This document shows positions 1 to 64,000 of a stretch of DNA of 64,000 nucleotides, piece by piece. The stretch's first letter is position 1. Each line of letters starts with the position of its first letter. The notes under the pieces were generated by a model, which was not told the origin of the DNA, did no database searches, and worked only from the letters and a program-made list of their open reading frames with translations. Source of the stretch: Amoebophrya sp. A120 (taxonomy: Eukaryota; Protista; Dinoflagellata); the NCBI GenBank assembly GCA_905178155.1, contig CAJINV010000007.1:4304258-4368257 (forward strand), in the 5' to 3' direction. A program made the position numbers and the translations under genes.

Positions 1-2683
1 TCCTGACTTGGGTCCCGATCACCGTGCGAGGACACGAGCTGCACATCACAATCGCGACAGATACCGATACTCAGCGAGGCCCCCTGGACGTGGTCCGCCT
101 TCATCCAGTAGCCGACCTTCACAGGAGCTGAGTAACAGAAGTGACAGCTTTCACAGTTCTTCTTCTACTACTGTAGAAGTTCAGCCGTAGATGTAATTCT
201 TTTCCTCCTGAAGGAGAAAAAAACAACACAACTTACTTCAACTAGAAGCCGCAAGTGGAGTAGTTGATGTCATCTCGTCGTCCGGATAGGTTGTGCAGGG
301 TTGCGTCACGAAAGTGGGCGCGCAGCCGCGCAGCCACGTACTCATAGAAGGACGCGGTAGAGGAATTATTTTTTAAAATATTGCTCGACTGCGTTCCTTC
401 GACGAGGGGAACACTCGACAACAGCTGCGACGTGGCTTGATTATCACGATGGGATGACTGAGTCATCTGAGACGAGGTCGCTTTCGTCTGAGTTTTTTTC
501 TATAAGTATTTGGTTTACAACATATGTTTATTTTCTCGTATACGTGTTAACTACGGAAACGGAAATGGAGGACGAGCACGAAGATCTTCCGGATGGGTGT
601 TTGCGTAAACCAAGATCAAGAACAAAATATAATATGAGGAAGTCCTAGCTTTTCCTTTTCTCTAATTATCTTCCAAATGCGCAACAAGCTCGTCAGATTA
701 ACAAAAGTCACTAGCATTCTCTTTTGGTACGTCAAAACGCAGTCCTAGCATTCTCTCTTGGTTGTCTAGATTGCGTTTCTGAAATGTTCCAACCGTTGGG
801 TTTGTTTATCTAAGGAATTCCCCAGCTCGACGGATTTTTTGAGTATGCAACAAGTGTAACTACACATCGTCAGCCGTTAGCCTTGCGTGCGGATGACGAT
901 GAATAGTAGCAGAAAAACAATAAAGTAGCATCACACTGAGCCAGTTGTCGGAGGAGCAAGAACACCCAAAGCCAAAGCAACACAACTAGGGCTATAATTA
1001 CAGTGATACAGCACCCCGATCTTTCGAAGTTTCGAAACCGGGGTCAGCCGCCTCTTTTCTGATATTTCGGGAGGGGGCCAGCGGCGCCATCTTTTATACC
1101 TGTATGATTATTTGGAATCTTCACAGTCATTATTTCCCTTGTATTATTTTTTGAAGGCCCGTATAAACTGGTATTTGTACGTCACTGATACTCTTCTGAC
1201 AGCAGCAGCCTTTCTTTCACGGTGGATCAGCGAGTGAGTATGTTGAGGCCTCAGCTTGTAATTCAACTTCAAGGGAGAAAAGCTGCTAAACTCTGGAGTA
1301 TCATTATCGCTTTACATACACACTTGTTTTTCCATGATAGGAAAAAACGAGTTTCTTTTTGTTATCGCGCCGCCACTTCTAGAAGACCCTGACAACTCTC
1401 GTGACGAATTCCTACATTTTGGAAAGGGCATACTGACAGTGTGCGGTAGTGCAAGTCCTTGACCTCGATGACACGACTTCATCTCAAAGGAAAGAACAAA
1501 ATCAAAAGTAAAATGACTATGAAATACTTCAAATTTGTGGTAAGTAGGTCTTTTTTTTTGGAGAGCGAGGCTTTTGCGCTGAGTTAGAGTTGAATTGTTA
1601 CCGCTGATGTTCATCTCCCTTAAATGTGCTCTGGTGTTTGGCTTTTTGCTTCTGACTGACTGTGTTGCGGCTCTTGCAGCAATTGTTTCTTCTTGCAGAA
1701 GATGAGTCGTCGTTAGTCCCTTTCCCACATCTGTCGTCAAGAAATAGAAAAAGCTGTCCTCGTTCTCAAGTGCAGCCGAAAGCTGATTCGGTTCAGTCGA
1801 GAAATCATGAAGATTCAATCAGATCGGTGTAAGTTGTACCAGTAGAAGTCGTTGTTACTGTGACGTCGTCATCGTTGGCAGTCTTCGTCGGTACTTGATA
1901 CGTGCTTTTCATCGTGCAAATTACTGATGCGACCTGCCTGGTGCAATGTATCATCCTCATCCAATTACTGGTGCACCAGGATGTTGTCAAAAGCGTCCTA
2001 CCTTCATTCTTGTCGTTCTGTCGTTGTCGTTCTGTCATTTTAGGGCGAGCATTGATTTGAGAAAAAATCTTGCTTTGTCTAGTATAGTCGTTCGTTGTGC
2101 CTCGTCCCGTACGTGGCTGGCTCTGGCTCATCAACATCGCGAAAAGAAGAAAAACATCAGTGACCCCCCGACTCATTGTGTACTTATTCGTTTCCGTTTC
2201 TGATTATAGTTTTTCCCTTTAGAAATGCATGTATCCCAATTTTTATCCAAAACGCCTGAGATAACTCACCTCCGCTCCTCCACCACTTCATTTTTCCAGC
2301 CTGTCCGTCCCCCGGAAAGCAGTTTGTATGTGTGGGTGTCTTGGTGATTTTTTATGACTATGTATGAACCGAACATCCTCCAGCGATTTTTCGTGGCGGT
2401 CGCCAATGTTCGTGACAAGAATTCTGACGATACGGTTGAGAGATCTTCTCGAGGAAGATGATCACGAACAGCAGCAATGGTTTGATGGTGACGTCGAGGA
2501 CATGGCAGGTACTAGGGTCTTCCTGTAAGTATCCGGAGGTGGTGAAAGAAATAACAGAGCTACGACCGGTAAAGAGTCTGTAGTAAGTGTGAAGACGCGT
2601 GGCTCTCCCGCCGAACTAGCACACATCTTCGGCAAAACCAGTTCCAGCCGGGTCGTCTTCTTCAGCTGCCTCTCACGACCATC

Positions 2684-5600
2684 ATGGTGGTGACCATCAG
2701 TGACAAAGTGGAGGAGCACCCGGTCGACGCCAGAATTGTGGAGCTACAACAGCCTGGCACTACAACGCGCACAACGGCAGGAAGAGGCTCTACAGGTCGA
2801 GGAAATAAAGGAAATCGAAGTTCATCATTAGATAGGACCATTTCGGCGGACGAAGATTCGAGCGGCTTTCACACGAAGAACTTGAGGACAGCGAAAATGA
2901 AGCAATCTACCGCGGCACAAAATAAATGGACATCTTCAACAGACGAGAACAAAAGTAGCCTCACAACTTACGAGATGATGAACACGGGGAAAAATAACGA
3001 CAAACCGGACCATGAAGGAGGTCTTGTCGCACCAGCCGCACATTATAACAACTTCAGCCCTGGTGATGTTAATGGTCAAGAACCGCAAAAAGAAGATGAA
3101 CAGAGCACCTTGCGCCGATTGAGCGAAGCCAACCGCGACATTAAGAGCCAGGCCCGGGGCCTGGAGTACAGCGAGCACAGCACCACGCCGCGGAACCTCC
3201 CACAGGGGGTCTACAAGATCCGCGCCTCCGGCACGCTGGACAACTTCACTCCGCTGCACAGCGAGGAGACCGTCCACACGCGCGCCAAGTACACGGAGTC
3301 GGCCCGGTCCGCCAGCAAAAAGTCGGCCGACGAGGTGGACGCGCAGCGCAACGCGGACATTTTGACGAAGGGCCTCACGTATCAAATGTAAAAATGTCTG
3401 GGTCTGGAAGATTCTGAGACTTGTCATGCATGTTTTGCCTGGGCCATGATGTCTGTGATGCATGCCCTAGCATCACAGATTTTTTGAGGGCTTCGCGATG
3501 CCTATTCCGCATGACAAATGCCCTCTCCGCGTAGCAAGAATTACACTCCCTTTGCTGCTCATGCAATACAGATTTTTTTGGAATCCAAATGCAGCATCAC
3601 AAGTTGCATTCTTCCAGACCCAGACACTTTTACATTTGATATCACGCCGGCGCAGTTGGTCGCCGTTACGGACGGACGGAGCAAGATTTCCGTCGAAGAC
3701 AAGCGGGACGAGACGGAGGAGCGGGTATCAAATGTAAAAATGTCTGGGTCTGGAAGAATGCAACTTGTGATGCTAGCTTTGGATTCTAAAAAAACCTGTA
3801 TTGCATGACCAGCAAGAGGCGCCCAGTTTGTGCTACGCGGGGAGGGCGTTTGTCATGCGGGATAGGCATCAGGAAGGCCTCTCGAAACATGTGATGCTAG
3901 ATCATGCATTACAGACATCCTGAGTCATGCAAAATATGCACGACAAACCTGGTAACCTTCCAGACCCAGACATTTTTACATTTGATAGCGGGCGCCGCTG
4001 TACCACCCCGCGCTCGACACGCCGCCCACCTTCACCCAGTCCCTGGGCTCGGCGGTCACGAACTTTCTGCTGCTCTACATCCTCAACTGCTCCTACGGCA
4101 CGCTGATTTTCATCAACTTCCCCGCCTTGTACTCCTACGGCATCCGCATGGCGTTGGTCACCGGCGGCATCTTCGGCCTGCTGCTCGCGGTCAAGTCGAC
4201 GCGACAGGCCGCGTGCCAGATCGGCGGCGCGGATATCACGCCCGTGACGCTGATCGCGAGCCAAACGCTGCGGCTATACGAAAGGCTGGATTTGGAATTT
4301 GATTCCGACAACGTGATCAAGACCAACGCCTCGTGGACGGAGGCGCAAAGGGCGGCGTACGTGAAGGAGAAGCAGGAGGTGGTTTTCGCCACGGTCTCGT
4401 TTAACGTCGCGACCTCCACGGTCGCGTTTAGCGTCATGTTTCTGCTGATCGGGTACTTCCGCATCGGGAACGTCGCAAATTACATCCCGTCCATCACGTT
4501 CAAGACCTTCCTCACCTGTGTGGGCGTGGAGGTCTGCTACTACGGGTGCCAGCAGTGCCGCTTCGAGGGTAGTCAGTGCGTGATCGCCGCGACGCTGGGC
4601 TTTCTGTTGCACTTATTCACGGTCCGCTTGAAGTTGTATAACGTGGAGATCTTGGTCCCCCTGCTGATCCTGCTCCCCATCGTGACCTTCTACTTTATCG
4701 AGTTTGCCATCCTGCAGACCAGCGACTTGGAGAGTCTGCAGCGGAAAAACTGGGTGTTCGAGAAGCAGCACGAGTCGCAGCCGTTCTACGAGGTGTTTTC
4801 GGACGGGTGGGCAAACTTCGAGAAGGTGGATTTTAAAAATTGGTTCAAGGACCTTCCGGCCAACTACGCCCCCATGCTGCTGATCGTGTGGCTGGACAAC
4901 ATGGTGCAGCTCTCCACCTTCGAGGCCCAAACCCCGGCGACCTTCAACCTGAATCAGGAACTGTTCCACCACGGAGTTTTCAACCTGCCGGTGGCGCTCT
5001 GCGGCGGCGTGGTGGGCTACCAGTTGTTCGAGCACTCGGTGCTGAATTTCGAGCTGACGAACTCCGTCACCGACCGAAAGACCGGGATCATGATGGGCTT
5101 TTCGCTCTTGGTCATGTACTTCGCGGGCACGCAGCTGATGGAGATTTTACCCCGGTTCACGATCGGGCAGTTGCTGTTCTTCTCCGGCTGCGGGATTTTG
5201 GATCAAAACGCGCTGCCCACGATCAAACAGATGTTCAACCTGCAACTGGACGAGGACGAGGTGAACTTGATTGCCGTCGTTGCCGTCTACATCGGCAGCG
5301 ACTTCAATTTGCTGATGGCCATGCTCACGGGCATCCTCCTCGCCACCACCTCCTTCGTTGTGAAGTTTTCCGGGATTCCCGCGGTTCGGTGTATCTCCTC
5401 CGGGATGTACGCGCGGAGCCGGGACTTGCGCAACCCGATCGAGCAGAAGATCATCGCCCATTTGTCCTCGCAGCAGGTGCTGGTGTTGCGGCTGTCGGGC
5501 TACATGTTTTTCGGCTCCATCACGGCGGTGATTGACATGATCCGGCAGATCCTGCACGAGGCAGACGAGGGCGAGACGGAGACCCCGTACACGCACGTCC

Positions 5601-8600
5601 GGTTTCTGGTGCTAGATTTGTCACTCTCTTCGGGCTTCGACGCGTCCGCCGCCCAGAAACTGACCAATTTCATCATGAAAATCGAGATGGGCGAGATCGG
5701 GTTTCATATCGCGAACGACTACGCGTCCAACCGGCTGGACGTGGTGTTTTCCGGCGTGAGCCCAGCACTGGAGCGGTTCATGCGCGAGACCAAAATGGTG
5801 CGGGGGAACGAGGTGTTTCGCGATCTGCGCATGGCGCTGGCGTTTACTGAGGACCAAACCACCGCGTATTTTCTCAAGCAGCAAGAAAAATTCCTCCACG
5901 CGGTGGGGAACGTGATGGACTTTGACGGGAGCGGGGTCGGTTTGACGTCAAAATCTGTTCTTTCCGATGCGATGGAGGAACAACGGAAGAAGCAGGGCCG
6001 GATCAAGATCAAGCTGTACCGGGAACTGGCCCTGGCCAAGCAGAAATTCGATCCGTTCGCGGAAATTTTCCCGGATCTGCCGTCCAGGCTAGGGATGTGG
6101 GACTACTTCAAGCCCGTGAAGTTTAAGCAGGAGGTGGTCATGTTCGCGGCCCAGGTGCACCACCCCTACTTGTACGTGATCATCCACGGCGACGTCGGGC
6201 TTTACACAAATTTGGAGGCGCTGCACAGTTTAAACAAGGACGAGTACGAATCCCTCTCCATCGCGCCGCGCGTGGTCTTGTCTTCCGGGTTTCTGCTGAA
6301 CCCCGGGGCCATTGTCAACTGCGAGAACTCCTCGGTTTCGTCCAATTGCCCCTGGGACTTCGCGGTTACGTTGACAGACGAGGTCTTCTGCTTATCAAAT
6401 GTAAAAGTGTCTGGGTCTAGAAGAGTCATGCTGTTTCTGCATGACACAGAAGGTCTGGCATGGAAGCTCTAGCATCAAAGGTTTCGAGAAGCTTCCGCAA
6501 TGCCGAGCCCGCATGACAAGTCCCCCATTTTGGTGACAGAAAGTGAGCAGCTTTTGCTACCTATGCATGAGAGATTTTTGTGTGTTCCGAAATGCGCATC
6601 ACAGGTTACATCCTTCCAGACCCAGACATTTTTACATTTGATACTGCTACCAGTTAAGCAACGCGGATTTTCAGAAAATGCGCGTCGATCACAAGTACAT
6701 GGCGTTCTCGCTCCTCGCCGCCTGCGCCAGCCAGCAGGGCTACGTGAGCCGCACGCAGCACCAGGAGTTGGCGCTGGAGTACAACTCCTTCAGCACGATC
6801 AAGAAAAAGATCGACGTGGACAGTTTGTTCGGGCGGGGGCAGAGCAACGTGTTTCTCGGGAATTTCTTCAAGCACGGCCGCACCGTCGGCACGGTGCTGG
6901 GGCAGGCGAAGGATAAATTGAAAGGGGGGGAACAGAGTGCCGATGATGGAACAACCAAAGGGGTGGACTACAATGTCGCGAGCCAGATCGCGGAACGGCA
7001 AAGGGTCGAGATCAAAGAGAAGGATAAACTGAGCGATTTGTTCCACGCCGGGCCCGGTGGGGGGCTGGATTTGAAAAAGTTAAAAGAAGCGCTGGGGAAA
7101 ACGGAAGAACAAGATGGAAATCTTGAAGATGCTGCGGTAAAGCACGAGGGATCTGAATCTGCACCTCCTCCCGGAAGCGCAGCAGCAGAAGAGGGTACTA
7201 AAGATCTTCCCAGCGCCGGCGCGACGAGCAAAGACAAAGAGGCAGAAGATGCTGCTGCAGCTCCTGCCCCCGAAATAACCACAGGAGCGCCGACGCCAGC
7301 AGCTTCCTTGGACGTCGGCCCATCGGATGAAAATAATAATAAAGGTCCACTACCAGCTGGGGCGAAGAACAAATTTTTGAGGGCCGTCGTCCGCCAGCAG
7401 TCCTCTACTAAGACAAACACCGAGGGAGAGCACTCCATGCCGCGGTCCGTGCATTTTCCCCGGGGCAGCCGAAGCGCCACGCGGAACCTCTCGGTGGAGT
7501 TGGAGGATATCGGGGACGACTTTGCGCTCGAATTTCTGGATGACGACTACAACGAAGATAGCGGTAAATTGGTCGTGAAACAAGACGATGAGGAGGATGA
7601 CGGAACGCCTTCGAAAAAGTCTGCGAGCACGAAAGGTAGTTTGAAATTCCAGCTGAAGCGCGGTGACACGTGGAAAGCGATATCCCGGTCCAACACCATC
7701 AAGCACCTCTCCCTGGTTCAGGAGGGCCTGGTGGGGCAACTCGCGTCGAACGAGATGGAAAAGCCGGAGAGTCCCTTGCAGGAGTACTACTTCACGGAGC
7801 CGAGTTTGATCCGCGGGGAGCCACCGTTGATAACCCGCTTGATCGAAGAGGTGCGGATCGCCTACTCGTTTGAATCGCTGGGGGCCTACGACGACGATGA
7901 TCTTGCGGGGGCGGACGGCGCTTTCGACACCCAGGTGCAGATCGGGGAAGCACAGAAGGAGAAAGATGAAAAAACGCTGTGCTTTATCGACCAGCAGGAC
8001 CGGAAGAAACGGTGGCGCCGGCAAAAGGACGCGGACGAAGAGCAACGGAAAAGTTCCGCGTCCAGCAATAATTTGTCATCGGGTGAACAAGAAGTACAAC
8101 AGGAGCGGCAGCCCCGCCCGCTGCCGAAGCTGCTGTTGCAGAATCTGGACAGGGCCTTCCGGCGGTTTTCGCGAAAAGTAAGGATGAAGTTTGGCGTTTC
8201 CCGGGTGATCCGAAAAAAGGACGTGGAATCTGCCATGCGGTACGCGGGGATTTTTGTGAAATCCGGCTACGAGGTGAAGTTGGAGGAGAAATTTCTCGGC
8301 CCGCAAACCGGCACGACTTCGGACACGGCCCTGACCGAGAGCACAAACGCCTTTCTACTGCAGCGGCACGAGCTCGCAAAGAAGGAAACGGTGACTGAGG
8401 GCGCCGCGGCGGCCTTGTTCGAAGGGAATAAGACTTCCGAGATGAAGAAAATGACTCAGGTGGAGAATGACAGCGCAACGCAAGCTGCGAAAGCCAAAAA
8501 AAATAACAGCCCTAGTACAACATCTACTGCCGAAGTAGAGCAGCACTCCGAAGGAGCGGCTTACCTTGACCGCGCGGAATTTCTTGCGTTGGGCAAAGCC

Positions 8601-9605
8601 CGCTCCATGTACCCTCTCCCGCGGCAAACCGAAAAGAAGTTGCTCGACATTTTGAACAAAATCGCGAATGACCTGAAAGTCGACTACTTTTCCGAGCGGG
8701 TGTTCGTGCGCGCGATGAAACAGGCCCTGAACCTCCACCTGTCGCCCGCGCTGTTCTCCCGCATGTTGGAAATTTACGACGACGACGGGAACGGCCGCCT
8801 CGAGCCGGAGGAGGTCCTGGGCATCATCAGCAACCTCGCCGCGGTGTACTACCCCCACTACCAGGTGCTCAAAGCGTGGCGGTTGCTTTCCCGGGAGAGC
8901 AGCAGTCCCAGCAAATCGGGTGACTTTTTCACGAAAGCGATCACCTTGGACGAGCTGAGCCACACCCTGAAAGTGTCCAGGGCGGATGCGCGCGAACTCA
9001 TCTGGGCGTCCGCGTTCGAGGAGAAGGACGACGCGCAATTTTTGTTCCCGCAGTTCCTCGCGTTACTCTACCTCGCGCCAAAAAGGATTCAAGTGCTGGG
9101 CGAAGACGTGGTGAATCTAGTCGACACGTTGCATCCCGGGGGGCTGAGCCTAAGTCAGTTGATAGGCGGTGGGGGCCCACATTCGCCCATAGACTCTAGG
9201 CAATGGACAAAGGAAAACTACGGTCCAGGCGCCGGTAGCTCATCTCTACACTCGGATACATTGTTCCCCTCGTCTCTGTCGTTTGCGTCGATCTATGGAA
9301 ATACTAAAGGTGGGTCCTCTGAAATCGCAACCGGGGCTCCTCCTGCGGCAGGTTCTTCGCATCTCGAAGAGGGTGGAACTGGACAGGGACCGGAACGAGA
9401 AGGACAACACGAGCATCTGAAATTTTTTGACGAAGATGGGGATGACTTATCTAGAAGCACTGTGCGGACATACAACTCGGATAGCGACGTAGATGGCAGC
9501 TTGTTGGAGGAAGATGTAGAACGTGATAGCGATGGCGATTTGGAAGACAAGTATCCGTATGATGACGTGTTTAGAGAGTATTTTCCTCCTGTAAGAAGAA
9601 GTTAG
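2684..9605 (+). CDS. SulP/SLC26-family anion transporter with STAS, cNMP-binding-like and C-terminal EF-hand regions (~2043 aa). Exons 2684-3379, 3647-3725, 3993-6392, 6649-9605
   Basis: Removing three inverted-repeat elements plus one 5-bp direct repeat each joins ORFs 2684, 4127 and 6678 in one frame (6132 nt). Multi-TM region with NLNQELFHHGVFN; STAS motifs VLRLSGYMFFGS and FLVLDLSLSSGFDASA; cNMP-like LYVIIHGDV; EF-hand DDDGNGRLEPEE at ~8778-8813. Start codon uncertain. Confidence 0.85.
3380..3641. mobile_element. Introner / MITE-like non-canonical intron IE1 (262 bp)
   Basis: 31-bp TIR TATCAAATGTAAAA(A/G)TGTCTGGGTCTGGAAG with 1 mismatch. Direct repeat TCACG at 3375-3379 and 3642-3646. 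Removal restores the SulP frame. Confidence 0.95.
3726..3987. mobile_element. Introner IE2 (262 bp), same family as IE1 in opposite orientation
   Basis: Same TIR. Direct repeat GCGGG at 3721-3725 and 3988-3992. Interior is the reverse-complement homolog of IE1. Removal restores the frame. Confidence 0.95.
6393..6643. mobile_element. Introner IE3 (251 bp), IE1 family, same orientation as IE1
   Basis: Same TIR. Direct repeat CTGCT at 6388-6392 and 6644-6648. Removal gives ...EVFC-YQLSNADFQKMRVDH, in frame with ORF 6678. Confidence 0.95.
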
Positions 9606-10246
9606 TAGGTAAAGGTACTGTTAGGTACTGTTAGAAATAAATAAATCCTCGAAATCCATACTTACAAGAGTGCTTAACTTGTGTAAGTACTTCTGCGGTG
9701 CAGAATTTCGGAGCTGCGGTACAGACAACTTGGCCTTCGTCTAAACCGAAAATGGCTTCTTCACTGTGCTGCAGCCGGTGCACCTCAGTTTATTCTGTTT
9801 CGCACATCATTACACAATGCATTAGTCTATGTTCCCGCCTAGTACTAGTTTTTACAAATTAAGAAGAAACTTACTTTGCGACTGTTGCCCGACTGCTCCT
9901 TTTGAAATGGAAGCGGTGTGATCTTCCATGAAGTGCGCAGACCGTGTTTGCGTGTCTTGCCTACAAGTTCAATTGTGCATATGTTGTTCGTGATCGTGCA
10001 GCTCTGTGCCCATTTTATGTCTTGCCGCTTTGTGATCATGTGCTGCGTGTGCGAATTTTGGCTGTGATGTGACGGCCCAAATCGAAATCGGTGGTGGTGT
10101 CGACTTCTCGAAGATCCTCTCATGCATGTCGACTTGAGTCATCTCTCTATCGAAGAAAGAAAGATCAAAGTTCGTTTTTGCTTGTGTTGATTTGTTGAAA
10201 GTGGAAGAACGTAGTCTCATTTGATCACTTGTGCTGAAGGTCCAAA

Positions 10247-13200
10247 ATGACATCGCTTACGCGAGGTGTCGCGCGTCTCGTGTCGAGGAAGACATTTGTT
10301 TTCCGAAATTTTTGTGTCATGATAATTGTGCAAGCCCAAGCCACGTCGTCCAGCACGGTGTTGTCAGATGCAACAGTTCCGACCTCTTCCAAAAGTTTAA
10401 CGTGGATCAATCAGAAATCAGCACAGGCCAACAAAGCAGCGGGTCGACAAAAGAGTAATGATGCCGAACTTTCAGAAAGCAGCGACGTTTTGGAGGCTTT
10501 GCGTCTGTCTTCCATCGACGAGTGGCTGCCCTCCCTGGAACCGGATATCACGGGCCCCCTCGCGGACGAAGGGGGCGAGCCCAAAACGGACTTCGGCGAA
10601 CTCATTGGCGATTTGTTCCCGGAAGGGGGCGAAAAGCCGGAAGTGGAGGTCAGCGAACGGTACAATGAAGTGCGCCGGCGGGCTCTGTTCCCGGTGGTGA
10701 AGCAGTTCTTGCACCATTTCCGGCCAGACACACCGTTTTTGTACAAAGAAAAGGACGTCGTGGACGCGACGACAACTGCTACTGCTGTAGTCGGCGTAGT
10801 TCCAGCATCAAAGGAAGATGGTTCCTCCAACTCAGGACCAGCAACATCAATCATGCGAAGAACACAAAGGGGTGCTACTGCTACAAGTGACGTTCACGCG
10901 GTTGACACCGTTTGCAAGCTTCCGTCAAATGATCCTGCAAATCTGCAGAGCGGTCTGCTAACGAATTTCACCTGCGCGGATAATTTCCATCGCTATAACT
11001 ACACAGAGGAGCTCGATACCGAGGGAATTCCCTACGTGCTCACGAAACTTCTGTCACAAACGCGAGCCTCTTGCTTCGACGTCCTCGCCGCGCTCGAGTA
11101 CTTGATCACGAATTTGTTGCGGTACCAGACGGAAAAGCTCAGGAAGGAGCTCCACATCGACGTGCAGGCGGTTTCGCGGAACAGTCAGCGCGCGTTCCAG
11201 GACAACACACTGCTGAACGAGTACAACGAGGTGGCCGGGATGGAACTGTTTTACTTCTACGGCAGCGGCATGATCCAACTGTTGGAGGAGTATTTGAGAC
11301 TGCTCTTATCGACGATCATGCTCCAGCCCCACTGTTTCAACGCGGAGACACGACTGCAGTTGTGCAAACTCCTCACCACCGATTTTGCGGAGAACGTGCG
11401 GAACCGCTGGCGAAAGATCGAGTTCACGATCACGTGGAAGAATTTGTACCACTTGACCGATGCCTTCCGCCTCCGGACGCACGTCACCGAGATGCTGGAC
11501 GTGGGAATCTACAACGTGGTGGATTTGTTCCACGAAATCCAGCTCTCGGTGCTGCGGAAGATTTTGGATGACAACTCAAAGCGAACCGCATATGGAACTG
11601 TCAGGATCGAAATTGACAAAGTCGAAATTTTTGTGATGCATAAAATGCATGACGCGAGATACGTGTGTTGCAGAGCAGGCAAGTGAGGCCGATTGTAAGC
11701 CTGTTTGGGGCTATAGCTCGAGCTGCTAAAGCAGCATGAGAGAATCAGTCTGCTTTGCCTAAACAGCATTACAAAATGGATTTAGGCACCACCAGAATTT
11801 GTGATGCGCCACTTAGAAACTGGCTTCGAACTGGAATCCGTTTTATGCATGACAAATCATTTCGATTTTGTCAATTTCGATTCTGACACTTTCATACCGC
11901 ACTGCTGAACAAGCCGGGACAGAACACGGAGGCGGAGAAAATCGGCCACGACTGGACGACGGTGGAGAAGTCGGGCGGGTTTGTGGATTTTCTCTACCTG
12001 TACCGAATATGAATTGCAAATATGTCTGGGTCTGGAGAAGTGCAAGTTTGTCATGCTTGTCTGGCATGACTCGAGAATCTGTGTAGCATAGGCACGAAAC
12101 GGCCCTCTTACCTGTCACGCAAAAACGCATGCGGAATACGTAACACATGGCAGCCAAGAAATTTGTCATGCATAGTTGCGTATTGCAGTGCGTCTATCGT
12201 TGTTCACTCTTAGCATTACAAGATTGCGTTTTTGTGTAATTACAAGGTTCCAGAGGACCCAGAAATATTTGCAATGCATACCGAACAAAATTTGACCACT
12301 GGAGCATCGACAAGTCGTTGATCCGGGGCATCATCCGCATGTTCGCGAACGAGGCGAGCAACGTCGAATCGGTGGTGGATCTCGGCGCCGGCGGGGGAAA
12401 GTACTCGGAACTGTTGGAGCTCGGCTTCCCGACGGTGTTTGCCGTCGACGCTTCGCCGCACGCGTTCGAAACCACGAAGCAGCGGGTGCACTACGCGGAC
12501 TTGAGTAGACGGATGGTGATAAAAAAGGAGGACGCGACGGGCAATAATTCCAGAGAGCAGAACGGTGAGTCTGAAGCGACGAGTGGCACCGCAGGGCACC
12601 AAAACAGTTTTTCAGTGGTCTTTGAAGACGGCGGCGTCGAGGAGGGGGAAGACGCGAACGAAGGAAATCGAGAGGCTCATCAAGAACAAGGTGTGATTAC
12701 GACCACAGACACCAACACTCTTTCCTCTGCCTATCGATTTGACCTTGCCATCTGCATCGAGGTTGCCGAACACATCGCGAAGGAGCACGAGAACACTTTG
12801 ATCCAGAACCTGAACAGGGTCTCAAACCGGTTCCTCGTGCTTTCTTGGTCGAACGACCGAGAAAACGACTACCACGTGAACCCGTTGCCGCAAGACGAGG
12901 TGGTCGCCATGATGGAAGCCAGAACTGAGTTCCGAATAGACAGGGAAAAGAGTGAGAAGCTGAAAAAAGCGGCGAGTATTGCCTGGATCAAGGACAATGT
13001 GTTGGTTTTTGAAAAAGTACATGGAAATGGATTCTCCTTTTCGACGTCGACAAGGCGGATTGAAAGGATGTTGTTGAGGGAGCATCCAGTTCTTCTGTCG
13101 GCTGCTTGCTTTGCTAGTGGTGGGGTCTTCAGAATATGTGTCGTTTTGCTTTGTTATTGTTTTTTGAATTTTTGCGTTTCTTTGGTCGTCGTGGCTGACT

Positions 13201-13256
13201 CTGCTGTTTCTCTGTTGCTACCTAGAGCTAAGTGCTGTGTATGGGGGCCTGAGTGA
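10247..13256 (+). CDS. Class I SAM-dependent methyltransferase-domain protein (~806 aa). Exons 10247-11590, 11902-12007, 12286-13256
   Basis: Two introners removed join ORFs 10247 and 12318 in frame. Motifs SVVDLGAGGGKY, VFAVDAS, FDLAICIEVAEHI, YHVNP. Both termini uncertain; the hydrophobic tail after ~13016 may be intronic. Confidence 0.75.
11591..11896. mobile_element. Introner IE4 (306 bp), second TIR family
   Basis: ~55-bp imperfect TIR TATG(G/A)A..TGTCAG(G/A)ATCGAAATTGACAAA.TCGAAAT...GT(G/C)ATGCATAAAA. Direct repeat CCGCA at 11586-11590 and 11897-11901. Confidence 0.93.
12008..12280. mobile_element. Introner IE5 (273 bp), related to IE1 family
   Basis: TIR TATG(A/C)ATTGCAAATAT(G/T)TCTGGGTC, sharing TCTGGGTC with IE1-3. 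Direct repeat CCGAA at 12003-12007 and 12281-12285. Frame restored into ORF 12318. Confidence 0.93.
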
Positions 13257-13570
13257 GACGAGAACGAAGAAAAACTTCACTCGTTCTGGGAAAGTCACTG
13301 TGCGCTTGGAAATACATGTGCTGGTGCTGATCGTGATAGCTCGTCTTTCGATCGTTCGGGAGCAGCCTCTCGCCAACTTGTATTTGCAGACGGAAAAATG
13401 TCGCCACCAAAGTACAGCTGCACCTATCAATCGGACGCAGTTAGTAGCTCTAGCAGGCAGAGGCACACGACACCTTCGCTGACCGCGTCGTCGTTAACAT
13501 GATCGATCGTGGTTCGTGTAGCTGTGATCTTCGGTTGTCGTTGCAATAGCAATTTCAAAAATTTCGAACC

Positions 13571-16500
13571 ATGTCGTCCCCGCCCGCAAAAATTGGTGTT
13601 CCCCGCCCCTGTCCGCTTGGGCTCCCCCTCGACGTCCATCCGCCCGCGACTGACGCGAAGTTTGCGCGACACCGGCCAATCCGGCCGACGGGGGCGATCT
13701 TCTACCTCGAGGACCCCTACCCGGCGTTCAAACAAGCCTGGCTGAGCGGCGAGCTCCGGCGATTTGCGGATCGAGCGGACGGAAAATTTCGAGACCCCGA
13801 ATACAACTTCGACGGGGCCCACGACGCGGACTACGGGAGGTCCACCTACCCATGCGTGAAAAACGAGGAGAACTTGAAGGGCATCTACCGCTACCGCCGA
13901 CCGCTCCCCGAAGAGCAGCTCTTCGGCCCGGACGGAGTCGGCGCGGGGGACATTCGACAGGGGAGATTGGGCGATTGCTGGCTTTTGGGGAGCATCGCCG
14001 CGGTAGCGAACAGATTTCCGTTCTTTGCCATGCAGCGGTGCTTACGGTACGACAAGGAAATTGGCGTTTTCACGTTCCGCTTTTCCAGTCCGGACGACCA
14101 GAGGCCGCGCTGGCTGCTACTGGACGATCTGATCGTGTGCGATTTACAAGACCCGAAAAAGTTCATCTTCTGCCATTCCAGCGAACCGAATGAGCTGTGG
14201 ACGATCTTTCTCGAGAAGGCCTTCAGCAAGTGGATGGGCGGCTACATGAACTGCCGTGGCGGGGTGCAGAACATCGTGATTCAGTGCTGCGAGCCGATGC
14301 AGGCCTTGAGCTTCGGGATGAAATCTCTACTGATCACGACACTGGAGAACAAGCACTGGAAGGAATTGCTGGGTCTGCAGGACAAGCACTGGATCGTGAA
14401 GGCAGCCGCGAAACCGATCAAGAACAACAAATTCGCGAGGGACCCAATCACAGGCCTGGTCGGCTTCCACCAGTTTTCGGTGTTGGATTTCTACGAACTG
14501 AAGCTCGAGAACTCGAGCGACAAAACGAAAAAGTCTTTCTGCCACAACTTCGTCCCCTGGTTGGAGCGTATTGCGAACAATGAGGAACATCAGTCACTAC
14601 CGCCGACCGTCCAAGAAGATTTTCTGCAGCACTACAAGCAACAAGAAATTCACATCTACAACGAAACCAATGCCACCGTCGCAATCGACCTTTCCGCGCC
14701 CGGGTGTCCAGCGATGTCGTTGGAACTTCACACCGTTCACACGCACTACACTTGGAAAATCAAGAATGACAACTGGCGCGCAGGAAACTTTGCTTGGCGG
14801 GAAATTGTAGACGTCAATACTGCGAAGATCAGCAACAAGCCCCCTCGCAGCGGCGAGGTCCGGTACGCGTTTGGGGATAGCATTTACTTGAAAAAGTCCG
14901 GTCAGACGGTAGTGAGGAACGACAAACAGCAGTTCTGCGAGGAGCAGTTGAAGGCCGTGAACCAAATCAAAAAATCTGCAGCGTTCCGGTATTGGGAAAG
15001 TTGTGAGCAAGGTAGTTCTGGTGCATCATCCAACCACAACGTGTTGCGCTTAGTGAAGCTGCGCAACCCGTGGGGCTTCGGGGAGTGGACGGGTTTGTGG
15101 AGCGACAAGTCGCTTGCCTGGTACTACTTTACCGACGTTTGTCGGAAGGTTTTCAAAACGAAAGACGGAAAGCCAGTTATCGCCGATGACGGCACGTTTT
15201 TCATGCAGTGGGCGGATTTCGTGCACCATTTTGAAAACGTGATCGCAACTGGGGAATTCAGCGACCCTGGGTTTGTGGATGGCGCGCCGGTCGCGGATTT
15301 TTTCGGTGCGGCAGGTGGATCATCGTTGACTGCTGCTGGGAAAAAAGGAATGACAGCGGCCACGAGAATGCGGCAGAAACACGAGAAGAAAAAGTTGTTG
15401 CAGACGCAGGACAGTGGCACGTCGACTGGATTTGTCGAGGGCGACTTACTCAGTGAGGACAGTCTCGATGAAGATGAGAGCGACTGCTGGACCGATTCAG
15501 ATTCCTTCTGGGATCACGATAGCGAAGACGATTTTGACGATTTTTCAGACGACGATTCGGAAGATGACGATGACGATTCGGATTTCACTGACGACGACTT
15601 CTCCGAACGAGATTACGACGACGATGATGAAGATGATAGAGACCACCACGACGACGATCTAGTTCTAGATATCGAACCAGTTCAGGGCAAAGGGCACTTT
15701 TCCTACCCAGGGCCAGACCCACCGACCGTCGAAATTCTCGGCCACAACAGCTCCTTGAAACACGCCACCGCCCTTGCCTGTCCCGGCGTGTTTCGGTTTG
15801 CTGAACACGAAGGAAGTGGCAGAATACAGCCAGAGGAATTCCACGCGGGAACTGGGACCCTCGCGTTCTACGTAAAATTCCCCTTCGAAGAAGCGCTTTA
15901 CGACGAAGAAAAACCAAAGCAAATCTTCGAAATCGTCGGACTTGGGTACCAGGGCCCGTGTACGGATGTGAAGGAGTTGACGGTGTCTGCGGTGTCGGGG
16001 TCAGGGTCGATCGTGGTCGGGAGCAGTGACGACGAAAACAAGAACTGTCGAATCGAGAACGAGGAGTGGCCGTTCTGGTTCGATGACTGGATGTGGGTCG
16101 CGGTGACGTACGATAGAACAAGTGTGAAGCTCTACGTTGAAGGTTCTTTGACGTACGAGAAGGACGTTGAAGCTGACAGGTCGTGTGGTGAAAACGAAGA
16201 CTCTCTTCTCTTCGCCACCGGCCCGCCGGACCTCGTCACGGTCGGGATCACCGAAGCGGACGAACTGGTCGGAGGGGGAAGTAAACCTAAACACGCATCC
16301 TACCCGGGTATGCAGCTGCAGGGTGTCGCGTTTTGGGACCGGGTGTTGACTGAAGAGGAATTGGGGATGGTCGAAAAGAAGGTTGTGAAAACCAGCGGAG
16401 TAGGTTCTGGAACGGGGAAGAACAAATCGAAAGGCAGCAGGAATCGGCGAAGAGTTGGAAAAGTGGAGAGCGCAGCAGCAGTACCGATAAAGAGGAATAA

Positions 16501-16720
16501 GGGCAATCGAAAAGACCAGATTCTCATCCCGGAACCGGTTGTCAGGGGCAGCCCCGATGCTGTTGGAGTGGGGAGACAAGGTGCGACAAAAAGTACTGCG
16601 AAGGTAACGCCGATTGGTGGAGATATCGATTTGAGTGCGAGCGCTGGTGGAGGACGAGCAGCTGCTGGACTTCTACCAGAACAAAAAAGGTCTGGCTTGT
16701 GCTGCTGCTTGAAGAAATGA
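13571..16720 (+). CDS. Calpain-family (C2) cysteine protease with acidic tract and C-terminal LamG/ConA-like domain (1049 aa)
   Basis: Catalytic Cys in DIRQGRLGDCWLL, ELWTIFLEKAFSK, His in GFHQFSVL, Asn in KLRNPWG. LamG-like WMWVAVTYDRTSVKLYVEG...VAFWDRVLTEEE. Ends CCCLKK. Confidence 0.9.
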   Translation: MSSPPAKIGVPRPCPLGLPLDVHPPATDAKFARHRPIRPTGAIFYLEDPYPAFKQAWLSGELRRFADRADGKFRDPEYNFDGAHDADYGRSTYPCVKNEENLKGIYRYRRPLPEEQLFGPDGVGAGDIRQGRLGDCWLLGSIAAVANRFPFFAMQRCLRYDKEIGVFTFRFSSPDDQRPRWLLLDDLIVCDLQDPKKFIFCHSSEPNELWTIFLEKAFSKWMGGYMNCRGGVQNIVIQCCEPMQALSFGMKSLLITTLENKHWKELLGLQDKHWIVKAAAKPIKNNKFARDPITGLVGFHQFSVLDFYELKLENSSDKTKKSFCHNFVPWLERIANNEEHQSLPPTVQEDFLQHYKQQEIHIYNETNATVAIDLSAPGCPAMSLELHTVHTHYTWKIKNDNWRAGNFAWREIVDVNTAKISNKPPRSGEVRYAFGDSIYLKKSGQTVVRNDKQQFCEEQLKAVNQIKKSAAFRYWESCEQGSSGASSNHNVLRLVKLRNPWGFGEWTGLWSDKSLAWYYFTDVCRKVFKTKDGKPVIADDGTFFMQWADFVHHFENVIATGEFSDPGFVDGAPVADFFGAAGGSSLTAAGKKGMTAATRMRQKHEKKKLLQTQDSGTSTGFVEGDLLSEDSLDEDESDCWTDSDSFWDHDSEDDFDDFSDDDSEDDDDDSDFTDDDFSERDYDDDDEDDRDHHDDDLVLDIEPVQGKGHFSYPGPDPPTVEILGHNSSLKHATALACPGVFRFAEHEGSGRIQPEEFHAGTGTLAFYVKFPFEEALYDEEKPKQIFEIVGLGYQGPCTDVKELTVSAVSGSGSIVVGSSDDENKNCRIENEEWPFWFDDWMWVAVTYDRTSVKLYVEGSLTYEKDVEADRSCGENEDSLLFATGPPDLVTVGITEADELVGGGSKPKHASYPGMQLQGVAFWDRVLTEEELGMVEKKVVKTSGVGSGTGKNKSKGSRNRRRVGKVESAAAVPIKRNKGNRKDQILIPEPVVRGSPDAVGVGRQGATKSTAKVTPIGGDIDLSASAGGGRAAAGLLPEQKRSGLCCCLKK

Positions 16721-17280
16721 ACTGATGAAAATGAAAAAAGCAAAAAAGTAAAAGGAGCTTTTGCTTTGGAATGGTGCTGATAGATGTACTAACACGATGA
16801 CCAATCGGACCATCAGAAAAACTCATCGCGGTTCTCCATGCCGTTGAAAAGTCTTGGTCCAATCTACTTTCGACATGTTCTTTCTCCTTCTACTCCTGAT
16901 CATATTGCAAGTTGGCTCGTCCGCAAGAGGTTGGAGGCGGTTTTTGAATCATAAGAACCGATCCACATGATCTCCTGGCTCTTGGTGCTTGTGCTTGATG
17001 AGACTACTTTCCTGTAGTATTGAGACTGTTGTAAGAACAACCACGTCAAACGATTCTATCTCTCTAATAATATCAGGCATCTATCATGATCATCACATAA
17101 TAATATCACTCTATTTTTGCTTTTAGCTTTTACTTTTCGCCTTTACTTTTAGCTTTTGTTTTTACTTTTTGGCTTTCACTTTTAAGTTGCGGAGGAGTAG
17201 TTTGGCCATCACGACTTTAGTCTTAGCAAGTGCAAGGGATAGATTACGCGTGCTTCCAGTATCAGAAAGAGACGAGGAAG

Positions 17281-19038
17281 ATGAAGATGCGCTCGACAAA
17301 GCTGCTGATCGCAGTATTGACATGGTCTGTCGCGTGGCCTGCGCTTGTGCAAAGGAATGTTCTAGGCTCATTTCTGAGCTCCCGTAGCTCAACAAATGCC
17401 GTTGAAGGAAGTACTAGACCGGGTCGTGATCTTATTTCTCACGGAAATGAGCACCAGCAGGAGCAAACGGCGGATAATATTAACAACCACGGTGGTCGAA
17501 GCTCCACCAGCACGTTGTCGGCTGAAGCAGCAAGGAACACAGCAGCAGGAACAAACACGGGGGAAATGAAGACATTCTCCTTCCAGTTTCTGTACTCTCC
17601 TCGCCGGTTCTTCCAGATTCCCTCTTTACCCGACACGGACGTTCGTCTTTACTTTCAGCTTTCAGGCTGTTCGGAAAAGGGAAAGACCACGGTGGCCGAG
17701 TTTTTGGATGACGCGAAGAAAATGGCCGCGAGCCGCTTGTTGCGCATAGAGGACGACGCGTACAACTTAAAACACGGCGCGAATCGCATATTTTTCGTAA
17801 CTCCAGACCGTGAGGAGGGAGAGCAGCGATTGCTGACCCTGCTGCGCGCCGCGCTCCACGAGGGCTGGCTGTTGTTGGAGGAAAGGCAGAAGGTGTCACC
17901 AAGTGGAATTTTGCGCCCAAAGGGATTCGGAGAGCCGTTTGCGCCGGACGGACTGCTTGCTTACACCGTTTCGACGAACACCCTGAGTCTGCGCGAGGAA
18001 GTCCTAGCAGCGCATTTCGGAGATCTATTTCTCTTGCCTGCTGGTGGTACTAGCGGCGCAAAAATCTTCTCTCCTCCTCCTCTCGCGGAGAAATTAGAGG
18101 AAGTTGGTGTCGAAGTGTCCTGGGATAACGATAATGAAGATGAGGTGCTACTGTTGAATTCCGCAGAGGAACACGCGGAGTATCAACTGCAGCGAGATCT
18201 GTTGACAGTGAGTCCTTCGACAGTAGAACCGATCGCGGCGAGTGTTCGCGCCTTCGAGACGGTGTTCAAGAACCTCCCCAAGCCGCCAGTGGATGTGCGA
18301 ACGCTCCACAAGAAAGGCCTCGAGATGCAGGCGAGTGTGGCAGCGCACATGTCGGCCAACCTGGTTTCGTGTCCGAAAAGCGTCGCTATCACATCCGACG
18401 AAATAAGGCACCTGCTATTTTTCCACGTTTTGGAACGCTTGTTGCCCAGGGTGGCGGTTTTGGTCGGCTTCTTGGGAACCGTGCGGCGTAAACAGCGAGA
18501 CCTCCACGCGTTGTTAGGTGGGGGTCCGATCCATCACGACGAGGAAGCGTCTTTATTGCAACAAGCGGTCAGCGGAAATCACCCTTTTCAACAGCACGAG
18601 AAGGAGAAAACGGAGTCGGAGGAAGGGGAACAAGACGAGGAGCAGTCTGTCTCTGTACCTCGTTGGAAGATATTAAATCCTTGGGCGTCCTTTATAGGCG
18701 CTCTACGCGCGAAGTTTCACTGGTACGATATCCATATCGTCGATACCGCCCGGATGTTCTTCCCCAGGCTGCCGCCCAACTTCGTCGCGGACAGGTCGAT
18801 TAAATTCTGTGTAGATTCTCAGCTGCAAATTTTGCGCATTGCGAAGGAGCGTTTGAGTCAGGAAGTCGAACTGGCCCGGAAAGGCGGGTGGTGGGAAGAT
18901 AAGCTGGAGGCGGCGAGAATACAGATGGGCGAGGTTCAGCAAAAGGAGGATCATTCTGTGGCCGAGGTCGTCGCGGGATCTCTCACCGCATTGGAAGAAA
19001 ACGTAGAATTCATCACCGCTTCTAATCTAAGTGCATGA
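17281..19038 (+). CDS. Hypothetical protein with probable signal peptide (~585 aa)
   Basis: Long uninterrupted ORF with coding-like composition. N-terminus MKMRSTKLLIAVLTWSVAWPALV. No domain recognised. Confidence 0.65.
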   Translation: MKMRSTKLLIAVLTWSVAWPALVQRNVLGSFLSSRSSTNAVEGSTRPGRDLISHGNEHQQEQTADNINNHGGRSSTSTLSAEAARNTAAGTNTGEMKTFSFQFLYSPRRFFQIPSLPDTDVRLYFQLSGCSEKGKTTVAEFLDDAKKMAASRLLRIEDDAYNLKHGANRIFFVTPDREEGEQRLLTLLRAALHEGWLLLEERQKVSPSGILRPKGFGEPFAPDGLLAYTVSTNTLSLREEVLAAHFGDLFLLPAGGTSGAKIFSPPPLAEKLEEVGVEVSWDNDNEDEVLLLNSAEEHAEYQLQRDLLTVSPSTVEPIAASVRAFETVFKNLPKPPVDVRTLHKKGLEMQASVAAHMSANLVSCPKSVAITSDEIRHLLFFHVLERLLPRVAVLVGFLGTVRRKQRDLHALLGGGPIHHDEEASLLQQAVSGNHPFQQHEKEKTESEEGEQDEEQSVSVPRWKILNPWASFIGALRAKFHWYDIHIVDTARMFFPRLPPNFVADRSIKFCVDSQLQILRIAKERLSQEVELARKGGWWEDKLEAARIQMGEVQQKEDHSVAEVVAGSLTALEENVEFITASNLSA

Positions 19039-19525
19039 AGCTGCGAGGAGCCGAGGCGTCATGAACTCTGTTGCCTATGATAAATATAGGCCGCCACGCG
19101 AACACACGACCTTCATGGAACATTTGCTTCACGCGCAATAATGCGACAAGATCTACTGGTAAATTTAAGGGTAAGGAACATCTGACCTAGGCACGCGCTT
19201 CACCTTACGCTAATTTTTGCGCGCGGTGTTACAGCTCGCGTGCAACGCTGACATTACTTTTTTCCTAGTGTAGTCATAATCAACGTGAGTTGGCTGAATT
19301 ACGAACGGGTCAGCATGTTCCACCTTCTACTCCCGATCATATTGCAAGAAATCGATTGAAGAACTGAATGAAAAAAATTCGAAAATCAAAATAGGTCCAT
19401 GATGGAAATCAAAGAATCTGATAATCTTTCTGTGGGCCTCGTCCTCGTCATGGTCGGATATTCCATGTGTAGAAGATTTATGATCTTATAATCACAATCA
19501 GAAATCATATTCGTAATTCGATGGA

Positions 19526-19730
19526 TTTCTTTCTTTCTTTCCATGCCTGGGCATGGCATCAAATGTTCAAGGCCCTAAAAGTTCCGTTGCAATCCCATTT
19601 TTTTTCTCTCTAGTGATCTTCCCTGTCAGCACCAACTCAAATCGAAAAGCTTAATAAACATCTATATCTATTTCTGAAAAGTAGTAACATCTATTTCTGA
19701 AAAAATGTCACTTATCTGCTCGCGATCATA
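19526..19730 (-). repeat. Dispersed repeat copy 1: (TTTC)n + hairpin CCATGCC-NG-GGCATGG + conserved core
   Basis: Near-identical to 20578-20800 over the first ~60 bp of core and alignable for ~190 bp. Core also at 62247. Confidence 0.85.
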
Positions 19731-20577
19731 ATCAATTTCGAAAATAATTCTTCTTCGATCCAACTACAAACCTGTCTTGTACCTAAAAAATTGCAAATTT
19801 TGATCTGCCTCAACCTTGATTTCTTATATCGTGATGATAAAAATGGTATATGGACATCGAAGATATTTGTTTCTGATGCATGAGGAAGATTGATATCTTC
19901 GAAATTCAGACTGGGGTGGATTTAGAGGGTGTTCGATGCATGATTTTCTTGTGTTTTTTATCTATTGTAGTTTCATAATATATAAAAATTTGTGTGAATT
20001 AAAATTATTTTTTCGATTTTTTCGGATTTTAAGAAAATATCCAGAATCTCATCACGAAAATATTTTCCAAAATTAAATATGTTCTCCGATATCAATCAAT
20101 CTTGATCCTGGTCTCCAATATTTCCTGTGTATGATTCATATCGATTCATTTCTCATCTTTATCTTTCTATTTACTAGAATTTTTCCAGATCCTAAATATC
20201 GAAAGATTCCATCGATCATTACCAAAATATTCTCTCGGTGGATGATGGTATCAATCGGATTTCAGATTCATATTTCTTCATGTTTCTGAGATTTCGAAAA
20301 ATTGGAGAAAAATATCCGAAAGTTTTTTCATTAATCCAAAATTGGGAACCTCTAAAATTCATGATTATATCAAGAAGATTTTGTGATTTCCGATTCTTCT
20401 CCATCCTTTTTCGAATGGATTCATAGATTTTTCGATTTCCATATGGATACCAGAGAACAACGACATTTGCTATTCGATCAATAATCTCAGGAAATTTTGA
20501 ATGATTTTCCCCAAGAATTATCATAGAAAATAATGAAATTCATAACCCTCATCATATTGATACACAAACATCGACAT

Positions 20578-20579
20578 TT

Positions 20580-20619
<40 letters not shown>

Positions 20620-20800
20620 TCCATGCCAGGGCATGGCGTCAAATGTTCAAGGCCCTAAAAGTTCCGTTGCAATCCCATTTTTGTCGCAGTAGTGATCCTC
20701 CATGTCAGAACCAACTCAAACTGAAAAACTTAAATAAACATCTATTCATGAGAAATAATAACAAGACGATCAAAATCTATTTATCTGTTCGTGGTCAACA
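20578..20800 (-). repeat. Dispersed repeat copy 2 with ~11 TTTC units
   Basis: (TTTC)n then CCATGCCAGGGCATGGCGTCAAATGTTCAAGGCCCTAAAAGTTCCGTTGCAATCCCATTT. Confidence 0.85.
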
Positions 20801-21830
20801 AGTCGTCTAAATTCAAATACAACAACAACATTTTAGTAAAAAAAATAGATCCGTCGATCGTAGTTCTTTGTTTTTGGCAAAAGTAAATCTAGATTTCAAG
20901 ATTACTTTTTTCTGAATAAACTCAGCTGGGGCCACCAAAATGGTAGCTCCTATGTCAGCAGGATAAGTCTTGAAGTTTGATCATCCCAAAAATAAACCTG
21001 TTCTTCAAGATATCAATTGAATTCATACGAAAGTCGAAGTTTCAAGTTGTTTCTTTTTTTTTGGACGCAGCTGGAGCCAGCAGCGTGCTAGCTTTTAGAT
21101 CATCTGTTTCTCTTTTCATCTCGGATCGTCGATCAGCAGACTTTGCAAGTCGTATTCCAATCTTTCCGCTTCCAAAGATAAGAATTTCGAAAAAATAAAA
21201 AAATAGGTTATGACATAATGGAATGAAGATAGATGCAAATTCCTCCAAATCCAACTATCTGATATTCAGAATTCATCCAGATCATCAGAATTATAGAAAT
21301 GATTTCATTTTGAGTCTGAAACTGAAATCGATGGTGAGACTCAGATAAGTGCCTGAATCTGAAATCGATGATGAGCTTGACTCGGAATCATCCGCCTGCA
21401 GAAAGCCCCGGGTTTTTGGTTCTTTTGTCACCTCTATCCATTTCGTCAAAAAAAAAAATATGATAATTTTCATAACTTCGAGCTTTTGTCTGTCCCATTT
21501 TTCATAGGTAATCTCCAATCTTTTGCAGTGCCTCGGTATAGAAAAACAAAGAAGTGGTGTGTGGCTTTGCGTCTACATAATTGGAAATTGAAATTGTCCA
21601 CCTCATCGTGTGCATGATAACTCGCTCCATTCTTGCCTTGATGAATCAATTCTTCTAGTGATGTGGGTGATGTGGGAGCATCATGCAATGCCAATGCAAC
21701 TTAGATGGATTCCCCGAGTCGGATCATGGTCGTGTTATGTTCAAGTTCATACATGCACACGGCGAGTAAGTAGATTATGCTTATTTGTGATCGACATCCA
21801 TGCAAAAGGGAAAGCAAAGCCACTTAGTAT

Positions 21831-23885
21831 TTACAAATTTCGTACCCGATCGTCTTCCTTTGTGGCCGCCATACAGAGCCACATCGAGACCGACCTGTGC
21901 AGGTCTTGAACCGTTTCTATTGCAGTTTGCTTGTAAAAGGACTCATCTCCCAACCTTGTGTGTTTCTGGTTGTCGTTATTTGCCGCCGCTTGCAACATCG
22001 CCTTTGTCTTTTTCAGCCGAAACCCCTGATAGTTCACCACCACCTCGAGCATGTTTGCCAAGTAGTGCGGTGTCCGCAGTCCGCACAAGACGGTGCCAAT
22101 CTGCAGACCGCCAAGAATCAGCAAGCTCTTCCCAGCGAGTTGCCCCGTGACAGCCGGGTCTTCTTCGTCTTCGTCGTCATCAAGGTTTAGGTCACTTGGT
22201 GCCGGGCTGGTGCCCGCCACTTTATTTGAGTTTGCAACACTGGGAGACGTGTCCAAAACAACACCAGTTGTGCTTGTCGCGATTTCCAAGTGTCTACTCA
22301 ATTTCGATTCCAGCATATCCACATCCTCGGGTTGCAAAGCAGAGTTGATCGGGGTTTCCGACGCGAAACGGCACACCCCCGGCGCTTCTTTGAAAATCCC
22401 GTTCAGGGGGCGATTCGTCAGGAGGAAAAGGTTGTTTTCCTCGGCCTGCTCAATCAAAGTTTTCCCTTCAATTTTTTTTTGAGTTGGTAATGATGGAATT
22501 TGTGTCTTCCGCTTGCTACCGTCCGGATTCCTGGCGCACTGCGGTTGAAACAGCGCCTCTGGTTCTGCAAAATTGCACGGGAACTGCAGCACTTTGAAAT
22601 TCGGCCCCGCGACGGCGAGCACTTTTTCCAGCACCAAGTGTTGCGGCTCGGAGGGGCGGAGAGGGTAGAACGCGCCCGACACGCCGTAGTACTGGATTTT
22701 GTTCGCCTTCACAAGTTCCTCGCACTTCGCAAAAGCGGGTTTAAGGATTGCGTGGTAGAAGTACTCTTCGAGGTCGTCGCGGTCTCGTGCGGTTTGTTGT
22801 TGAGTTGCACAAGAACCGGAACCACCACCAGCAGTGCTAGTTTTTCCATCCTCGCGACCGCCAGTGTGATAAAACCCTGCGAGATACAGCCACGTTTCGG
22901 GATTGTGCAGTAGCAACACATCCAGGGTCTCGCAGTTCAATCGGCGCAAGGTCCGCTCCAGTTCGGCTTCGATCCAGTCTGGGTGAACGCAGTGACACAC
23001 GTCTTTCCGCTCCGAACCGTAGGACAGAATAGAGCCTGGCGGCTGGTAATGTTGACCGCGTTGATCTTTCCCATCACCACCATCGGTAGATGAAGATGAG
23101 TTTTGTTTTGCCTGTGAAACAAGCTGCCTGCATTTCGCGATGTTTTCTGTGCCAACCACGTTGCCGACCTTGGAAATCAGGACAATGGACTCCCTCGTAC
23201 GCAGCGCCCCTGAGCCTGACCCTGACGCTGGTTGCTGACTCCCGGGGGCAAGGCTTCGGTGCACATTATTAGTTTTTGTGAACAGCTCCGCTAGCGCCTG
23301 TCCGATCGCGCACTCAGCTCCGTTGTAGTTGGGCGCGGTGTCAATCACATTGATGCCGTGCAGCAGGCACAGCAAGACCATGTCTCGCGAAGACAAACCG
23401 TCGTCGAAGTAGTGCGTTCCGAGCCCGTATGGGGAGAGAAAGAGCTGGTCGTCGAGGAGGAGGTGAGTTGGTGGAGCGGAATTCGAATTTGAATTGCTCC
23501 GGTTATTTCCAGCAGCACCTCCAATACTCCGGTCACACCGCTCCTCACTCCAAGTCGCCCAGAACTTTTCAAACACCTCGGCCCTGGTAGCGGACGTCGT
23601 GGCCTTCCCGGGGAAGGGCAAAGGGCCATTTTTGACCGCGATTCCTTGTGCTCCACTTCGCATGGGCATGGCTGTACTATCAGAAACGGTCCTAGTTCTT
23701 GAGGGAGCCGGTGACGAGAAAGCAGATTGAAGACCGCTTGGTGGTTGCGCGGATGAATATTCTGGTGGAAGAACTCCGTGCTGCGTTTCCGTTGGGGTTT
23801 GCAGCTGCACCAGGCTTCTGCTCTTATCCTGTTTTGCGAAAATACCAATACCGTCGAAGCAATTGCAAGATTGCAAGGAGAACAT
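21831..23885 (-). CDS. Aldo/keto reductase family protein (~684 aa, low-complexity insertions)
   Basis: YGLGT, GINVIDTAPNY (Asp/Tyr), RESIVLISKVG (Lys), ELERTLRRLNCETLDVLLLHNP (His), KIQYYGVS. Termini may involve extra exons. Confidence 0.85.
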   Translation of the reverse strand: MFSLQSCNCFDGIGIFAKQDKSRSLVQLQTPTETQHGVLPPEYSSAQPPSGLQSAFSSPAPSRTRTVSDSTAMPMRSGAQGIAVKNGPLPFPGKATTSATRAEVFEKFWATWSEERCDRSIGGAAGNNRSNSNSNSAPPTHLLLDDQLFLSPYGLGTHYFDDGLSSRDMVLLCLLHGINVIDTAPNYNGAECAIGQALAELFTKTNNVHRSLAPGSQQPASGSGSGALRTRESIVLISKVGNVVGTENIAKCRQLVSQAKQNSSSSTDGGDGKDQRGQHYQPPGSILSYGSERKDVCHCVHPDWIEAELERTLRRLNCETLDVLLLHNPETWLYLAGFYHTGGREDGKTSTAGGGSGSCATQQQTARDRDDLEEYFYHAILKPAFAKCEELVKANKIQYYGVSGAFYPLRPSEPQHLVLEKVLAVAGPNFKVLQFPCNFAEPEALFQPQCARNPDGSKRKTQIPSLPTQKKIEGKTLIEQAEENNLFLLTNRPLNGIFKEAPGVCRFASETPINSALQPEDVDMLESKLSRHLEIATSTTGVVLDTSPSVANSNKVAGTSPAPSDLNLDDDEDEEDPAVTGQLAGKSLLILGGLQIGTVLCGLRTPHYLANMLEVVVNYQGFRLKKTKAMLQAAANNDNQKHTRLGDESFYKQTAIETVQDLHRSVSMWLCMAATKEDDRVRNL

Positions 23886-23980
23886 CTTGGGTATCTACGA
23901 AAACTTTCACAGGATCACTACACGACTTTCTGTTTCATCTCCATGAAGCATAACTTGTACGCGATGGTGCTTGAGTTCGT

Positions 23981-24068
23981 CTGTCCAGTATGGAGTACGA
24001 GTGGAACAGGCTGACAATGGCGGCTGTCCAGTATGGAGTGGAACAGTGCCGTCTGTCCAGTATGGAGT
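23981..24068. repeat. Three exact copies of CTGTCCAGTATGGAGT
   Basis: Copies start at 23981, 24024 and 24053, just upstream of the AKR gene. Confidence 0.9.
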
Positions 24069-24735
24069 TCTACTGGTGGCGACAGGAACAGAGCTGAAAA
24101 AAAAGCAGCGACGACATGCAAACGATCGTCTGCAGCCAGTAATGTACAAGTCAGTGTTGACTCGTTGAAAATGCTGGAGCTTTTGTCACAGCCGATTTCT
24201 GAATCACCAGCACAAGAAGCCTGCTGTATCCATCGTACTTGACGGCACATATTCTCCTACAACACAGCAACTGGTGGACATCGTTTGTATTCTTTTTCGC
24301 GAAAATCCATCACTGCCCTATGACAGAGACATTCAAGACTATACGCCAAAATCCAAGCATCAAATGAAAAGCAGTTCTTTTTCTCGATCAAGTAATGTGA
24401 CGAAAAGCAGGCCCGTGCCCGTCTAGTTCTTGTGGCGAAAGTAGAATTAGTAGAAGTTCCTATGTAGTACTAGTTTAATTATCGCTACGGTAGCAAAAGA
24501 AGTAGTTCTAGATGATCACTACCGTAGTAAGTTACAAGTTGACGTCGAGGGCTTTTTACACCTCGCACGCGCAGGTTCATTCTGAAATCTACATCACCAA
24601 AAAAAAAAGCAAAATCATACGCGCGATTTTACTCGGACTCAGTAGGAAGTATTCACAACTCTGGAGTTACGTCAGCATCTGTCTCGCTTCTGCTATTTGA
24701 TGTCTAAAATCGAAAAGAAAATTACGCGTCTTTTA

Positions 24736-26931
24736 TCAAACTGGCAGTTTGAGGACCCTTGCGAGGTGTCGGACCGCCGCCTGGCCGTTTTCTACCGACG
24801 CTTTCCAAATGGGGAACAAAACCGGCGAAGCCGCTTTGTAGAAACTGCTTTCCCGCACCACCCTGGGCAGGGTCATCTTGTCCGTGTCGCAAGTCCAATA
24901 GTCGACGACTTTGGCCCGGTGCGGCCTGCAGGCCTTCCAGGTCACGTGGTCTTTGAGTTCCTCCGGATCGCTACACTTGAGGAAAAAGTCTCTTCGGTGC
25001 GACCCGAAGACGCCGGATTTGTTGTCGTTGCTGTCCGTGGACCCCGTGCTGGTGGGGTCATCGTGCGTATTGAAGAAACGGTGCAGCTGGTAGGGGAAGA
25101 GCAGACTCAGCCAGTTCAGGTACCATGTGCTCCGCGAAAAGGGACTGCCGAGTTTCATACTCGGGATGTGCTTCAGGTAGGAGATGTGGCTCCATCGTTC
25201 ATATTCTCCGTATCCGAGTGCACAAATTTTTGTCCGCCTCCCCGTTTTTGATTTTGGAATGTTATGCGTGAGCAGACGCAAAGCAGTTTCCTGGTGTTAC
25301 TTTTGCATCACAAGTGTTGAGGGGAGGAGAACAACAAGTTGTGCACTCTGATAACCAGGTGGTAACGTTCATGTGCAGTGCCTTGAAGTTGAAGTAGTTC
25401 AAATACGTAAGAAACGCCGTCCAGACGGTGAGGAGGGTAAAGGCCACAAACGTGATGGGGGTCAGGAGGAAATACGGAAAAGGTTGGATATGCATTGCAA
25501 AAGTATCGCACTAGTATAAATTGCATCACAAATTTTGGCAAGAAGAAAAGTGGAATTTGTAATGCTGTTTTACCTTAGGATATTTGTCATGCATATTTGC
25601 AACTAGTACGAGTACGATACTTTTGCACAGGATATTGGATGCAGGAGAACCACTTAAACCACATGTTCTGCAGGAACAGGACTTCGAGGAAGCAGTAAAG
25701 GATGAAGTATCTGTGGAAGGTTTTGTGTGATTGCACTTCAACTTATGCTAGTAGCATGTTTATCATTATCAATTTTCATAGCTTGGTGACACATCAAATT
25801 CCAAACTCAAATCAAGGCTGCTTCTACAGTCCTGCAAGTTCAATACCGCTTATTCCTCTCCCCCACGGCCGTCCCGAGAAACTGACAGTAATGATCAAAC
25901 GTCGGCACGCACTGCTGAATCTGGGGGCAATGTTTCGTTCGCAGGGGCATGTAGTGGTCGCAGTAGTAGCAAAATCGGAGCTTCACTTTCAAATTTGTCG
26001 CCGGATCCACGACCACTTCTGGTGCGAAGTACTCCTCTTTTGTCATCAGATCCTCATTTGAATTCTCTACATTTTCTGCCTCCAGAAGTTCCTGCTTCGT
26101 CGGAGACGAAGGCGTGGTGTTGGTACTACTGTTGGCACCACCAGTTTTCCTTCCCGACGCAGGCTTCCCGGGCGATTTCACGTCGTCGCCGAGCAATTTG
26201 GTCGAATCCGCGACCATGATTTCATCCTGGAGATTGTTCGAGTTTATTGAGGCGCTAGTAGATTGATGTTCCACTTCATCGATGTCGAAGGGGTCAGACC
26301 CTGCAATCCCGCACGCCAAAACCCCGCCGCCGTTTTTCTTGTCAATTTTTCCGCGGTAGCACTGTTGCGTGTAGAGGTAGACGGCGAAGCTGAGGAGAAA
26401 GAGGCCGAGCCAGTCGCCCCAGTAGCCGCCCTCCTCTGGCCACACCAGCTTGTGGAAATTTTCGTCCCAGGTGGCGATGAGCCACAGGAAGAGGTGCGTG
26501 CCATAAATGTTCAGAAACGCCGTGAGGCGCGTGGACTGCTGCATGTACTGGAAATCCAGGGCATTCCGGTCCGTCGCACACGTGAAATCCCACGGTGGCC
26601 AGGCCACATCAACGACCACATACCGGGGGTCCTGGTGCCAAACCGGCAGGTTTTCCATGGAGAACTGCTGCCGCTTCAAGATCGGCGGTGGTTTGAAACG
26701 CAGTTTTCGGCCCTTGATGACGGTCGTGTAACTAGCGGGCTGTGCGGGGAGAGTTGGCTGGTGGGAGCTGCAACAGGACGACCCGGTTGATGGACCGCTG
26801 CCGTGGCCATGCCCATGGTGACTGTGCTGTTGCATCATGCCCCCGTGTTGATGACCACAATTGCCACTCTGACAGGATGAACCCCCACCTCCGGAAGCCG
26901 GGATTTGAGAAGCTGGTGCTGAAAACGTCAT
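24736..26931 (-). CDS. DHHC-family palmitoyltransferase, DHYC variant (~586 aa). Exons 26931-25847, 25710-25635, 25483-25355, 25206-24736
   Basis: Cys-rich domain FCYYCDHYMPLRTKHCPQIQQCVPTFDHYCQFLGTAVGERN-KRYF. One GT-AG intron (25711-25846) plus two introners. Splicing restores the TM segment and the TTxE motif. Confidence 0.88.
25211..25353. mobile_element. Introner IE6 (143 bp) with non-matching flanks
   Basis: TIR TATC(C/A)GAGTGCACAA. Flanks on the gene strand CTGGT / CGGAG are not a good direct repeat, yet element+5 nt removal yields NVTT(W/G)EYERW. Confidence 0.85.
25489..25634. mobile_element. Introner IE7 (146 bp)
   Basis: TIR TAT....TGCAAAAGTATCG(C/T)ACT(A/C)GTA. Direct repeat TTGGA at 25484-25488 and 25635-25639. 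Gives FSCIQ-PFPYFLL. Confidence 0.9.
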
Positions 26932-27632
26932 TCTTGTTTCTTTGTACGATGTTTTCTTGGAAAGGAAGACGCGAATCAACACCAATTCTGGTTGATGTTC
27001 CAGGTGCGTGGTGTCATAGATTTTTGCAACGGAATAAGGTGTAACTGCAGGAAGACAAGATCAAGAGCGGGAGCGACAACCTGACACACGTTCATCTGAA
27101 AGCTCGCGCACCCTATCTACTTACTCTCCGGTCTCTCTGCTGCCGCTCTCCTCAACGGACGTCCACACACGCTCGAAGGGGAACAAACCCTTACGTAATT
27201 TGAAAACGCAAAAGCGATTCTTAAGTCGGTTCTCGGATGCGGAAGTCAATACAGTGTGATCTTCATCTTAGTAATGTTGCCTTCATACAACCGAAGAAGT
27301 ACAAGTTGAAGCGCGTGCTGATCGCAACGAAGCAGTGTCATTCGTACATATGGCATAAACCAAAAACTTATGTGTAGCAACTCAGAGTGCGATTTTACAC
27401 GCAGAATAAAGCTAAAGCTTGCTCAGTATGATAGTAAAAGCATCTTGGAATTGTTTGGAGTCTACCGAAACTTAGAAGTTATCAACATCTTACACATGAG
27501 TACAGGTTGTACTTAAGTTGTTCCTTACGCACCACACTTCGTCCATTCAAAAACTGAATAAATTCGTGCAGCAGAGGACGAGGCGAATGGAGTTCGTCCC
27601 ATTGTCCTTCGCTTCCTGCTCTGCCACAAATT

Positions 27633-30437
27633 CTACCCACGCATGCACCCAAAGCACCCGCCTTTTTTGCCGCTTCCCCCCTTCCCGCCAGCCCCACCGC
27701 CATCGCCTCCGGGGACAACACTGGTGTATTGCTTTTTCAACAGTGGGGCGATCAAGGTTTCCAAGCCGTTCCGAATCTTCTCCAAAGCCGGCAAATCGGC
27801 GTTGGGGTTCTTCTCCAACCACTCTAGCGTCTTCGTGATCGCCTGGATGGCTTTCTTCCGTTCCGACCGGGAGATCAATTTGGAAAATTGGTCAGACTCG
27901 AGGGTCGACTTCGCGGAGTAGCAGTAATTTTCCAGCGAGTTTCGTGCGGCGAGGATCCCTTTCACTTCCCGGTCCTGGGCATTGTACCTGTGGGTTTTTT
28001 TTGTGGACGACGGGGCTTCATCATACCATTCTCAATTTCACCAATGAGGATGAATGTGTCACGTTGATGACGCGCAAGTAATCAAAATCATGCATCAGAT
28101 TCAGTGGAAGACTCGTTGCAACCCGGGGCCCATGGTCGTGCTGCATGTGCTTTGCAAAATCTACCATTTTAGCATTACCTTGCCGCATCCTGCATGTGCT
28201 GTTCGATCTCTTCCTTCGTGAGCCTCCCAGTGTCGTTCGAAATCTGAATCGCCCGTCGGTTCTCGCTGCCCTGACCCTGTTCCTCCGCTTGCACCGTCAA
28301 AATGCCGTCTTTGTCAATGTCGAACATGACCTCGATTTTCGGCACGGCTCTAGGCGCAGGTGCAATATCGGTGAGCTGGAACTTCCCGAGCAAATTGCAG
28401 TCTTTTGTCAGTGCCCGTTCGCCTTCGAAGACCTAGGGATTGTTTTGCCAGATTAGAATTCCGCAATTGATGTGATATTGCCTCGCATGCAGTTGTGCAA
28501 AGCAAACTTGTTCTCCGAAAGCATCCATCTACCTGCACGAGCACTTGCCTCTGGTTATCGGCAGCCGTTGAGAAGCCGCCCCTTGTTTTCCTGACCGGCA
28601 CTGTCGTATTTCTCGGTATCACCACCGTCATGGCGCCGCCGGCGGTTTGTATCCCCAAGGAGATCGGGCTCACGTCCAAGAGCAAGACGTCTGGGCCGGA
28701 ATGCGCCTTCGTCAAAATTGCTGCTTGAACCGCAGCGCCGTAGGCCACTGCTTCGTCGGGGTTGATGCTGTTCACACGACGGCTGTTTTTGGGTTTTGTG
28801 TTTTTTTTGTCGAAAAAGCAAAATGCAAAGCATGTGAAGATGCTAGTACTGTAAGGACCGGTTGCTCTTTCTGAATCGTTGTACAGGAAATAAACGCTTA
28901 CCCTCCAGCCTCCCCGTCGTTCCCCTTCCCGTTCGGGGATCCGACCATGTTGGATTGGAAACCGAAGTATTCATCCAGCATTTGCTTGATTTTCGGAATT
29001 CTTGTGCTTCCACCAACCAAAACCAAATCGTGGATGTCTTGTTTCCGGACCCCACTTTCCCGCAAGCAATCCTCCACGCACGACAGCGTCTGCTGAAAAT
29101 GTTTTGTGCACAGTTTTTCGAAAAACGCGCGACTGAGCTGCAACGTAAAGTCGATGCCCCCGTATAAGCTGTCCACTTCAATGGTCGCCTGCGTGGACGC
29201 GGATAAAGTTCTCTTCGCCCGTTCGCACTGCGTCCGTAAGCGTCTCAAGGCTCTGCTGTTCATGCGTTTCAAAAGGTCCTCTTCGGAGATTTTGTCCACT
29301 CGGTACCTGCCGTCCGTCCGCTCCCGCGTCTCGTCGTCGTTCGTGCCGCCAAACAGGCCCCCGAAATCGGCGAAAAAACTGGCTTGCGGCTTGGACTCCT
29401 GCTCCTTCCGATTTGTTTTCTCGATGACGCCCGGGTTTTTTCGCTCAAATTCCTTCACGCAGTGGTCCACGAGCAGTGAATCGAAATCCTCGCCGCCCAA
29501 GTGCGTGTCCCCGGCCGTGGCCTTCACTTCGAAGACGTTCTCTTCCAGTTGAAGGACGGAAACGTCAAAAGTACCGCCACCCAGATCGTAAACCAGGATG
29601 TTGCGCTCCGAACCTGTTGATTTTTACTTCAGTTTGACTTGTTTCACATCAACGAAGTTTGCCACACAAAACTGCGAAAGTACGCAGTGCAAAAACGGAA
29701 GCAGTTTGCTAGCGTAGCCCATGCACTACAATCTGCATTACAACAGAGATAGCAGCTTCTGCTTATTACTACTCAATACTTCCTCGTTCCGCTGCCGAAT
29801 TCATTCCGTACGCAATCGCCGCGGCGGTCGGTTCGTTCAAAATGCGCAAGACCTCCAGACCCGCGATCTTCCCGGCGTCTTTCGTGCTCTGCCGCTGCGC
29901 GTCGTTGAAATATGCAGGCACTGTGACGACCGCTTTCGTCACTTTGCGGTTCAAAATCGCCTCCGCGGTTTCTTTCATTTTCGTCAGCACCATCGCAGAG
30001 ATTTCTTCCGGGTCAAAATCCTTCCGTTCCCCCTTCAACGTCACGGATATCTTCGGGTTTCCCTTGCTCCCCTCCACGACTTTGAAAGGCCACAGTTCCC
30101 GATCTTTTTGCACCTCGTCGTCCCGGAATTTCCGGCCGATCAGCCGTTTTGCGTCGAACACCGTGTTGACCGGATTTCTGGCCGCTTGGTTCCACGCCGC
30201 GTCGCCGACCAACCGTTGCGTGTCGTCGAAGGAGACGTAGGAGGGGGTGGTGCGGTTCCCCTGGTCGTTGGCCAGCACCTCGATGCCCATCTCCCTTTGC
30301 ACCGCCACGCAGGAGTAGGTGGTACCCAGATCGATTCCCACCGCGATTTCGTTTTCGTCGGCCATTTCGTCGGGCACCGTGTCGGCCGGCGGTGGCGCGG
30401 ACGAACTGGAAGAGGATTTTTTCGGCTTCACACCCAT
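27633..30437 (-). CDS. HSP70: Hsp70-family chaperone, atypical (~742 aa). Exons 30437-29780, 29613-28902, 28782-28533, 28432-28179, 27987-27633
   Basis: [82 protein letters not shown]. Four GT-AG introns keep the frame. Confidence 0.95.
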
Positions 30438-31159
30438 CTTGGGAGCAAGGTAAAGTCGTACTTGGATTGCCTTCGCTTGTTCACCCGCAGATGAACCACT
30501 TCGCCGGCAATTACAGTTTGACTACAAGAAGAACTGCGAGCGCGAGCGTATGCTTCGTGCTGGTAAACGTAAACTGAAAGAGCGAAGGCCTCGGACGCCT
30601 GGTGCTGGTGATCTGAAATCGTTAGAGTTCCTAGACCAGCGGGCTCGTTTCTCGCTCTGGTCTCAGTTTCTCTAGATTTTTATCCCTCAGTTTGATTGCG
30701 TGTTGACATTCAGGTTACCTAAACGGATCGCGGTTCTTTGTCTAGGGAGGCGGCACAGAGAAATCCTCAGGAACTCACTGCAGGCAACGGAGAACAGAAT
30801 CAAGTGCAAGCGAAAGGAGATGTCGATGGACCGGCAACTGATATGGTTTGGCACCAAAAAATGAAGCGTCGCCTCATACTCACTTTTGTTGTGTTTCGCT
30901 TTGTTCTTTTTTTACTTGAACGGGCTCTTCGCCTCGTCAGTGTTCCTTCGAAATCGGGAAAAAATAAGACTGGAGGAAAAAAAAAGTTCATTCAATCCAG
31001 TGCATTTTTGTAAAAATGGCAGAGGCAGTTGTAGTAGGAGCAACTTGTTTGCCAAGTTACTTCTCATCTTACATAAATTCGGTTTTCAGACAAAGCTCCT
31101 TCGAAACAAGTTTACGTTCTTCAAGACCAGCACCACCAATCGCAGCGACATTCTCCAGT

Positions 31160-34117
31160 CTAGCGCACCAAGTGCCTCAAGAACGTCATGGCCGGTGGGT
31201 TCATACTGCCCGTGGAGTCCATTCCCGGGATCACGGCCGGAGCGGGGGCGGCCGGCGCTCCCATCGGCGCGGTGGGGTCCAACGTGCTGCCAGCCATGGT
31301 CGGCGGCGGCGGCGGGGCCACTGTGGCCGCGCTCGGGTCACCCATGGGCACGGTGGGCGTCAGGGAGGACCCGGTTGGCGGGGGCGGCGGCATCATGGTC
31401 GCATTGGTCATTGGCGGTTGGTCCTCCGGCATGGGCGGCATCGTAGTTCCGTTCATGGCCCCCGCCGCGGCCTCGTTGGCCATGCCCTCGATGTCGGTGG
31501 GGCCCGGGGGCGGCGGTGGCGGCATGGTGGCGTTGCCCGCCGGCATGGTCATGGTGGCGTTGGACTCCTCGTGGTCCGACAGGTGGATTCCCGCCGCGGC
31601 AAACTGGTCGTGGGTGATGCCCGCCTGCATGGCCATGTCGTGCACCGACGTGCCGTTCACGCCAAGCGGCACCATGTGCCCGTCGCTGGCCCCGGCCGCG
31701 TGGTCGATGGGCGGGGTTGGTTCCACAAAGTGCTCGTGGCCGCAGATCTGGTAGTGGTGGGGGAGAATAGAAGAGCCGATGTTTTATTTCTGCAGTACTG
31801 AATGAAAGACAAGTAAGATGACAGACTAAGAGCTACATTTGTGATATTGCATGACAAGAATGACACCAAGCTATCGTATACCATATCGCAGTGCGAGTGG
31901 CAGTCTCCGTCGTCACAGGCAGCGTGGCACTGCGCGCACTCGTCCTGGGCCGGATTGGCAATGTGGCCGCCGCAGGAATCGACATCACAGCGCATCATGC
32001 ACGCGTGGGGGATGACCGCCTCCTTCTTGGCCTCGCACACCTGACAGCCGGAAAAGCCCTCCTTCTTATCGGCGTCGCAGAGCTGGTGGCAGGTGCCGTC
32101 GTCGTAACTGGATTTTCATTTTTTTGCTTGTCATGCATGAGCTACTTGTACTTCTTACAATCAGCAATGCAGGTGCTCAGGCGTTTTCTCATGCGAGGAA
32201 CATATTCGAAAGTAAAGTCCGTACTTACCCCATGATGTCTTCACACCCATCGTGGCAGGCGTGGCAGCTGGAGCACTCGCGACTGCCTTCTGCAGCCATC
32301 AGCATTGGGTACGCCTGGTCGTAGCAATTGTTGTGGCACATAGAGCACGTATCCGCGACGGTTTCATTGGGGTAGTGCATGGCGGACAGCAGTCCCATTT
32401 CCGCCTCGCACTGCATCACGAAGTCCTCCCGCCCGATGCCCGCCGTGGTGTTCAGTTGTTCCTGCATGTGCATCGGAAGCATGTGCTTCAACTGCGCGCA
32501 CTTCGGGCTGGTGGCGATCATCGCCCCGGAAAGAACCGGCTCCTGCGTCGCGGCGATGTGGGCATCGCCGACGGCGGCGTACCAGCAGTCCTCCCAGTAG
32601 CGAAAGCAGTCGTCCGCCGGATCGGCCGGGATGTGCTCGCCCTGCGTCATGCACCCCTCGTGGTGGGTCTCGTGGTGCATCCGCCGTGCGTCCTCCATGT
32701 GCAGGACGGTCTGGGTTGGAGTTGTTTAATTGAATAATATCATCGACGTGCTAGGTGTTTTGTCCTGAAACAAATATGGTGCCACAGCGACACAATTTCA
32801 ATTGGAGTTGCGTCACCAGATGAAATGGACTCTATCTCTTCTTCCATTCATTCTCAGACACGCGTGCGAAGAGAGTTCACATCTTTCTTGGTGGTTTTTT
32901 CTCACATAGATGAGGCAAGAAGCACCACAGCAGCGAACTTCGTAAACAAAGCAAGCCGCCATGGCACGTCGAGAAACCACAAGTCTATCAACATCTCCTC
33001 CGTTGTGTCATCATGGTGTTACTCAGGTGTGAACGATACGTAGTAAAGAGTTCCAATCAGCGCCCTAACTTCTAGGTTGTATTGCTATAACCATGAAGCA
33101 GACTCAGATGGATCCCCTTCTTTATGTCATCATGTTGTAGTATACTTTTCTCTGTAATTTAAATTTTGCTGTCATGATGCCCTGAACACGACGCCCCCGA
33201 CGCTACAAAATTAAAACTGAGAGTGAAAGCCAGCACAGTCGAAATTTCTCCTACCTGTTCGTACATTTCGCACCCCTGCAAGTAGTCCTCCCGAAACAGC
33301 TGCGGCGGGATCTGTTCCTTCATCAGGTGGCCGGCTTCGAGCAAGTCCATGATCCGTGTGCACTGCGTGGTCGCGGTTTCAAACGTGACGAATTCTCCCA
33401 TGTGCGGGTCGTACTCTGGCCCCATGCTGTGGCACATGGACCACCAGGCCTGGCAGTTCACCGTCGGGGCGCGGGGCTGCGGGGGCTCCTGCCAGTGGAA
33501 AATGACGGAGGAGCAGCCCCACTTGTACTCTTCCGCGGTCCTGTATCCACAAAAAAGAGCAGCCATTATTCCCATCCGTCTTTCGCACGACACATAACAC
33601 AGGCGTTGTTTCTTGTTGTGTTCTTGTTGCATGCTTTGCATGGCAAATTGGGTCATGGGGAAAATGGGTCTTTTTTCGCGCATACCATGCCGTGCTCTTG
33701 CGAAACCATCTCCGGATCGAACAATCCCTCCTTGATCAGCGCCGAGATCCGGGGGCATTGCAATGCGGTCTGCGCGGTGATGTGGCGGTCCGGCACGAAG
33801 GCCGGCTGCTCCGTGTGCTCGCACTCTTCCCAGAAAGTTTCGCAGTAGGCCTCGGCGACCTCCGGGGACTGCGGGGGCGGAATGGCGTACAATCCGGTCG
33901 TGTAGTTGTAGCCGAGCACGACCTGCATCGCCTTCTCAGCGTCCCAGTCCTCTTTTCTGGAGAATTTCCTTGTGCGCAGGGCGGAGGTTTTCGTAATGGA
34001 GAGGGCTGTCGTGGTGGCTTGAGTTTTTGCATTGTTGGCGGCGAGTTTGATGGCAGAAGTGGAGAGTGACTGGTGGTCGAAGAGGACCAAAGACGTAAGT
34101 GCACGCGAGAGCGACAT
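31160..34117 (-). CDS. Probable secreted Cys/His/Met-rich repeat protein (~670 aa). Exons 34117-33686, 33539-33255, 32710-32229, 32107-31882, 31747-31160
   Basis: Three GT-AG introns and one introner join four ORF pieces in frame (2013 nt). Three CxxxWxxC...C...E(E/D)(Y/F)xxxC repeats, CxxCH clusters, Pro/Met/Ala-rich tail. Confidence 0.75.
33544..33684. mobile_element. Degenerate introner IE8 (141 bp)
   Basis: Imperfect TIR TAT(C/G)C(A/G)C..AAAAAAGA..CCATT. Imperfect direct repeat CATGG/CAGGA on the gene strand. Element+5 nt removal gives GM-TAEEYKWGC, matching the protein's internal repeat. Confidence 0.75.
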
Positions 34118-34519
34118 CTTGATGGGAGAGTTGTGGCGACTGATTTTCACACGTATACGAAGTAGAGAACCGACGCCGACAGCTGTAGGCACGCTTGCGC
34201 TGCTGCGGAACTGCAGGCTCCTCTACGCCCTGGTAGCAGGACGACACTCGCTTCGTTCTCCTGCGTGATAGGGCGTGGCAGGGACGACGCTAAACAAAGT
34301 ACATAGTTAGAGTAAGCAAGGGCGTTTTTTCATCGGTAAGAACAAGTGGCGCTTATTGTTATTCTAAGCGCAATAAGCTCAAGCACAACCGAAGAAAACC
34401 AGGGCACTGGTATTGAACTTCGGAAAGCAGAAGCACCACCACGAAAACTTGAAATAAAGCAAAAACGGCGTATCTCGTCGAGCGGAACACAACACACACG
34501 AAAAGAAATAAAGGAAAAC

Positions 34520-35960
34520 ACGCCATGGCCACCAGAGACGGACCGTCGGCGACAGAGGCTCGCTGCCGGTCGATGTGGTGCGAGGGAGTATGCCACCCTC
34601 CCGGGCGAGCCACGCCTCCTTTTCGCTGGTTGGTGTCGCGAATACCACTGCGGCACACACACACACACATAACAAGCAGGACGTCCTGGAGGCAGACTCG
34701 CGCCTGCTCCATCCGGGCGGGGGGTATGGCGGTGGCAATGCAAAGAAAGGGGCCCGCCCCCGGGCAGAGCGAACGGGGACGGGCGGCTGCCAGGCCCAAA
34801 GGAAGCTTCGCCCTAGGCGCCGGCGGGCGCGCCATACAAAAGAGGAGCAGGGCGGGGCCGTTGCCAAGGGCCGGGCGCGCCTCCGCTCTGCTATTGACAT
34901 ACTTCACTACCAGCCGGCCTGCACGGCTTTGGCGGCCGACCAATGCAAGGAGCCGGAGGAGCCCACGGACGCAAGCACGCAGGAGGCCCAAGGGCCGGCG
35001 GGGCGGGGCCCCGCCCGGCCGAGTGAGAGATACGGCGCCGGCAGGGAGCCCGGGGCCGGGGGGCCGCGCCAGTCGGGCCGGCCCGCTAGCCAGCAGGCCC
35101 CGAGGGGGCCCGGCGCGCGCCACCAATATTCGAAGAGCGCGGGGGGGGGGGCGCGGCGTTTTGGGCATCGGGTCGCCCGTTCCGGGATGTAAATAACATC
35201 GGAAGTACATAGATGACGGCCCTGGCCCCCGGCGCCACCGCGATCTATGATTTTCACGCTGGCGCGGGGCGCCACGCGCCCGCGCGCCGGCAACAAACGC
35301 CGGCCGGGCGGCCCGGGCGCTTTCGGCGCGCCCTACCGCCCCCCCGGCCCCGGGGGGCGGGGGGGGCAAGAAAAGCAAGGGCGCGCGGCCCCGGCCGGGG
35401 GGGCCGGCCCGGCAGACAGCCCGTCGGCCTTCGCGCCGCCCCTCCACACCCGGGTAGCGAAATGGGCGGGCGCGCGCCGGGGCGCGCGAGGCCTTCGGGG
35501 CAGCGCGGGCTACGTCAAGGGCCCGCGGCGGGCAAATCCGGCCGGGCCGGTCCCGCCAGGTATGGGGCCCGCGAACCGGATGGCGCAGACAAAACACCGC
35601 AAGCCCGGCAGTAGCACCTTCAGCGGGGCCATTCATTGGGTCGCCCGAAAGGCGTGGCGTAGCCTTCGCACTTTCTTCCCGCGCCCTGGGAAAGGCGCCG
35701 GCCGACGCGTGGGGCTGGAACCTGCCCCAGCAGCATCGCGCTAGAGCCCGCGCAGCTTTTGGCTTCCACCCAAAAAAGGCGGCCCCACATGCTAGGCAGA
35801 TACCCGGGCGGCCCGCTGATGTGGAGTGGGCCCGCTGCTTCGCGTCTGTGGCCCCCCCGGCGGTACGCAGCGGCGCCCTGCCGGGGCGCCGGGATTCGCC
35901 ACAGAATCAGGCTCGTACATTCCTCCCCGCTTTTCGTCGTCCATGTATCATCAGACACTC
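34520..35960. other. Very GC-rich intergenic island with G/C runs and a short (CA)n tract
   Basis: Visible composition shift. The overlapping G/A/R/P-rich ORFs in all frames show no recognisable domain. Confidence 0.7.
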
Positions 35961-36492
35961 CGCCACCGCTTCGGTGCGGCGACTCGTGCCCGCCGCTGTC
36001 CCTTGATCGAAGAACTTTGAAAATGTTTAACTACTGACAAGCCCATCGCTGGTTCCCCCTCAGCGCGAGCAATGCCGGCGCAGTTTTGTATTCCAACTGC
36101 TACTACAACTACAACGTGGCTTAGTTAACCTTAGCATCATTGCTGCGCCAGAACACAGATGATCAACGGGCACTTGAGTTTGACCACTAGTGTGAACGTT
36201 CACGGTAACTAGTACATGCCGATCCGACATTATCGGCCACGCACCTCTTCGATCTGGAGTAGGTATGTGCTCATTCTTCATAGTACTTTTGGTTTTGATG
36301 TCTTTAGCTTTCTAGGCGTACGGAAAAAACAATTACTCTGATGAGCAGGGCGTGCTCTCCACTGTCATCTATGCCCAATAGGGCTACAAAATGGAGCCCT
36401 GCCCTGACAGCAGCGATCATTATCGAGCACAACCCAGCTGCAGGAGCACCAGCACCGCACACACTCAGAGCAAGCACACCAATTGCGCTCGT

Positions 36493-37079
36493 CTACAAGG
36501 AGCTACACGGCAATCCGCTGTACAGACTCGCCAGCTTTCCTTCGCCACCACACTTCTTCTTCGGATCGCCAGCGCACTTGTTCGAGCATTGCGCCGGGTT
36601 CACAATTTTCCCGATCTCCACAGTCGCGTAACAAACACAATCGTCCTTCTGCATCGTGAAGTAGGGGTAGATCTCACCTGTTGTAAATGTGTTTATTTTG
36701 ATTTACACATTTTTCACATCATCATCAACATGTACATGCTCATGGAGATAACGTTCCCTACACCAGTGCGTAGTTATTCACTCACATCACAATCACCGAC
36801 GTGCATACCTTATGATATGCAGGGCAAAAAAAAATCGTAACCCATGTCGTGCAGCTACGTACCTTGCGACACGCAGTTTTTGGCGCAATCTTCGGGCGTT
36901 TCAGCCCGGTTCCCGGGGAACGAAGGCGTCCCCTCCTCGATCTCGACACAAGCGTAAGGCAGTCCCACGGCCGTGGTCGTGGCGTTGTAGGAGCGCAGCT
37001 GGAATTGCAGGCCCGTTGCCAGCGTTGCGAAGATATTTGCGGTGAGGAGCAACCTGCGAAACGGAGAACAACGCTCCAT
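36493..37079 (-). CDS. Small secreted WSC-domain protein (~133 aa). Exons 37079-36863, 36677-36493
   Basis: Signal-like N-terminus. One GT-AG intron (36678-36862). TPEDCAKNCVSQG-EIYPYFTMQKDDCVC...QCSNKCAGDPKKKCGG...SLY fits the WSC Cys pattern. Second exon is absent from the ORF track; an alternative ATG lies at 37106. Confidence 0.85.
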
Positions 37080-37618
37080 TCTGCTTCCGACGCCCCTGCT
37101 CACCATCTTTGCTGCTGCGGGCGCTCCGGCACTCTTGTGTGCCACGGATTCTTTAAATAAGACAAATGGAAATCATCATGATCGCGCGTCGCACGACGCA
37201 TACGCAGTTTCGGATAGTAAATTCGTGTTTTTGTATGTGGATCATCGTCAAAAGTGGTTGCTCGGGACAATATAGCATGCTTCTTGTTTAGATCTTACTT
37301 CGTGATCGTGACCTGGAGCTTTAGCCTTCGACTTCGTAGGACTAGATCCTGTTCTTTCACGCAGAAAGTTTTTCGTTGGCCTGAATCCTTTTCGAAATCG
37401 AGGAACATCAACACAGCAGTTCGTACCACAGCCAAATCTAAGGCGTGCTACTTTACGTGCGCCGCCACCCTCTCAGAGCTCGCGCAGCCTCAAACGACAA
37501 CAAAACGGCAGGGCAAGACCGATTTTTGTCCAAAACGGCAAAAGTGTATAAGTGTTTTCAATTTCGGTTTCCGGACAATGCCGAAAGCAAAGGACATCTT
37601 CAACATCCACCACGAGCG

Positions 37619-40600
37619 TCACAGCTTTGAGGCCGCTGTATTGTTACACGGGTACAATTCCTTGATTTTCAAGTCGTTCTCCTCCGAAACGGAATTCGGC
37701 ATGGTCACCGCGAAGTCCCGATTGGCTTTCATTTCCCGATCCACCGCAAACTCGGCATTTGGGTTCCGGGCCCAGGACCGACGGGTGATGCCGTTGTAGA
37801 CGTCCCAATGCAGCATGCGCTTCAGCTTGGTGGACGCCTCTGAAGAGCCGTCGAGAAGAAGACCGAAGCCACCGTTCATGACCTGGTGATGTTGTGCTGG
37901 AGAGGTTGACATAATCCTAATCCCTCCCCTATGATTTGAACACATATGATGTAGGAGCTAGTGGTCACGTCTAAAGAAAGAACAAAGACCGAGAAGTCCA
38001 GTCACGACTACGCTTAAAAAGCAAGTACTTACCTCGCCCCACCCGACCCCTCCCCCGTTGTGCAGCGACACCCAGGTCGCGCCGCGGAAGGAGTCCCCGA
38101 TGCAGTTTTGCACTGCCATGTCTGCGCAGAAGCTGCTGCCGTCGTAGATGTTCGATGTTTCGCGGTACGGCGAATCCGTCCCGGAAACGTCGTGGTGATC
38201 CCGACCGAGGACCACCGGACCTGACAGTTTTTTACTTTTTATCGCCTGGTTAAACGCCTCGGCGATCTTCATGCGCCCCTCGGCGTCCGCGTAGAGAATC
38301 CTCGCCTGGGAACCGACGACCAGCTTGTTCGCTCGGGCGCCCTTGATCCAGGTAATGTTGTCCCGGAGCTGCTGCTGGATTTCGACCTGATAGAATTTTG
38401 TGCAGAAATTTAAATTGACCCGTGGTCATGTGGTTGGGGGGAGGAGACGTAGAAAAGAGCTGTACCTCACGAGCAGTTTGAACCAGCTGGCGTGGCTGCA
38501 AAAAATAAGTTGCGACTACACTTACTCTGATTCAATAAGTACCGGCGACGTCTTCGCGACTTGCTCGAGCGCCTCGCAGGCGATCGCGTCGGTCGTCGCC
38601 AAATCCTCCTCCTTCCCACTGCAGCAGACCCACCGAAATGGCCCGAACCCGAAGTCGAAGCAGATCGGGCCCATGATGTCTTCGACGTAGCTCGGGTAGC
38701 GGAACTTCGTGTCGTCGTTCTTGTCGATGATGTCGGCACCGGCGCGCTTGCACTGCAGCAGAAACGCGTTGCCGTAGTCAAAAAAGTACATCTGTCTCTC
38801 CTCCGTCATGACGTTGATGGCCGCCGCGTGTCGTACTAACGTTTTCTCGACCAGTTGCTTGAACCTCGCCGGATCTTTTTGCATGATGCTCCGGGACTCG
38901 TCGAGAGGTAAATCCGCGGGGTAGTACCCGCCAGCGAAGGGGATGTGGAGGGACGATTGGTCGCTTCCGAGATCGACATGGACCTGATGTGGGTTTCACT
39001 ACGATGCAATTCCCTTTACTTATTCCTATGGACCAAACTCCTTAAGAACTCCCCTTAAGACTTCCCCTTAAGAAACTCCTTAAAAAAGGGGGGGGGCGCG
39101 GAATCGATGACACCATGGGGGTTCATTTTTGCGCCGAGGGTATGCTGCGTTTTCTTATGTGCGTTGGCGCAAACTTTTGGCAACGAGAAAATCGGGCCCA
39201 TAGCATGGGGATTGAGGGCGAAAAGTTTTAAGGCGATTTCTTTAAGGGGGAATCTTTAAGGGGCATCTTTAAGGGCATTCTTAAGGGGATCTTTAAGGGG
39301 GCTTTTAAGGGGACGCTTAAGGGGGGCCCATAGAGCAGCCCAAGCGATTGCGCCAGGGGAAAGGGCGCAAAAACCTATCTACTGGGGGGTCCTGCGTGCC
39401 ATGAGCAGAACGGCGGCCAGCGACAACCAACACGCGCAAGGCAGCCCGCCGGCAGGCTACCTAGCGTGCGGCCGCGCGCCGGCAGGCTAGCGGGGACGGC
39501 CGACAGGCTAGCGGAGGCAGCCGGCAGAGTAGCGAGGGCGGCTGGCAGCGTAGCGGGTGCAGCCGGGACGGAGGGTAGCGGGGGCGGCCGGCCGGGTAGT
39601 GGGGGCAGCCGGCCGGGTAGCGGGGGCAGCTGGCCGGGTAGCGGGGGCGGCCGGCAGGGTAGCGGGGGCAGCCAGCCGGGTAGCGGGGGCAGCCGGCAGG
39701 GTTGGTAGCGAGGGCAGCCGGCAGGGTAGCGGGGGCGGCCGGAAGGGTAGCGGGGGCGGGTTGGCAGCCGGCAGAGTAGCGGGGGCAGCCGGCAGAGTAG
39801 CGGGGGCAGGCAGCCGGCAGAGCAGCGCGGACAGCCGGCAAGCTAGCGAAGGCAGCCGGAAGGGTAACGGGGGCGGCAGGCGGGGTAGCGGGGCCCGCCG
39901 GAAGGGTAGCGGGGGCAACCGGCAGGGCAGCCGGAAGGGTAGTGGGGGCAGCGGGGCGGCATGGTAGCGGGGGCAGCCGCCAGGGTAGCGGGGGCCGGCG
40001 GGGTAGCGGGGGCGGCCGGCCGGGTAGCGGGGGCAGCCGGCAGGGTAGCGGGGGCAACCGGCAGAGTAGCGGGGACAGCCGGCAGGGTAGCGGGGGCAGC
40101 CGGCAGGGTAGCGGGGGCAGCCGGCAGGGTAGCGGGGGCAGCCGGCAGGCTCGCTACCTGTCTGAGGACGGCACGGGCGGGGCAAGCAGCAGCCGGCACG
40201 CCGCCAGCGGGCGGCAAGATGCCAAAGAGGTAGCGCGGGCGGGGCAGGCAGCTGGCGCGGGGTTGTCGAAAGCCGGCGCGCGAACGCGCCCAGCTTCCAA
40301 ACTGACATCGGGCCCCCTCTCCCGGTCTCCTTGCAGTTTATTCAGTCACCGATCTACCGGTCGCAACCGACAATCCCAAGCCCAGGCGAGCCCAGCAGGG
40401 CTCGCCCCGAGGCTTGTTCATCTTATTTTCAAAATCAAATGTAAGTAGCATTGCGATTGCAGGATGTTTTTCTGACATTAAATGACCTCTTCTCACTCTG
40501 CTTAAAAACATTACTACCTTTTCCCGCACCAAAAACTCCCACAATTCCACAATGTTTCCCAGAAACGCGAAGGACTTCGCCTTTTTCTCCACATCCTGGG

Positions 40601-41675
40601 CATACTTCACCTTCTTCAGCAACACCCCCAAATCCGATTCGATCTCGTCCACCCACCCCTGCGAATGCCGCTTTTTCGCCGCAACGGAGTCGATTTCCGC
40701 GGTAATGGAGATCATGTGCGCGATGTTTGCCGCTTTCGGCTGGGCGCCCGACATGCCACCGAGGCCGGCGGTGATGAAAAGTAGGGGCTTGTTCTCCGGG
40801 TTGAAGGCTTTTCCTCGTTTCTGCTTCAGAATCCTCGCGGCGTTCAATAATGTGATCGTGGTCCCGTGCACAATTCCCTGCGGCCCGATGTACATGTAGC
40901 TCCCCGCCGTCATTTGGCCGTACTGGGAAACCCCCAAGGCGTTCATCCTTTCGTAGTCGTCGGGGGTCGATTTCGAAGGGATGACCATGCCGTTCGTCAC
41001 AATCACCCGCGGCGCGTCTTTCGAGCTGGGGAACAGCCCGTGCGGGTGCCCGCTGTACATGGCGAGCGTCTGTTCATCCGACATCGTCGCGAGGTACTTC
41101 ATAGTCAGCAAGTACTGGGCCCAGTTTTGAAAAACCGCACCATTCCCACCGTACGTGATCAACTCGTAGGGATGTTGCGCAACTTTTGGATCGAGGTTAT
41201 TTTGGATCATCAGCATGATCCCCTTCGCGTGCAGTGATTTCCCCGGGTACTGCTCGATCGGCCGCGCGAACATGTCGTAGTGCGGCATGAAACGGTACAT
41301 GTAGATCCGCCCGTAGGTTTCCAACTCTGTCGCGAATTCCTCGGTTAAGTCTTTGTGAAATCTCTGCGGGAAGTACCGCAAAGCGTTCTTCAAGGCGAGC
41401 TGCTTCTCGCGGTTCGTCAAAATCTGCTTCCTTTTCGGTGCGCGGGAGACCGGTTTTGTCGTGAGTCTCTGCGGTGGGGTTGGGAGCTCGTCGAGGGGGA
41501 TTCCGGTCAGAATCTGCTGCTGAAATAATTCGATGGAGTCCGTGGTCTGCTTCGCGATTGAGGGAGTACTTGATGTTTGCGCTGCTGGGTCTGTGATATT
41601 TTTCCCTGGTTTAGCATAGGGATGCGCCCGTGGAGACGGGTTTGTGACAGACGAAGAGGTGGCCGAGCCCGTCAT
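37619..41675 (-). CDS. UROC1: Urocanate hydratase (urocanase, ~738 aa). Exons 41675-40518, 38983-38543, 38386-38033, 37882-37619
   Basis: NNLDPKVAQHPYELITYGGNG, YGQMTAGSYMYIGPQGIVHGT, GLGGMSGAQP, FGFGPFRW, GRDHHDVSGTDSPYRETSN, SLHNGGGVGWG. Three GT-AG introns. Confidence 0.96.
39038..39327. repeat. Inverted arrays of CCTTAA / TTAAGG(GG) units inside urocanase intron 1
   Basis: Four CCTTAA units at 39038-39085 face about eight TTAAGG units at ~39228-39327. Confidence 0.8.
39475..40150. repeat. 21-bp G-rich minisatellite (GGCAGGGTAGCGGGGGCAGCC)n inside urocanase intron 1
   Basis: About 30 degenerate tandem units; the 7-aa periodicity appears in all ORF-track translations of the region. Confidence 0.92.
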
Positions 41676-42469
41676 GGTTGAGCTTGATGATGAAATTTTG
41701 TAAAGAGAAGGGAAACAAAAGGAGCTACTCAAGTACTTACACAACTTGGAAATTGACCAAGTGCGGGGAAGCGTTACAAGGGCTCAAAGTCGCATGGTTG
41801 GTAAAGCAGGCACAATAGAAACAGACAATTGCTCTGCTTCGGTCAGTAGGTGAAAGTAAACTTCTTATTTACCGCAAACTATACATTCCGACGAGGGCTC
41901 GTGCTGAAAAATAAAAGAATCCCGGTGGACCTGGATGTCAAACTGCCGTCTGGAGAATGGCATGCAGAACTAGTAGCTTTGAAAGCATGCGGCATTTGCA
42001 CACAATCGGTACACGAGATTACTTGTAAAATTCATGTTCATGTTGTCTCACTCATAACTTAAACCACGTTTGTTTCCACTCTTTGTTTCGCTCCAAACAA
42101 TGCCATTGTTTAAAAGGGTGGATATTAAACAAAGACATCACAAAAACAGGACACAGTGCATCTCGGGGAGGTTGACGTTGAGATGAGTACACTACTTACG
42201 CGTGTTGAGTTGTGCAGTTCTTACTCGCCCGTTGTTTCGTCAATCCACCTACCAACATGTTCGTGTTCTTGGACCCGTGTGTATTGAGAATGCGAACGGT
42301 TTTTGGAGAAGCTTTTTTCTATACTACACTGGTGCTTCAGGACGCGACCGCCACAGGGGGTCTCGGATAGCGGTACAACTACGACGGAGAATGTTGCCTA
42401 GCCAGCCTTGAAAAAGTGTTGTAAATTTGTCATGCAGATTCACCTACACACGAATTGCATAGACGGCAT

Positions 42470-43684
42470 CTACAACTCATCATCGTCGTCCAGGTCGTCG
42501 TGCTCCACGTCCACCATGCTCTTTCCCAGATTATCCAAGTGATGAAACAAGATATCGTTTCTGCAATGCTACCCCAGCCGTTTAACTACGCATGACAAAG
42601 TCATGCACAACTAGCATTGCAGAAACGATTATCCTTGTCACATCTCATAGAACATCTCACCCAACAAGCTGTTGCGCTTGATGACCCAGGCCTTCTTTTC
42701 CGTCGTCATGTTGCCCAGCGCCAACTTTTTCAACCGGTTCCACCTTTTGTCGTTTTGGTTTTTGGACTAGGACAATGCATGACAGAATGTAACAAGGTAT
42801 CCATTCTTGATTCAAGTTCAACGTGCGAAATTGATGTGTCATGCAATCCCAACAATGAATACTCCTTATCCTGGTCGGTCTTCGTTTTCGGTTGCCACTT
42901 CGCAATAAAGGTCTTCTCCTTGTCGCTGCACTCCTTTTGCTCCTTAACGCTGCACTGCGAGGCCAATTTCTCTTTGACGAATTTCGTCAACGAGTCGCCG
43001 TCGCGACCTGAAAAGAGTAATGTTCGAAAAAATGCAGACAAGTATTTCCGCATGACATGCACATTGAATAAAAAACCGTCTGCGCATCATATCACATTCT
43101 TGTGCATGAATTAAGTGTTTCACTTTTTCGACGTCCTTATCCCTTGACGTCAATTTTACCTCCTTGATAATCCTGCAGTGTGACCCCAGACTCCGCGTTG
43201 TAGTACTTGAGGGTCGGGTACCCGCGTACGTCAAACCGCTGGCAAACGGAATCTTCCACGGTGCAATCGACATCGGCGATCAAAACGCTCGGGTCGTTTT
43301 TGAAATCATCGGCAAGCTTGTCCCACGCCGGACGGAGGGCTTTGCAGTGCCCACACCAGGGCGCGAAAAATTTGATCTGATAGATTGGTAAATTGAAATT
43401 GAGTTTCAGTTTTGTGTACTCGGAAGGTAAAGAACGTAGACCTAGATGAGAGCGCGTCTTCGCACTAATTTCGGCTATACACAGAAACGTCTACACGGCT
43501 GTCGCTGTGATTAGCGGCATGCATGACAGAAAAAGCACAAAATTCATACGAGAGCTCCTTTCCCGGATTTCATCGCTTCTTTTTCAAAATTTGCTTGCGT
43601 CAAATGAGCGACGCTGTCTGCAGATGCGAGGGACGCAAGGGCAGCAGAGGCTGCGACGACGAGCTTTTTCGTAGCGGAAACCAT
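42470..43684 (-). CDS. Small ER protein disulfide isomerase-like protein with one thioredoxin domain (~214 aa). Exons 43684-43550, 43376-43160, 43007-42863, 42743-42661, 42534-42470
   Basis: Signal peptide, IKFFAPWCGHCK, VRGYPTLKYY, helical C-domain, C-terminal DDEL. Three GT-AG introns and one non-canonical intron. Confidence 0.9.
42535..42660 (-). mobile_element. Degenerate introner-like non-canonical intron IE9 (GT...GG, 126 bp)
   Basis: TTGG direct repeat at both junctions. Perfect internal 18-bp inverted repeat ATCGTTTCTGCAATGCTA / TAGCATTGCAGAAACGAT. Of the junctions I tested, only this one reaches the DDEL-stop frame. Confidence 0.75.
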
Positions 43685-44696
43685 TGGTCTTGTTGTACTT
43701 CCCGAGTACGCAATGCGGCGATTCAAGCTCAACTTCTACCTAGACTTGTCTGTCTAATGGACAATCCGATGCTCCAGATACGGAGTACGTACTATGGGGC
43801 AGCAGCTAATGGACAAACGAAAATCCTTCTCCTATTAATTGCTTTAATATCGCGTCAACTTCAGCAGAAATGCAAGTCATGCGGTTGGTAAAGGATCCCA
43901 ACTTCTTCATCTTCGGGAAAGCAAAAGCATTGCGTTGGGTTGCGCTTTGCGGTGCGACAAAACGGAAAATCAAAATAGAGAGAACGCGCGATCGCAGGGA
44001 AAACACAAAAAAAAATAAGGATTGCGGCCCAACTTTGGGACAGGGACGAGGATCTTTGTATTTTTTTCTGAACAGTAACAGATGAAAGGAAAACAGAAAC
44101 AAACTGCTAGAAGATGAGACAAAGACACCAAATCACATCTGAGAACTATGAGCATCAACATGGACATGAACACACTCAGTGCCCGCAGGTGACAATGTTA
44201 AATTGTTCACCGCACAATTACATGCCTTGCCGTCGCTATCCCCAACACGGGACTGGAATAAAAAGCATCACAGTAAATTGCAAACGGCTATCGCAGCAGC
44301 GACTTACCAAAATTAAGTTTTCTATGCGCAGTTCATCCCTACTGAGCTCTTTCTTCTTGATTACGAATGAACATGATGACGAGCATGGGCTTTACTTTGA
44401 AAAAGAAAAAAGATCCGATACTTTCCTCAATACAGATACCGTCGTTACATCACGCAGATCAGCGCTCTTGCAATTTGTCTACTTCATCTGGTTTCTTTGC
44501 GAAATCGTATTGATCATTCCAGTCTTTGGTCTTTGTTCAGTATGTTCAGTGCTACTTGCAGAAGTTTATTCCGCAATAACGTTGTTGACTTGAAGTTAAG
44601 ATAAGTTTTGTTTTCTGAAGAGTACTACAACCAGCCGTCAAAAAATCTTTTACAAACCAAGTACCTCGTCGCACACTAAAAGTACAACTCGTCACC

Positions 44697-47600
44697 CTAA
44701 GAGCGCGATTGTGGTGAAATCGAGACTTCTTTCATTCCGTCGGGCGAGGAGTCCACTACAACTTTGCTCCCTCCAGCACCACCACCTTCTCCCCGCGCCG
44801 CCGCTTCCCTCGCTAACCTTTCTTCTATTCTCTTCATTCTTTGCCGGTAGTGCCTCTGGACCTTCGAAGCCGCGACGTGGTGTTCTAACGGTACTATCAC
44901 CGGCCGTTCCACAGGTTTGAATAAAACGCGATCCCCGCCAAAAGCCCGCACGACTCTCCACAACCTCTGCAATCTTCTCTGCTCCTCGTCATTGTGCAAC
45001 GTGGCGTCCAAAGAGTCCGACGTCGCACCCGTAGACAACTTGTGGCTGTGCCGCCTTATTCCTGCAGTAGTCCCGCTGTCTCGCTTGTCCGGCGAGAGTG
45101 TCGGCATGGTCTTGTTGCGGGAATTACTGCTTGTCCAACAGGTCGACGGCTTTTTCGAGGGCGACACGTTCCTACTCCCGGCTTGGCTGCCATACTGCGA
45201 ATTTGCTCTACTGCGGTTTTTGTTCTGCCTATTCGCTCCGACATAGGACAAAACGTTGTGCATCATCGTCGAGAATAGGGTAGAGAAGATATTCTCGTCG
45301 TTCTCCAATTGGTTGGAGTGGTGCAAGAGCTTCTCATTCACAGAATCCAACTCATTTATCACCTGCAGCTGCGCTTCTGGTAAATCGTCCGAACTGTGGA
45401 TGATCAAATACCGAAAAACGGACAAAATGGCCGCCGTCACCGGCACCAAGCCCTCGTTCGTCACCCGGAGGTAGAGCGATTTCGTGAATTTCAAGTCGAA
45501 TTTGTTGTATTTCTTCGACTTTTCCAAGTCCCGGGAAATCCTGTTGAAGTTCGAGTTGCTTTCCTTCGCACCCCTATTACCGCCGTCTTTGTTGCTCTTT
45601 TGGTCATGTTCTACAGGATGCTTGTGACTACTTGCACTTGTAGACACCTCTCGGATCACGTGGTCTAAATATTCCAACGCTTTCGGAAGCGGCAAGTAGC
45701 ACGTGCAGTTCGGATCGTATTGCTTCCACCGCTTGATGCACAATTGCACCACTTCCGAAAATGTCTCGTCCCGCTGCGCCGTCTCGTCAAAGGATTCAAA
45801 AATCACCGCGATGAACAGGTTCAAAATCAAATACGTGATCAAAATGGTGTACGTAGTCCAGAACAAATAGCTCCACTTCGTCCCACACTCTACCGGCTGC
45901 TCGATCGCGTTACTGCCTTTGTAGTCCTTCCAATTTTCGAAGTCGATGTTGTTCGAAATCCGCATTTCGTCCACGCACTCGACCTCTAGGAAAGTTTTGT
46001 AGAAGAACTTATCCTTCGCGAAGTTGTGCATCAGCACGTTCCAGGCCTCGCCCGTGCAGGACCGGAACAGGGTGACAATGGAGGTTTGAAACGTGCGGAA
46101 ATTTGCGTATTGGTTGTGCTCGGCTATCCGTACGTCGTCCCCGAACTGTCGGACTTTTGCGAACAGGTGAATCCCGAGCAGCGCGTAGACGAAGAGAAAA
46201 AGTGCGAACACGCCGCCGACGTTGACCTGATAAGTTTAGCGGGTTAGCTCTCGGCACTTGTTTCTTGCAAATCACGAGCAAAATCAGCATCAGCAATTGC
46301 ATTTCAACATGATTATTGTGTGCGCTGTGCAGCATCAGAAAACGAATCCATAAACCACATACCAGCTTCGGTATGGACAGCAGAAAAGCGTGGAACAACT
46401 TGTTCAGGCCTTTCAAGAATCTCGCCAACCGAAACAGCCGGGCCACCCGAAACAGTCTTATCACCGCGAAAAACCCGACCGCGGAAAATTTATCCACATT
46501 CGACAGCTCCAAAATCAGTCCCACGTCCGCTACCACCACGCACAAAAAGTCGAAGCAGTTCCAATTCACTTTGAAATACGCCATTTTCATCGCTAGCAAC
46601 TTCAACACCGCCTCGAGATTGAACACGAGCACGAAGAATTCGTTGAAAAAATCCAACAGTCTGTGATACCCCGTCGTCGGTTCCGGAACGACTTGGGAGG
46701 CGAGGGTCAAGGTGTTTAACAAAATACACAGCGTGATGATCGCGTCGAAAGAGCCGGACGAGACGAAATTGTACAGTTTTCTCCTCCATTTCGGAACTTT
46801 ATGCAGATTCGTCAACAAAAACAGCTGCTGCAGCTGCTGCACGGAGATCATTCGGTTGCAGTCGACCCACTTCTTCTGCGACTCGGTTAAGAACAAAGAC
46901 GTCTGCCCGGTTTCTCTTTTTATCTTCGTGAAATTCTCGATAATGACCCCCACGGCTAAATTCAGGATGAAAAACGACCCGAAGAAGATGAAAAGGACGA
47001 AAAACAAGCTCCAGAACTGGTTCCGATCCCGCTTCGGGCTGTGGTACGGCTTGATCGGTGAGTCCACGCCGTCGTACATCACGTCCACCCAGGACTCGGT
47101 AGTCGCGATTTCTAACAGCGTCATCATGCCCTGCGGCAACGTGTCGAAATTCTGGTCGCTGGTAATCCACTTCCCGCCCTGTTCCAAGCAAGTCGCTGCC
47201 TCGTGTACGAACCCCTGACAGGCGTCGGAACAAAGACACTTGGAAATACACTCCTTCGCGCAGCTGTACTTCGCGAGGTTAGTACTGTCAGAAGATGCTG
47301 GTAAAGAAGTAGCAGTAGCCACCGCCTCGGCGGACTTGCAGAAGTAGGGGTGTTTGGAATCCGTGCAGTGGTCGAAACATGAGACGAATTCTTCATCGGC
47401 TTCGTTTTGGACGAAGGCGGTTAAAGAGTTCCAATCGTGGATTTTGTTTGTTTCCACCGTAGTTTGTTGTTCTTTCGCTATCACGGTGGTCTTCGCTGGA
47501 TCCAGGATGGTCAAAGTGGTTGATTTGCTACCGGACGGTGTTGTTTCTGTTGCTGAAACATCGCCACTTTTCACGACCACATGCACTGGGACGGAATCGT

Positions 47601-50600
47601 CGGCGAAGAAATCCTTGCTCGCCGTGCAAAATTCCCTGTTGCAATCTGAGCACTTCATCGCCTTGTAGCCCCAGATATCGGTTTCTCGGCAAAATCTCGA
47701 GTCGTCCGTTTTCTGACAGCGGAGAAGGCATAGTGGCGTGTCGTCGGTGAGGCGCTGGTACGCTTTCCAGGAAGACGTTGGTAGGGCAGTCGGATTAGTG
47801 ATGTTCTGTACTGGGATCCCCGTGGCGGTGAATTGCTGGCTCGCTAGAGTCGAGTTAAAGGCAAGGATGTTCGTTGTTGGTGTTGTCACTGCAGCTGCTG
47901 TTGACGAAGACAGAGATAAAGAAGCTTTTGCGAAGCTGTGGTCTTGGTCGTCTAACAGGAGCATGGACCGGGAAGAAGGTGGCGCTGCACCAACAGAACC
48001 GCCAACACCTCCTTCGACGAACTCAAATTCCTCGAAAAACTTGTCCTGACACTTGTAAAACCTCCCCTTGAAGTACGCGCAGCCCCAGAGAGAGAAGACG
48101 AGAAACACGATGCTGCCAACCAGGATTAGATTTCCCAATTCGGGTAGCGATTGCAGCAAGGTGTTCACCACGAGCTTCAGTGACGGATTTCTCGACACCA
48201 ACCGCAACGGCCTCAGCGCCCGAAACACGCGCAGGGTCCGCAGTCCGCCCATACTCGTGTTGTCCGGCGCCAGCAAGTCGATCCAACCGACAACAACGAC
48301 CAAAAAATCCAGCCAGTTCCACCCTGACCGGAAAAACGGGACCCGCGGGTCGTTCTTCCGTTTCTGCTCTCTCAGTAGTTCGTTTCTCTTCTTCTCCCAC
48401 TGCTTTTTATTCTCCTCCTCGATGTCTTTCCTTGATTTCTGCTGCTGATTGTTATTTGCCGCGTTAGTGCTAGACGCTGCCCGTTTTTTGTGCAAAACGA
48501 GTTTCTTTTTGAACTTGTCCGCTGCTCTCAAAGTTGTTTTCGAAACGCCGGTTAGCTTTAATTGTTTCTTCAACTTTTCCGCTTCTTCCCGCCTCCTTTT
48601 CTTTTCCTCGTAGTAGTTCACGCCGCGCACATACCGGTTCAAATGTTTCTTCGGTAAACTTATCCACCCGAACCCCACTCCCTTCAGTAAGCATTCCAGA
48701 GTGAAGACGATGGTGAAAAAAGTCGAGCAATTCTTCAAAAAAACCTGATCGTCCGACTCCGGATCCGCTAAAGGGTTTTGCCACGTCATCAGTGCGCAGG
48801 AAAGCAAGATGCAGATCATGGAGGTCTGCTCGAAAATCGGGTGGAGCAAGAACAGCGTGACACATTCCTGGAACCGGAGTTGCTGCAAGTCCTGAATCCA
48901 GTCGACAAATTTGTTCTTCCGGTTGACGAGAAACCGGACGAAGAAGTTCGAATAGCGTCTGTATGTCTTCCAAGATTCCGACGCGGCCCGTCGGAACATC
49001 TTCGCGGCGTGGTGTGTTGACCCGCGGTTATTTCTCGTGTGGGAAGAAAGCCCGGTGGACAAACTGGACTTACTGATCGGGGACAGATTGCTGTTCTCGC
49101 AGTCCTCCAATAGCTCTCCAAAAACATTCGGCGAGTGGTGTCCAGATGTGGATTGCGGGACGGTTAGGAGGTTACCCTTATTGTTGTTTGTTCCAGATGC
49201 ACCTTTTTGAAAGCTGCTGTTCGTGTTGCTCGGTGAGTTCGTGCCGGAAATATCATTGCTTGCTTTCTTCCCGGTGAATTTCTGACTCAAGCGCGAGAAC
49301 ATCTCCTGCTTCTTTTCCTGCAACACCGCCATGGAAAGGCTGCGCCGAGGCCGACGATTATTTCCCACAGAAGTTCCGGGATAGGAATTGGTCGCGGCAA
49401 TTCCACCTACTAGATTGCCTTGCTCGTTCTCGGAGTTTCCAAACACGAAATCCGGCAGGCTGTTTACGGAATTTGTGTTTTTCACGAAGCTGAGACGGGA
49501 CCACATCTGTGTCCTTCTCGCTTGCTTCGACTCCTTCGATTTCTCCTCTTGTAACCTAGACTGTTCGTTCTGCCGTTCGAAGCTGCACATGAGGATCGCG
49601 AGGAACACGTTCAGGATGACGAAGTTTCCGACACAAACTACCACGCCGAAGTACAGAATCGACCCGATCGGCCCCCGCGATTTCACCGCGTCGTAGAAAA
49701 CCAAATTCCAGTTTTCGCCGGTTAAAACCTGGAAGATCGTGACGCAGGACCAAAGGAACGTGTCGAAGTGCGCCCGGGACTGGCAGTTCTCGAAATCGAA
49801 GTTGGAATTCGATGATATCGCATCTGCACTTGCTGTGGTGGAAGCAGAAGCTGCTCCTGAAGATGATCCGCACAATTGCTCGCAGTGTTCCCGGTTTTTC
49901 AAAAACCTCGCGTGCGGCGTGCACTCAGATAAGAACTGCCCCGACACGGGGTGGAACAAAAAATATGTCGCGTAGAAGTTCTGGCCCGCGAGCGCGAAGA
50001 TGTAGATCATCAACGCGAGTAAAAGCATGAAGTTCCCGATCTGCATCACCGTTCCGTAGATCGACTTTAACAACAGCCGGAACGCTGTGAAGTTTTTCGC
50101 CAGCTTGAAAACGCGCAAGGCACGGAAAGCCGTCATCGCGGACGTGGAGGTGTTGTCCGAGGAAGACTTTGTATTCGCGATTATCAGTTCCAAAATCGAC
50201 GCCAGCAGAATGAACCCGTCGAACGCCGTGATCGCCTGGGTCCAGTACAACCGTGGCCCGATGGCGATGTGGAGCAACAAGGCCTCCACACAGAAAACCG
50301 CGAAGAAAATCATGTTCGTGAGATTCAAAAAATCCACAATTTCCTTCTCCCGCGCCGGGAAGTCGTCGAGGGACAACGTGATTACGTTTGCGACGATGAA
50401 AAACAGGATCACCCATTGAAACGACTCGTGGTCGGTGATTTCGAAAATCTTCTTCTGGATTTTCCCGGTGAAAGTCTGATCCCGCTGGCACAGTTCCGTG
50501 TACCGCCGGTTCAAAACATTTGTGTCGGATTTGTTGGTGTGACTGTTGCCGGAGTTCGAGTTGCCGGAAGTCGTCGAATTGTTGCTGTTGCTAGCGTTTT

Positions 50601-53600
50601 TGTTGAGGCCTATGCTTGACGTGTTCGTTTTACTGGCCACGACTTCCTGGTGTGGGTGCGGTTTCAGACCGCCGCGATTCGACCTGCGCTGTTTGGAATT
50701 CGGCCTGCTATTTGTGCTGTCCTCTTTAGTGTCATCAAGATCATCCGGCGGGGCATCGACTTTGAGCTGGATCTTTTCTCCTGACGCTTTCTGAACACTT
50801 GTTCCATTTGCGGCGCCACTGCCGCTGTGCCCCTGCTCATCCGCAGTCGTAGTCCCCTCGTCCGCGGTTTTGGTCCCCTCATCCGCCGTTTGCGGTCCGG
50901 AAGTCAGCCCAGTCACGCTCGTATCGTCCTGCGGGAGAGCGAGGTTGTTCTCAAACAAAGCTGGAACTTGCTCGCTAGTCCTCGCTATCCCGTCTTCATC
51001 AACTACATAGGGCAGACTCCGTTCGTCAAGCTGCAAGCTGCTCACACTCTGGTTCGTTTGTGGTATTTGTTCTTGACGACCCTCCTGTGCACCACTGTCG
51101 TCCGACTTGTGCGCTCCCTCTTTCAAGGACGCTGTGGCATTCACCGGTGCAGATGATCCTACTGTCGCACCACCTTTACCAGTACTGGTTTTCGCGACCG
51201 TTTTGCTGTTATTGCTCCCTAACTTGTCGTTACTCCCGATGTTCGACCCGCTGTCGCCTGGGTCTTTCATGTCCGCTAACGGATTCGGCACGCCGGTTTT
51301 CTCTTGTTGACTCGAAAACGCGTCGAACACAATCGCCAGGGTGACGTTTAAGATGAAGAACACGCCGAGGACAATTAGTAAAAAGAAGTAAATCCTCGAG
51401 AAATTCTTGTCGTAGCTGTCTTCGTACAAGTACATGATCGACACCCACCCCTCCAGCGTCAAGGACTGAAAAATCGCGAACACCGCACCACCTAGATGGT
51501 TGAAGTGCGTCACGCCGAAGTTGTACGACTCCGTGTTTTCGGTGAAATATTCAAAGTGCTCGACCGGGTTTTTCCTCGCTAGCCCCTCGTACTTCCCAAC
51601 ATTCGGGAACTTCATAAATTTGTGGTCTACCGCAGCTTTCCGGACGCCAGTGTGGAGGAGATCAAGTAAGTCCGGGATTTTCTGAGGATACCCAAAGATT
51701 ACATCCTCCGCCAGCATACTGCCACAAGTGATTTCCCGGTTCTGATCCTGGAGGTGCTGCTGCTGCTGCTGGGATTGGGAAGGTACTGACACGCCACCGC
51801 CACTACTAAAACCGACACTGCCTTGCGGGTACTGGAACAATTTTGTGTAGTGATCGGTGGTGCCCCCTGTCCTGCTTGTGCCTCCGTAGGTGAGGAAGAC
51901 GGTTGTTGCGTCTTGTGTTGACGAAGCACCACCTCCCCCACCAGTACTTGTTGTCGTAGCATTCAGCAACGCCAGCTGTGTTTCATTCACCACCGCAAAT
52001 CCCGGCACGACCGCTCCTTCCTGACTGCACACGCGGCCGCCACAGGTTCCAACGTCGAAGTCTACGTCGTAGTCGTGATTCTGGTCAATTCTGTTCCCCG
52101 CGTCCGCCAAGGGCCAAAAAACGAACATTCGGCCCTCGGTTTTCGTTACGTAGTCGCAATAGGAATTCGGCGGACAGTAGCGGGCCAGGACGGCGGCTTT
52201 GGATAGGAGAACTTCAGTGGAGTTGTTTGTTACCATGCTCGAAGCCGTTGTAGCGAGTGAAGATGTAGTTGTCATTGTGGTTGTTGCGTTAGAAATCCCA
52301 ATCTTCAAGCACTGTTTGATCTCATTTTCAGCGTCATCTTCTTCGCCCGAACCAGAAACCGGATTCGTTGTTGGGTCGTAGTCGCCGAGGGCGAAGGTTT
52401 TTGCTTCTTGAACAAGGACAGCAGAACTTGCTCCAGAAGATGTTGAAGCCGCAGCAGCAACTGCCGCTTTGCTCGACGCTTTCCTGCACTGCTCCACGTT
52501 CCAATCCTGGACAGAAGTTACTAGGTCGGAATCAAAAGCGTATTTCAGAAAATTCAACTGCTGTCCCGTGATGCGGTCGGTGAACTTTCCTGAGGGCGGT
52601 GAAAATGGTGCAACGCCACTGGTACTACTAGTGCTTACTGCTTCCTCCGCGGAGTCGATCAAGTAACTGCGCAGATTTTCGATTACCGTTTGGTCACTGT
52701 GGAAGGGGAATTCGTGGTCTTCCGCGGAGGTCAAGAGCAAATTCTTGCGGCTGAAAATCACGACCGGCTCGTCCGTCGCACGGCAGTGGCGGTGGAGGGT
52801 TCCGCCGTAGAAGTTCAACCCGACAATCCCGAAGATCACGACTAGAAACACAAACAAGCCCGCGACGTTCGCCAACCGCGGGATGGACAACAAGAATGTC
52901 TTGATGATCGCCCGCAGGCCGGTGAGTTTGGAGAAGCCGCGGAGAGGCCGCAAAATCCGGATCGTGCGGATCACCTTTAAGCCCTCGGAGTGGGACTCCC
53001 CGTCGGAATTGCTGTTTTGGGACTGTTGCTGTGCGAAGAAGGAAACCAACCCGGAAACGACGACCAAAAAGTCCAGCCACGACCAGGCATCCCGCAGATA
53101 GCTGGTTTTGTCCAGAATGAACCCAAGCGCGATCACTTTGACCACCATTTCCAGGAAGAAGCAGAGCGTGAAAATGTGCTCTGTGTTTTCCACGAACGTC
53201 GTCGCGAAGCCATTGGGATTCCTGTAGTCAATGAACGCCTGCATGATGGCGTTGACGAGGATCAACGTGAGGATAAACCGTTCAAACCAGACGTTTTTGA
53301 TAATCGACACACATAATCTCCTCGTCGTGCTGTGCTCGGCGAAGATGCACAACGACCGGCGGCAGAGCCCGCGTAGCGTGTAGGTGATGGCGTCGGGCTG
53401 GGGCGGGATGCGACTGCTATCCCCTGGGAGGAAAATGGGCGGCATCAGCCAGTAGTAGTACAAATTGGTCAGCGCTCCTGGGGAGGTAGATGTTGTTGAG
53501 GGCTTTAGTTGCTTGTCATGATTTCTGTAGAAGTTCTGGTCGCCAGTCTTTTTACTTTTCCGAAGTTTTGATAGTAAAGAAGCAGTAGACAGTTTTGGCT

Positions 53601-56600
53601 TCTTAATCTTCGAGAAAAGCCACAGCAACTGCGCCAAGACAAATTTCGCCCAGCTGGCGGGTTTCAATCTGTCCATGCCCCGGCTCCTGCGCCGCTCCTT
53701 CGCAATCGCCTCGAGGAGCTCCTCCCGCTTTTCGATACAGGACAGCGGCGACCCCGCAAAGTTGTGGCTGTTTGTGCCATTGTTTTCCTCCTCTACCGTG
53801 GTTGCCATACTCTCCGTGGACGCGGATTTCATTGAGGCATAACTGTTGTGTTTCTCCGCACCACCTGCTTCCGTTTCTCCACCATGACGACCTGCGGCGA
53901 AGGCGGCCTCGTCCGCACGCCCGTCGCCCCGAGCAGCTACAAGATCCGAGTTCATTACGGCCGGACTGGACATGCTGCTTTTGTTTTTATTCGTCGTGTT
54001 ATTCGACGTCGCGGTTGTCGGCGAGACAGTGTTTGCGTTTTGAGCAGTATTATCGCCGGTGCTTTTGTTTTTCTCCTGTTCTAACTTCTCCATCGAGGAG
54101 TTGTGAATGGAGAAGAGCAAGCGGTTATTTTTCGCCAACTCCGCACTCAATTCCTTTTCCAAACACTGCCGGCAATGGACCACGGCTAAGCCGTCGTACG
54201 CCAAATTCGCGAAGGATTTCTGCAAATCCTTCCTTTTCGTCTCTAAATCCTTCGTCGCTAAATAAATGGCTTCGCGAAGCTGGTACAGTTGCTCCAAATC
54301 GCTGTGGAGTGCGTCCATCTCCTGTTCGGTGTCTTGGCGGAGCAGTTTTTTCTTTTTGTTGTTTCTCCGCTTCGACAACGCGAGGTCGACGGTGGTGCTG
54401 TGCTTTGCGAGTGCCTCTGCTTCGGAGTTGTTGCTTTGCGGCGCGTGGTCGTCAGCAAGTGGAATTCGGTTATTCATGACGCTGTGCGAAAACCCACCTG
54501 CCGCTTGCTCCACTACATCCGCGAAATTCGTGAGTGGAGGCTGCGGTGGCTGCTGCTTCGCAACAATCGGGTCCGGGTTGTTGTTCCCAGCGCTGTTTCT
54601 TGTTCCTTCTACAGTAGAAAGCGGCACTGGTTGGTCGCCACCAGCCATCGCAGTTCCTTCCGCGAGCGGCCCCAGGAGGTTCATGCCCTGAAATATCGCT
54701 GGTGGCGACCCCAAGACCGCGATGGACGGACTCACCAGCGTATCATCGATTTCCGAAATCCGCTGGATATCGGACTCGTTGTTGGATGGCCTTTGCGGGA
54801 GCTGCTGGTCGGCGGGGATCTTTGGATTTTCTTTTTGGTCTGCTCCTGCTGCTTGCTCAAGAACCGCGGCTTGTACGATGCTGACCGACTGTTGATCCGC
54901 GTCTGTTTCGGTAAGCGTTTCGTCTAGAAGTGGCCCCTTTGGACTGCTTTTGTGCTTCCCCTCCAGGTTGTGTGGCTGCTGGTTTTGCGATTTTTCCTGG
55001 TCGACGTCAATAGCAAGAACTTCGTGCTGTTTCGTGCTAATAGTATCCGCGCCACCAGCAGCAACATTCTCATTCAGAGCAGCGACTCTCTGCGAACTGG
55101 TCGAAGACGAGGAGGCACTCATGCCGGAGAGCTTCTTCGACGTTGTGGAAGCCGCGACTACACTGGCCGTGCTCAGCGCCATACCCCCTACACCCGGATG
55201 TTGAATCGCGGCCGGATTGCTGCTAGTTGAAGTACTTATGTTGTTCACAGCTCCTGCCCCCACCAACTTCTCTGGGTGGATGATCTGGCCCTGCTGGTGA
55301 TTTTCGGTTTTTAACCTCCGTACCAGCTGTCGCAACTTTTGGCCCGTGCCGACGATGGCGTGCGACTTGGTTTGCTCGGCGAGCGACCGCAAAGTGTGCT
55401 CGCTCGTCGTGGAGGCACCGGACGGGGAGCCGGCTGCATACCGGAATTTATTGTTGTTGCTGGACTTCGAGACTGTCGGGCTGGCGGACGGGGTTATGAT
55501 GACTCCGGGTTGGTGGAGGGGTTTTATTTGACCATGCTGGTTCCCCGTCTCTTGGTCTTCCACACCCGTTCCCGTGGAGGATGCGACGCTGTTGAGCTTG
55601 TTCTGCGTTAACGAGGTCGAGGATTTTGTACTGTTGCGCCGCACCACTCCTGAGCCGCTGTTCCTCCGCGAATCTGGAGGATTAGCAGTATTACCAGCCT
55701 GCTGCTGCTGCTGTTCGCGAATTTGGTTCAGCGTCGGTTGCCGCTTTCGGCTGTAGCTGACGAAGCGGCCCATTCCGAAAAACATCGGCCGCTGCAGGAG
55801 AAGTTGGACGGACGAAGGGACAAGTTTCGCCGGGAACCTGGACAGGGAACGCTGCTTCGTGACAACCGGCTTAATATTGCTCGATTCGCCGGATTTGTCT
55901 CCTGTCGCTTCTGGCGGAACACTTTCATCCATGTTCTCTTCTTCATCTCGGTCCCGTATCCTTGTTGCGCTTTTCCTTCCACCGTCATTCCCCGCGGGCG
56001 CAGCGCATGTCGAAGAGTCGGGTATTGGAAGAAGTTCTGCACTGATATTATCCCCCTGCTCGTCTCTCTTTTTATCCTCCAACTCCAGCAAACTCTCGTC
56101 CCCAGCAACAGCACCAACACCCCCGCACTCCTTGCTTCCAGTTTCCTCGTCCGCTCTTGAAGCTGTTTCGGAACTGCTACCTCCGCTGTCCTCCTGGTCT
56201 TGCATGCACTCGTGAAAGTTGCTGCCGATGATCGCCACGGGCAATGCGATCAGAAAAATGCCCGTCACCATGCTCAACCAGCCGACCATGCGACCCGGGA
56301 CCGACTGCGGCACCACATCCCCGTACCCGACCGTAGTCATGGTGACGATCGTCCACCAGAACGCGCGTAAAATACTCGGAAAGCGGACCGCGTATAAAGG
56401 TTGTAAAATGCGGATTTCCGTGTACAAACTGTCCAAATAATGCGGCTTTCCTTTCCGCTTCAAATACTCCTGGCGCTGTTTGTAGAAGGAAAAATCGCAC
56501 AGAGGGGAATTCGGGTCGTTGCAGCTATACCGACAGCACATGGACCAGGGTTTCCCGATTGTGTCGACCACGTGCTGGCTTTGCGGACTTGGACTTCCCG

Positions 56601-57741
56601 CGGACGCCGCCGTCACCTGCATCTCGCTGACGATCCCGCCCGACAAACCGTTCGTCTCCAGACATTGGCTGGTGTAGAGACGAAAGCGGTCCACATCTTG
56701 TGTGACGGAGAAGGTCGGACACTCGAAAAGTTCCGCGTAGAAGACGAGCGAGCCGAACAAAACCATCCCCAACCCGACAAAGAACAGCAGGATTTGGAGC
56801 GCCGGGAGGGAGTTCAGCAGGGTTTGGGCCAGCACGCGGAACCCGGTGTTGTATTTGGAGAGGCGGAAGAGTCGGAAAATTCGGAATAGCCGGGCGACGC
56901 GAAGGATGCGGAGAACGGAGGTCCCGGAACTGGAGGAGTTGCGGTTATGCAGGAAAAGGGTAAAGAAGAGCGGGAGAATCGCGAGCAAATCGGCAATGTT
57001 CAGCGGTCTGAGGAACATCCACTTCAGACGGTAGGTGACAGAGGAGAGAAGGGAGTGGAGAGCGAGGCTGGACCTAGCTCTGCTCTGGCTAGTGCTTTTC
57101 GCAACGCTGCTCAATTCTTGCGAATGAGGTCGAATCGCATCGATTTCATCTTCTTCATCCGTAACCACGAGGTCGGGTGAATCTCCCCCTGCTGAATCCC
57201 CAGAAGACACGACTCTCGCATCACCATGCGCGGATGTTGCCGCGGTGTTTCGGTGCACTTCTTCGGACTTCGTCGCATCATCCAGTTCGGCCGTACATGC
57301 AAACAATCTTCCACAGTATTCCAGCACAAAGCCCGTCGTAGTGACGACTTCCAACACCAGAAAAAATGTCCGGTATTGATACAATGTCGGGTCGGTTTCG
57401 AGCACGAACCCGAGAATGGACGCGATGATCAGGCCTAGCATCAAAATCGAGATGCGCCGGGCGGCCGCAGAACTGTGCGGCTGCTCGAGCAACTCGTAGA
57501 CATGAATTTGGAGCCGGTGGAAAAGGGGCTTTTCGTTGTGTTGAGCGGATCCCTGCTTGGGCGCTGCCGCGGGTGCAGCTGGTATCAGCATGCTTGCAGA
57601 GGAAGTTCTTGGCACTTTATCGTCCTGTACGCCGGCGGCCTGGGGGTGTGAGAGCATGTTCACGTCGACGGAGTCACTCTCGCCGTACTGGTGGGCCTCG
57701 GGTGCGCTTTCCAGGGCTCTAACGCTATCCGGCGTTGCCAT
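44697..57741 (-). CDS. Giant ion channel: N-terminal 6-TM voltage-gated K+ channel module fused to a four-repeat voltage-gated Ca2+ channel alpha-1 subunit (~4302 aa). Exons 57741-46363, 46226-44697
   Basis: Kv S4 LRILRVARLFRIFRLFRLSKY and pore AFWWTIVTMTTVGYGDVVP. Four further S1-S6 repeats with pores TLEGW, TGENW, TTESW, TGEAW. EF-hand-like WKQYDPNCTCYL and IQ-like ASKVQRHYR. One GT-AG intron (46227-46362). Confidence 0.9.
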
Positions 57742-58978
57742 TTTTGTGAAACTTTCTCCGGTCGTCGTGTGTGGTCTTGTTGATGACAACTTCCACGAAC
57801 CCGCGTCCTCCAGAGTCCGTTCGATTTCGTTACGACCTCACAGAAAAAGGTCGCGATACTTTCGCGCTTGCAGCAGGGTTATGCGGCGCTAGGGTACCAC
57901 TACTACCCGGAGCTGCTCCTGCTCCTGTTGAGCTACAATCCGCCAGGGCCGCCGGACTCGCTTTCGTTGCAGCAGCTTCACTTCTCTTCCTTCTTGGCGC
58001 GTGATCTACGACTGCTGCCTTTGAAAGGAGCCTCCACCTCGCCATTCGTTGCAAGTACGGAACACAAGAATGATAATGAACCTGAGAATCCGCAACGCCA
58101 GCGCCTCAGCCCCGCGGGAGGGTAGAAATGCAGCTGTCCTTGTCCTTCTCACCCGGCTCTTCTTAAAAATAGGAAAGGCAGCGCGTCGGAGTCTTTAATA
58201 GCGCATCGCATCTTCGATACTGCTTTGCCCAGCCGCACAATGTGTGACGCAGTTCGTTGTATTGCTGCGGCCCGCTCAAACATAGAAGATCTCTGATGCG
58301 CAACACGACCCTGTTTTTAACATTCAAATTAGCTGCCTCTGTGTGCTGGCTTTACCAGCCGGCGGGGCAGCGAAAACCTTTCTCTCCCTCTCGCAAGTGC
58401 GGAGATCAAAACAAAAGCCCTCTCTCTGCAGCTTCGCGCAACAATTTTCAATTTCACCAACTCAGATCATGAAGCTGAATAAATCAGTTGAGGTTCTTGA
58501 CTCGACTCTCCTCTCTGGACATGCAAGAAAGGATGAAGAGATGGCAAACGTTGAAAGACCGCCATGAACAAGACTCTCCTAGAACGCATCTCTCATCTGG
58601 AGTTTTCCCTACAAGCACGGTAGGCCGGGGTTACGGTAAGATGACGACCAGCCCCTAGCTGCACAAGTGGCTAGCAACCATTTTGCAAAAAACACAAACT
58701 GGTACAAACAAGGTAAACCCCCAGGCAGTTCAAAACAGGAACTTCCACATGCTCACCACAAGCCGGGCGGTGCCTATAGCTGATCGTCCAATTATCTGAA
58801 AATTTCTTGCATCAATGTCGTGCAAAGTGCACTTTGTCTGATACGGATACGGTAGCAGAAAATATCCTCATTCAGTCGCCTTGTTGATAGCATGATGTTA
58901 TTCGCCGAGTTTGCACTACACCAAAATAATGCTGATGCCAGTGGCGAATCTTCAGCATCAAAACCCGCGTCATTCTCG

Positions 58979-61771
58979 TCAAATAACGCGATCAAACACG
59001 GCAAAAGTCTCAATGTGGTCCGCTCCGGGGAAGAGCACAAAGCCCTCGGCTCTGGTCAACTTCCACATCCCGCTGGAAACCAACTTTTCGCAATCTCGCT
59101 TGAACGCGGGGAATCCGCAACTGATGTAGATGACACGCTGCGGCGGGGACGATAAGCCGCTTTTCTTCCCGCTAGCGGTGGGAATCGCTCCTGTCTTCTT
59201 CTTTTTCGATGCGGACGGTTTATTTACAGAAGCATGATCATGATGAAGATCAGTTTTCATGTCCTGTTTCGTCAGTGCCTCGATCACTTCTGCGTCCAGT
59301 CCTTTCCTTGGTGGGTCCACGATCAGGACGTCATAATGCGGAATCCGGTCCACCATCTCCTTTGCGGGCTTCGGCGTGTAGGTAATCTCGGTTTGCTGAA
59401 AGATAGACGACGGGCGGCTACCAGCGCTACTAGCCTTGTTGTGCGGTGGCACGGCAGCTGCACCACCCGCAGTCGAGCTCGAGCACTGCTCCATCAGTGC
59501 CAGACTCTTCTCAAAACAGGCCTTGTTGAATGGGTTCGCGTCCGAGCATTCGTAGCGGGAAATCAAAGCCTCTGTCCTTTGAGGAGCTTTCGGGTCCTTC
59601 GCCGAAGTCTGTGCTGGCCCATTGTTTTTGTCGCTTGGTGTGGAGGCGGGGGCCTGCGTTGTACAATTCAACAGCTGCAGGCCGATAGTCCCAACCCCGC
59701 CGTACAGCTCCAGGACGCTGATGGTGTTCTTGTTGGCTTCAGCAGCTTCGTCAGTGTTGTGTGCCTCCTTCTTGTCTTTCAAGGAATGCTCAGCACCACT
59801 CCCACTCTTGCCCGCCTTCGCCGCCGCACTCGCCTTCGCCGCCGCAAAGCCGACGACGCACTCTCGCACCTTCAGACAGATCTGCCCAAATTCTTTCAGA
59901 TTCGCCTGTCGAAACACGTTCGGAGGGAGGAAAAGATACGGCGTTGTTCCATGATGATCCGCACTACCATTGCCTTTCACCATCCGCTCCAGCACACAAC
60001 CATCGTTCGGTCCGAACACGTTAAGCCACCTGCCGGTGTCCTCGAAAAAGCAGTTCCCATGGATCGAAAGTCGGTTACTGTGCACCCAGAGCGAGTGGAG
60101 GAAACAGGGTGAGGGTGATACGTTGTTGCTGGAAGATGTTGAGTCAGTGCCATTAGCTGCCATCTGCGTCATAATCTCGTGCACAAGCGTGCCTAGATTT
60201 TCGCATTTTTCGAACTCGTCGCTGTTCCAAACGAGCGTGATTTGCGCCCGATTCGTCGCCCTTTCCACGCCGAAAAAGACGTAGCGAAGCGTATCGGATT
60301 TTGTTTTTCGGAATTGAGGGTCGTGGAGAACAACAGGGTGTGAGGCTTTATTCGAGGTGGTGTCCCTAGAAGCCGTTGATGACACCCCTTTTGTTGTAGT
60401 AGCTTTGCCTAGTTCAGCTGGTTCTGTACTTGCTGAAGCTGCAACTTTTCTCTTTTTCCTGGGCGGCGGTGATACCTCTTCTTTTTCTTCAAACTCCACT
60501 TCCCCACGCTCTACAGCGGAACGAAAGTCTGGAACCCCGCACTGTTCGATACATTTGCGGAGGAACTGGATTGCGCGGTCCAAAACTGGGTGGTGTGCCT
60601 CAGACTTGTGTTTTTTCCGGCTTAAATCTACGAGCGTCATCGATTGTGAAGGAAGATGGGTCTTCTTGGTCGTGTCCACGGTCGAGGACGAACTGGGGCA
60701 CCTTGCGTGCTTACTGTGGCTTTTTGCCTTCTTTGCTCCAGCTGGTGCTGTCCCCGCCGCAGTCGGCTCCAGCATTCCGATTTCGCAGTGGCAGACTGGT
60801 TTTCTTATTCTTTGTGCACCTGCTCCTCCGGTGGTGACTTCGACCGCCGGAGCTGTGCCGGCGGAGCCCGGTTTGGAAACTGCCAGAGAGCTGGATAATG
60901 TTAATGCAGCTGAATCCGTGGCGGTTACCGTTACGGTTTTGCTAGAAGTGGTGCAAGAAGTTCGCGGCTTACCTGGGACCTGAGCTCCAAGGGACGAAGA
61001 TTGCAATCTATTCAAGGAAGCACCAGCGGCAGCACCCAGTAGCGACGCCTTTTCACACACAACCTGCTGGCACCGGCCGTAGGTGTCGAAAGTTACATCC
61101 TGTGCAGGCGCCTGCAGTGAAACATGAAAGCGCTCTTGCCGAGTCTGCGCCGTTGGTGTGCCCGCCACGGCTTGGAGTTCATCAGAGCCATCATATTCTT
61201 GTGAAACGGTAGGTCTAACTGCTTCGCATATTTCCTGTGCGTTAAATTGTCGCTCCCACCGTACCCAGGAACTGACAGACGGACCCCCTCGCCGACCCCA
61301 TGCTTGGCATTTATTGAGTTTAGTGTGGGCTAAGACCTGGAAAGTACATCTTGGTCTTGCTCGACTTCGATCTTCTCGTTCTTCTTCTTGCTTCGCCTTT
61401 GATGTTGTCTGCCAAGCCTTCGTCGCGAGATAGTTCGTCCGGACGTGCAACTTACTCACGGTTCGCCAGCCTTTTGTGCTGCCCAGATGCACGAGAAATT
61501 TTCGGTAATTCGGCAGTTGTGCAAAGAAGAACTCTTGTGCATCACTCACTGCCGGGCAAGATAGCGGGTGGTCGAGGTGCAACGCACTAGGGTCATTGGA
61601 CTTTTGCCGATTGTTTGCTAAACTTGTTTCGGACGCAGCCGTGTCTGCTCGTCGAATTCTTCTTTTCTCTGTTGTGTGCGGTTTCTCGTCCTTAATCTTT
61701 TCTCGATTCCTTTCTGTCGTGAGCGGTTTTTTTGAATGCCCACTCTCCCGCTTGCGCTCTGTGAGCATCAT
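58979..61771 (-). CDS. TrmA/RlmD-family RNA (uracil-5)-methyltransferase (930 aa, many low-complexity insertions)
   Basis: PPNVFRQAN, VLELYGGVGTIGL, YDVLIVDPPRKGL, RVIYISC (catalytic Cys), FPGADHIE. Confidence 0.9.
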   Translation of the reverse strand: MMLTERKRESGHSKKPLTTERNREKIKDEKPHTTEKRRIRRADTAASETSLANNRQKSNDPSALHLDHPLSCPAVSDAQEFFFAQLPNYRKFLVHLGSTKGWRTVSKLHVRTNYLATKAWQTTSKAKQEEEREDRSRARPRCTFQVLAHTKLNKCQAWGRRGGPSVSSWVRWERQFNAQEICEAVRPTVSQEYDGSDELQAVAGTPTAQTRQERFHVSLQAPAQDVTFDTYGRCQQVVCEKASLLGAAAGASLNRLQSSSLGAQVPGKPRTSCTTSSKTVTVTATDSAALTLSSSLAVSKPGSAGTAPAVEVTTGGAGAQRIRKPVCHCEIGMLEPTAAGTAPAGAKKAKSHSKHARCPSSSSTVDTTKKTHLPSQSMTLVDLSRKKHKSEAHHPVLDRAIQFLRKCIEQCGVPDFRSAVERGEVEFEEKEEVSPPPRKKRKVAASASTEPAELGKATTTKGVSSTASRDTTSNKASHPVVLHDPQFRKTKSDTLRYVFFGVERATNRAQITLVWNSDEFEKCENLGTLVHEIMTQMAANGTDSTSSSNNVSPSPCFLHSLWVHSNRLSIHGNCFFEDTGRWLNVFGPNDGCVLERMVKGNGSADHHGTTPYLFLPPNVFRQANLKEFGQICLKVRECVVGFAAAKASAAAKAGKSGSGAEHSLKDKKEAHNTDEAAEANKNTISVLELYGGVGTIGLQLLNCTTQAPASTPSDKNNGPAQTSAKDPKAPQRTEALISRYECSDANPFNKACFEKSLALMEQCSSSTAGGAAAVPPHNKASSAGSRPSSIFQQTEITYTPKPAKEMVDRIPHYDVLIVDPPRKGLDAEVIEALTKQDMKTDLHHDHASVNKPSASKKKKTGAIPTASGKKSGLSSPPQRVIYISCGFPAFKRDCEKLVSSGMWKLTRAEGFVLFPGADHIETFAVFDRVI

Positions 61772-62227
61772 CGCTGCACCCTGCTGGAATGGACAAGCGT
61801 TTCGGATTCTGTTATTTCACAGGACTGGGTAGTTCTCCTTCTCGATCATCTTCGTGCTGCCTGCATGTGCATGCATTCCTCTCGGTAACTTCATATCACG
61901 ATATTCATGTTCGAAGCTTCATGGTCTGTCTTCTAGATCTAGTACTTACTGGCAGTGGCACTGGCTTTATGTGCAACTTCATCATAAAATATCCGCGCCG
62001 ACCCAAGACCACATATTTTGCTTTTGATTTTGGCTACACGAATGATCGATGACGATCGATCCGTTTTGTTTGACCTTAATCGAGGAAAAAAGAAACGAGC
62101 ACTCTCTGGTGGTGCCCTATCTTATTATATCTTTGTGTGCTTCTTGATGCTCTGACGGCTAGCGATAGCGTTTCTATTTCAATTTTCTTTTTTTCGTCTA
62201 AGTGGTCTCTAGTCTTACTGATCTTTT

Positions 62228-62287
62228 TTTCTTTCTTCCTTTCTTTCCATGCCCGGGCATGGCGTCAAATTTCAAGGCCCTAAAAGA
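62228..62287 (-). repeat. Dispersed repeat copy 3 (TTTC tract + CCATGCCCGGGCATGGCGTCAAATTTCAAGGCCCTAAAAG)
   Basis: ~40-bp core matches copies at 19541 and 20621. Confidence 0.85.
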
Positions 62288-63519
62288 TCTACCGGAGTCT
62301 CAATTTCTTCTCTCCCGTGTCTGGATCATAAATCATGATTTTGGTTCGCTCGAACGAACCAGGACAAGCACGGTGCGGTGAGATCTGATCATAATATTTT
62401 TTCTACTATCTCCGGGATGCCAGACGCAAATTCAAATTTCGGCTTCCACTTCTGTCTTGTTCTCTCACGTTTCATCCAACTTTCAGTTTGCTGTGACTGA
62501 ATTCATTCTACCATCAATAATGTCAAGCTCGCGCTAAGCATAAGCTTCTTTTGTGGCATGTACCTGGAGCCTTTAGCAGGATGATAGCGATCGATTTTCG
62601 ACGAAAACCGACTACGCTTTATTCAATAACTCTTCAAGTTCAACACCATGGACGAGCCAAGGGGCCCATATATAAAACACTTCATACATGCCAAACAGGT
62701 GTGACCACGATGGGGGGCTTCTTACTTTTCACCGAGGTAGATAGTGAGGAGCTTCTTTTTTATTTCTTCGTATTTTTTATTTCAATCCGTGGCCGTGGTC
62801 TAGCGACATTTGCTTGGCACCGTAGATAATCGCATAGGTTCTTCTTGTTGTGTGCTTCGTAATTCGGGAATGTGTTCTTGATCCCTGATGAACGAACTCG
62901 GCCGGTGCCTTCCCGCTGTGATCACAAAACAACAAAAAGAATAGTTACGATCACGATGTCTCAAAATAGACGCGCAGAGGTGGGAGCGCGTTCTTCTTCC
63001 TTATCCTTTACTTATTTATCAACGTTTATGAAAAATCATGAGCTACTACAACTACTACAATACCCTTTATACTACACGGCAAGGAGCAGGATGAATGCGA
63101 TTGAAGTATCCGGCAAGGAATGCAATTGACGTAGGTATGGCCCGACTTCTGCTAGTATGTGAAATCTTACTGGTAAGGAAAGTCCGAAAATTTTATTAGT
63201 AAGCTGCGTTACTAGTAATTTGGACCAATTTAATCCACACCTTGTTTTGTAATTGTTCTAAACAAACTTTAAACAAAAGCCAGAAGCGTCAAACTATTGA
63301 GATCTTCCAGATAGGACCCAGGACGGTTTTGATGTACGTTGGAAGTGAGCCTAGTATCGGCGCAAAGGCTCGTCCTCTACGCAGCGGTACGAAGATCTCT
63401 TTCGCTTGCGCTCGCTATGACATCCTTTCCCCGAAGAACAAAGCGAACAACTTCAGGACGTCTTTCTTCATTAGTTCTATACCTAAAATTACTTTTTACT
63501 GTTCACATTCCCTTCATCT

Positions 63520-63945
63520 TCAGCGCGGGTGCTGCTGCGTTGCTGTGTAAAACTCGACTCCGCTCGTTTTGTCCACGCGAAACCATGTGGCGCTTCCCAA
63601 CTTGTTGTGGACCATCCTCCAAGTTGGCGAGAGAGGACTATGATTGATCGCCACAACTTTATGAAGCCCGTCGACCTCCGTGTCAGACGAAATGGTTGCG
63701 ATTCTGAACCCAAACGCTTCGCCTGCTCGCTTGACACTGAAGAGATTATAGTAACCGGTGCCACCACCTGCGGCGTTGCCGAGCTCCTGCGGATTTTTTT
63801 TCGCGATTAGATCGAAAAGCACATCCCTATCGCCTTTTGCCTCGTTCGTCGTTCCCGTGTTGATTTTCAACGGGGGAAGTAGGTCGGCAATGTAGCGCCA
63901 CTCCATACTGGCAAGTCTCCCCAGGGTCTTCTCCTGCCGACACAC
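63520..63945 (-). CDS. Possible exon of an unknown gene entering from beyond the window end
   Basis: 141-codon open frame with protein-like composition, same strand as its neighbours. No domain recognised. Confidence 0.35.
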   Translation of the reverse strand: MCRQEKTLGRLASMEWRYIADLLPPLKINTGTTNEAKGDRDVLFDLIAKKNPQELGNAAGGGTGYYNLFSVKRAGEAFGFRIATISSDTEVDGLHKVVAINHSPLSPTWRMVHNKLGSATWFRVDKTSGVEFYTATQQHPR

Positions 63946-64000
63946 ATCCTTTTTGCCCTGGTGTGTGAATGTGTGTTGTCATCTTTAAAGTAACATATTT

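Follow-up and report, generated by a model that had tools for sequence, protein, structure and literature searches.

A GCAT(G/C)ACA motif shared by introners and a subset of GT-AG introns in Amoebophrya sp. A120

Introners of Amoebophrya sp. A120 are described in passages of Farhat et al. 2021 (PMC7789003) and Gozashti et al. 2025 (PMC12130899) as elements of many families, with TAT-starting inverted repeats running into As and 3- to 5-nt direct repeats, which are removed from RNA without GT-AG ends. Passages of PMC7789003 pose three open questions on the tens of thousands of non-GT-AG introns of A120: their mode of removal, the agent that mobilises them and their possible maturation into ordinary introns. 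The passages also report that no transposase was found in A120 and that U1 was not detected. A 64,000-nt stretch of contig CAJINV010000007.1 (the window) contains both intron classes and raises the question of whether one short motif, GCAT(G/C)ACA, links them.

The motif in the window

The 8-mer matched the window 29 times, versus 4.28 expected (100 dinucleotide shuffles; standard deviation, 2.13; largest count, 12), and all 11 positions named in the original prediction were exact. Nineteen matches lay in seven elements with terminal inverted repeats (TIRs), one in a decayed element (42528-42650), six in 5 of the 13 RNA-supported GT-AG introns (2,310 nt in total) and three were unassigned to a class (928, 42428 and 44265). 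The predicted recurrence in introners and in ordinary GT-AG introns was therefore borne out by 20 and 6 matches, respectively, and both orientations occurred. RNA-supported introns were those skipped by likely-RNA contigs, which were guessed to be RNA and came from one sample; 8 of the 13 lacked the 8-mer. Almost none had been noticed in the long coding regions before, without an exhaustive count. The 42,605 coding bases indeed held none, but with only about two expected, depletion cannot be claimed. A wider motif, approximately (T/A)GCA(T/A)(G/C/T)A(C/G)A(A/G)(A/G)T, has the 8-mer as its core and was found several times over in nearly every introner. The introners and the highest-scoring site of the window are as follows.

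3380..3641, no strand: IE1, TAT…ATA introner with a 5-bp direct repeat; six sites, 42, 74, 90, 129, 183 and 214 nt from its left end, with 8-mers at 3422, 3454, 3470, 3509 and 3594
3726..3987, no strand: IE2, copy of the IE1 family in inverted orientation, with six matrix sites; 8-mers at 3766, 3851 and 3890
6393..6643, no strand: IE3, TIR as in IE1 and IE2, other interior; five sites in one direction; 8-mers at 6439, 6511 and 6596
11591..11896, no strand: IE4, unrelated TIR family; five sites, the outermost ones lying 41 and 42 nt inside the element ends; 8-mers at 11632, 11800 and 11847
12008..12280, no strand: IE5; four internal sites; 8-mers at 12049 and 12164
25211..25353, no strand: IE6, short element with a single site (25305), 41 nt from its right end
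25489..25634, no strand: IE7, 146-nt family; sites at 34, 69 and 96; 8-mers at 25523 and 25585
33540..33685, minus strand: decayed introner leaving RNA with GT…GG (or GG…AG) ends; RNA joint
42528..42650, minus strand: IE9, non-canonical intron; TIR tips decayed, inner hairpin strong (z = -7.7); site at 42590; RNA joint
42428..42435, no strand: best-scoring site in the window, at 21 bits, a short distance past the stop codon of the PDI-like gene; class unassigned

The inverted repeats of the TIR elements began with TAT, followed by about seven bases and then As, as described for A120 introners. An exact 5-bp border repeat was present in 303 of 417 elements, which formed 11 clusters of 3 to 187 copies with 28 singletons. 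A block-shuffle control of the element search gave 0 hits in 272,631 nt, and the TIR pattern gave 0 hits in viral contigs. Likely-RNA contigs showed removal without GT-AG for 42528-42650, 33540-33685, IE4 and IE5; one contig linked 11584 to 12279 via 105 nt, which fits IE4 and IE5 each leaving with one 5-bp repeat. The element at 33540-33685 retained a TIR match of 11/22 and, 40 nt in, a single variant site of 17 bits (33638). Taking out IE1 with one repeat restored the open reading frame 2573-9602 (a sulfate-permease/STAS gene, the host of IE1 to IE3, without RNA cover), and removal of IE6, which had no joint among the 15 RNA joints listed, also restored the frame. From restored frames, IE1 to IE3, IE6 and IE7 are presumably removed from transcripts without GT-AG as well.

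The following GT-AG introns of the window carried sites.

29614..29779, minus strand: GT-AG intron of Hsp70; one T-variant site (29735); RNA joint
31748..31881, minus strand: GT-AG intron of 134 nt with a single site (31849), 25 nt downstream of the donor; RNA joint
32108..32228, minus strand: GT-AG intron of 121 nt with the 8-mer at 32129 plus two weaker matches to the matrix (32164 and 32187); RNA joint
42744..42862, minus strand: GT-AG intron of a thioredoxin/PDI-like gene, 119 nt; two opposed sites (42777 and 42837); RNA joint
43008..43159, minus strand: GT-AG intron, 152 nt; one site (43050); RNA joint
43377..43549, minus strand: GT-AG intron of 173 nt with a single site (43521), 21 nt downstream of the donor; RNA joint

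The other three Hsp70 introns had no motif site.

Enrichment and distribution in GT-AG introns

All counts were made in the window plus 632 kb of unique DNA that was chosen for holding one TIR and is therefore biased to introner-rich DNA; the second contig set held the same introner families as the window. In the second set, the 8-mer had a density of 9.8/kb in 410 introner elements and of 1.35/kb in 56 predicted GT-AG introns that lacked introner likeness; in 85 kb of intergenic core it was at chance level, 0.117/kb. The predicted GT-AG introns thus exceeded the intergenic cores 11.5-fold (P = 2e-8). In a GC-matched test, 14 matches in 10,336 nt of canonical introns compared with 6 in 42,900 nt of intergenic core (P = 1e-6). 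Equality of canonical introns with matched intergenic background was consequently not seen, and the proposed link between the two intron classes holds by this enrichment.

Of 84 predicted GT-AG introns, 13 resembled introners, several of them with eroded ends, and were excluded; 58 of the 71 that were kept are predictions without RNA support. The top 8-mer found de novo in the 71 introns was GCATGACA (16 seen, 0.9 expected). A matrix trained only on introners found 39 sites in these introns versus about 5.5 in shuffles, with intergenic and coding DNA at chance level. A matrix site was present in 30 of the 71 introns and absent from 41, and sites were clustered by gene, which does not agree with the suggestion of a general intron-marking signal. 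Four predicted genes had sites in 3/3 introns and others in 0/3 or 0/4. Across 17 multi-intron gene models, some of which may fuse neighbours, as L077 does, this clustering gave P values of 0.001 to 0.006 (chi-square and concordance) in a test picked after seeing the table; a cruder test of both-positive pairs over the 71 introns gave P = 0.26. The motif was concentrated in short introns (post hoc cut-off of 135 nt; corrected P = 0.0005 by length and 0.012 per intron), with up to 9.6 sites/kb in the short GT-AG introns.

Site arrangement, constraint and descent

Within introners, same-direction spacings peaked at 31 to 33 nt, with smaller peaks at 39, 42, 52 to 53 and 63 to 64 nt, and the outermost sites lay 32 to 33 and 40 to 45 nt from element ends. 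A period of 10.5 fitted these spacings, which are not independent of each other (P = 4e-8; still P = 1e-3 without 30-33), and a 16-nt period also fitted (P = 2e-6). Subfamilies with all strong sites in one direction were found in exons in both orientations (20 sense versus 16 antisense). Shared variants affected 1.3% at the motif core versus 9.0% elsewhere within introners. In copies with damaged TIRs, private changes at the motif occurred at about half the internal rate (0.48, 77 copies); in 16 copies with at least two mismatches in the target repeat, which is a poor age clock, the constraint was weak and not significant (ratio, 0.75). Core conservation in copies outside coding DNA was no worse than in exonic ones (private changes, 0.98% versus 2.25%; 30 versus 177 copies), and thus a requirement of the motif for splicing is not visible in introners. 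Given the conservation and helical spacing of the sites and their lack of orientation preference, the motif is likely a double-stranded DNA site in introners. A role as insertion target was rejected (7 sites in 281 flanks, 0.24/kb).

The GT-AG introns contained 23 perfect sites (background, 0.7 to 2.6) and 25 words with one mismatch at invariant positions (background, 15 to 27), giving a ratio to perfect sites of about 0 to 0.5. Simulated relics too old for BLAST showed a ratio of 1.8 to 5 and <1 site/kb. Of the DNA-binding site left behind that had been proposed, the DNA site is supported by orientation independence and helical spacing, but "left" fits poorly with the missing halo of damaged sites. 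Five of the 10 site pairs in GT-AG introns stood at introner spacing, compared with 0.7 expected (P = 2e-4). Predicted GT-AG introns in three loci (L055, L013 and L072) held an eroded IE7-family core without TIRs, and the RNA-supported decayed elements 33540-33685 and 42528-42650 kept a strong site; all of these may be intermediates.

Remnant tests speak only for the 71 of 84 introns chosen to lack clear introner likeness. Among the 30 with sites, no TIR remnant was found (arm z = 0.10, with 1/30 above 2; exact-register match at background), nor a remnant of the target duplication (NNAG|G repeat in 0/30) or a weak partner site (0/184 positions), and the best nhmmer score against introner families was 11 bits. 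Sites had no phase relative to splice sites (R = 0.04) and no significant polarity towards intron ends (P = 0.75), and their closeness to splice sites was marginal (26/39 versus 19.5, P = 0.03). Splice-site scores did not differ between introns with and without a site. Direct conversion by insertion into NNAG|G sites was rejected for the 71 introns (ATA at -7..-5 in 1/71), as was a general role as branch point (both strands, 24:15; spread distances to the acceptor). The claim that canonical introns descend from introners is favored by the pairs at introner spacing; since TIRs, target-duplication remnants, weak partner sites and splice-site phase were all missing, descent of the site-bearing introns is only suggested. 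Because the motif is near-perfect in about 4/10 of the ordinary introns and at chance level between genes, one putative DNA-binding protein likely serves both classes.

Explanations and known systems

We tentatively favor, as a reading still short of probable, that the motif is a double-stranded DNA site of one putative protein, set in helical arrays in introners and kept by host selection as near-perfect single or paired copies in a gene-clustered minority of GT-AG introns. The four to six sites of an introner would act like subterminal repeats that dock the mobilising protein. Some old introners would then shed their ends and gain GT-AG ends, bringing sites into the canonical class. The same protein, either transposase-derived or a host DNA-binding factor, would still bind there and aid intron recognition or processing during transcription, most in short introns, so that sites would be retained after mobility was lost. 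An extended form, which we regard as rather unlikely, holds that a transposon DNA-binding code became a host intron signal: the protein would bind introners and many GT-AG introns and recruit or license a U1-less spliceosome, and introners would be spliced through many code copies and become ordinary introns by losing their ends and keeping their sites.

A possible if doubtful alternative is that certain genes carry, in their introns, sites for an older host transcription or chromatin factor (for example, an AP2-type TGCAT binder), that introners co-opted and multiplied the site, and that the GT-AG sites were never transposon DNA. The clustering by predicted gene (P = 0.006), the independence of sites from nearby introner density (P = 0.73), the missing TIR and repeat remnants and the binding of TGCAT/TGCATGCA by apicomplexan AP2 domains (passages of PMC4117751) are consistent with this. 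However, intergenic DNA, the usual binding place of such factors, was at chance level, the invariant end is ACA/AGA and not GCA, pairs keep introner spacing, and the first, cruder clustering test was negative (P = 0.26). It is unlikely that the GT-AG sites are neutral relics, that is, transposase sites without host function in introns descended from or once hit by introners. The 13 introner-like introns, the spacing of pairs, the density in short introns, an incomplete family library (28 singletons) and motif retention that is no worse in non-exonic than in exonic copies suit such relics, but decay predicts two to five one-mismatch sites at invariant positions per intact site, and this halo was absent. 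The site density needs about 25% decay, at which simulated TIR arms are still visible (arm z = 4.0) and none were seen; of the 71 introns, only 5 gave a further hit in 0.7 Mb, none longer than 40 nt.

It appears quite improbable that the motif is read on RNA, whether to enhance splicing, to act like a branch point or to pair within an intron hairpin. Enrichment is confined to introns, the exact 8-mer leans to UGU(C/G)AUGC on pre-mRNA (15 to 5, P = 0.04), the predicted fold of 42744-42862 pairs its two sites with each other, the G variant comes close to a palindrome, and U1 snRNA was not detected in A120 (passages of PMC7789003). Against these points, one-direction families occur in exons in both orientations, matrix sites are divided 24 to 15 (P = 0.2), folding of two further introns with sites was no better than that of shuffles (z = 0.67 and 1.21), the distance to the acceptor is not fixed, and helical spacing suits DNA. 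That composition or CpG decay in TG/CA-rich noncoding DNA produced the motif is very improbable and largely refuted: introns are rich in TGCA and CATG, and CpG transitions are raised in introner families (9.0% versus 5.4%), but an order-4 model of the same introns gave 4.2 matches where 20 were seen, GC-matched intergenic DNA was at chance level, C>T did not dominate private changes (T>C, 1.8%; C>T, 1.6%), and the motif shows conservation.

Near-perfect retention in GT-AG introns without TIRs would mean that the putative binding matters to the host beyond the transposon. A 12-bp motif common to unrelated families offers a bait for pull-down and could serve as a sequence tag for counting introner-derived ordinary introns genome-wide.

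The TIR elements of the window share repeats, families and non-GT-AG removal with the described A120 introners. An internal motif common to introners was not found in text and supplement passages of PMC7789003 and PMC12130899, and we found no earlier paper on the motif in canonical introns. Passages of PMC7789003 report the organisation of inverted and direct repeats also in 15% of A120 canonical introns; in contrast, the GT-AG introns here bear the motif without either repeat. Like the subterminal repeats of hAT elements, the motif forms several short repeats in both orientations and fixed phase inside TIRs. In passages on Hermes (PMC10368747), such repeats are bound by BED domains, with exact phasing said to be crucial. 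Unlike Hermes, with its 4-bp repeat and 8-bp target site, the introners combine a motif of about 12 bp with a 5-bp duplication, share one motif across unrelated TIR families and have it retained in introns without TIRs; no transposase with a BED finger was found among 41 exon pieces scanned with Pfam. The motif partly resembles the ApiAP2 TGCAT/TGCATGCA elements of Cryptosporidium, Plasmodium and Toxoplasma, which are upstream promoter elements according to passages of PMC4117751 and bioRxiv 10.64898/2026.10.29.762658, in its GCAT core, preferred preceding T (49% of sites), putative orientation-free DNA site and related alveolate lineage. It differs in ending with ACA/AGA (an invariant A preceded by C/G) and in being concentrated in introns and at chance level between genes, with no enrichment upstream of genes (long intergenic runs, 0.116/kb; cores, 0.117/kb). 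In Fritillaria borealis and euglenids, introns that carry TIRs and probably arose from MITEs exist alongside older GT-AG introns (passages of the review PMC11282704); compared with these descriptions, the A120 introns are distinguished by an internal DNA motif that bridges both classes.

Occurrence of the motif in the window and in related loci

The 8-mer GCAT(G/C)ACA matched the window 29 times on both strands, compared with a mean of 4.28 matches per shuffle in 100 dinucleotide shuffles (largest, 12). The original prediction had placed it in introners and ordinary introns and almost nowhere in coding DNA, with coordinates that were all exact. Nineteen matches lay in the seven TAT…ATA introners (IE1 to IE7) and one in a decayed element (42528-42650), six fell in 5 of the 13 RNA-supported GT-AG introns (2,310 nt), and none fell in the 42,605 coding bases (about 2 expected). 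Three of the 29, at 928, 42428, and 44265, were unassigned. The 8-mer at 42428 is the top site of the window and lies 3' of a PDI-like stop codon, and that at 44265 is downstream of a GTAAGT (minus strand, 44307) and may belong to a UTR intron.

RNA support came from contigs of sequencing runs X1 and X4 (one sample) aligned to 24600-44500; their RNA origin is a guess, yet they skip introns. They gave 20 joints, and the 15 listed comprised 13 GT-AG introns and 2 odd introns, every host gene being on the minus strand. The urocanase gene probably has a GT-AG intron of 1.5 kb (38984-40517, minus strand); this intron, with inverted CTTAAG-rich repeats at 39035-39325 and a GC-rich tandem array at about 39420-40150, contained no motif site and had no joint among those listed. 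The GC-rich region at 34560-35900 (up to 74%) separates two minus-strand genes, has open frames on both strands, and shows almost no coverage by likely-RNA contigs. A 60- to 90-nt repeat adjoining (TTTC)n runs (19526-19601, 20590-20681, and 62224-62284), also present in several loci, may be a retroelement tail.

PMC7789003 describes A120 introners as having inverted repeats that begin with TAT and pass into a run of As, with short direct repeats; the window elements agree with this description, and the likeness is what suggests the source organism. Excision of the element and one 5-bp repeat restored long open reading frames across IE1-3, IE4-5, and IE6-7, and a likely-RNA contig links 11584 to 12279 via 105 nt, consistent with IE4 and IE5 each leaving along with one repeat. 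Summed contig depth in run X5 was 1e4 to 3e5 over elements versus about 45 on single-copy DNA (3336-4002, 6004-6670, and 11340-12673), indicating very many genome-wide copies, though it gives no copy number.

When the IE1 terminal repeat was used to scan metagenome contigs, it matched 136 loci, of which 133 were retained (855 kb; 632 kb once overlaps were masked). They share element families with the window (67-79% identity over 300 nt) but no single-copy DNA, and probably come from the same or a close species. A terminal inverted repeat (TIR) finder returned 417 elements (410 in loci, 7 in the window) and none in a shuffled control (272,631 nt); 303 had an exact 5-bp direct repeat. By interior sequence they formed 42 clusters, 11 with at least three copies, with median lengths of 150, 206-222, 238, 258-262, 280, and 307-322 nt, plus 252-nt subfamilies; the steps between these lengths may lie near multiples of 10.

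Within introners, the motif is conserved, helically spaced, and orientation-free. Subfamily consensus lines carry 4-6 sites each, and the outermost usually lie 32-33 or 40-45 nt inside the element ends. Same-direction spacings peaked at 31-33 nt (6-11 clusters each), with minor peaks at 18, 39, 42, 52-53, and 63-64 nt, and opposed pairs peaked at 15-16 and 47-49, or 17 and 34-35 nt. A 10.5-nt period fits these spacings (P = 4e-8; P = 1e-3 after removal of the 30-33 peak), as does a 16-nt period (P = 2e-6), the spacings not being independent. Shared variants reached 1.3% at the six core columns versus 9.0% at other interior columns, and private changes at the core were 0.52 of expectation, as in TIRs. 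Once the flanks of 281 elements from the loci and the window were oriented, one side of the target repeat showed a preference for T at -13 (78%) and for G at -11 (64%), which is not the GCAT motif.

Enrichment of the motif in GT-AG introns

GT-AG introns were predicted in 70 loci (at least 2 kb, with enough unique DNA) by a gene-finding HMM with motif matches neutralized. Retrained on loci, it found all 13 RNA-supported window introns with exact ends among 31 predictions, although its first seeds came from the window and this check is not fully independent. Filtering gave 84 introns, and removal of 13 introner-like ones, some of which are surely mis-called non-canonical introns, left 71 (56 from loci, 15 from the window; RNA support for 13). 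GTAT donors occur in 37 of the 71, and the introns are T-rich in the 5' part and A/C-rich before AG, with no polypyrimidine tract.

In the loci, 8-mer density was 9.8/kb in introners (1,006 in 103 kb), 1.35/kb in GT-AG introns (14 in 10,336 nt), 0.96/kb in short gaps within same-strand coding DNA, and 0.13/kb in coding DNA, where many matches lie in mislabelled element remnants. Intergenic cores held 0.117/kb (10 in 85,257 nt), so that GT-AG introns were 11.5-fold higher (P = 2e-8); against GC-matched intergenic DNA (6 in 42,900 nt), P was 1e-6. The 71 introns contained 20 8-mers versus 4.2 by an order-4 model, and GCATGACA was their top-ranked 8-mer (16 copies in 12 introns; 0.9 expected). 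A wider matrix trained on introners only, approximately (T/A)GCA(T/A)(G/C/T)A(C/G)A(A/G)(A/G)T, gave 18.9 sites/kb in introners and 39 sites in the 71 introns versus about 5.5 in shuffles, and stayed at chance level in intergenic DNA (37 versus 29) and coding cores (33 versus 36). The outcome that would have refuted the original proposal, equal frequencies in canonical introns and matched intergenic background, was therefore not observed.

The GT-AG introns in which near-perfect copies of the motif are enriched form a clustered minority. Because a site was present in 30 of 71, the motif is not the general intron mark that had been one of the two original proposals, while the enrichment upholds the proposed link between both intron classes. 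Introns of at most 135 nt (14 of 71) had 9.6 sites/kb and seven of the eight multi-site cases; this cut-off was chosen post hoc, and P was 0.0005 or 0.012 after correction. Site pairs showed introner spacing in 5 of 10 cases versus 0.7 expected (P = 2e-4). Site presence grouped by gene model (four genes 3/3, several 0/3 or 0/4; P = 0.006, with P = 0.26 by an earlier statistic) and had no relation to nearby introner density. In these introns, sites had no helical phase to splice sites (R = 0.04), and splice-site scores did not differ between introns with and without a site.

Possible descent and retention, and alternative readings

Candidate intermediates between introners and canonical introns
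33540-33685, minus strand: decayed element, RNA-supported intron; GT…GG or GG…AG ends; TIR match 11/22
42528-42650, minus strand: decayed element, RNA-supported intron; strong site kept
L055:5111-5250: predicted GT-AG intron; four-site IE7-family core without TIRs
L013:1731-1890: predicted GT-AG intron; four-site IE7-family core without TIRs
L072:12302-12859: predicted GT-AG intron; four-site IE7-family core without TIRs

In the two decayed elements, the strong site lies 40 nt and 53 nt in, respectively, counted from the start. At 33540-33685, the cuts fall one base ahead of the decayed TAT…ATA element and four beyond it (alternatively, two and three), so that this intron is halfway to canonical ends. 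The three introns from metagenome loci are predictions without RNA support.

We tentatively favor, at somewhat less than an even chance for the whole chain, an account in which a single putative protein would bind the motif on DNA, the motif would dock the machinery mobilizing introners, old introners would bring it into the GT-AG class, and the host would retain it because the bound protein aids these introns. An older host factor whose site introners co-opted is rather unlikely; this reading and the favored one both hold host selection on a DNA site. Base composition is highly improbable as the source, given the 8-mer excess over the order-4 model and the chance-level frequency in GC-matched intergenic DNA. 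An RNA signal is quite improbable. In GT-AG introns, the exact 8-mer was split 15:5 between strands (P = 0.04) and matrix sites 24:15 (P = 0.2). In three introner subfamilies with all strong sites in one direction, exonic copies were 20 sense and 16 antisense, which, with the phased spacings, points to a double-stranded DNA signal rather than a strand-specific RNA signal. Two results argue against a splicing role: introner copies outside coding DNA retain the core no less well than exonic ones, and in 16 copies whose target repeats have decayed the constraint did not reach significance.

That the sites are neutral relics is improbable, if less so than an RNA signal. The earlier idea of a DNA-binding site agrees with the behavior in introners, but a site simply left in canonical introns fits poorly: site-bearing GT-AG introns showed no target-repeat remnants, no weak partner sites, and no TIR remnant (arm z, 0.10; simulations at 25% decay, which reproduces the observed site density, gave 4.0). 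Selection acting on new splice ends could outpace neutral decay in removing TIRs, which makes the mismatch spectrum the more telling test. It showed little excess of damaged sites: perfect sites numbered 23 versus a background of 0.7-2.6, and words with a single mismatch at one of the five invariant positions 25 versus 15-27. Relics simulated to an age beyond the reach of BLAST had 1.8-5 damaged per intact site and <1 site/kb. What one-mismatch excess there was fell mostly on letters tolerated in introners (G at position 6, 12 versus 2.0; A at position 3, 6 versus 2.2). The sites would thus be either very young or kept by selection; youth is disfavored because family likeness is missing, with the caveat that 28 singletons among 417 elements suggest about 7% of introner copies in unseen families.

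Comparison with published introners and transposons

The motif is a real feature and a variation on the known introner system. In the parts of the sources covered, 'TGCA' does not occur in the main text of PMC7789003, nor 'GCAT' in its supplement text (figures S19-S25 lie beyond the text and may show the motif), and the 8-mer is absent from 12 of the 14 supplementary files of PMC12130899. Parts of PMC9860276 (supplement), PMC10368747, PMC4117751, PMC12005148, PMC11282704, and bioRxiv 10.64898/2026.10.29.762658 were also covered. No paper came up when full texts were searched for GCATGACA together with 'intron', and titles and abstract openings in the literature searched, for which alone this holds, do not report the motif. 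As far as searched, the introner motif is thus unpublished, and what is new here is its apparent selective retention in GT-AG introns (n = 71, RNA support for 13). Since introners make a 5-bp duplication, not one of 8 bp as in hAT elements, and no transposase came up among 41 exon pieces scanned with Pfam, we do not claim hAT membership; the introner sites nevertheless act like the subterminal repeats of hAT elements, which PMC10368747 describes as phased.
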